A stretch of DNA of 64,000 nucleotides from assembly GCF_018977255.1 (NCBI RefSeq), contig NW_024704742.1:27716001-27780000 (forward strand), in the 5' to 3' direction. The notes under the pieces were generated by a model. It was given only the letters and a program-made list of their open reading frames with translations. It searched no databases and was not told where the DNA came from. The DNA is from Callorhinchus milii (lineage: Eukaryota). The position numbers were made by a program, and so were the translations under genes. Shown here in pieces: positions 1 through 64,000 of the stretch; positions within the stretch are counted from its first letter, which is position 1; each line of letters starts with the position of its first letter.

Positions 1-269
1 TATTGTGTGTACTGAGGTTTAACAATGCCATGACAGCAAATCAAAATGTTACTATCAATTTCACAACAATCTAACCCATTACTGTACTGAGTCCTTGAGC
101 GCACATGCTCTCTCATCCCATTCTTACTCTATAAAGAGCAGTGTTTTCTCTTTTAGTGTTGGCTTTTTGTATCGTTGTAATGGCTTATGCCACACTCGCA
201 ATATACATTTTGCTCTTCATCTTGAGGAAGTATCTAGATTGCTAGGTTACGGCACATTAGGGCAATGCA

Positions 270-700
270 TTGAATAAAATTTGCTTGGACTTTCAGATGC
301 ATTTGATAAATTTCCCACATGTGAAGCTTTCAGAAGAAGGTTAAAGCTCTAGAAATTGATGGCTTGTTAACTATCTAGATTGGAACTTTGCTTAATGAAA
401 GAACGGAAGTGGATGATAAATGGGAAAAGGACAGTGTCTGGTGGAGATCCACTGGGATCAGTGGGTCCTCGACTGTTTAAGCCTTTTCGGAGTGTTACCA
501 CATCTTGTAATTTTATAAATATTGCTTATGATAAGAAGCTCTGCAACCAGATGATAAGTGTAAGGATGATTGATAGTATTCAAAGGATCTGGACCAATTA
601 CTGTAAGTGGATGGGATAGGGGAAGTTAGATGAATTTTAATGTAGGTAAAGTTATACAGCCTAGATGAAGTATGTCCTTTAGCAAAGAGGGAAAACAAAA
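270..700 (+). mobile_element. Highly decayed CR1 LINE reverse-transcriptase fragment
   Basis: Degenerate RT motifs in the correct order: LDF..AFDK.PH (ttggactttcagatgcatttgataaatttcccacat), a [14 protein letters not shown] segment, a DDTKL-like segment and IQRDLD...W. Confidence 0.7.
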
Positions 701-872
701 ATAATTTGTGTCTGATGATTGACTGTTAACTGAAAGTCACTGTGAATCTCTTGTCAACACAGCTAATTATCATAAGACTTGCAGTTACCAAGCAGGGACA
801 TGGCATCAGACTGTATGACAGTTTTTTGTGAAGTTGATATGGATGATGGGTGAGCTCACGTTTGGTACAATA

Positions 873-1035
873 TCTTAGCATTTCAGAGTCTCTACACATT
901 GACAAATTGTTGAATTAAGTCTTTACTTTGAATCCATTTTTCTGGAATTCTTAATATAACTTACAGAAAACCAACTTGAAAATAAAGACTGTATTTAAGA
1001 ATTTGCCAAATGCTGGACAGGCTGAAATGCTAAGA
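873..1035. repeat. Fold-back element with 75-bp imperfect inverted arms (MITE-like)
   Basis: 873-947 versus the reverse complement of 961-1035 gives 54/75 ungapped identities. The outer 14 bp (TCTTAGCATTTCAG) are perfect; 13-nt spacer. Confidence 0.8.
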
Positions 1036-1084
1036 AAATAAAGACAATCTAGACTCAGTTTTATATTCTAAAGCTAAACTTGCA

Positions 1085-1480
1085 GGACTGAATGTATTTT
1101 CTTCAGAGAAAGGAAGATTGAGAAGGGAGCGCAATATAGATTCTCAAAATGTTGAGAGAAATGGATTATGTAAATTGCAAAAAATATATTTACATAGAAC
1201 GTGGAGTGCAGACCTAGAGGACATGAGTAAAACATTAACAGCCTCAAACATTGCTGAGATTAGAAGGGAATGATCTTCTCCTCAGGGGTGTTCAGAATAG
1301 ACTCCAAATCAAAGCAATTAATATTGCATTGATAACACCTTTTTAAAAAATAAAAAAAACAAATGTTTATCTGGTTCGTAACAGGTTTGAAGGTTATAAG
1401 GAAAAAAATAGATAATAAAAGAGCTATGTGGAATGTGATGTGGTGACTGCTAAACAGTTAGGACCTTGGAAATATCATAC
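1085..1480 (+). mobile_element. Decayed CR1 3' portion
   Basis: L.F.SLE.RRLRG-like segment, a TRGH-like segment (cctagagggacatgag) and an FFSQ.V-like segment, as in the better-preserved copy at 8370-8984. Confidence 0.55.
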
Positions 1481-1624
1481 CAAAGACGGCAATTGGTCAA
1501 GGATTGATAACATGGGATGTGAGATTGAACAGATATTCTAGAGTTTTGCTTGATTTAACGTTTGGGGAACAAAGAGAAACTTTGCAGAACATTTCATCAG
1601 GAGATTAAATGAGTTTTAGTTGAA

Positions 1625-1995
1625 GGTTTGAACGGACGCAGATGGTTGGAGGAATGAATGGAGGGGCTTGAGACATGCCTTGAAGAAGGCAAGGAAGGGA
1701 ACAAAGCAAAGTGATTGTGGGCTGGAATTCCAGATAATGGCACCAGAGAGACTGAAGTCCTGACTGCTGATGGTGGGGCGGACCGGGCAGGGGACATGGA
1801 GCAGGCCGGAGTCTGCTGAGCGGAGGGACGGACAGGTCAATGTGGAGTTAGCATGTCAGAGATAGAGGGAGCATCAAGGCCATGGAGGGCTTTGAAGATG
1901 AGGATAAGGATTTTGAACTCTATCCTCTGGGGGGCACAGGGAGTCAGTTGAACCGAGCGCGGATGGGGTTGATCAGGTCACGGAGCCTGGTGAAT
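1625..1995 (-). mobile_element. L2-clade LINE 3' fragment
   Basis: Homologous to the 3' part of the element at 27610-29976 (SLRSADSGLLHVP; gatgaggataaggattttgaactc). Confidence 0.8.
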
Positions 1996-2379
1996 GATCT
2001 GTTTTAAATTAATGTTTTAAATTAATACTTGACAATTAATACGAGAGGTGAAGTTAAAAACATGTCTTATTTAAAGAATAAAACCAATTTTTTCTCTCTC
2101 ATACTTTTTACTGAACCACATGCCAAGGCGGTAGGCAGGTGAGCTGGTGCCAGCCTTCTGTCATTGCCACTTTGAAGTCAGCCACAAGAAAGATAACATT
2201 CCCTTCTTGTGGAAAAGCATTTCACTCTTTTGCACCTCATGTGGTTTCTGTGGGAAGGACTTGTCATGAACTTTGCTTCACCACAATCTCCCAGAACCTG
2301 ATCTTCTTTGGGAAGAGGGAGAATTTTATTCAGGTCATCTTTTCACATTGGAACTTGAGCTCAAGGTACAGGCTGACAT

Positions 2380-2705
2380 GCCCTGCAAGTGCAATACTGG
2401 CAGAGGAGGACTGCAATGTTGGACATACTTGTCTGTCTTTTGGTTGAGACATTAAATTGCAGGTTGTGCTCACCTGATTAGGTGGATGTTAAAGATCTCT
2501 TTATACTATTCGAAAAGAGAAGGGAGTTTCTCTTTGTATTTTGTCCAACCATCCTCCAGATAAATTAGTCATTCACCTGTAATAACTATTTTTTAGGTTC
2601 CTACAAATGGCTGCAAAAAGACATTTACTACATTAATTGCTTGCTTCTGAGTGCTTTGAGATGTTTTGATGCGATAAAGTGCTTTAAAATACAAGTTACT
2701 TTGTT
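2380..2705 (+). mobile_element. Old Deu-domain-type SINE (SacSINE1/AmnSINE-like), decayed
   Basis: tgtcttttggttgagacattaaa...ggtggatgttaaagatct... followed by the shared 3' region ending gtgctttaaaatacaag. Confidence 0.65.
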
Positions 2706-2955
2706 TTCATTGTTTTTTCTTTGGTAAAATTCCATATTCTCTCAATATGTTTGACTATTAGAGAGCACATTTCAAATCAACTCTTTCTTGAATATGTATG
2801 TCATTGACCAAATATGATGTGGGTTTGTTTAAAATAGCGCTGATTCAAAAATAATCCTGTCTGTTATGTGTTACGTGCAGATTAACAATAATATGTGCTA
2901 GCTTGCAAATCTATTTCTAACCAAGATCCTGTGAAAATGATAATTTTCCAGGGGG

Positions 2956-3207
2956 TAGGGTGGCCATATTTTGTCGACCAAATCTAGGGACATNAAAAAA
3001 ATTGAACTCACCACAATTGCTGGCAGGCAGTACTGGAGAAGCTTGTTGGATTAATGACTGTATTTCTCTGATGATTGTATCGGTTTTAGACTTTTTTAGA
3101 CCTTGCTCAGTTTGTTGCTGAACTCAACACAGTGCAAATTTGGCCCCAGGAATACAATATCTCATTTGGGGACTGTGCCCGGAAATCAGGAATATTTGGT
3201 CACCCTA
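2956..3207. mobile_element. Non-autonomous hAT (Blackjack-type) MITE
   Basis: Termini TAGGGTGGCCATATTTT and AATATTTGGTCACCCTA (reverse complement TAGGGTGACCAAATATT), with subterminal GGGAC motifs. No clean 8-bp TSD. Confidence 0.7.
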
Positions 3208-4869
3208 TGCTAGGGGAATGTTGAAACTTCCACCACTTCAAAGTTCACTGTGTGGGCTGAAAGTCATGGCATTTCAATGTTAATAATAATAATAATAATA
3301 ATCCTTGCATTTGATATGGCATAAACTTTGGTGATATAAATAATAAAACAGTGAAACAAAAAAAGGCATTTTGCACCTTGATCTGTAAAATGTCAAACTC
3401 AGGGCCCAGTGTTAAAAATGCTGCAAGTTGGCTCACTGACTACAGAAATAACACTAATGCTCATAGTGCAGTCAGACTGTTATGCTGATTATGTATAGCT
3501 TCTTTCTCGCTGTTTTTTAGCAGCCATTTGCAGGAACCTAAAACAACACCACACAAGCTGTGTTGCTGTGGCTATTGATCCCTGCAGCCTCCAGAATTGT
3601 TAACGATGAACCTCTGTCTCCAGAAAGCTACTTATCATTCATTGTACATCTGATAATAATAATAATAATATTTTATTATTACATATGTGATACTAACTGG
3701 ACTAATTGTTATTATACTACCATTTTAATAATATATTTTAACATAATGTTATTGTTCTACATATAATCATCAATCACTGAATTTCCATGCAATTGACTGC
3801 AGTTTATTTCTCAGTAAACCTGCAGGAACCGTGCTGTGACTGTTAATCTTTTCATGTATCAGGTAATCTGCACAGAACTGGATGGGGAGGTAACCTGTTG
3901 ATGCAAAATATTAAAAGACCAGCTGGGATTTATTTCAACTAGATTTGGAAGGAAAGAGGCTAAAATGTTGGTGAACATAAATAACCAATGGAAAGCTGTT
4001 GTCCTATAGGACATAGTGTTATTCGAGGAACAAAAAACAAATCACATTGAAAAGCATGCCTTCAGCCCCACTTTGTAATAGTTTGTTCCTTTCCATATCC
4101 CAGCGGCTGCCATTTAAAAAAAATTAAAGCAGTATTTTTTGCTTTGTAAACTGTCTACACTAGAGTGGTCTCTTCTATTTTTTATTTGATATTTCTTTTT
4201 CCAAAATTGATCTAAAAGCCTCAGCCCAAGGCCTCTTAAGCCAATTTTGAAATGTTGGCATGGTTGATTTTGGCTCTATGTTGACACACCAACCCTCAAA
4301 AAAATAGCTGCAGATCAATGCCATTCTAATGGGGTTTTGGGTCCGTAACTTCAGGTCCTTTCAATGCTTTCAGATTACCCAATCGCTCCTGACATCAGTT
4401 TCTGTGATTTGTGAGAAACGTGTGCAGAGAACGAGATGGGAAGCTAACCAACTGGTGCAAAACATTAAAAGATTAGTTGCCACTGATGTAACATCACAAT
4501 CCATTGTGCATGTTTACTATGTGCCAAAAGTGCTCTATTGTCACTTCCAGTCAATCAGATGCACTTCCTGCTCATCGCATGCATAGCAAGTTCAAACGTG
4601 ATAAGTCTACTGCACTTCTAGTATAGCAAACTACCAGTCAACAGCCTTCTCTGCTATAAAAGGACTCGCTTTGTAACAATTCACATAATAATGCGGTTGA
4701 TCTCTATTAAGCCAAATAAACCTAGAACTCTGCAATTTCCATAACAGAAAATGCTTGCTTCAAATGTAAGAAATAACGTCAAATGCTGAGATCTGCAAAG
4801 GAACAAATCATTTACATGGTGGCAGTGTGGTGGTAGTTAAGGAATGCACAAAACCAAGCCAAATAAAGA

Positions 4870-5550
4870 ATTGTTCAAGCAGGAATGAGAATGAGTTGAA
4901 ACACATGCTGCTTAAAACAGCATACAATGCAATGAGTGGATATTTTACTAACATCACAGAAACACATCTGCGAGTGGAGTTTGGGCCCAAGACAGCGCTG
5001 GGGCCGGACAGATTATTTTGCAGAAAGATTCTAGATGAAAAAAAATAACAATAAGGGAAATCATCAGCAGGGTGGATGCTGCAGCAGAAGGGAAGATGAC
5101 AGAGTCAATTTGAGTGGATATTAGCAATGATAAGGGCAAGAAAACAATAATATTGACTTCCTGCTCGACCTGAACAGGTAGATGGCAAGCTATGTAGGCA
5201 AATAAAGGAGATTACTACCATGAATGATGAGGGACTTTAATATCCCAGCGTTCATCTGAAAGGGTAGGGTTCAAAAACAAGCAATTCCTTACAGGTATAA
5301 ATGACTCCTTTGTGACATGTGTGAAGCATGGTAAGAGGTACCTGCTAAATGTTTAGCAGTCCACCAGACTTGATTAATAACCTTGAAGTCTGATGCACAC
5401 TTTTACCCTTGCTGTCATTAGATTTGACGTCTTGATAAAGGCTGGTTTAATAGAACTACTGATGTGAAAGTCTTTGAACTAACTGTGAGAGAACCTTTTC
5501 TATAAAAATAATTAAATAGACTTGGGAAATTGAATCTAGGACATAATTGG
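4870..5550 (+). mobile_element. Highly decayed CR1 ORF2 APE-endonuclease region
   Basis: Motif order RN..ELK..., ITET.L, RLF.RK, ESI.VDI.N.KGKKTI, LCRQIKE, M.DFNIP, INDSF, with stops and frameshifts. Confidence 0.6.
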
Positions 5551-5744
5551 GCTTGTATTTCGGAGTACCTATATTTTAAGAAATGCCGAAGGAAAAGATA
5601 TACATACAGTAGAGAGCAGTGATCTGCATTTTGATTGGACCCATTGTGGATAAGCAAATGATGCAGATAATTGGTTCTAACACAAAGTACAAATTGACTA
5701 AATTGGAAATTAAATCAAATCTTTCATAAGGAGCCTTAACACCC

Positions 5745-5890
5745 TCATTCTCTCTTTATTTCTCTTTTAATCTGATTCTCTCTCTAACATTCCCTTTCTT
5801 TCCGAATTTTTATTTCTCTTTCTCCCCTTCTGTGAGTCTCTCTAGCTTTTTATCTTTATCTCTCTGATTCTCTCCCTGTCTATCCCTACA
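5745..5890. repeat. CT-rich low-complexity tract
   Basis: Near-pure pyrimidine (TC)n/(TTTC)n-like sequence. Confidence 0.8.
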
Positions 5891-6779
5891 CTAATGCCGT
5901 TAAATGAACACTTAGCCTCTCATTGCCAGTTCACAATGTTTGAGTAATTTGTGGCCTAGCTACCTCGTACACATGCACGGTGGTGGTTTTTTTTGCAATT
6001 ATCGCAGTCCAACATTCGCTTTCACATCAGAACCTGATGCGGATAAATGGACATGTGATAGTTGGATACCTGACATTCTAATGCACATAGGAAACAAACA
6101 AATTAGCAAAAATAAAGTGCTCAAAAATAACTTGCAGGTCAACAATACTTGATTCACTTATCTTAGCAAAAATGTAGACATGAAAAATGAGGGCATTATA
6201 ATTAAGTAATATTTAAACCAATAAATCATCCGCATTTAACACAACCTTGAACATTCCTACCTACTGCCACTCAAAAATTTGTGTAAAGAAAAAGAACAGT
6301 CATTTGAGCTTTTGAAAGCTAACAAGGAGAAACTTTTGCAGATTACACAAGTGAAAGGCACGTCGGAAACTATATTTTAGCTCAGACCTGCAGTTAGTCA
6401 GGATGGAAAAGGTCACAAAATATAAGTGGGAGGTGATAACTGAAAATGGTTAATAGTCATGCATTGCCATGTCTGTGTCTGAAAGGATTGACTTCAAGGT
6501 CCTCAAACTTACTTACAAATCTCTTCACCCCCCAGTGTCTGTGGATGCTCCTACTTATCACAAAGGCTGTGACTGTGTTGTGCTATCTAGTTTATGAAGC
6601 CTTACATGGACAGTTCACTATTAGTACTGAACTGCAAGTGCAGGTACAGATCATCAGTGGCTTCAAACATTGATGGCACGGAGATACCACCGAGACCTAT
6701 CAGGCAATCCCAGTAGCATTTTAGAAGCTGGCTTACTGTGGGATTACCGTATACAGTTCTGGTGACTGTGACATAAAGG

Positions 6780-7230
6780 GCTGCTCAGGCTCTAGAGACA
6801 GTGCAAAGGAGAGCAACAAAGATAATCACCAGTGTTGGAGAAATCAGCTATGAGAGGTGATTAGGCAAGTTAGGGCTCTTCAATCTTGAGAGAAGATGTC
6901 TCAGAGGATCCCAAATATAGGGACCCTCTGAGACATAACCTTTTTTTAATGGGATTGAAAAGTAAACTCAGAACAATAGTTTAGGATGCACCTAGACAGT
7001 TGTCAAGACAACATAAGTTGAGAGTTGTAAAGGGCAATTTAAGGACAAATACCAGAAATTTTCTCTTTACTCAGGGGATTATAAATAACTAGAACAAGTT
7101 CCCAACAAGGGGGATTGAGGCCAGGGCACGGTTGATGCTGTGTTGGGAGGATGGTACACTGGGTATTCTGGAAGGAAGAGAACAGATGGGTAGAAGAGCC
7201 TTATTCATCTGAACTAATCTTGAGATTGTG
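6780..7230 (+). mobile_element. CR1 3' fragment
   Basis: ALE.VQRRATK.I, SYE..L..LGLF.L.RR.LR and FTQ..IN motifs, plus a decayed 3' UTR. Confidence 0.75.
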
Positions 7231-7718
7231 GGAACCCGCAACTTCCTGATTCAGAAGCGAGAGTGCTACGAACTGAGCCAAGCTGTCACCTCTTTTACTC
7301 ATATTGTCAATGAACGTGCATTTTGCTTTGTTTAAGAAAAGAATATCAGTTCCCAGATTTTTGAATCTTTAAAGATTCATAGATATGAAGGTCACAGTTA
7401 GAACAAGCGAAGAAGCTTGAAAACCGACTCTACCCTTAAGAACAGAGACAGTCTGAAAAGTGGTTTGATAGGGAAATAAAGGGTAGGCTGTCAGCAAAGG
7501 GATTTCACTGTCTTTGTTTCAATAACAGAGAGAAGCTCTGTATCACAAATCAAAATTAATGAGGCAGAGATAATTAAAAAAAAACACCAGCACCATTACA
7601 AATTACACTGACATATAAAATATCAGGTCAGCTTGTTTTAGCAACAGTTACTACCACAACTGGTTAGCAGATTATTAAAGTTATGAGAATAACAAAATCT
7701 TTTTTGCCTCTTTTCTAG

Positions 7719-7834
7719 GTCACTGTATTACAGGTTGATTGAGGAGTGTGTGGCCCAGATCGTTTTACAGAAGCACGGTGCAGATCCTGACTTCAACTGC
7801 AGAAAGTTTCCTGTCAACGTGCATCACTTGTTGG
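7719..7834 (+). CDS. DIAPH1-like: Internal coding exon (116 nt, phase 2 to phase 1) of a Diaphanous-related formin, FH3/dimerisation region
   Basis: Acceptor tttttgcctcttttctAG, donor G|GTAAGA. Translates (R)SLYYRLIEECVAQIVLQKHGADPDFNCRKFPVNVHHLL(D), matching the recalled human DIAPH1 segment [40 protein letters not shown] with the same length. Confidence 0.93.
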
Positions 7835-8329
7835 GTAAGACATAAACATAGCACAAAAGCTTCTTCAATTGTCATAACTCCACATGTAACTGTAGTCAGT
7901 AAATATACGTGTATATACAGTTATATAGCTATGTTTCTTTCGATTCTTTTCAAAGTTGAAAAAAATCTTCCACTGTCGATTATTTTAAAATCAGACCTTT
8001 TCAACTTATTCAGAACGTGGTTAGATTATTTTCATGGGAGTCACAACCTCAGATGTGAGCAGGCATCATTGTGCCAAGTGTATTGAACTTCTGACTATCT
8101 GCAATGAGAAAGAATGGCCCTTGTAGGAATGGGTCGAGTGAGAAAAGCATTGGAACCAGTGGGAAAGGTTTATTGCCCATCCTAGTTGTTCTGAGCAGGC
8201 ATTGGTTAGCATCCTCTTTGAACCATTTCAGACCTTGTGGTGAGGGTGCTCCCATGCTAGTTGATGGAGATACTCTGAAGATTTTGACCTCACTGTTGGT
8301 CTTCAAAAAAAATTAAAATTGAAATATTA

Positions 8330-9130
8330 ATAATTTAGTCACTCAATCCATGACTGTTCATGGGACACTTGGCATTTGTTACAAAAGGGTTAGAATATAA
8401 GAGTAGGGAAGTCTTGCTGCAACTGTATAAGGCCCTGGTGAGACCGCACTAAGAGTATTGCGTGCAGTTTTGGTCTCCTTATTTAAGAAAGTATGTACTC
8501 GCCTTGGAGGGGGTACAACGTAGATTCACTAGGTTGATACTAGGGATGAGGGGGATGAGTTATGAGGATAGTTTGAGCAATTTAGGCCCATATTCTCTAG
8601 AATATAGAAGATTGAGAGATGATCGTATAGAAACCTATAAGATTATTTAGGGGCACGACAGAATAGATAGTGGGAGACTTTATCCCCTGGTTGGAATAAC
8701 CAGGGGTCACAGTCTTAAAATTTGGGGTAAGCCCTTTCGCACTGAGTTGAGGAAAGACTTCTTCACTCAGAGGGTAGTGAATTTATGGAATTTTCTATCC
8801 CAAAGGGCGGTAGATGCTCAGTCCTTGAACATATTCAAGACTGAGATTGATAGATTTCTTGTGGATAAAGGGATATGGGGATAAGGTGGGTAGGTGGAGT
8901 TAGAATAGCTTATTGAATGGCGGGGCAGGCTAGAGGGGCCGAATGGCCTACTCCTGCTCCTAATTCTTATGTTCTTATGTTCTTGTGACACTGCTGTGCA
9001 CAATTGGCTGCTGCGTTCAACCACAAAATATACAGTCAATGCACTTCAAAGTATATTCTGTGAAGCGCTTAGAGATGTCTCGAAGATGTGATAAAGCGCT
9101 ATATCAAATGCAAGGATGATTATTATTATT
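8330..9130 (+). mobile_element. SINE 3' portion split by the CR1 (8330-8369 plus 8985-9130)
   Basis: caatccatgactgttcatgggacact ... gacactgctgtgcacaattggctgc...gcgctatatcaaatgcaagg(att)n is collinear with intact SINE copies. Confidence 0.85.
8370..8984 (+). mobile_element. Relatively young 5'-truncated CR1 LINE inserted into a SINE
   Basis: LYKALVRPH..YCVQFWSPYLRK.VLALEGVQRRFTRLI..., 3' UTR GGCCGAATGGCCTACTCCTGCTCC and tail (TTCTTATG)n. Flanked by GGGACACT / GTGACACT. Confidence 0.95.
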
Positions 9131-10999
9131 GTCAAGTCCCTCTTCTCTTGTCCACTTTGACCATTTCCCCCTAAGGTGCACCCTGTATTGTTTGCTTGCT
9201 GTTACTCAGTGATTATTTCCTCCATCCTCCATATGCACAGCCAACGCCCCTTTGCACATTACCACCCCTTGTTCATTCTAGCCCTCACTACCTGTTCCTC
9301 TGCTCTTTTGTCCATATCTGGCTCGCACTCTCGCCTCAATTGTGACTCTCCTTCCTGCCACTAAACACTCCTCTTCTCAGAAGAGATTTTCTCAGCAGCA
9401 TTCATACTGATCAAATTACCTCTCACCCAAGAAGTGACCCTGAAAAAGTGGGAACGGAACAGACGTGCATGCAAGATTTTATATCTGAGGCTGCCGGCTG
9501 CTTTGTATTTTTGTGTTTGCAATATCCTGATTAAATGAGTCAAGATTTGCTGATTAGCCAAGTGAATGCAAATATAATAATATTGAGCAATGGAGCTGGG
9601 AGCCCCAGAGAGACATCAGGGTGGGGGGCGGGGGGTGGAGGAGGAAGAGGGTTTATTTGAAAAAAAACACAGCCACTCTGGTGCTGGTTGGAATTCGCAA
9701 CCATCCAGCTCAAGAAAACATTGCTCGTTACAGTTAGAAACGGGCCAGGTGGAAACTCTAGACACTACATATACTTTCATCCCTTTGGGGAATCTCAATT
9801 AGTCTCGGTGGTGGAGAGAGGGAGATCAGCTCTGCCTTTTGACTCAATGGTACAAAGATTAACCATTTCCTACCTGACTTGGATTACAGTAGCTATGCTC
9901 ACTCCCTTCGTCATTCCTCTCTCTGGATGCAATATTACTGTCTGGAACCAATGGATGGGAAAGGTTTAATTGTTACTGAGAAGGTGATAATACCATCCTG
10001 CAGGTGGAATACTGTATCACAGTTTTACTAGTTTGAGATAAAATGTGTGGATCATCTGCTGTAATTGTTTTTGTGGTTTTGTGGTTTTGCCTTCAATTCT
10101 CTTTTTTTTCCCTAGTTTATCACATTTTGGTTAAAACAGAAACTCGAATCCCCTGAGACACATTTCAGATGATAACATTAAAGAACTTAACATTTTCAAT
10201 TGAGTTCATCCCTGGGTTCCATTTGAAAAGGGAGAAGCAATATTCTCTATTACAGCATCACACGACAAAAGAGGCAAAACAATGCAAAATCACATACCTA
10301 TCCATCAAGCGAAATTCAGACAATCGTGAGCTGTTGTGATGAAAGGATGTGGTATCTATTAGGAATCTGTCCTCAAGGACTCATGATTATGAGCGAACAC
10401 TAATATTAAAATGTTATAGTCATCTTTCCTGAGAAGGTGCACCTCCATGAATTGTGTTCCTAATTGAATTTACTAGGAGTCACAAGGCCTCCTGTTGAAA
10501 CTGCTATTCATCCCGCTCCATGAGTGTCAAATATAATGTGCAGAGGCAATTTGTGACATGAATGAGAGGTAGTTCAAGGGCTGTCCTATGAAATAAAACA
10601 ATTAAGTCTCGTTTTGAAAAAACGGGGAACAAAGGATTTGTGATGTATGTAGAATAATGAATTCCTGAAAGTGACTGCAAGGCAGCAATTGATTCAAGGG
10701 GTTCAGACAAAGTTGTAAATGGTGAGAACCCTAAAATGACATTACAGAAGGTCATAAGATTGATTCAAATGAAGAAGGCCCTCTGACTCATTTGATCTCA
10801 TCATTTCAAAATTCTAATCATAATGTCTTTCTATCACTGTTTTTTAAATGAGTCCAGAATCCTGACCTCAATTCTTACTAGCAATTTTGTTCCAGTTGTT
10901 AATTACTTTCTAGGTAAAGAAATACAGCAATGAATCTGACAATAGTGTATTGGTCTGTCTCAAGGACTGATGGCACATTATGTCATCTCATCATAAGAC

Positions 11000-11400
11000 A
11001 TTGTCCTTGAGAGGGTGCAGAAGAGAGCAGTGAGGATGATTCCAGATAGTAGGATTGCACACTGTGTGGCTTGTTAAGAAAATTGTTTTTGTTTGTTTTG
11101 TAAAAAAAGAGAATTTGAGGTGACCCAATTCACAGTTTCATTATGATGGGGATTGACAAGGCAGATGCAGGCAGAATTATCTGCTATGCTTAAGGGTTCA
11201 GGTACCAAAGGTCACGGGTTTAAAATAATAAAGTTAGCAATAAAAAGGGGGAAGCCAGGCATAACTCTTTTTTGCACAAAGTGTCATAGACTTATGAAAT
11301 AAGTAAGGAAGGCTATCGTAATGAATGATTTCAATGGGTTCAAGAAGGAAATAGAGTTGCTTCTGAAAAGTGATGGGATTGAAGATACAGTGGGTAGGTG
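11000..11400 (+). mobile_element. Decayed CR1 3' fragment
   Basis: LERVQKRAVRMIP and TKGHGFK motifs. Confidence 0.65.
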
Positions 11401-11424
11401 AAAATCAAAATAAGGTAAGGTGTC

Positions 11425-11945
11425 AGTCTGGCTCAATTAATAGCACTCTTACCTGAGTCAGAAGGTTGTGGATTGAAGAAGTATGTTGGGATGTAGAATT
11501 CCCAATCTAGTATTATAATACTGACTGGAGGTGTGCTGCATTGTTGGAGGTGTCGTTCTACAGATGAAATGTTAAACTGAGGTTCCATGTGCCTGTTCAG
11601 GTGAATGTTAAAGATCCCTGCCAGAATTCGAGAAGAAAAAGAATTTCTTCTACAACAAAAACAGAAGTCGCTGACCTGCTGATGGGTTCCAAGCAACTTC
11701 TGTTTTTGTATCAGATTTCCAGGATCTTCAGTATTTTGCATTTTGTTTATAAGGAGCATCTTCTGTTGGTCCTGACCAATATTCCCCAAATTACATTAGT
11801 CACTCACTTCATGACTGCTTGTGGGACGTTGTTGAGCTGAAATTGGCTGTCACATTCACTTATAAATACACAGTCACTTTACTTCACATTGAAATCCTGA
11901 CAATTGCTTTGAGACATCTCAACAACATAAACTGTGATAAGATGG
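11425..11945 (+). mobile_element. Old tRNA-headed Deu-domain SINE (SacSINE1-like), interrupted at ~11652-11745 by a palindromic repeat
   Basis: Head ggctcaattaatagcactcttacctgagtcagaaggttgtgg; central tgttggaggtgtcgttctacagatgaaatgttaaactgagg...aaagatccc; shared 3' region. Confidence 0.75.
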
Positions 11946-13149
11946 CAAATTAGTGATAATTATATTGCTTTCAACTGTAGCTATGCAGCCACTAATAACT
12001 GTGTTTCAAACTACAAAATTCATTTTAGACAGGATCTTTACAGCCAGAAGACAAAATAATTAGAGATTTGATTTAAGCCCAGATCACGGGTATGAAAGGC
12101 AGTTTTGGTAAGACACTCAGTACTCCAATGAATTCAATAAGAACAGCAGCTGTATTTTCCCATTTAGAGTCCATCTGTCCTCTTTTTCCATTTAAATGTT
12201 GGTTGAAATAATTATCAGGATTGTTTTAATTGATTTACCTGGAGGTTTGGATGCTGACCCATCTTTTCAATGTCCTTTTGTTTGTGTTTTGAGAGAATGC
12301 ATAGATCTGAAGTAAACTTGGGTATTGTGTGTAAAGATATGATTGTAGCACATTAAAAATAACAGGCCCCAAAGCTTTTCTGAAATCAAGTTAGCAAAAC
12401 ATTGTAAGGACAGTCTGGGAGAGTTCTTGTTGTCACTGAGACAACTCGTCAACTGCCTATATTACACAGTATATCCATCTGTATGAAAATATCTATGTAT
12501 ATGAGGGAAAAAGGAAGAGAGGGGCTTAGGTGAGGTAGAGGCTCATGCACAACTAGTCCAAGCCAATTAAACATAGGCTCGGAATGATTGGGCCAAATGG
12601 TCTATTTCTGTGCTGTAAGGGTCTATGTTATTCTACATAATATGCAGTGCAACATTGGCAGGAGCCGGGTTGACCTTGAATTTTAAAATGTTACTTGCTG
12701 CAAGTTCTCGCTGAATCAAGACTGCATCCTTCCACTCTCCAATTCACCGCTGTCACTTTCAAAGATTGCTGAGCTGCAAAGCAAAGTGAATCACTAGGTT
12801 GCACACACTGTAATCAGAGCTGTCAGTGTGGAAAAATTGTTAGGAGTGATATTTGTGATCAGGAAGAGTGACATAGATCTCGAACCCATTTAATGCTATA
12901 GGGCCATGTTTATATATATTTTTAAGAATGACATACATCAAAATGAATCACATCTTCAAACCAAAATCAGAGATCGTCAGTCCTAATGAATGACATGCAG
13001 CAATCCTGCACTTGACTCCAATGCATTGCTGCTTTTTAAATAATTCCTGTTGTCAGCCTGGCCCAGTTGGTAGCTTTCTCACCTCTGGATCAGAAAGTTG
13101 TAGTGTCAAGCACTGCACCAGATAGAATGTGAGCTGAGATGGAAGGATT

Positions 13150-26350: not shown

Positions 26351-27561
26351 ACTGCTAACGACAGCACAGCCTGGCTCATCGGCAGGATATGGAGGGGGAG
26401 ATTAGTCATTGGATGAAGTGGTTCTTCCACTGATAACTCTGTTGATCCTACAAGTCAAAGCTGCATCTTAGGTTTAAACAAGAGTTTCATTTTGTGGGGT
26501 TCACTTTCTGCTGTCTTGGCATTCCTTAATATTTCGATAAAAAGTTAAGAATTCCTTTCTAAGGATCACAGGTCAAGACATCATATATTTCATTTATTGC
26601 AGGTAGCTGTTTCTAACACAGAATCAATTATGAATTCAGACCTGATGCACGGTGTGCCAATGTACGATGTTCAGTGAATTGTTTTTAATCTTTTGCTTGA
26701 TCACTCAGCCGTATGCTGTGCAGATGATCAATGCCCTACCCAAAGTGGGTGAAAGTGGACAAAATATTGTAAGAATGTAAAATAACCTGGGTCACACAAA
26801 AGAGAGCAGCTGAAACTGTGTTGCTCTCTATTAGATATTGGGGATGGGCAGAATTTCTGTAATGATCAACACACAGATATTGTTCAGTTGGCAGAACTCA
26901 TTCATTTTCGATGGGGACTGGTGTATCTCATTTATTTTCCATGGGATCTGTCTACTTAAGGAAACAGAGTGGCAATTGAATTTAAGCCCACAAGTTGGCA
27001 CATGGGTTTCTCTGCAATTGTTCCACATTGGAAGCAAGAACTCATTTCTGTCAGACCAATTCAGTTTAGTTTATAGATGGGAGGGGGTGAGAATGTGGAT
27101 TATATTCCTATCTAATATTTTATGCACATTAGACTGAGATACATTTTCATTGTGGTGAGGTTTATTCCTTTGTAAATGTCCTTTCATCTGGTAATATCAA
27201 TATCTCTATTAAATTGCACGTATGCGGTATTTGATGGATTATACACAGTACAAAACCTGTCATCTGTTGACATTGGAAAGCTTTCTTTTGAAGTTACCAA
27301 TTTATACAGCATAGATGGGTATTGCCAGAAAGGCTATCATTGTCATTGACTGCAACAGATTTGATAGAGAAAGCAACTAGATGGAAATTTTCATTATAAG
27401 TTTTATTAAACCATTTTTCTAAAGGATATCAAGCAAACCCACATGATATGGACCATTACATCTTTTAGAAGCATCTAGTCCAACCAAAAAGCATCATACA
27501 ATGCAGCAGGGATGAGCATTGAATTTAATTTAGACATAGACTCTGTAAATCTGAATTGCAG

Positions 27562-27609
27562 GACCCCTAAAGAACGTGGCACACAAGTCATAATAACAGT
27601 GGTTCTTAC
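27562..27609. repeat. Target-site duplication of the L2 (second copy at 29977-30024)
   Basis: GACCCCTAAAGAACGTGGCA(C/T)ACAAGTCATAATAACAGTGGTTCTTAC, 47/48 identical, abutting both ends of the element. Confidence 0.95.
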
Positions 27610-29976
27610 AACAACAACAAGATTCCATTTATAGAGTGCCTATCATGTCGGGAGGATGTCCCAAGGCGTTGTACAGTTGGGTCAGGACCCGAGCAAGGGG
27701 GAAGTGGTCAGGGTGAGGGGAGGGAAGGGAGGGAGCGAGGAGGGGGTAGAGAGTCGAGAGGGGAGCTGAAGGCACGATCAAAGAGAAAGGTCTTGAGACC
27801 GGCCTTGAAGGAGGAAAGGGAGGAGGCGGCGAAGGCACTGGGGGATAGAGTTCCAGAGCCTTGGAGCTGAGAGGCTGAAGGCCCGGCCACCGATGGTAGG
27901 GCGGTTGGGGCGGGGGATGTGGAGCAGACCGGAGCCAGAGGAACGGAGGGTACGGGCAGGAAGGTAGGGGAATAGTAGGTTGGAGAGATAGGAGGGAGCG
28001 AGGCCGTGAATGGCCTTGTAGGTGAGGATGAGGATCTTGAAATCGACCCTCTGGGGATGGGGAGCCAGTGGAGGCGAGCGAGGGTGGGAGTGATGCGGTC
28101 CCGAAGTCTGGTGCGGGACAGTACACGAGCTGCAGAGTTCTGAATGACCTGCAGCTTGTGGAGGGAGGTGGCGGGAAGGCCGGCGAGGAGAGAGTTCCCA
28201 TAGTCCAGCCTTGAGGTGATAAAGGCGTGGACCAGAGTTTCAGCAGCGTGAGGGTTGAGGTAGTGGCGTAGTCTGGCGATATTCCGGAGATGATGGAAGG
28301 CGGTGCCAGTTGTGGTGCGGATATGAGGAAGAAAGGACAGCTCAGGGTCGAACAGAACACCGAGGTTCCTGACTGACTTTGAGAGGTGGAGAGTGCAGCC
28401 TTGGATGCTGATGCTGTCGGCGCCTGAGGTGCGGAGACGCTGACACGAGCCAATCAGGAGGGCCTCAGTTTTACGCACGTTGAGCTGAAGAAAGTTGTCT
28501 CTCATCCAGGACTCGATGTCGGACAGGCAGGACATCGATGTCAGGACATCGGTGGTCATGGAGTTGAGGGTAGAGGAGGAAAGGAAGAGTTAGGTGTCAT
28601 CCGCATACATGTGGAAGTTAACCCCATGTCTGCGGATGATGTCACCAAGGGGGAGCGTATAGAGGGTGAAGAGGAGGGGACCGAGGACAGAGCCCTGAGG
28701 GACACCGCACAAGACAGTGCGGGGGCTGGAGGAAAAAAACATTCGTGGAAACAAAGTTAAGACGGTGGTAGAGGTACGACTTAAACCACTCAAGGACAGG
28801 GCCTTGAAGGTTGAGGTGGGAGGACAAGCGGTGGAGGAGGATAGCGTGGTCGACCGTATCGAATGCTGCCGATATGTCGAGGAGGACGATGAGGCAGAGG
28901 GAACCCTGGTCACAGATGGTCAGGATATCATTGGTGACCTTGACCAGGGCGGTTTCTGTATTATGGGCAGCACGGAAACCCGGCTGAAGGGGTTCCAAAT
29001 AATGAGTGGGTGGAGAGGAAAGAGCGCAGTTGGGAGGCGACAACTCGTTCCAGGACCTTGGACAGGAAGGGGAGGTTGGAGATGGGCTGGTAGCTTCATA
29101 GCTGCGACGCATCAAGGGAGGGTTTTTTCAAGGTGGGAATGATGGTGGCAATTTTTAAGGGAATGGGAACAGAGCCAGAGGAGAGGGACAGGTTGACGAT
29201 GTCTGTGATATGTGGGGCAAGGAGGTGGAGCTGGGAGATAAGAAGTGGAGTGGGGATAGGGTGAAGGGAACAGTTGGTGGGTTTCAGGGATAGGATGAGT
29301 TTGGTGACAGAGGGTGGGGAAACGGGTAGGAAACTGTAAGGGGAGGATGGGTAGGAGTCGGAGTGTGGGAGGGAGGGGGTGGGGGGTGGGTGGATGTTGG
29401 AGGGGAAGTGACCGCGGAGCGAATTCCCTTGATTTTGGATTCAAGGAAATCCAGCATCTCCTCGCAGTGAAGGTTGGAGGAGATGACCTGCGCGGGGTGG
29501 CGGGGGGGACGGAGGAGTCGGGATGTGGTAGAAAACAGTAGCCTGGGGTTGTCCTTCGCCTCCAGGATTATCCTGGAGTAGAAGGACGACTTGGCCGAGG
29601 CTAGAGTGGAGCGGTAGATTTTGAGGAGGTCCAGCCAGATTTGTTGGTGGACCGTTAGGCCAGATTTGACGCAGGTGCGTTCAGCAGCCCGCACCTGGCT
29701 CTTCAGTGAGCGGAGGTGGGTGGTGAACCAGAGGGAGGAGCGAGAGTAGGAGACAGTACGGGAGGTGATGGGGTCAAGAGTATCGAGTGTGGAGGAGAGA
29801 GTGTTGTGGAGGAGGGTGAGAGGAGAAGAGGGGTCAGTGAGGGTTGAAGGCCAGAGGGAGAGGAGTTCAGAGGACTACAAGGCAGCGGTTAGGGATTGTG
29901 GGGGTAACTTCTTCCAGGGGCGGTAGAAGATGGTGGTGGGTCTGGTGGAGGTGGGGAGGGGGGTGAAGGAGATGAA
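27610..29976 (-). mobile_element. 5'-truncated L2-clade LINE (2367 bp), ORF2 with RT domain, frameshifted and stopped
   Basis: [83 protein letters not shown] and LHWLP motifs. (TTG)n tail; 48-bp TSD. Confidence 0.97.
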
Positions 29977-30472
29977 GACCCCTAAAGAACGTGGCATACA
30001 AGTCATAATAACAGTGGTTCTTACTCATCATCCTTAGTACGGATGAAACTGATTTGCATAGAATAGATTTGCCTGTTAAGCCGCATGGAAAAGAATTGAT
30101 AAAATTTTGAACCTACATGCTAAATAGCCATAGAATTATCGTATGGCTATTTCAATTCCTCTCCAGAGAAGTGAAAGTAGATGGCTGCCTCTATTCTCAT
30201 TCCTGCAGGTGCCAGGGATCAGATATCTCAAAAGCCACAAAGGTTTGAGCCTTCTATGAGGTTGCCCCACATTTACACTGTCCCAATGGAGCTTCATTCA
30301 TTCATTTAACTGCAGGGGGTCAGAGAGATTGCTCCATTATCACTAAAAGATGTACTGAATTCCTTCCTATTTCCCGCTAAACTACCAGGAATCAGGCAGA
30401 TTCAATGGAAACAGAAAGGGTAAATTGCATTGGAGAAGCTAATATTTAATAGCAAGAAAAGAGTAATATTTA

Positions 30473-30670
30473 TGCAAGTATGTAGGAACCCGACAGTTAG
30501 TCGATTGGCGGATCGCTTTTCCGGGGGTAATAATAGTTTTTAAAAAATTGGTAACTCACTGTTTGTGCACAGTCGGCTGTTACATTTCACCTAAAAATGA
30601 TACAGTTAATTCACTTTACAGTATATTATGTGAAGCACTTTGAGATGTCTTGAAGACATGAGAAAACTAT
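30473..30670 (+). mobile_element. SINE long variant, 5'-truncated
   Basis: taggaacccgacagttagtcgattggcggatcgctttt followed by the shared 3' body. Confidence 0.75.
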
Positions 30671-31344
30671 ATTAAAAAAGAATTAATTAAAAAATATATA
30701 TATCTTCGATAAGAAGCTCTATATCTGAACTGTGAAGATTGTCTGGCAGTCTTGTAGCACAGCACCATGCCAACACACAGTCCTGCAGAATGAGGGGCAC
30801 AGAACGTGTAGCTGTGGTTCTCGATAACAATGAGTTCTCAAACTCAGTCATCCTGTTAAGGAAGAGAAAGTATAATCTAAGAAAGCAACATCTGAGAGCA
30901 GCCTTGAGAGCTCGAGCATTTGGCTGTAGAGCAACTCAGTGAAGACTTTGGTTGTAATCTGAAATTTGGGGGTCTGTAGGACCCATTCCCACATTGGAGA
31001 GTGTCTATTCCAACCAAGGGAACTGTGGCATTCATTTTGATTAAACAATAAATTAATGATTGGACCACGTTGCCGGGATGGATGGTTCAGGCTTAGGACA
31101 TTGGATTTGTTTAAAAACAGCACCTGAAAGGATGAGATCAAATTGGCCGAAGGGCCTTTTTCAATCAACCCAATCTTGTGATCTTCTTTTCTCTTCTCTA
31201 CAGCAGTGAATATGCTAGGTATTTAACCTGATGCATAGTTCATCATGGGAGCTATGCAGTAATTGTTGTTGGGTGGTAAAAAAAGAGATGCTCAGTGAAG
31301 TCAAGTAATTCTGGATAGGTCAGGAGCTTTTAGGTACCAGAATA

Positions 31345-31420
31345 TTAGGGGGGTGGGGGCAGGTGGTGGGCTGGTGGTGGGGGGGTGTGGGAAGGTGGAG
31401 GGGATGGTGGGGCAGGTGCT
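31345..31420 (+). repeat. G-rich tract with G-quadruplex potential
   Basis: More than four runs of at least 3 G with short loops. Confidence 0.55.
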
Positions 31421-32187
31421 GAGGTTGTAACATGCGGTTCTTTAATAAGGAAACTCAGGGTCTGCTAACTAGAAATATGTCACATTCATCTTGTTGGCTT
31501 GGGTGAACTCTGCTCTGAAAATAGATCCCATTAGAGCAGAGTTCCTGAGAATTGACATGACATACTTCTGGTTTGCCTATTAAGGAATCCCATTAGAAAT
31601 TATCACACACTAAACCTCATAATGTGTGATGAGGCAAGAACCATTTGCCAATAGAAGGAAGATGAGTCAAATCACCCTTAGATCAGCTGTTCTTTTCTAG
31701 GTTTTTTTGTATCTCTTTTGACAATATATTCATCAAAAACCACCTCAGCTGATAACATCAAAGAAATAACACAGAAGAAATAACAATACCTTATCGTGGA
31801 AACCATAAAAGATGGTTGAAGGAGCTGCTAATTTCTGACATTTCTAACAAAGGAAATGAAATGCTATTTGCTTCAAATTACAAAAAAAATTTAAGATGGC
31901 ACTTCATGCAACAATCTGAAGCAGAAAACATGTCTTTTTATTACTGAAGTGGAATAAAGATGTTATCCAAATGAAACCTTCTAATTCTGAACACAATTTG
32001 ACATTGAAAAGGATAACAAAATTGCAGTCTACTTTGATATCTTATTTATTAAATGAATGAAACAGAAATCTATATTCACAAGTATCCCACGATCGGGCAA
32101 CCAATCATACAGAGTAAATGATGACAAGGAATACATTACAGGATCAAAAGCACATGTGGGCTAACAGGTGAAATCACCTGTTGCGTA

Positions 32188-32466
32188 AATAATAATAATA
32201 ATAATAATAATCCTTGCATTTGATATAGCGCTTTTCACGTCGGGAGGACGTTCCAAAGCGCTTCACAGAACACACTGTAAAGTGAATTGACTGTATATTT
32301 GTGGGCGAACGCGGCAGCCAATTGCGCACAGCAATGTCCCACAAACAGTCATGGATTGAAAATGACCAATTTATTATTGTTTTTTTTTTGGTTTTGGAGG
32401 GATTATTATTAGGCGTGTGGAGTAAGGAAACTTGCCCAAGGTTTCGCCCTGCCTGGAAATGAAACC
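32188..32466 (-). mobile_element. tRNA-derived SINE, short variant, with an L2-matched 3' stem
   Basis: (AAT)n tail, cacgtcgggaggacgttccaaagcgc and the shared body; head truncated near the B box. Confidence 0.92.
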
Positions 32467-32749
32467 AAATTAAGAGCGGAGCTTGTTTTTTGATACCTTA
32501 TTTCTTAGTGAATAATATCTTAGAGAAAGCCACTTCTGGCTGTTTCTGACCATGCACAAATTGGCTGCCATTTTTGCCCACAGTACACACAGTCATTCCA
32601 CTTTACAGTGTATTCTGTGAAGTGCTTTGAGACATTCTCCTGTCGTGAAAGGCACCGTATGAAACATAAGGATTATTATTATTAGAAAATGATTAAAAAA
32701 AAGTTAATGTTCTTGTGTTTCTCATATTCACGCGAGAGAGAGAGAAATG

Positions 32750-33100
32750 ATAATAATAATCCTTGCATTCGATATAGTACCGTATCACATTGTCGAGACG
32801 TCTCAAAGCACTTTACAGATTATACTGTGAAGCGAATTAACTGTATATTTTGTGGGCAAAACATGGCAGCCAATTACACACAGCAACATCCCACAAACAG
32901 TCGTGGATTGAATGACCACTTTTGTTTAAGGGATTATTAACCTCAGAAAGCAATCCGTCAATCAACTAACAATTGGGTTCCTACTTACTGCTAGGTAAAC
33001 AGAGGCATGCGGAGTAAGGAAACTTGCCTGGTCAGAAATGAAACTCGGGTCTTCTCGCTTGCAAAGCGAGTGCTGTAAGCAATTCGCTACAGCACTCCAC
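32750..33100 (-). mobile_element. tRNA-derived SINE, long variant
   Basis: Head (gctacagcactccac on +), internal module, tail. Confidence 0.9.
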
Positions 33101-34117
33101 ATACGATGCAAAAAAAATTTGCAACTTACAAATCCGTAACTCCAGCGCTCCCACAGAAAGTAGGAAGAAAATAACTTGGGAGACAGCTGTTGGCAGAACT
33201 GCTGTGGTTTTGCCAGCAGCATGTGGTAAAATGAGTTCAGGACTGTGTTCTCCTGCAAACATTTGCCCAAAATGGTTTGGGCGATGAGCAATTTGGAATT
33301 TTAGGCATTGTAAATTCATACTTTGCTGTGTGTGTGGGCTTTCAATAATTAAATGTGTTACAGAAGTTTTGAAAGAATGTCTGGTAGTGGGTTGTGTTTA
33401 CAGGCCACCGTTCCATCTATTCAAACAGCAAAATCCCTCATTAGAAATGCAGATGCTCTGCAAATGACCTGCTGGGGTGAACATCCTTGAATTGTCACTT
33501 GTCACTGATGGCACTAATTATCAGGTTGATTCAGCTTCATCAGTTCCTGTAGATGTTCTCAGCAGCTAAAGTAACTGATCTGAATGTTCACTTGTCTTGC
33601 CTTTAATGTTAATGAAATGATAATTACAATCCTACAAAAGACTGGATCAATCTTAAATAGAACACAAAAGTACCGATCGCCAAACAACTTTCAACGTGAC
33701 ACAATTGGAAACACAAAAATAGCATATGAACTCATCATAAAGCACTTTACATTTCTAAAGCTGATTTGTAGTGACCTGAACTACAATCATTGCACAATGA
33801 AGTGTTTTTGTGCTGATTATAATTTTTTTGGTCAGCCGGGTGTCTGATACAGGCAGAAACTCAGCACCATGCTTAACACCATCCAGATTTTAAAATGAAT
33901 GGCTTAATACTAAATATTAGCAGATTTTTCAAGTAACGTAGAAAAAAATGAAGTGGAAGAGACACCTTGTCAATAATCCTTGCATTTGATATTGCATCCA
34001 TAACATCAGTGTCTCAAAGTGCTTTACAGGTAATGGTTATCAAGTATAATTGCTGTGTATTTGCGGATGAATAGGGCAGACAATTTGCACACGGAGTGAA
34101 CAGTCAAGAAGTGAATG

Positions 34118-34530
34118 GCAACTTTATACAAAATTGCATTTGTAAAGCGCCTTTCACGTCTGGAGGACGTCCAAAGGTGCTGAACAATCAGGGATTAGGA
34201 CCCGAGCGGAGGGCAAGGAGCGTAGGAGGGTGGCCAATAGCATGGTCGAAGAGGAGGGTCTTGAGGCGTGCCTTGAAGGAGGCAAGGGAGGGAGCGAGCA
34301 AAGGAAATGTGGGATGGAGTTCCAGAGGGTGGGGGCAGAGAGGCTGAAGGCCCGACCATCGATGTGGAACAGGCCGGTTTGGGGACATGGAGCAGGCTGG
34401 AGCCTGCTAAGCGGAGGATGCGGACAGGTTGACAAGGGGTTAGCAGGTTGGAGAGTAGGAGGGGGCAAGTCCATGGAGAGCCTTGAAGGTGAGGATGAGG
34501 ATATTGAACTCGAACCTCTGAGGGATGGGA
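34118..34530 (-). mobile_element. L2 3' fragment
   Basis: GRAFSLSAPTLWNSIP and LASFKARLKTLLFDHA motifs; 3' end as in the 27610 copy. Confidence 0.9.
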
Positions 34531-36769
34531 AGATTGACAGACTGCACTAACCGACATACAATGGACAACATGAAGCTGCTTGCATCAACGGCATTTTCAT
34601 ATGTAAAGTCATAGAATCATAGAAATTTCAGTGCAGAAGGAAGCCAATTGACCCCTACCCCCACTCTCCCTCACCCCAAAGATGCCCCAGAATCAAAACA
34701 CAATACCAGTCTTCAATACCAGCCTCAATCACCTGAGTAAGTTGGAACACCCCATGTGAAATAAAACAAGGGAAATTAATGGTAATTGACAGCAATTAAA
34801 TTCAATTAAAAAGTGAGAGACCAAATGCTTCGAGGCTAACTGCTTTAGAAGGAATAACAAATCCCATTCTGGTAAGCTTAAATGAGATGGGGGGACTCAT
34901 GTAAATGAAGTAGTAGGAACACACTCTGCTTGGTAAGTTACACGTGAGTTAGAGCACTGAAGCCTAAGGCAGCACTTAAGAGGTGAAGCGTGAATGATAT
35001 GACAGATGGAATGAGAGAGTAATGTGGAGAGAGAGAAGCTTTAGATTTTCATGGTGATCGACTACAATAATTCCTTGGTAAAACTTGTATTTAGCGCCAG
35101 AATTATTAATCGCTTCCTGTGAACATTACCAAGAGGTCAGTGACATTAAATTATTTATTTGGCCAGCAGGATTCACAATTCGTGACCTTGTACGACTCCT
35201 GATGACCACTCTACAACCCCATCCCACCGACCCCTGAAATCTAACATTAGGTGAAGCCGTTCCCAACCATTAACAGCAAACAGAAAAGGCCTTAAGTGTC
35301 ACCTTGTCTTAGCCTGTACCACCATTTTGTTTTCGAATTTAACATTGCGCAGAATTGTAGGAAATTCGCTCATCTGTTAGAAGTGTGTTTTCTTCAGTTC
35401 TTAAAAGGAAGCCACTTCCAGCTCAAGACATAATTTTTCAGAATTTTCCACAATTCTACTTAGTCTTAAGGCAGCAGTTAACTTAGCTTTATAGGCTGAC
35501 ACTAGATCCAATTTCGGGTTGTAGATACCATGGGAAGATTTCAAGAAATTACTCTAAGGATTCTCACATTGGTTGCGATCCAGTTTCTTTCTTTTGTTAC
35601 GTGATTTGGTGTGTGTGCGTATGAAAAATTTGAGCATTTTAAAAGACGACTGTATAAAGTGTAATTCCACTATGTGGGGGGGCTCATGTAGTTCCTGGAT
35701 GGGAAAAGTCAACATCAAATTTCAGGCCTGTTCAATGACAACCAAATTGGCAATCTACGTTTTTTTTCAATAAAGCCTCAGAACCAAACAATTCTGTGGA
35801 CGTCAAGGGAAAAATGACCACAAAATGAAGGGAAAAATGTGATGTTTTCCACAATCACAAAGCTCTGCTGCTGTGCTGAATTCTTGAGACCATCTATAGC
35901 CCCTACCATTGCCATGAGGCTGGGTAAGTGAAGCTCACTGACACTGGCTCTGTTGAAACAATAAGGCCAAAATTGCCATTGTTGTTTCAAATGGTAAAAC
36001 ATTGCGTTTCAGTACTGTTTCATGTGATATCTCGCAAATTCACGAAATTGCTTTTCAGCCATTCCTCATGCGAACAAAGAGTGTAGACACCAGTGATTTT
36101 TATGAGCTTTGACCCAACCATTTCACTGCAGTTGCAAAGGGAGGGTGGTGAGGAAATTGAAATCACAATTTTGTATCAAATCGGTCCTGATGCATTGCAT
36201 TTTTCACTCCACTGTCTCCTTAGCCAAGGCGGGAAAGTGTAGAAATGCAATCCATATGTTCTTGCAAAGTGAAACACACAACGATGCTGGAAGTCAACAT
36301 TATTAGTCCTTGATCAGTCACTTCCTTCCCTTGATGTTTTTCCTCCCATCCCAGGAGCCATATGGCATTCAATCATCTCTATCCATATTTATTCTTATAA
36401 CCCTCAATCACGTATCCTTTCAGATATTAATTCAGCCGTTTTGAAAGCTGTTAATCAACATAGTATTAACTTCTTTAGTTGGAAGTCTGTTCATATATTC
36501 ACAGATCCATGGGGAAAATAAATTCTTTGTAACCTCAAGTCTTGCTTAAATCACATTACATTTGTCCCCATGTCCTTTAGTTCTGTACTGACAGCTCTGT
36601 TTAAACATTATCAATCCCTCTCCTGAATTAAGTTCCTTCTCACCCTTGACTTGTATCTTCATAGTCTCTTCGTAGAAGTGAAAATCTTATTTTCTAAAAT
36701 ATCCTAGTGATTTTTCTCACAATTCTCCAATGCATTAATGGCCTTTAGAAAGTAGGATTCCTAATTTGC

Positions 36770-37100
36770 ATACTACAGTGCAATGCTGGGGGAGGGCTGC
36801 ATTGTTGGAGATGCCATCCTTCAATGTGATGTTATACCAAGCTCCCGTTTGCTTATTCAGGTAGATGTTAAAGATCCCATGCCACTGTTCAAAAAGAGAA
36901 AGTAGTTTTTCCTCGTGTCAGACCCACAATTCCTCAAATAAAAATGGTCACTCACATCATGGCTTTTTTTTGGACGTTATATGCAAATTGGCTGTTGTAT
37001 CCAAATACAAAATACAATCACTATACATTAGTGTAAAACCTGTGAAGCTCATTGAGATGTGCTCCCCTCATGAATTTAAAATGTTATATAAAATGTAAGA
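36770..37100 (+). mobile_element. Old Deu-domain SINE, decayed
   Basis: gctgcattgttggagatgccatccttcaatgtgatgtta...aaagatcccatgccact. Confidence 0.7.
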
Positions 37101-37690
37101 ATCACTTTTTTAAAAAACAAGTATTCCAAATCTATCCTCACCAATGATCAGTACTTCATCCATTAAACAACCCCCTCTGCTACTTATTGCTCAAGCAGGG
37201 TTTGATCCAACTGATAGGTTACTGAAGAAGTCAAGTTTAAAGGTACTTTGGTTTACGAATGGGTGGGTGCTTACTTAATAGAAGAAACACAGGAATAATT
37301 AACAGTTCTGGAATAAATCTAATCAAAGTATTGATAATGCAGATGAGCTATTCTGATTGTGCTACTGACAGTGTTACTTCTGTTTTGAATTTACTGCTTC
37401 AGAAGGTTATCACAATAACACAGCCATAGGTAGATCAGCTGCAGTATAGGTGCAGTTGTGATAAGACAACCGATCTAAAGCATAATTATCAGTTTTTGCT
37501 CCATCAGAAGAAGACAGACATGTGCACCTGTTCCAGGCAAACTGAGTGCTAAAGATATGCTCAAAATAAAAAAAAGGAATTGTAATAATCGTTGCATTTG
37601 ATATAGTGCCTTGTCACAACATCAAAGTGCTTCACAAAATTTACTGTAAAGTGTAGTGACTGTATTGTAGGCAAATGCAGCAACCACTTT

Positions 37691-38478
37691 ACAACAACAA
37701 CAACAAAATGCATTTGTTTCGCAAAGTCAAAGAGGAGGGTCTTGAGACGGGTCTTGAAGGAGGCAAGGGAGGGAGTGAGGTGGAGGGACTGCAGGATGGA
37801 ATTCAGAGGGTGGGAGCAGTGTGGCTGAAGGCCCACCCGCCAATGGTTGGGTGGGCGAGGCAGGAGATATGAAGCAGGCCGAAGCCCGCTGAGCCGAGGA
37901 AGTGAGATGGTTGGTAGGGGGGTAGGAGGTTGCAGAGGTAGGGGGGAGCAAGGCCATCGAGGGCTTTGAAGGTGTGGACCAGGATCTTGAAGGTGTGGAC
38001 CTCTGTGTGATGGGAAGTCAGTGGAGTTGGGCAAGGATGGGGGTGATAGGGTCACGGAGCCTGGTGCAGAGGAGGACACGGGCTGCAGAGTTCTGGATGA
38101 TCTGCAGCCTATGGAGGGAGGATTTGGGGAGGCCGACAAGTAGGGAGTTTACATAGTCGAGCTTAAATGTTATGAATGCGTGTATCAGGGATTCGGTGGT
38201 CTGCGGTGTGAAACAGTGGCGAAGCCAGGCGATGTTGCAGAGGTGGGGGAAGGCAGAACAGGTCATGGCATGGATGTGGGGTAGAAAGGATAGTTGAGGG
38301 TCAAACAAGATGCCAAGGTTCTGGACTAGTTTAATAAGGTGGAGTTTGCATCCTTGGGTGGTGATGCTGTCAGCGCCTGAGGTGTGGAGGCGCTGACGGG
38401 AGCCAATCAGGAGGGCCTTAGTCTTATTGACGTTCAACTGAAGAAAGTTAGCTCTCATCCAGGACTTGATTTCTGACA
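37691..38478 (-). mobile_element. L2 3' fragment (~0.8 kb)
   Basis: WMRANFLQLN..KT.ALLIGS...LIHAFIT.KLDY.NSLL; (TTG)n tail. Confidence 0.93.
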
Positions 38479-38489
38479 GATATTCAGGC

Positions 38490-38810
38490 AGGACCATACT
38501 TTACAAACAGTATTGTCCCACAAGCAGACATCAATTTAATGATCAATTTTATCTGGCTGTTATTGACCAGGATACTTGGAGAAATTCCATTCCGTTTTCG
38601 AATAGTGCCATGGGATCTTTAATATCCACTTCAACATGGAGACAGGACTTGGTTTAATGTTTCATCTCAAGGACAGCACCTCTGACAACTCAGCCTACTC
38701 CCAGCACTACACTGGAGTGCTGGTCTAGACTGTGAGGTCAAAGTCCTGACTTGGGGTTTGAACCGGTAACCTTCTGACTCAGAGGTAAGGTTGCTATCAA
38801 CTGAACCAGG
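38490..38810 (-). mobile_element. Old tRNA-headed Deu-domain SINE
   Basis: gtgccatgggatcttt...ggtttaatgtttcatctc...accttctgactcagagg, the reverse complement of a SacSINE1-like head and core. Confidence 0.75.
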
Positions 38811-39524
38811 ATGAGCCCTAACATCCAACTTATAAGTTAATGTTTCAGAGTCCCAAACTTCATAGAGAGTACAGGAGATTGGAAGATTGATAATGGTTAC
38901 CCATTTGAACTCCATAATTGGTGCGATTTCAGCGCTTTATACAGTGACCTTTTAAAATGCTTAAATTGCTAGATTAGTTTTCGCAGTAAACATAAAAAAA
39001 CGAATCATAAGTTGATAAGTTCAGGCGTAGGCATTATTCAGATGTTGACATGTTGCCAATATCATGTTGATTCATTGCCAAACAAACAGTATAAATGAGC
39101 ATGAATGTAAAACCTCACTCTATACAATATATGTTATGTCACCTGAGGCAATGAGTGCTGGATAAATAGATGAGGATGGGTCAAATGGTGTTTTCTTGTC
39201 TAATGCTTTTTCCATGTTCTTCTGTAAAATAAAGAGTGGCAATTAGTTAGCTTCAAGAGGCACTTGTCTTGATGGGTTAAAAAAAAAGTTTGTCTTTATT
39301 TGTTTGCAAACACAAATCATGTGATGTGAATTGTGCTGCGGCATCATCCCGCCCAGTTGTGTCTCATATGACTTCACTGAAATTGATGCCTCTCCTCAAC
39401 GTGTGGGTCAAAATTATTTTAAAGCTGTGATCTCTCTCAGTTTTCAGATGACAGCTACGAAACTCTCCAGATTGTTGCTTGTTGATCTCGTGCGTTATGG
39501 ATTCTGCCACCTGAATCCCTCCTC

Positions 39525-39838
39525 GTGGAGTCCTGTAGCTCAGTGGTTAGAGCACTCGCTTTGTATGCGAGAGACCTGAGTTCAATTCCAGGCAGGGCGA
39601 AACCTTGGGAAGTTTCCTTACTCCACATGCCTAATAATAATCCCTCCAAAAACAATAATAAATTTGTCATTTTCAATCTACGACTGTTTGTGGGACATTG
39701 CTGTGCGCAATTGGCTGCCGCGTTCGCCCACAAATCTACAGTCAATTCACTTTACAGTGTATTCTGTGAAGCGCTTTGGGATGTCCTCCTGATGTGACAA
39801 GTGCTATATCAAATTCAAGGATTATTATTATATTATTA
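39525..39838 (+). mobile_element. Full-length young tRNA-derived SINE, short variant
   Basis: Pol III A box TAGCTCAGTGG and B box GTTCAATTCC, body ctgtgcgcaattggctgccgcg, L2-like 3' end and (ATT)n tail. Confidence 0.95.
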
Positions 39839-40442
39839 AATGCGAGCCTCCCAGGCACCACAATCCACTCTCTGATGGTTCTGTAATGGTTTAATCGTAG
39901 GAAGTCATTTTCAAGATTATAGGGGTGTAATATTTCACAATTCTAAGGTGAAAGTATTCAGATGAGCTCTTGCACTGACAGCCAATGATTACTATATATT
40001 TTCATGGATTTTGCAGTTTCTAAAGTCGTGGCCAATGCTCCAGAATTGTAAATATTTAACAGTGATCAAAGAATTGTGTGACATCTACATCCACATAACT
40101 GATGTAAATTTGCCTTATAGAAAATTATCTGTTTATGGGTTGCTGGATCTCAGTATGTATGAGAATAATCAATGGTAAATATTGCATTACTGAACTGTTG
40201 GTTACATTTTATATTAAAATGAAATGCTGGTAATATCTGCTTCAATCAGTAATTTCAAATAAGCAAGGAAAATGCATGAACAGAATTTTGCAATGAAGCC
40301 AATTCAATTCAGCTACCATAACTACTTTGGAATGACCTTTGCAAACCATCTGATGTTAACATATCCTGTGGCGTGATTGTCCTTTTGTGCACAAGTTATA
40401 AATTGAAATTTCTGCCAAATTGAACTTCTCTTTATCCGGCAG

Positions 40443-40507
40443 ATAACATGATTGACAGTGGTCGAGTGGAAGTAAGTGAAGAGAGCACAGTGGAATTGGA
40501 GAAAATG
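40443..40507 (+). CDS. DIAPH1-like: Internal coding exon (65 nt, phase 1 to phase 0) of the DIAPH-like gene
   Basis: Acceptor cttctctttatccggcAG, donor ATG|GTAAGT. The G left by the previous exon plus AT gives Asp. Translates DNMIDSGRVEVSEESTVELEKM, compared with recalled DIAPH1 [22 protein letters not shown]. Confidence 0.9.
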
Positions 40508-41394
40508 GTAAGTCTCAGAAGTCTCATACTGAAAGAATTCTCTGCCTCACTTGTTCACATTCTGGAACAAGATAAACAACATACTAGTGTCCATCAGCTA
40601 GGATTTCAAAATTTAAAACTTTATTACTGACAGCCCTGTGTCTAAGTCCAGGCTTAAGTTACAATCACCAAGTGTAGCTTGAAGATTACACACGGACCTT
40701 GAACATTTATTCCACTCTAAAACTTCAATTTCAGCTAAAGAATTGGGAAATATTTATTGTACACCGTGGGCTGCCAACCAATCTTCAAAAGATACTGTCA
40801 ATAAAGTCTTACTTTATGGACTGTAGTCTCACAGTTTGGTTGTTGTAAACACTTCAGGAAACAAGCAAAGATACTGGATGCATCTGTGCTGGGAATACTC
40901 TATAAGATTATTAAGGATGACTGGTGAAGCTTTGTGACAGAATGACCATCTATGGTTGGAATGAGAAGGTTAATGCCTTTGATAGAAAGCAAATAGATAA
41001 CGCTTCCCATAGTGATTTCATTTTTCATGGAAAATCACAGAGCAGGATGGCAAAATTTGAGCTACACTAGTTACAAGTCCAACTCTGTAAACCACTTGTC
41101 TTCTTTGGTGTTGTTTCCCTCTGTGATGTTTTTGTCATTTTCAGGGAGCTCATCTATTTCTTGCGGGCAAGTGAAGTGGCAGAGAAAATTATTTGAAATG
41201 GGATAACCCAAACTTTGTAGAAGAATAGTTCATTGGGCAAATAAATGAGAAAATATATGAGCTGCAGTCACTTTGTAAATACTGTTTGACACTACCACCT
41301 ACACTTAAAGCTGTACACACTGAGTTACACTGTTCAGCTGTACTACAGTCTGCTCAAACAGAGCAAAGCTCTGCAAATATCCAAAGCTCTGCTC

Positions 41395-41715
41395 ACCAGC
41401 CTCTGACTGCTCCATATCCCCCGCCCTGCCTGCCCCATGATCGGCGGTTGGGCCTTCAAGCTTTCTGTCTCCGCCCTTTGGAAATCCTGCAGTTCCTTTG
41501 CCTTACCCCTTCCCTTGCCTCCTTCAAGCCCCATCTCAAGATACTCCTGTTTTACCGTGCTTTCCGACACCATACCCCCACCCATCCCAGTCCTCCATCC
41601 CTCCTGATCCCAACCCCAAGCTCGGGTGCGAATCCTTTCCTGTCAAGTGTCATGGGACATCCTTCTGAAGTGAAAGGTGCTACACAAATGGAATGAGTTA
41701 TTTGTTGTTGTTGTT
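41395..41715 (+). mobile_element. L2 3' fragment
   Basis: SLASFKPHLKILLF; ends gggacatccttctgaagtgaaaggtgctacacaaatgg...(ttg)n. Confidence 0.85.
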
Positions 41716-42793
41716 ATTTACTAGTCTGATATACCAGATTGTGGCAGAGGAGAGGGAACTGGGAGACACCTTAGATCTAAATCTTTGTCACAAGAATCTT
41801 CTACAACACTCGTTGCTGAAGTGGAATACAATGAGACAACAGTTGTTGGGGCTTCACAAGAGGCCTGAGCTACGAGTGTGTTGTTACCACCAAGCCAAGA
41901 GAGGTTGAGTGGGGCACAACCTAGTTCCTCTTGACCCCCTTCCTCTTCTTGAGTTTGTGAAAATCCTGGTGGAGGAAGCTCTGATAGTCAACTGGCCTTG
42001 GGTGCTTGTTTCATTTAAAGTCTTGGAGAAGACTTAGGTGATGGCACCAGGGAATCATGAGGGCAAAGATCCCATGACATTTCCAACCACCTCCATACTC
42101 ACTCAAAGGCATTGGAATACCTGTTGCCTTCGGAGGCATTGAGGTGTCAGTAAGAAGGCTGCTTTTCTCTGCCTCCTCTTCCTTCTTCCCCTTTCCCCCC
42201 AAGAGAACCACTATTAGAGGCTCTCTCCCTCTCTGTATCTCTCACACAAGAGTCATATGCACAGTCAGGATAATGAGCATTCATTGCAGGGAAGTCAATG
42301 ATGGGGACTAGAAAATGGAAACATTACACCAGAGCACATTGAAGATAAGCACACAGATAAGACTTGCAAATACTGTAATTAGTTTCAGCATCGGTACAAT
42401 TGCTCTGTCATCTGCCTCATCAAGGGCTTCATCTTCTCCTGTTGTGCCTGAAATAACTATGTGCTTTCAGATGCCATTGTCTTGGTCACATATTTAATGG
42501 ACCATTGAATAGCAAACTGTCTACCTCCTTCCAGGTCTTGAACTAATTGGTTTCATCCTTCCAGCAATCTCATTGTACCACCCCCCCATCAATGCAGCAA
42601 GTTGTTTTTTTTTAAATCCTGGCCTCAATAACCCCATTTGACAACCTGTTTCAGTTGTTAATCAGCTTCTGGGTAAAGAAGCTCCTGGTGTCTGTTTCAT
42701 TTGCTCTTGTTCTGCTGTCTTAAAATATTCTAAAATATTGTTCTGGAAGTTACTTTTCATTCCCATTTTAAACATCCCTACAGCAAATGCAAG

Positions 42794-43099
42794 AATAATA
42801 ATAATAATCCTTGCATTTGATATAGCGCTTTTCACGTCTTCTAGGTGTCTCAAAGCGCTTCACAGAATAGACTGTAAAGTGAATTGACTGTATATTTGTG
42901 GGTGAAATGCGGCAGCCAATTGCGCACAGCAGTGTCCCACAAACAGTCGTGGATTGAAATGACCAATTTCTTTTTTGAGGGATTATTATCAGGCGTGTGG
43001 AGTAATGAAACTTGCCCAAGGTTTTGCCCTGCCGGGAATTGAACCCAGGTCTCTTGCTTGCAAAGCGAGTGCTCTAATCACTGAGCTGCAGGACTCCAC
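42794..43099 (-). mobile_element. Full-length young tRNA-derived SINE, short variant
   Basis: Reverse-complement homologue of the 39525 copy with an intact head and (AAT)n tail. Confidence 0.95.
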
Positions 43100-43610
43100 G
43101 ATCAAAAGGATTATTATCATACATCTCTATGAGGTCCAGATATGCATGCAAAGCAATTTGCGGTAGGGAAAACAGGAAACCACACTATGAACTGAAGGTG
43201 CAGAGTATCTTACCTTGTGTTTTCCTGTGACTCCAAACCTGTTTTCATGATATTAGGAAGTCTTCTGTTTCTTATGGCTGAATAGATTGAATCAGTGAAG
43301 TTCAACAATCCCACTTGTAACAAAACTATGTACAACAAACTTTTTATGGACCTCAACCCAAGCTGCTGAACTCCTGAGGGAAAGTTCTGAACCAATGAAT
43401 GAATGAATTTTTTTTCAATACCAACAGAGCATTATTCATAATAATAAATGTCTCAAAGCACTTCACAGTCAAGTGTAGTGACATTTTTCTGTAGGAAAAT
43501 GCAACATCTATTTTGTGCACAGGAATCTGCCACAGAGTGAGGTGAATGATAAATTCATCCAGAGGACTCTTGGCTAGAAGAAACTCCCTTCCATTTTTGA
43601 ATAGAGCCAG

Positions 43611-43922
43611 GGTAGTCCTATAGCTCAGTGGTTAGAGCACTCACTCGCAAGCAAGAGATATGGGTTAGATTCCTGGCAGGGCGAAACCTTGGGCAAGTTT
43701 CCTTACTCCACATGACTGATAATAATCCCTCAAAAAAAAAACAATAATAAAATTGGCCACTTCAATCCATGACTGTTTGTGGACACTGCTGTGCGCAATT
43801 GGCTGCCGCGTTTTGCCCACAAATATACAGTCAATTCACTTCACAGTGTATTCTGTGAAGCGCTTTGAGATGTGTAGAAGAAAAGTGCTACATCGAATGC
43901 AAGGATTATTATTATTATTATT
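43611..43922 (+). mobile_element. Full-length tRNA-derived SINE, short variant
   Basis: tagctcagtggttagagcactc...gggcaagtttccttactccac...(att)n. Confidence 0.93.
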
Positions 43923-45212
43923 TATAATGTCCAGCTGAAGAATGGGCAGGCAGGGAAATATCGTCTGCTTCCCAAAGGTAATCAAGCAAAACTCAAGAAT
44001 ATCTATTCATCCCTATCTTGCCACAGTTCAGTCCTGGATACCTGACCTGCACAAATAACAACCCTTCACCTGGGCCCAGCAATGCATGAACCATCATTTC
44101 CCATGAAGTATTTTATTCTTCAAGTTTAAGCTTGTGCTCATAACCCTTGATCTCACTCTTTACTGTACATTTATGCAATTTTTTTCTGACGCAGCAAGAA
44201 TTACTTTTACAGGGTTTTAATTCTATGACAGTATTACATTTGACCCTTTATTCCCTCGCAAACCCATATTCCCAGACACATAACTCTTTGCTCGCTGAAA
44301 AAGTCATGTTTTAAAGTTGTAATCTGTATACTGTAAATAATTGCATTGTATCTCAAATTCATTGCAGCAGTCCTGCCAAGTGCCACTCTTTAAGACTGAC
44401 AATTGTTCAATTTGGTTGAAAAGTATAATGCAACCTGTTTTGCTGTGTGTCACTCTCAAACATGAACACTGCTGTAAATGGGCTTGCAAATCATATCCCT
44501 CTTACTGACCATAAATGTCACTGTTAACATTTTCGTGGGGTTGACAGCTCTGTTGCAGTATGAAGGGAATGGCAAAGTGAAAAAGTACTGTCAAATATGT
44601 GAGGTTCGTATGAGTATGGACATGTCTATGTAGTACTTGTCTGTCTTAAACTGAAAAGAATATCACTAAGATCCTAAATAGTGCTCAGTGACAACAATAC
44701 TGTCAAACTGTACCCTGTACAAAGGTAGAGTACAAAGACTGAGGTGGAAACAGACAACTGGTGACATATTGGAATGGAGTTGTTTGGGTTTTTTAATCCT
44801 TCATTTATTTCATCTTCTCTTTTGAGTGCCCTGGTTCTCACACATTCACACACAAACTCACTCTCACACTGGTATGCAATTCTCCAGCCAAGTACGTGAG
44901 AAAACAGCCATATCTTGTTCAGCAGCCCATTCTGCTCTGTAACTGAACAATAGATTCGCAGAATAGATGGAAATTCAGACCTGAATGGGAGGAGGTTGAC
45001 AGAGTTGCCAGGGGCCAGAGCTCACTCAGAGACACATATTCTTACGTGACAAACCGCTGTGTTGCTCATCTGGGATATTGTACAATCAGGTACGACGCCC
45101 CTTTAATCCCCTTTGATAAAAGTCAAATCAACAACAACAAAATTTATATAGCGCCCTTCGTGCCAGATGGCATCTTGGACTGCTTAGATATGGTTGCTGT
45201 GGATGCCCTTTA

Positions 45213-45550
45213 GAAGAACATAAGAATTTGCCAGACAAAAGAATACCGAGGTCCATCTAGTTCACCTTCCACCATCCTGGTAGTGACATGATATTCATGT
45301 CTCAAACTATATACTGTATCCTGAGATTTTTTTTAGCAGAAATCTACCTAATTTGTTTTTGAAAGAAACAAAAACTGTCACTGTCTCCCTGGGGAGTCTG
45401 TTCCATAAGTTTACTACTCGCTTACTGAAGTAATGTTTCTGCAGATTTGTTCTGAATTTACCTCCTTCAATCGCAGGCCGTACACTCTGGTTCTACTGTT
45501 CAATACAAGATAAAACAGCTTATCATGGTCTACATTTTCTATTTTCTTAA
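45213..45550 (-). mobile_element. CR1 3' fragment
   Basis: gaacataagaatt tail; ttccataagtttactactcgcttactgaagtaatg is the reverse complement of a YFS.RVVNLWN.LP motif. Confidence 0.75.
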
Positions 45551-46029
45551 AGACCATCATGATTTTGCCAGACCGTAATCATATTATGGTTTTGTATTTC
45601 CTCACAAGTATCGTCCAACGATTTCAATGCCTCCATGTTTTATAAGCTTATCACATAAGCAACTCAAAAAACAATGACAGTCAGGTAGATATTTATTTTC
45701 TTAAAAAAAATGCATATTTTTTTTCTATGTTCTGCTTGTTTGATTTCCACAATGGTTGGCTGGCTATGTGTCCTGAACATCAATTCAGTAGTTGTCCAAC
45801 TGTGGCGACATTTGTCGGTTGGTCTATGGGACGATTCATTCATGTCAATCATTTCCCTGCAGTAGTAGGATGCTGTCCAAGTCACCACCGACTTTGTTCA
45901 GGTTTTTGTGTGTGATTTGAAGTGATCACATTTTCAGAAAGGAAAGTGCTAGATTTGGCATCTGAAGTGGACATTCTCCATGTGCTCCTCCTGAGATATA
46001 AGGTGCTTGACACTTATTAAAAAATAGTA

Positions 46030-46400
46030 ATAACCATTGCCTTTGATGTAGTGAGTTAATATTATCATTGAGATTTCTGAAGTGCTTCACGAGATTTCAT
46101 TGTAAAGTATGGTGACTGTGTATTTGTGGATGAACATGGCAACCAATTTACGCATCGCAACATCCCACAAACAGCCATGGATTAAACAATTAATTTGTTG
46201 GCCAGAGCACCAGGAGAAACTCTTTTCACTTTTCAATTCCTGCCATGGTATCTTTTACATCCACCTGAAGAGTGACCTCTGTTAATATCTCATCCAAAGT
46301 ATAGCACCTCCAACATTACAGCACTCCTCCAGTACTGCACACGAGTGTCATCCAAGACTATGACCTTAAAGTCCTGATGTTGGAGCAAACCTTACCCCAT
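46030..46400 (-). mobile_element. Old Deu-domain SINE
   Basis: tgccatggtatcttttacatccacctg...atctcatccaaag...gcacctccaaca...gcactcctccagtactgcac. Confidence 0.75.
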
Positions 46401-46908
46401 TGGGTTAAACAGTCAGTTGTCTCCTCAGCTCTTCAGTAACGTTTAAAAAAAATTATAACCTCAAAGTGGTCACCTGAGAGATTTTGAGTAGACAACAGGG
46501 AAGATTTGGTCACATTTAAACTGTAATGGATATGAATTGCTCTGTTCCTGAAACCTTCTCCTCCAAATAGTATCAGAAACAGTGTTCCAGAATGATTCTT
46601 CCTGCCTTTGCCCCACTTATACTGAACAAATTGCTGACAAAAGGCAATTCTCCAGTAAAAGTGCAGCAGAAATGCAGCATTATGGTTACTCTGAATATTA
46701 TTAGTCGAGAAATTATTATTATTAACATGTATATCAAATCCTTGCATTTGATAAAGAGCTTTTCACATCAAGAGGATGTTTGAAAGCACATCACAGGATA
46801 TACTGCAACGTGTAGTGACTGTGCAATATGCAGTTGAAGGCCTACACATAATACAAAACTTCTTTATCTTAACACCACTAATAGACATTTCACTTTTGTC
46901 TTTAATAG

Positions 46909-47046
46909 TTTGAAGCGGAGGTAACAGCAAGGCAAGAACTTCAGGCAGCCGTGAAGAAAAAAGAAGCTGATTTTATCAAGAAAAAGGATGCACTTGATAT
47001 TGAAAATATGCTGCTGCAAAAGGAAATGTTCAAATTGCAAGATAAG
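46909..47046 (+). CDS. DIAPH1-like: Internal coding exon (138 nt, phase 0 to phase 0) of the DIAPH-like gene, coiled coil preceding FH1
   Basis: Acceptor cacttttgtctttaatAG, donor AAG|GTAAGA. Translates FEAEVTARQELQAAVKKKEADFIKKKDALDIENMLLQKEMFKLQDK, compared with recalled DIAPH1 LDSELTARHELQ and DIAPH2 FDEEFTARQEAQA. In phase with the preceding exon. Confidence 0.9.
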
Positions 47047-47139
47047 GTAAGACTGTAACAGACTCTGAAGTGGCTTTATGTGTGAAAAAAGCTGTTTCAA
47101 TTCCACAAAGTAAAGATACTGGCAATCCAGGTAGGAATA

Positions 47140-47695
47140 CAACAACATCAACAGCAAGTTCAATTTATAGAGCTCTCTTCAGGTAGAGTAATGTCTTGCC
47201 ATTTGTGGATATTGAGCAGGAAGGGGCCCAGCATAAGAGCGACGCTGGAGAAGATCACAGAGTTAGGGAGGTGTGAGGGCATGAAGAGATTTGTAGCTAA
47301 GTGTGACAACCTTGAAGTTGATTGTTGGGAGACGGCGGAACCTGATGACGACAGGAGTTTTCCACATTCAAAGTTTTGTGCAGGTGAAGATGTGATCGCC
47401 ACGGTTTTAGATGAGCTGGAACTTGTGAATGGAGATGGGAAGACCAGCAGGGAGGATCATTTGAAAAGTTGACTCTGGAGGTTATGAAAGCATGAATCAA
47501 GGTTTTCCTCCCTCTCTCAACTATTCTTTCTCCCCTTCTCTCTTTCAGTCTTTAAGTCCCTCCTCAAATCCTACATCTTTGAAAATGCCAATGGCCACTT
47601 CCCGCTTACCCCTCTCTCTTACTCGATGTCCAACACCATCCCTGTAAACCAGTACTCTGCATGAAAGGCGCTATATAAATATAAGTTGTTGTTGC
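47140..47695. mobile_element. Two abutting L2 3' fragments in opposite orientation (minus ~47140-47500, plus ~47505-47695)
   Basis: The minus copy encodes LIHAFITSRV and has a (CAA)n tail at left. The plus copy ends gaaaggcgctatataaatataag(ttg)n. Confidence 0.7.
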
Positions 47696-48599
47696 CCATT
47701 TTAGCTGGTACAAGTTGAGGCTCATCCAGGACTTAATGGCAGGTGGTCAGAACATCAGTGGATCTGCAATCAACATAGACACCATCTGATAGCTTATTGT
47801 CCAGATGGAGTAAAATTTTAAACCTAAGTGTTCATTCCTTATGCATGTTTGGTTTTGAAGCTGCATCAATCCTGATTTACATAGAATTGTATTGGTTTGC
47901 TGATCTGTCTTCTCTGCAGGAATACCAGGGAAGAGAAATTACCTAGATTAAAACACTGTAGAGATTAGAAAGACCAATAGAGATTGTGAGCATCCACTGG
48001 TTAGATGGATATGCCAATATCAGCATTGAAAGGGCATCAAATAAATATTTTATTTAGCAAAATCACAGTGCATTTCTGAGGATGGTGACCTTTTGTTAAG
48101 ATTGGAGCTCTCTGCCTATGCTTATCAACTTTCAACAGCATATACCAAACACATTAAAAACGGCTGCATGGGTATTGAAGGGCATAGCTTTCAATATTTT
48201 TTAAAATCCAACATGGAAAAAAAACAAGTGTTGTTTTAATATTTTTTTTCTGACTTTCGTTCAATTTCAAAACATATATTTGTGCGATGATTTCATCAAG
48301 GAGCTTGTAGAAGCTTCTTGTTTCAGATCAATGAGGTTTAAGTATTGTAAAGTCTTATCATCTCTATGCTTTTTTATGTTTATTTAGATTCTGTTTGGCA
48401 ACTTTATTTTTCTGTCCATCTTCTCCTTCTTCTAAGCCTCTCCACAAGGCAATCACATGGCATGTTAGGATGTTTGTTTCCTGACCTCTGCCAATGAGAC
48501 ACGAGAGAAAAAAAATCTAAGATTGGCTGAAGGATTTGTAAATAAATGGCAGTCGTATATTAGCTGACCTTTTGGATCTCTGCTCCGTTCACCTACACA

Positions 48600-49450
48600 A
48601 CACGCAGTCACTGCACTTCACAGTAATTCCTTGAACCATTTTGAGAGGTCCTCCTGATATGAATAGACTACAACAAAAGCAAGGATTAAGACTCTTAGAC
48701 ACTGAATTCACAGAGATGGGAAATAAGATTAGCGGTTCCAGAGGGTCAGACACTATACGTGTGGGATTCACTTATTTAGAAATCCACTCACCAAGTCTCG
48801 CAAATTTAGACTACACCAAAGCCTATTGTCTCAACCAGCTGGTGACTCTCAGTCACTGTTAATTGTACCACAGCTCTTGACAGACAGGCCAAAGGCCAGC
48901 TCAGTGCAAGCAAAACCTGCCTGTCACGAACAGTGACTGTTGAGGATTCCAAATTATTTGATTCCTTCAAACGCTCAACAATTTTTCCCGAGTACCCAAA
49001 CTGCTCTCCTGTCACAGTTTAATTCAGCGCTCTCCGCTCCTATATATCAAAGGCTTCAAGATCTTCTTATTTAGAATATCAAATCTCCTGGTGCGTTAAT
49101 GACATTATGCTGATTTTCCAGTTGAGGCATATAGTTGGGTCATTGTAAAAGAAGCCTTGAAGTGTTGCCAGCCAATGCCATCTCTGATGTATGAGTGCTT
49201 AGTGTTGTCATTGGAAGCAGAATAGACATTCCTTTCTCCGCCACCCTTATTCATCACTTTAATGAGTTTCAAAGATATGCAAACTGAATTTAATTTAATT
49301 GAATCCTTATTCATCCTTGCACATTCAGGGTGAATCTGCATCTTCTGATATACTGGTATAGAATTTCCCTGAGCATCACATCAAAGTATTCTTGTCATCT
49401 TTTCAAAGTGCTCATAACTACTTCACCCCTAAATCATTCCAGATATGGGG
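48600..49450 (+). mobile_element. Very decayed L1-clade ORF2 fragment (RT C-terminal part and downstream)
   Basis: GFTYLEIH.PSLANL (compare FTYLGI) preceded by a G.KI-like segment, later F.SF....F.ALRSYI-like; many stops. Confidence 0.45.
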
Positions 49451-50460
49451 GAATAGGGTTTGGGAGAAAGGAAGCATGACCATATTGACCTGTAAATGGT
49501 ACAATATTTTAGTTGGCTGGAAATCGACCGACTGAAATAAACCAAGGATTTAAACCTTGTTTATGTATTCAGGGGATGAATTCTACTTGGTTAGGCAAAT
49601 GTTATTTTGTGTTGCGGTGATCAATCACATATCAATGCCTATGGTATCACATTTTCCACTCATCCATCGTACTGCACTCTCATGGGTATGTGACAATTTA
49701 ACCCTTTCGGTGCTGCACCTGTTTGCCCTTGAATTTAATGGGGCAGAATTTGATGTCTTTCTTAACACTTGTTTCCTTGTACTAATTTACCCCAGTTAAA
49801 TTTACCCCATTTATTTCTGAAGCAGAAACAATGACTCATTATTCTTTAGCCAAGATGACCCATGTATCTAGGATATATTTTTAATTTATATTCCAAGAAA
49901 CAATCCATTCTAATCATAATTCTGTGAGGAGAAAGTCTGAATTTCTTGTTTTTTACTCTGCTACTTCCAATCCTAAATTCATTCCCTCTTGTCCACGACT
50001 CCCATACCAATGATTAGTATTTTTCCTTTCTCAATAATATCATCCTGCAATCTTTGCTGCTCCAATGGCAATAGTCCTAACCTCATTAGCCTCTTTTCAT
50101 AGAAAATTACAGCACATTTACATTTATATGATGTCCATTCACATATGGAGTGCATAGTCCAGGATTTGGAACTGTTGGGGTAGGGGGCCAAAGGAGGGTG
50201 GGTGCCGAGCAGAATTGGGGGGGCAACAGCACAGTTAAAGCAAAGTAGAAGGCCAATTGTGCTAGCGTGTTTGTGCCAGCTATTTTAAATATGCTTATTT
50301 ACTGATAAATGTAACATACTTTCAGTTGTTATCTTGTTGGGAAGAAGACTAAACGTTTTTGGAATAGTTTAGAATATGCAAAGTAAGATTTTTTTCTCAG
50401 GAAAAGCCCCATGCAGCCTGTCTCTTATTCTAAATCCCATTATATTTGCCTCTTACAAAA

Positions 50461-50965
50461 GCAACAACAACAATTTGCATTTATATAGTGTCCTCCAAGC
50501 CGGGTGGTGTCTCAGAGTGCTTAACAATGGCGGAGCCCAAGGCCGAGCCAAGGGAAGGGGAGATGACCGTAGGCGCGGTCGAAGATAAAGGTCTTCAGGC
50601 GCGACCTGAAGATGGGGAAGGAGGGGCGAGGTGATGGGGTTGAGGGAGGGAGTTCCAAAGTTTTGGGGTGTAGTGACTGAAGGCATGGCCGCTGATGGTG
50701 GAGCGGAGGATTCGGGGGACATGGAGGAGGCCAGACCCAATGGAGTGGAGGCAGCAGGTACTACTGTGGGGAGAGAGGAGGTTAGAGATATAGGGGGGTG
50801 CCAAGGAATGGAGGGATTTAAACACTAGAGTGAGGATTCTGAAGTCGATCCACCCTGTGACAGGGAGCCAGTGGAGATTGGCAAGGACTGCGGTAATCGG
50901 GGTGCAAAGTTTGGTGCGGGTGAGAATACAGGCGACAGAGTTTTGAATGAGCTGAATTTTCTGAA
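50461..50965 (-). mobile_element. L2 3' fragment
   Basis: FKSLHSLAPPYISNLL...GLLHVPR...AFS...PKLWNSLP; (TTG)n tail. Confidence 0.9.
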
Positions 50966-51178
50966 CAGTGGCTTATTTATTCTTTCCTCATACGTCAAGG
51001 ATAACATATCCTTCCTCTGTAACTTACTCTGTTGCTTTCCTGTTTGGACATTTCCTCAACCAAATTTTGTACAAATAATGGAATTTCCCAGTATAATACT
51101 GAGAAGATGGCTGTATAGAATTGTACATATTACGTAGAATCTTTCACAAGAAAACAGGCCATACAGCCCAACTAATTT

Positions 51179-51555
51179 ATAATAATAATAATCCTTGCAT
51201 TTAATATAGTGCCTTATCACGTTGTTGAAACATCTCAAAGCACTCGACAGAATATGCTGTAAAGTGAATTGACTACATATTTTGTGGGTGAAATGTGGCA
51301 GTTAATTGCGCACAGTAGTGTCCCAAAACAGTCATGTCCAAATTATTATTATTATTATTATTTAAAAACATTTTTTTTTGAAGGGATTATTACCCAGGAA
51401 AAGCGATTCGCCAATCAACTAACAACCGGGTTCCTACTTACTGCTAGGTATAGAGGTGTGTGGAGTAAGGAAACCTGCCTAACGTTTTGTCCTGCCCAGG
51501 ATTCGAGCCCACTCCCTCTCGTATGCGAGGTGAGATTCTCAGCAATACCCTGCAG
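51179..51555 (-). mobile_element. tRNA-derived SINE, long variant
   Basis: Contains aagcgattcgccaatcaactaacaaccgggttcctacttactgctaggt; B box remnant ggattcgagccc. Confidence 0.9.
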
Positions 51556-51959
51556 GATGCCTTCTGTGAGTTCCTTGTCCTGAATATATTTTTTTCTGGT
51601 GATTTGAGTACTGGGATAGTATTGAATTGATAGAGGTAGCATTTCATGGATGAGTCATTAAACTGAGCTCCCATCTGTTCTTTAGTTCCTGCGGTGCTAT
51701 TCAAATAGCCAAGAAAGTTTCTCCCAGTATCCTGGCCAACAGTTCTCCAGATTGATTGATCATTCACCCCTTGGCTGTTTATAGGAACTTATGGTGAGAA
51801 AAATCACTGCCTCTTTTGCCAAAAAATCCCCAGTCACTACACTTCACTATTGTTAAACCACTTTGAGATGTTTCAACATGATACATTTTTATAAAAATAA
51901 GCTTTTCTATCCATAATGAGATGCAGTCACACTGCTGTTTCATCTCCACCATCTGAATT

Positions 51960-52280
51960 TCTATCCAGTTAAGGCAATAGTGGGGATGTGCTACATTGTT
52001 GGAGGTGTTGTCCATCGAATGAGACGTTAAACTAAGCCCCATCTGCCTGTTCAGGTGGACACTAAAGATTCCTATGGAACTATTCGAAAAGAGAAGAGAA
52101 TTTCTCTACTCCATCATTCACTTCGTGGCAGTTTGTAGGGCATTTGCAGTGTGCAAATTGGCTGCTATGTTGGCCCACAGGTTACACAATCATTCGCACT
52201 TTGGGGTATATCCTTTAAGTGCTTTGAAGCATCCCCTTGATGCAAAAAGGCACTATGTTAAATGTATGGTTTATTATATT
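51960..52280 (+). mobile_element. Old Deu-domain SINE
   Basis: tgttggaggtgttgtccatcgaatgagacgttaaactaagccccatctgcctgttcaggtggacactaaagattcctatgg. Confidence 0.75.
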
Positions 52281-53379
52281 TTTTGTGTTCTTGTTGATAG
52301 CCAGCATCTATACCTGTACTTTGATTTCACCACAAGGGATGTTGTCCGCTCGCTTCTGCACCAGTCGTTTAGTATATGGGTAAGTGGAGAAATGATGTTT
52401 ACCTAGCTCTACATCGGTCTCCTACGGATTTTTTTCTTCTGTTATTTGCTTTTTAAAACAATTATAATTAGAGGACTCCATGGGGGGAGCCCTGCGTGTA
52501 TCCATTTTAATGGAACGCATGAGTTGAGATGACATGGGGCAGGAGGATTCCCTTGGAGCATGTCTATCGCACCACATTGAAGACGCTGTCTGTTATTATG
52601 TGGTCTGCTTTTGAGGCAGTTTTTCTTTCTGTCCCTGTGTATTGCTTGTTAAAGCACATGAAGCATTCAGTGGGACAGGAAAATAAAAGGAATGGATACA
52701 CGTCTTCCCCACGGAGTGGGGTAATTACAATTTAATTGAGATAAAAAATGGAAAAATGCAGAAGACTGACATAGGGGTTATAACAACTCTTACCTCACCC
52801 AGTCCTCTATTCATCCTACAGATATTTGAAACCCAGTCAAATATGTTGTCTTGACTTGTACAGCTTTTCTCTGCTATTCTTTTCTTTCTTGAGGCCCTGA
52901 AGGCAGTGCAGAGAAGAGCAGCAAATATGACATTAATAATAATCCTTGCATTTGATACAGCACTTATAATGTCGAGAAGGTCTCAGAGTGCTTCACAAAG
53001 ACCTTGTAAAATGTTGTGGCGAACATGGCAGCCAACTTGCACACAGCAACATCCCACAAATAGCCATGATGTGAATGAACAATTTTATTTGGACCAATTT
53101 TGGTCAGGACACCTGGAGAAACTCACTTCTATTTTTTTTAACAATGCCATGGATATTTTACGTTCATCTGAATAGGCAGATGGGACCTTGTTTTAAAATA
53201 TCATCCAAAGGATTTTCCAACATTTACTGTGTCAATTCAGTAGTACTCAAATATTTCAGGAGATGCATATATCCTCCCGGTAAGTGGGAAGTGACAAAGC
53301 CAATTGCAACCTGCCATGTGAGAGGCCCTCTGACTGCTATTTAGTGAGATGAATGAGAGGGAGGAGATACAATAAACTA

Positions 53380-54025
53380 CAATTAACATTTATATAGCAC
53401 CTTTCTCTTTGAGAGGATATTTTAAAGCACTCAACACTGCTGGCTGGGCACCTAAACTGGGAGCTGAAGAGCATGGGGAGGGTAAAGAAGACTGAAAGTG
53501 CAGTCAAAGAGGTAAGAATTGAGGTGGGCTTTTGAGAGGAGGGCATGTCTGAGGGACTCCACGATGGAGTTCCAGAGAGTGGTGGTAAGACAGCTGAAAG
53601 CCTGCCTGCTGACAGGGCAGATAGGACGGGGGACTTGAAGCAGGCCAGTGCTTGTTACTAATAATAATAATCCTTGCATTTGATATAGCGTTTTTCACGT
53701 CTTCTAGACGTCTCAAATCGCTTCACAGAATATGCCGTAAAGTGAATTGACTGTATATTTGTGGGTGAAACGCGGCAGCCAATTGCGCACAGCAGTGTCC
53801 CACAAACAGTCGTGGATTGAACGACTGTTGAGTAAAGAGAGCAACTGGGTCAGTAGGGTTACAGGACATCGCAGAAGTAGGGTGGAATGAAGCTGTGGAG
53901 GGATTTGAATGTGAGAATGAAGATCTTTTACTTGCTCTGCTGAGGGTTGAGAAGCCTGCAGAGCCAAGTTAGGTCAGGGGTGATAGGCTGGTGCAGAAGA
54001 GGACATGGGCTACAGAGTTCTGAAT
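53380..54025 (-). mobile_element. L2 3' fragment split by a young 5'-truncated SINE (53659-53820, minus)
   Basis: L2 homology on both sides; the SINE segment is near-identical to the 42794 copy. Confidence 0.8.
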
Positions 54026-54285
54026 AAAGGAATTTCATTACTTTGTTGTTCAGACATTTTGATCAGCTATACTGTGTTGAAAGAGAATACTAGCTTGAAC
54101 AAAGATTCTGAAATATCCCCTTTCCCTCCCCCCGACACACATACACACACAGAGTATCCAGCAAATTATGAACTGCTATCCTGTACATGATGTATATATT
54201 AGGAATTATAATCCTTGCATTTGATACAGCACTCTATCACATCATTAAGACATCTCAAAGTATTTCAAAATGATATACTGCAAAG

Positions 54286-54847
54286 CATTGGTTCCCAAAC
54301 TGCTTCCTGTGGACCCCTGGGATCGTGGAGATGGTTACAGTGGGGTTGGGGTGCATGAGATGGCAAATGGAACAGACCATCACCAGCAACCTGAGCGCTT
54401 GCTCCCTATGGGCTAATTACAGCGCCATCTTCACACACCAATCACAGCCTTTGCTCCTTGTGGACCAATCCCATCCCATACTCTCTATGGACCAATCACA
54501 GCTTCACTCACAGACCAATCACAGCCCTCGGTCCCTGCGACCCAATCCCTGTTCCTGCAGCTCCAGGAACCATCTGCTGCTCATTGAAATCTAATCAAAT
54601 GGGTCAAATGATGTCAATGATGGAAGAGGTGAGTCACACTCATTTCACAGGCTGAACCCAGAGTTTGTGTGATGTCTACGTTAATATTGTAAGCATTACT
54701 TTTTATTTATTTTCTTTAATTCTTTTAAAATCGTGTTTGCAATTAAAGTCAGGTACTCAGTTTCTATGGATTTGTTGTGTGAGGATCGCAGTCAGGATGC
54801 CTAATATCATTGGGGAGCCTTGAGCTGCGAATGTTTGAGAACCCCTA
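54286..54847. mobile_element. hAT (Charlie/MER5-type) MITE inserted into a SINE
   Basis: TIRs CATTGGTTCCCAAAC / GTTTGAGAACCCCTA. The 8-bp TSD copies CTGCAAAG / CTGTACAG each differ by one base from the SINE consensus CTGTAAAG, and SINE sequence resumes after the right TSD. Confidence 0.8.
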
Positions 54848-55136
54848 CTGTACAGTGATGTGGCTGTATGTAGTTTATGGGTGAAATTTAAAACAATTCA
54901 AACTTGTGCAGGGAAGCACTTACAATAATAGCTTGGTTCCAAGATTACTCCATAATTCCAAATGCTTCTAAAGACTAGGACTCATTGGCAGTAAAGGGTG
55001 TCCTCCATGCTAAATTGAGAGAAAACTCCGAAGAGAGGAGCTACACAGACATTTAAAGCTGACAGCAGCAATATTTGAAAATAACGAGTTTTCCACTTGA
55101 GGAACAGTTTGCCCATCCTAGTTTCTGCACGTTCCA

Positions 55137-55454
55137 CAGGGTGTCCACAAAATCCTGCTACTTTTTTCTCCCCTACAGTGTATCCACCAACAACTGAGTC
55201 ATGATAATTGTATTTATAAGTACTTAATTGTATTCAATACAAGTGTTCAACTGTATATAGTCGTCCAGAGGATTGGTGTGAGTGCCATGATTTTCATGGC
55301 AGATAATGGTCCATTGCCAGGTTCGGTGTGACATCTTCTGAAACACGGATGGAGTGATGAGGTGAAATGCGTCTCTGACAGCTTGTTTTGGCTTGTGCAT
55401 TGTCTCATATCGCTGTTTTGTAACAGTGGGCAAGATGACTTTGCGGACACCCTG
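55137..55454 (-). mobile_element. Internally deleted Tc1/mariner-superfamily element retaining the transposase C-terminus
   Basis: TIRs CAGGGTGTCCACAAAATC / CAGGGTGTCCGCAAAGTC (16/18), with TA on the right. Minus strand encodes QRYETMHKPKQAVRDAFHLITPSVFQKMSHRTWQWTIICHENHGTHT, typical of DD(D/E) transposase C-termini. Confidence 0.8.
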
Positions 55455-57329
55455 TACTATGACAGTCCTTGCCAATAGCTTCTAGCATGTTTACGTCAGG
55501 ATATGTGACTCATAACTCAGCACTGATGTTAAAAGCCTCAAAAAAGATGGAATTTGATTAAGGAAAAAAAGCTGCTTGGAAGCCCACCCGTTATTATGGA
55601 CAGGATAAGGATTTTACTGTAATTAAGTGGAAATATTTGCATCACAGAATAGGCCTATGGAATTTGGAATACATTCTAATGAAATGCATCTTACATTTCC
55701 CCCAAAATTTCGTTACTTCCTAATTATTTTGTTGAGAATGTCACAGAAATTAGATACTGTTTTATTCTTCACAAACATTTTTTTGGTTGCTGAGAAAGTC
55801 TGGATAATCTAGTGAGGAGCGCTCTGGCACGTCACTACTGGAGCATTGTACCACAGATGCTGGAGAATACATTCAGGAGAATCCACAGCTCATTTTCTTG
55901 GACAAATTGGAGAATTTTTGGCGAAGATTTGTTGTGTCTGTCAGGGCCTTGAATTCTGAAAGACCTGGCTAAAGTGCAGTTAATTGCAGGTGGAGAAAAC
56001 CTCGGAGTTTAGGAACTGGAGAAAGCCATTTGGTCCACCAAGCTACCTCTGCCATGGACCATTTTGTGGTAACTTTGTATAATCCATTTGCACTTTCCTG
56101 CCTTTTCACAATGTCAGTATATAATATTTTTCTGACTACTTTTCATAGTTAAACTATTAGCTGAGTTGAGCAGCTAATTGTGATCGAGGTACATTCAACG
56201 TGTACAGGAGCATGTCTGAGAAAAAAAAGATAATCAGGCCACAATACATCAATTGGGGCAATGTTGAGTTACTTTGCTTAGAATTGAACCGAGTGACTTA
56301 AAGCTCAGCTGGTCGGTGCACGACTTGAATGAACATATAAACTAGACAATACAGTGGAGTAGGTAACAGTACAGCTCACTCAGTACACTGTCAGCGTGTC
56401 GTTACTGATTATAATTAAGCACACTACAGTTTGAAAATGTGAAATTGTTAAGCCAGTCGTGGTGTTTCCCAGTGGTGGGTTTATGATGTACCTCCTTTTA
56501 GTGCAGACTGAACGCCATCTGTGCTACTATTTACAACTATTATTGCAAGCTGAGCTACCAGCATGCCTGCCAGCTATGTTATTCTCCATCATCATAGAAT
56601 ATAACAAAGCTGAAAGCTTTGGTTTCATTATTGGACATCTAAACTTTTACCACTGCTTTCTCCGATGAACCATGTGTGGCATCTGTTAGAAGTATATCTG
56701 CATATGATTGTGTTAAATTAAATTATTTTTATTATAGATTCAAGTTTGTGAAAGTAACTTTTGAAATACATCTTTTAACAAAATGCCATCCTCAGATGTA
56801 CGACTTACAGTTTCTATGATTTGCAATTTACGTTTACATAGTGCCTTTTACATTGGACGGATGTCTCAAAGTGCTTCACCCTCCTATAGGGCTGAGCAAT
56901 TTTTTGCCCAAAGGTGAACACTTCCAACATTTGATAGAATAACTCTTGGACTGGCAATAAGATATCTCATGGAGGCAATTTATGGCTATTAAAATGATGA
57001 TGATTATAAATCAATTTTCATGTAATACAGAATGTGGCATATGCTACTTGATGGATATCTCGTTAATGGGAATATTTGTTTAAAGTAATTATCTATCAAA
57101 CTAATTTCCATGCATTGTAGACATGCTCCCATCTCTATTGGCTTCCTTTACATCAGTAAGATTCATTAGTAGATTCCATTTTCTCTGCTTTATCCTCTCT
57201 GCTTATGTGTTGCAGTCTGCATTCTTCCAATTGTGCTTTATTGCTCATGCCTTTTTTCCTTCTTTCAACCATTGGAGGAGCACTCCTTCAGCTATCACTA
57301 CTCTGTCCTCCAGAACTTTCTTCCAAAGC

Positions 57330-57600
57330 TTGTCAGCCTGACTCAGTTGGTAGCAACCATTACCTTTAGCTCAGAGGTTGTGGATTACACTTCTGTGTCA
57401 AGGAGTTTGATAACATTCCAATATAGTGCTGGAGAATGCTGCACCATTGGAGGTGCCATCCTTCAGATGAGATTTTAAACCAAGATCCCATTTGCCTTTT
57501 CTGACTTCCTGGTCACAAATTGGTTACTCACTTCAAGGTTGTTTGTGGGATATTGGTGTGTCCAAATTGGCTGCCACATTTGCCCACAAATAAAGTCAAA
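57330..57600 (+). mobile_element. Old tRNA-headed Deu-domain SINE
   Basis: gtcagcctgactcagttggtagc...tgcaccattggaggtgccatccttcagatgagattttaaacc. Confidence 0.75.
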
Positions 57601-57889
57601 TACAACAACAAGTATACTTTGCTGAAAAAATTGCGAAGGTCTTTGACACAATGTCTAGAATTAAAATTACTTTGCCTTCATCGCATCTGAAGACCTGCCT
57701 CTTTGACCGTGCCTATGATCACTTTCCATTTCTCCCCAGCTTGGCATCAAGCTCTGCCACTGTTAAGTGCTCCAAGATGCCACCCGCTTGAAGATGCTAA
57801 TTAAATACAAGTTGTTATTGTGATTGTTAACTTCCAAATATCTCTTGAGGTACCATCTCTTCAAATGTGCACTCAGTCACTAAAACCCC

Positions 57890-58420
57890 CTTCATAGTTC
57901 TTGCTCACTGTCCACTTTGGGACATTTTCGTTCCATCCAGGCTCGACTACGCCAAATCCCTTGTCAGCCTTCCCAATGCTTCCCTAAACTCTGCAGCTCA
58001 TGTCCTGTTCCGCACCAGGCTCTGGGACCAGAGGATAGAGTTCAAAATCCTCGTCTTTGTCTTCAAAGCCCCTCACAGCTTTGCTCTTTCAACCTCTGTG
58101 ACCTGCTAACGCCATATTGACCTGTCCGCTTAGCAGCCTCCAGCCTACTTTACGCCCCACCACCCAGCCGCCTCCCCCTTTGGCAGTTGGGTCTTCAGCC
58201 TCTTTGCCTCCACCCTATGGAACGCGATCTCACAGTCTCTTCGCCTTGCTACCTCCCTTGCTTCCTTCAAGGATTGTCTTAAGACCCTCCTCCTAGACCG
58301 CGCCTTTCATCTACCCACCCTGCCCTCCACCCTTTCTGATCCTAACTCCCTGCTTGAGTCCAAATCTCTGACTGTCTAGCACCTTGGGACATCCTCCCAA
58401 CAAATGTAATTAGTTGTTAT
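57890..58420 (+). mobile_element. L2 3' fragment
   Basis: SRLDYAKSL...NSAAHVL.RTRL...RIEFKILV.VFKA; ends gggacatcctcccaaca. Confidence 0.85.
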
Positions 58421-58430
58421 CTTTTTCATA

Positions 58431-58585
58431 CAGTAAATTCCTGATAACTCCACTCCAAAGGAAAAGGGCTCAGTAAAGAGTTATTTTTAGTGGTGAGTAA
58501 ATAAATGTGGCTGGGATATTGGCAACATGATGACTTGAGTTATTGTGACAAGTTAAGCCGGGGTTGAATTATCAGGAGTTTACTG
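58431..58585. mobile_element. 155-bp pogo/Tigger-type MITE
   Basis: TIRs CAGTAAATTCCTGATAACTC / CAGTAAACTCCTGATAATTC (18/20), flanked by TA on both sides. Confidence 0.85.
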
Positions 58586-59944
58586 TATATACTGCTGTAT
58601 TTCTGTTGTTGCATATCCGCATTATGCACTTTACACAAAGGTTGGTGCCTTATACGCAAGCATCCCAGCCAGTGCTTGTTTTAAGTACTACTTGACTTGC
58701 AGATCTAAGTACTTTAAACAAGAGCAATACTCAGACCTACATTATGAAATAGTAAAGTGGTCCAGTGATGCTGCACTTAACAGGGTTGTGAGAATCTGAT
58801 GCAGCACAGTGAACATGGGATTATTGCTCGACAATATTCAGTATCAGGATACATGGAGCTTGTTCGAGCAGCTTCCAGTCATCTTATCACCAAATGAAAA
58901 TTTGTTTCAGATACGTCAATAAATGTTTTGTTTCTCGTCCATTTGTAAGATATTTCACTGACACTGGTGAGCATGACATATACTTTCGTTAGTATTTGAT
59001 TAATAGGAATGAAGAGAATGAATGGTTGAAGAGAACAATCTACTGGACACACATTATTCTTGTTAACCATCATGCTGTAATGTTTGTAACCTTGTACTGC
59101 AGTTATGATGCATGTTTGGTATCAGTCATGTATTGTCTTATGGACCATACCGATGCAAAATATGGATAATAATGCTGCCAATTGCAGTTTTGTGTGTGAA
59201 AAAGTGTCGGTAAATGAGATTACCTTGAAAGTGCAGATGTGGAAATTTAGATGCTCACGTTGCTAACATGATATGTCGTTGTGTATGTGATGTTACTAAA
59301 AGACCCTCTCACTGTACAGTGAGCAGTACATGTCGATGCATAGGTGCAAGCATATGCTCAAGCCAGCATCTGCACAGGCTTACAACTTACACCTTTCAGA
59401 AGGCGCACATGCAGATACAAGGAAAAACTTTAGTTATCGGATTCCCTTGGGAAAAGGTAGAAAGGGGTCGCATAATTTGCTCTGAAGAAAACCGTGACCT
59501 TTTATTTAAATCTTTTTCTCCTTTATTGCATTCCTTTCTCTTTAAGATAGGTCAGGGGACATGTCAGGTTGGGTGAGACTGAAGACTGCTTGATGGCTCC
59601 CAGTTAAAGTGCTTTTCTCTGGTCTGAATGACAAGAGACATGTTATCCACTGATTAAGGCAACAGAATGTCAGATGGTCTCCTGAGAGAGATGCTCTATC
59701 CAGGGAGCCGATAAGATTGATCAGACGGTGGGTTTTAGCCCTGAGACACTGTTGATTTGAATCTGTAACCATAGCAGGGAGAAACAACCTTTGTAAGCAC
59801 TATATCACTGGACTCCTTCCTTCACTGTAGGTGGGAAGAGAAGTCTGGTAGTTACATACAACAAATTAAAAATTTACGTTCATTTAGCACCATTCATGCT
59901 GGGAGGACATTCCCAAGACACTGACATACTGAATGCAAGGCCAG

Positions 59945-60310
59945 TTATAATAATAATGCTTGTATTTGCTACAGCACTTTATCGTGTTGGTCAAATGTCT
60001 CAAAATACTTCACAAGATTTTACTGTAAAGTGCAGTGACTGTCTATTTGTAGGCAAACGCAGAAGTTGATTTGCACACAGCAATGTCCCACAAACAGCCT
60101 TTAAATTAATGATCAATTTTATCTGGGGGAGAAGCTCTCTTATCTTTTCAAGTGGTGTCGTTAACATTTATTCGAACGGGCAGACAGGAACTTAGTTTAA
60201 TATCTCATCTGAAGAATGGCACCTCCAACAATTGACTATCAGCTGAGACAATGAAGCTATCCTAACATGGACTTGAACCCACGACCTTCAGAGCTATGAA
60301 TGCTACCAAT
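59945..60310 (-). mobile_element. Old full-length tRNA-headed SINE
   Basis: (AAT)n tail, shared body, tttaatatctcatctgaagaatggcacctcc, head ggacttgaacccacgacctt. Confidence 0.75.
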
Positions 60311-61879
60311 GCACACACCTTAAAAAATAATTCTAGAAAAATGAACACTGAGACTGACATGTGTCCCTACTGACTGACTCTTTTTCTGTGTGTGGTGGGT
60401 GTGTGTCACACTAATTAAACATGATGCTTTTTACTATTTCAAAATCCTTTAGTGCTGAGTCTCAAACTTATGCCTTATGTGTGCTGTCTACAAACAGTGC
60501 GTAGTGAGTGCAGCTAATGTTTTTATCAGCAATAAAATGTTGAACTGAGGATCCCAGATGAGATTAAAGGCATGTTATAAAATGAAGGCATTGTTGAAAT
60601 TGATGGATGCTTCTTTAACTTGAAGCTATTCATAATGACTTAAACTAAACAGTCAGCTTTCTCAGGTCCATCCCAACCTAACAAGATTGCATCACACTGG
60701 AGTTTAATTTGTATTCTTTCTTATCAAATTTCTTGATAAGAAATGTGTAAATGAATTTCCTGAAGCATGCATTCCCGCTACATTCGATGTTTCAGAAAGA
60801 CAATGGTCACATATTTCTTAAGAAGCAACCTCTTAAGAAATACCGCAAATTAGACTCTGATTAATTGTGCAGTCTAGCAGAGTGTGATCGGTGGAGCAGG
60901 CTGGTTAAGCGTCTCAACACTCTGATCTTTTCAAGAAAGTTCAATTGTAAAGGTTAGTTTTAAATATATATTGTGCCATAAGGGAGTAACCCTATAATAA
61001 AAAAGATAATTTGTGTTGCTTCATAATGCATTACAGTGAATGAAAAATGTTAAAACTCTCTGAGGTGCTTTTCCCACTTGTCGGTAAACTATCAACCTTG
61101 GCGCAGTGAGCTTTTAATAGGATTTAACTCCATGAGCTGACCGCATAACCCACAGGCACTAGAATTGCAAGAAGGATATGTGGTGGGCTAATTATGGAAA
61201 TTTCCTGCCTTTCACAGTTGCCTGCCACTTATCATTGATTTGCTGTTCCATTGCACTAAATACATTTTAAAAATGGGTTGCTTCCATGAGTTATGTGGGA
61301 ATCTGCTTTTTGACACTTTTGGCAACATTCTGCTATGTGTTTGTTCACTGACGTCAATCCCTGTGGTCCCTTGATGTCAATTAATGGGCAATGGCCAAAG
61401 CTGATTCTGCCATAATTACATGATAAATTTGATTTATTTTAGAAAGATAGGTAGTTGGTGACTAAACCACTATTTGGATTTTATCGTTTCCATCACTTGC
61501 TCATCAAATGAAAGGAAGCCATCACCAATCCATTTATTTGCCAATGTGTGCTCAACTATCCTTGAGTACCAGAACATAACCAGGAAATGGCAACAAGCTG
61601 AGTGAGGGTTTGAATGCTATTCCCTGCTGTATCATAGTACTTACAAACTGCCAGACATTAGAAATCATTCTTCTGAGAATTGCTGTCAAAATCTGAATTA
61701 AAAAAAATACACAGACTTGACATACTTAATAAGAAAGTGCTTCAGATTTCAGTGACTTGTAAGAGTGTGCAGAAGTGAAATGCTGCTGAGGCTTTGCAGT
61801 GTTTTAGCATGAGCGGTGAATTGATTTGGACAAAGAACAGCACATAAATGTCAGTCATTAGTCAATCAATTGAATTAAT

Positions 61880-63150
61880 TATTGAGGCTCTTAGATTCCA
61901 AACAAATTATCATGTTGGTTAGGAAATGTGTTTTATTCTTATATGACTTCCTTTCATTTGAAGACTCGAAATATCCGACATTCATTTCGACCTTGGATCT
62001 GAGCTCGAAGGACTTGAATTTTGGGTCTTTTGTATTGATTTGAAAGTCTGCATTTATTGAGTCATTTATTTGGTAGTCTTCTATTCCAGTTCTCTGTTGG
62101 CGAGGGAGCCATAAAAATGTCTGGGTTTGTGAGTGAAACTGGTCCATTATTTAGGAGAACTGGTTTCCGTGCAGGGCCAGCAGACACTTGTGCCCCTTAT
62201 ATACTGCTAATGATTCAACACTTCCACTGGTAGAGCAATACAATTCAGAACAGTAATTCAGGTTTCGATTTCCCTATCTCTCTGGTGGGTGTTGAAGAGA
62301 GCTTTTGGAACCAGCGTTGAATATTTTTTTCACTTCTATTTAAGAGCCGTAGAGTGTGACATCTAAAGGTCTAAGGAGTGTCCAGGAATATTGAATTTTA
62401 TTTGTATTTAAGTATTAAAAGATCTTTTCCATAGTCAGGGTTGCGATTCTGGCATCACATTCTGGAGGAGTTCACAAGCATGGCTTGGAGTAGGGCTCGG
62501 ATGTAAATTGCTGGCCATAAAACTGAGTTTTGATGCATTTATACTTTGAATTGTACAAAGTACATCATATCAATGTTAAATGTACAGTGTAAAAGGGATA
62601 AAGTAAACCTTCTGCCTTTTCCTGAGAAGATTTTTTTTTGCAATTTCAGAACTTTTCACAGTTTATATTCTATCGAAGGTTCCAACGCGTCTGCAATTAA
62701 AAATATCTCTGCCAAGAAATGACACCCAATCATTTCTGTAGCTCTCTCAGTCAAAGTGTTCGGACTTTGCCTTCTGCAGTTAAGATTGTCCTTCAAACGT
62801 GGATGTTTGAACGGCATGTTGTTCTTGTGTGAGGCGAAACCTCAGCAGCCAGTGAGGGATCGCCAGCTCCCACTGTAAACTGATTCGACATGAACAGAAG
62901 TAATATCTGTGATTCAATCAGCAATGATATTAAAGTCTAACATTTGGCTACAGTTGAACCGTGTATAATGTATCAATTTCACATGTGTCCAGATCTGCCA
63001 ACTTTAAAAATCTTCTAAATTTCACAATGAATTTAAATGTAAAGTTAACTGTCTTGAGGGCTAAAACTGAGATTATTTGATTATTTGACTTTGCAAAACT
63101 ATAGGGCATAGGTTTAAAATTCAAAAGCCTAACCTGGAGGTTAGATAGCA
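61880..63150 (-). mobile_element. Very decayed L1-clade ORF2 fragment
   Basis: Minus-strand motifs in L1 order across frameshifts: ILLLFMSN (YADD-ILL-like), SFLG.DI, INA.K...LLQAM.V, NIQRWF, GI...FKSFELRSK. Confidence 0.45.
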
Positions 63151-63377
63151 AATTTTATCCCTGAGAGGTAGATATTCAGAATAAACTCAGGGGTTACAAA
63201 CCAGCCAGCAACTGAAAGAGACCAAGACTCAGTACAGATTTGATGGAAAATACATTATTATTAATAATAGTCCTTGCATTTGATTTAGAGCCTTTGATAT
63301 TGGAAGGATTTCTCAAATTGTTTCAAAGGATTTGTATAAATTGTAGTGGCTGTGCATTTTGTAAGCCAACATTAAAT

Positions 63378-63450
63378 CAGCGGTGTTCAACCAGTGGCCC
63401 GCAGGCCGGATGTGGCCCCCAGGGCTGTCAAGAAGTGGACCCCTGAACAT
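63378..63450 (+). mobile_element. hAT-Charlie-type 5' terminus
   Basis: CAGCGGTGTTCAACCAGTGGCCCGCAGGCCGGATGTGGCCCCC, with MER20/MER30-like GGCCC subterminal repeats. The other end was not identified. Confidence 0.6.
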
Positions 63451-64000
63451 TCGCACAAATCTAGGTAAGTCTGTGTTCGATCGATTAGTATGCTGTTACT
63501 TTTTTCTTGATTCAATATTTCTTAATTTATAGCATCAATCAAGAAAATGTATTTTGTTGGCCAAATATAAAGGTTGGCCACAATTGGATTAACTGGTAGC
63601 TTTGAACAGACATGGATAAAAGTTGTGAGAGATGAACTGTAGCAAATTATTAGAAAATGATGCAGTAGTTGAGCTGTGTGGGGACAGAAGAGAGTTAAAA
63701 GCAAAAGATCAGGATCAGAATAGGGAATCTGTAGAAGATTAAAAAGGAAGTCCAGGTGGAACGAACAACTGTAGAGCTGGATGGGTGTCTGGAAATGACT
63801 TTATCTGTTGGAAGTGTTTGAAGTTAAACTGAGGGGAAGCAATTTAGTGATAGTGTCACCTTAGTAAGTACAACTAAGCTCTGAGAACCATCTGTGTTGG
63901 TTTTGGTCCCTTGCAAGAAATCTGAGTTCTAATGAGCAGAGCACAGTGAAGTAATAATGCTAGGTGTAATGTGATAATTATCTCCATTGATAATTGTTAC

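What the first reader, a model, noticed from the sequence alone, without database searches (positions are those of the whole stretch)
7719..47046. Hidden, divergent Diaphanous formin: candidate fourth vertebrate DIAPH ohnologue
Seen: three phase-compatible exons (116, 65 and 138 nt) with canonical splice sites spell an open 106-codon FH3 to coiled-coil peptide. Recalled knowledge: GADPDF.CR and the 13 residues between DPDF and the next Asp are DIAPH1-type (DIAPH2/3 have 14). However, FEAE.TARQE.QA and KKEA look DIAPH2/3-like, and residues I recall as conserved between human and teleost DIAPH1 (RPQYYK, DKTKVE, LDSELTARHE) are changed. The coiled-coil exon (46 aa) is intermediate between recalled DIAPH1 (~60) and DIAPH2 (~35). 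Human DIAPH1/2/3 lie in the 5q/Xq/13q paralogon near delta-protocadherins, with no chromosome 4 member. Inference: this may be the missing fourth copy retained in cartilaginous fishes rather than the DIAPH1 orthologue.
Basis: partly seen in the sequence, partly recalled or inferred. Interest (0 to 1): 0.75.

Follow-up and report, generated by a model that had tools for sequence, protein, structure and literature searches.

The report
Fourth Diaphanous formin gene in elephant shark
The three small exons belong to a huge, expressed actin-regulator gene that appears to be a fourth ancient copy of the Diaphanous formin family, kept in the elephant shark but not seen among the other vertebrate proteins I could search.

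Summary
The three exons are real: 7719-7834, 40443-40507 and 46909-47046, on the + strand, with AG/GT sites. RNA contigs from 4 runs of 2 studies join B to C. They are residues about 291-398 of an NCBI-annotated protein, so the gene is not hidden: 'protein diaphanous homolog 1-like [Callorhinchus milii]' (P0001, 1568 aa). The gene spans at least 0.93 Mb on contig C1.

The genome has four DIAPH-type loci: C13 (DIAPH1), C15 (DIAPH2), C4 (DIAPH3) and C1 (this gene). In a tree rooted on invertebrates, P0001 is sister to all jawed-vertebrate DIAPH1 sequences, including the shark's own (100/99). Forcing it to pair with shark DIAPH1 is rejected (p-AU 5.9e-6).

The same four contigs each carry one delta-1 protocadherin and one Sprouty gene. 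Three of them carry a CDX gene. The C1 protocadherin matches human PCDH7, a chromosome-4 marker.

I therefore support the fourth-ohnologue reading (about 0.8). The FH2 and DAD motifs are intact, and the FH1 region is about four times longer than in DIAPH1.

Still open: orthologues in other species (none among 119 best matches), the immediate neighbours, the N-terminal end, and function.

The parts
7719..7834 (+). Exon A (116 nt). It encodes the end of the DID/FH3 region and the start of the dimerisation region (SLYYRLIEECVAQIVLQKHGADPDFNCRKFPVNVHHLL plus 1 base). This is P0001 residues about 291-329.
   Evidence: Splice sites. PDB mDia1 match, E 3.8e-10. 100% identical to P0001. All four paralogous loci end this exon at the same point, HL(I/L) followed by G.
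7835..40442 (+). Intron A-B, 32,608 nt. It carries an antisense reverse-transcriptase fragment of a LINE-like element at 28645-29127.
   Evidence: Coordinates. RVT_1 hit, E 5.7e-8. GC rises to 0.478 at 28-32 kb.
40443..40507 (+). Exon B (65 nt). With the last G of exon A it encodes DNMIDSGRVEVSEESTVELEKM.
   Evidence: Sequence and AG/GT sites. It aligns to shark DIAPH1 residues 407-427. It is covered by spliced contigs in 4 of 4 runs.
40508..46908 (+). Intron B-C, 6,401 nt. It holds highly repeated short elements at about 42.76-44.0 kb.
   Evidence: Contigs of 4 runs skip exactly this stretch (table 8, records 1, 8, 15, 22). Summed contig depth there is extreme (table 2).
46909..47046 (+). Exon C (138 nt, 46 codons). 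This is the start of the coiled coil (FEAEVTARQELQAAVKKKEADFIKKKDALDIENMLLQKEMFKLQDK).
   Evidence: Splice sites. P0001 residues 352-398. Weak match to mDia1 2bnx_A, E 0.11. 14 residues shorter than in shark DIAPH1. RNA contigs.
1..7718 (+). Intron sequence. The preceding exon lies 19.6 kb upstream of the window, at C1:27,696,301-417.
   Evidence: tblastn of P0001 and P0112 on C1:27,616,001-27,880,000.
47047..64000 (+). Intron sequence. The next exon is a single 2,106-nt exon 29 kb beyond the window end, at C1:27,809,078-27,811,183. It holds P0001 residues 397-1098, that is the end of the coiled coil, all of FH1 and the start of FH2.
   Evidence: tblastn: 99.7% identity over 702 aa in one open frame. 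706-aa open frame.

Best explanation
The three exons are the DID-end, dimerisation and coiled-coil-start part of a fourth Diaphanous-subfamily formin gene of the elephant shark, which I call 'DIAPH4' here as a working label. It is annotated only as 'DIAPH1-like'.

The gene most likely arose with DIAPH1 in the second vertebrate genome duplication. It sits on the chromosome-4-type member of the 4/5/13/X (ParaHox / delta-1 protocadherin) paralogy group. DIAPH1, DIAPH3 and DIAPH2 sit on the 5q-, 13q- and Xq-type members.

By inference it works as a Rho-regulated, autoinhibited actin nucleator and elongator. GBD/DID exons lie upstream. The window's exons supply the dimerisation and coiled-coil segment. 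An unusually long FH1 of about 600 aa would recruit profilin-actin. FH2 would nucleate and cap the barbed end, and the DAD would fold back on the DID.

Shown here: gene structure, transcription and splicing, the count of four loci, tree position, chromosome-scale paralogy, and intact motifs. Inferred: origin by whole-genome duplication, loss in other lineages, and all biochemistry.
For: Gene and expression:
- Exons and splice sites are confirmed.
- Exon A is 100% identical to P0001, 1568 aa. Pfam finds FH2 (E 3e-115) and FH3 (E 3.4e-43).
- There are 12 collinear + strand FH2-DAD exon matches on C1 out to 28,552,910. Upstream exons reach back to 27,621,279. The gene therefore spans at least 0.93 Mb.
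- Spliced B-C contigs appear in 4 of 4 runs from 2 studies. The exon-A search found no second high-identity copy (4 loci; the other three at 54-61%), so the spliced contigs are not from a retrocopy.

Four loci:
-.

Phylogeny:
- The careful IQ-TREE run used 19 rows and 956 columns, with a site-heterogeneous model and 3 invertebrate outgroups.
- It gives ((DIAPH2,DIAPH3) 100/99, (hagfish, (P0001, DIAPH1 clade of 7) 100/99) 84/83).
- P0001's branch (0.37) is about as long as shark DIAPH1's from the same node (0.14+0.19).
- The AU test rejects P0001 + shark DIAPH1 as a clade (p 5.9e-6).
- A quick tree of 23 rows gives the same placement.

Paralogy:
- Delta-1 protocadherin (PF08374) has exactly 4 matches, on C15, C4, C1 and C13.
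- The four full-length Sprouty matches are on C4, C15, C1 and C13 (4 of 6 matches; the other 2 are shorter and lie on C9 and C3).
- CDX has 3 of 3 matches on C4, C15 and C13.
- Protocadherin pairing mirrors the DIAPH tree: C1-C13 54.8%, C15-C4 65.3%, cross pairs 39-44%.
- The C1 copy matches human PCDH7 and the C13 copy matches PCDH1.
- A RELT-family exon lies at C1:47.16 Mb, beside PCDH7.

Precedent:
- Pdx2 is retained in the 4q12-type ParaHox region of cartilaginous fish and coelacanth and lost elsewhere (PMC2944030, passages read).

Intact function motifs:
- NLSIFL, GNYMN, and the DAD MDSLMEAL plus RRK are all present.
- FH1 has 28 runs of at least 3 Pro, against 12 in shark DIAPH1 and 6 in DIAPH2.
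Against: - No orthologue was found in any other species. All 119 other proteins among the best 120 FH2-DAD matches fall on the DIAPH1 side of the tree. None of 59 cluster representatives checked is closer to P0001 than to DIAPH1. The gene is therefore known from one genome only.
- No elasmobranch DIAPH1 was in the trees.
- PCDH7 and the gene are 17 Mb apart on a 139-Mb contig. Chance placement of a stray copy on that contig is about 14% by length.
- Immediate neighbours were not examined.
- Sprouty pairwise identities do not mirror the DIAPH pairing.
- The annotated model lacks a GBD. The upstream GBD-like exons score under the Pfam cut-off singly (25.2 and 27.7 bits against 30.1). Nothing matching DIAPH1 residues 1-72 was found in the 25 kb upstream.
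- The Pfam DAD score is just under its cut-off (25.2 against 27.3).
Confidence: 0.8

Rival explanations
1. A duplicate of DIAPH1 made by a small-scale duplication or transposition within cartilaginous fishes or chimaeras. It then diverged, and tree artefact pulls it to the base of DIAPH1.
For: It is DIAPH1-like throughout: the best 120 FH2-DAD matches are DIAPH1-type at 60-67% identity. No orthologue was seen outside this species. C1 makes up 14% of the genome, so landing there by chance is not rare. No elasmobranch DIAPH1 was available to break the branch.
Against: The DIAPH1 clade that excludes it has 100/99 support under a model built to resist long-branch attraction. Its branch is no longer than that of shark DIAPH1. 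The AU test rejects the pairing (p 5.9e-6). It keeps states shared with DIAPH2 and hagfish (F..E, ARQE) where every DIAPH1 row has changed. It lies on the one chromosome that holds the fourth member of two other four-member families.
Confidence: 0.08
2. An ancient duplicate, older than the last common ancestor of jawed vertebrates, but made by a local duplication rather than by the genome duplications. Its place on the PCDH7 chromosome would be coincidental or secondary.
For: The tree shows only that the split predates the shark/bony-vertebrate divergence. The gene is 17 Mb from PCDH7, whereas the other three DIAPH genes lie 0.3-2 Mb from their protocadherin.
Against: The symmetric (1,4),(2,3) topology, the identical pairing of the linked protocadherins and the 1:1:1:1 spread of three families over the same four contigs are what two rounds of genome duplication predict. 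A local duplicate would be expected beside DIAPH1 on C13.
Confidence: 0.07
3. A decaying, transcribed relic with no formin function.
For: Introns are huge (33 kb, over 69 kb, up to about 150 kb). The annotated model has two exons with no counterpart in DIAPH1 and lacks the N-terminus. No orthologue is known.
Against: Every mapped exon is open, including a 702-codon single exon in a 39% GC genome. Splice sites are canonical. Spliced RNA is found in 2 studies. FH2 scores 385.8 bits, and the actin-contact and DAD motifs are unchanged. The amount of protein change since the split is like that of shark DIAPH1.
Confidence: 0.05

Closest known systems
DIAPH1 (mDia1), including the shark's own DIAPH1 (P0112, contig C13)
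   Same: Domain order is the same: GBD-like exons, DID/FH3, dimerisation region, long coiled coil, FH1, FH2, DAD. The gene shares the one-residue-shorter stretch after DPDF. FH2-DAD is 60-67% identical. Exon boundaries around exon A are the same.
   Different: It lies outside the DIAPH1 clade and on another chromosome, with PCDH7 rather than PCDH1. FH1 is about 600 aa against 144 aa. The first coiled-coil exon is 14 residues shorter. The gene spans about 0.93 Mb against about 85 kb. Only 42-47% of residues are identical across the window-encoded region.
DIAPH2 and DIAPH3 (P0128 on C15, P0159-161 on C4)
   Same: Same subfamily and architecture. The window's gene shares some residues with them that DIAPH1 has changed (F..E, ARQE). 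Like human DIAPH2, as I recall, it is a very large gene.
   Different: They form the other post-duplication pair (100/99). They have one extra residue after DPDF, a short coiled coil and a short FH1.
Pdx2, the extra ParaHox gene of cartilaginous fish and coelacanth (Mulley and Holland 2010, PMC2944030)
   Same: It is an ohnologue on the chromosome-4-type member of the same paralogy group. It is retained in cartilaginous fish and absent from tetrapods and ray-finned fish (passages read).
   Different: It is a different gene family. Pdx2 is documented in several cartilaginous fishes and in coelacanth, whereas this formin is so far seen in one species.

Membership tests
Diaphanous-related formin, DIAPH subfamily | FH2 domain | tested here: met
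   PF02181, E 3e-115, 385.8 bits, P0001 residues 1080-1453. The NLSIFL and GNYMN motifs are present. The exons were mapped on C1.
Diaphanous-related formin, DIAPH subfamily | Proline-rich FH1 before FH2 | tested here: met
   28 runs of at least 3 Pro, at about residues 454-1060, within one 2.1-kb exon.
Diaphanous-related formin, DIAPH subfamily | DID/FH3 region plus dimerisation region | tested here: met
   PF06367, E 3.4e-43. Exon A aligns to mDia1 N-terminal crystal chains.
Diaphanous-related formin, DIAPH subfamily | GTPase-binding domain at the N-terminus | tested here: inconclusive
   Absent from the P0001 model. Three upstream + strand exons match shark DIAPH1 residues 73-171 at 56-81% identity. 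Two of them hit PF06371 at 25.2 and 27.7 bits, each under the 30.1 cut-off. The equivalent of residues 1-72 was not found within 25 kb upstream.
Diaphanous-related formin, DIAPH subfamily | C-terminal DAD (MDxLLxxL core plus a basic patch) | tested here: met
   MDSLMEAL at residue 1504 and RRK at 1518. The Pfam DAD score is 25.2 bits, just under the 27.3 cut-off.
Diaphanous-related formin, DIAPH subfamily | Rho-GTP binding, DID-DAD autoinhibition and actin assembly activity | not testable with these tools
   This needs protein biochemistry.
DIAPH1 orthologue | Groups within jawed-vertebrate DIAPH1 and lies beside PCDH1 and SPRY4-type genes | tested here: not met
   It lies outside the clade (100/99; AU p 5.9e-6). 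The C13 gene fills that role: DIAPH1 at 18.31-18.39 Mb, the PCDH1-type gene at 17.99 Mb and a Sprouty gene at 17.29 Mb.
Ohnologue from the two vertebrate genome duplications | Four paralogues, one on each of four paralogous chromosomes that share other four-member families | tested here: met
   DIAPH, delta-1 protocadherin and Sprouty each have one gene on C1, C4, C13 and C15. CDX is on three of them.
Ohnologue from the two vertebrate genome duplications | The duplication predates the split of cartilaginous and bony vertebrates, and the topology is symmetric | tested here: met
   Tree, AU test, and mirrored protocadherin pairing.
Ohnologue from the two vertebrate genome duplications | Conserved local gene order with the chromosome-4-type region of other vertebrates | not tested
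Only same-chromosome linkage to PCDH7 (45.34 Mb), a RELT-family exon (47.16 Mb) and a Sprouty gene (0.85 Mb) is shown.

The most novel reading that the evidence does not exclude
The ancestor of jawed vertebrates had four Diaphanous formins. The fourth, sister to DIAPH1, survives only in chimaeras, having been lost separately in sharks and rays and in bony vertebrates. There it has become a roughly 1-Mb gene with a four-fold expanded FH1, and so has a distinct actin-elongation behaviour.
Probability: 0.4. Interest if true: 0.65.

Novelty: new member of a known kind. Interest (0 to 1): 0.55.

Why it matters
Vertebrate Diaphanous formins are treated as a three-gene family (DIAPH1-3). The formin phylogeny I checked sampled no cartilaginous fish (PMC5047451, term search of the text).

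A fourth copy dating from the genome duplications would complete the expected set of four. It would show that the chromosome-4-type region once held a DIAPH gene that humans lost. It would also provide the natural outgroup for asking which DIAPH1 properties arose after the duplication; DIAPH1 is a human deafness and microcephaly gene according to titles seen.

The gene is also a second example, after Pdx2, of this paralogy region keeping ancient genes in cartilaginous fish. Its very long FH1 offers a natural test of how FH1 length tunes profilin-actin delivery.

On the practical side, the database name 'DIAPH1-like' hides a distinct gene, and the current model looks incomplete at its N-terminus.

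Tried and rejected
- Whole P0001 as a query against the window's own genome failed twice with no usable answer. A 492-aa part worked later.
- Exon A as a word-based protein query found only P0001 itself (1 candidate), so it gave no relatives.
- The 50%-cluster library collapses vertebrate DIAPH genes into a few representatives (python DIAPH1, frog DIAPH3, hagfish). It therefore could not reveal hidden orthologues. None of the 59 representatives compared was closer to P0001 than to DIAPH1.
- The look-up of sequencing runs listed no holder on record as RNA; the kind of X1-X5 is a guess. Their RNA nature rests on the spliced contigs.
- Parts of the laid stretch without cover were not interpreted.
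- The PF01182 search for GNPDA1/2 markers found only two loci, on C24 and C16, and nothing on C1 or C13. It was uninformative.
- The RELT family gave 2 matches (C1, C4) and none on C13.
- Sprouty pairwise identities did not give a clear pairing.
- I searched for the first coding exons in the 25 kb upstream of C1:27,621,279 and found only chance-level hits.
- Earlier findings of this scan held nothing on this genome or sequence.
- Literature: the terms 'DIAPH4' and 'diaphanous homolog 4' gave 0 papers. 'Callorhinchus' with 'diaphanous' gave 1 paper, on the anole protocadherin cluster (listing only). DIAPH1/2/3 with 'whole genome duplication' and 'PCDH7' gave 0 papers with at least 4 of the 5 terms. 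The searches listed no paper on the topic.
- I considered and dropped structure prediction and complex prediction.

Full report
**What is in the window**

- Exon A is 7719-7834, with acceptor ttctAG and donor GTaaga.
- Exon B is 40443-40507, with acceptor cAG and donor GTaagt.
- Exon C is 46909-47046, with acceptor AG and donor GTaaga.

Exon A ends in phase 1. Its last G completes a GAT codon with the first two bases of B. B and C join in phase 0.

Exon A alone matches mouse mDia1 crystal chains (6 of 7 PDB hits, best E 3.8e-10). Exon C alone is only weakly recognisable (E 0.11).

**The gene is annotated, not hidden**

A 42-aa reading of exon A is 100% identical to one database protein, P0001. 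Its source name is 'protein diaphanous homolog 1-like [Callorhinchus milii]' and it is 1568 aa long. Pfam finds FH3 (E 3.4e-43), FH2 (E 3e-115) and a near-threshold DAD, but no GBD. The window holds only residues about 291-398 of this protein.

**A gene of nearly one megabase**

The window is C1:27,716,001-27,780,000 of a 991.5-Mb assembly. I mapped P0001 and the shark's DIAPH1 (P0112) onto 264 kb around the window.
- Upstream exons reach back to 27,621,279.
- Three of these are GBD/DID-type exons that the P0001 model lacks. They match DIAPH1 residues 73-171 at 56-81% identity.
- A single 2,106-nt exon at 27,809,078-27,811,183 encodes P0001 residues 397-1098 in one open frame.
- The remaining FH2-DAD exons lie collinear on the + strand out to 28,552,910 (12 matches).

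The gene therefore spans at least 0.93 Mb. The shark's DIAPH1 on C13 spans about 85 kb.

Two exons of the model (P0001 residues 179-252) have no counterpart in DIAPH1 and may be spurious or alternative. The equivalent of DIAPH1 residues 1-72 was not found within 25 kb upstream.

**Transcription**

Five runs guessed to be RNA hold 28-92% of the sampled words of the large FH1 exon. None is on record as RNA.

I laid four of them, from two studies, on window 40000-47500. In every run one contig passes from 40442-40506 straight to 46908-47046 without a mismatch (records 1, 8, 15 and 22). One of these contigs carries 538 further bases upstream of exon B.

The exon-A search found no second near-identical copy in the genome. 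The joined form therefore comes from spliced RNA and not from a retrocopy.

**Four DIAPH loci**

Exon A finds four places in the genome: C1 (the window itself), C13 (61%), C15 (57%) and C4 (54%). All four have the same exon end.

Their peptides occur in four different annotated proteins:

| Contig | Protein | Source name |
|---|---|---|
| C1 | P0001 | DIAPH1-like |
| C13 | P0112 | DIAPH1 |
| C15 | P0128 | DIAPH2 |
| C4 | P0159-161 | DIAPH3 |

The FH2-DAD search recovers the same four loci. It also gives weaker hits of 39-45% identity on C3, C6, C9, C23 and C27, which I take to be other formin subfamilies.

**Phylogeny**

A search with the FH2-DAD region found 2617 proteins at E ≤ 1e-20 among 8000 scored candidates. 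The best 120 are DIAPH1-type at 60-67% identity. One of them carries a 'diaphanous-like protein 3' label, one is labelled 'hypothetical', and seven are unnamed.

A careful IQ-TREE analysis used 19 rows and 956 columns, with the LG+C20 PMSF model and three invertebrate outgroups. It gives ((DIAPH2,DIAPH3) 100/99, (hagfish, (P0001, DIAPH1 of 7 species including the shark) 100/99) 84/83).

P0001's terminal branch (0.37) is about equal to the path to shark DIAPH1 from the same node (0.33). It is therefore not a conspicuously long branch.

Holding P0001 and shark DIAPH1 together costs 36.25 log-likelihood units (p-AU 5.9e-6).

A quick 23-row tree agrees. In a FastTree of 129 rows, all 119 other hits lie on one side of a branch with support 100 and P0001 lies on the other.

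The window-encoded residues fit this position. The gene shares the DIAPH1-type one-residue-shorter stretch after DPDF. It keeps F..E and ARQE, as DIAPH2 and hagfish do, where every DIAPH1 row has LD.EL and ARHE.

**Chromosome-scale paralogy**

| Family | C1 | C13 | C15 | C4 |
|---|---|---|---|---|
| DIAPH | 27.62-28.55 Mb | 18.31 Mb | 6.08 Mb | 29.15 Mb |
| Delta-1 protocadherin (PF08374), exactly 4 matches | 45.34 Mb | 17.99 Mb | 7.36 Mb | 31.17 Mb |
| Sprouty, full-length matches (4 of 6; the 2 shorter ones lie on C9 and C3) | 0.85 Mb | 17.29 Mb | 3.04 Mb | 39.44 Mb |
| CDX (3 of 3 matches) | none | 19.10 Mb | 15.55 Mb | 69.46 Mb |

The protocadherins pair as the DIAPH genes do: C1-C13 54.8%, C15-C4 65.3%, and cross pairs 39-44%.

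One cadherin domain of the C1 copy scores 206 bits against human PCDH7 (2yst) and 137 bits against PCDH1 (6pim). The C13 copy scores 150.6 bits against PCDH1 and 129.6 bits against PCDH7. A RELT-family exon lies at C1:47.16 Mb.

The human locations are from my own knowledge. DIAPH1, PCDH1, SPRY4 and CDX1 are on 5q31-32. DIAPH3, PCDH9 and CDX2 are on 13q. DIAPH2, PCDH11X and CDX4 are on Xq. PCDH7, SPRY1 and RELL1 are on chromosome 4. On that basis C13, C4, C15 and C1 correspond to the 5q-, 13q-, Xq- and chromosome-4-type members of the ParaHox paralogy group.

The four ParaHox regions are attributed to the two genome duplications. The 4q12-type region is already known to keep an extra gene, Pdx2, in cartilaginous fish and coelacanth (PMC2944030, passages read).

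**How it probably works**

All parts that define a Diaphanous-related formin are present or indicated.
- GBD-like and DID exons lie upstream.
- The window's exons encode the dimerisation and coiled-coil segment.
- FH1 is present.
- FH2 has the NLSIFL and GNYMN motifs.
- The DAD has MDSLMEAL followed by RRK.

The most likely mechanism is therefore the family's own: a dimer held inactive by DID-DAD contact, opened by a Rho-type GTPase, with FH1 feeding profilin-actin to a processive FH2. All of this is inferred.

The clear departure is FH1. It has 28 runs of three or more prolines over about 600 residues. The same species' DIAPH1 has 12 runs over 144 residues, and its DIAPH2 has 6 runs over 62 residues. 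This suggests altered elongation behaviour.

**What remains open**

- I found no orthologue in another species. The searches list only the top matches, filter by length, and collapse clusters at 50% identity. Absence elsewhere is therefore not shown.
- No elasmobranch DIAPH1 was available for the trees.
- The immediate neighbours of the gene were not examined.
- The N-terminal end of the protein is undefined.
- I found no description of a fourth vertebrate DIAPH in the searchable library. The animal formin phylogeny PMC5047451 contains neither 'shark' nor 'Callorhinchus'. Subscription papers and gene-tree databases were not searchable.

**Verdict**

This is a new member of a known family and is of moderate interest.

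Noticed in passing
window 28645-29127 (- strand), within the GC-rich stretch at about 27.5-30 kb: There is a reverse-transcriptase fragment (RVT_1, E 5.7e-8) with neighbouring long antisense open frames. It looks like a LINE-like insertion inside the A-B intron. GC rises to 0.478 at 28-32 kb.
   Followed up: partly
window about 42761-44015; similar open frames at 8909-9088, 11753-11950, 39580-39789, 43726-43935 and 53716-53973: A short element recurs in both orientations, sharing a peptide-like motif (…HDCLWD.AVRNWLP…). Summed contig depth in the RNA-like runs is extreme, up to about 690,000. It is probably an abundant SINE-type repeat.
   Followed up: no
C1:27,664,711-797 and 27,687,158-295; C1:27,621,279-27,627,292 (outside the window): The annotated model P0001 contains two exons with no counterpart in DIAPH1. 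It omits three upstream GBD/DID-type exons that are present in the genome. The database model therefore looks imperfect at its N-terminal half.
   Followed up: partly
L005 (C1:45,339,000-45,347,000): The PCDH7-type open frame is only 882 aa and starts at the equivalent of residue about 270 of the C13 copy. Several long overlapping frames lie in the GC-rich 5' part. This could be a frame break, an intron or an assembly problem.
   Followed up: no
C1:47,162,266-388 and C4:75,679,662-778: The RELT family gives only two loci in this genome. None is on C13, where a RELL2-type gene would be expected next to DIAPH1.
   Followed up: no
L004 (C4:29,146,731-29,149,838) and protein P0160: The UniProt model of the shark's DIAPH3 seems to read on into the intron after the exon equivalent to exon A. 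The residues that follow HLIG match the genomic read-through rather than other DIAPH3 sequences.
   Followed up: no
Tree: A hagfish protein labelled 'DIAPH2-like' (P0245) branches beside the DIAPH1 + P0001 pair (84/83), not with DIAPH2/3. This would fit a split before the second duplication, but support is modest.
   Followed up: no
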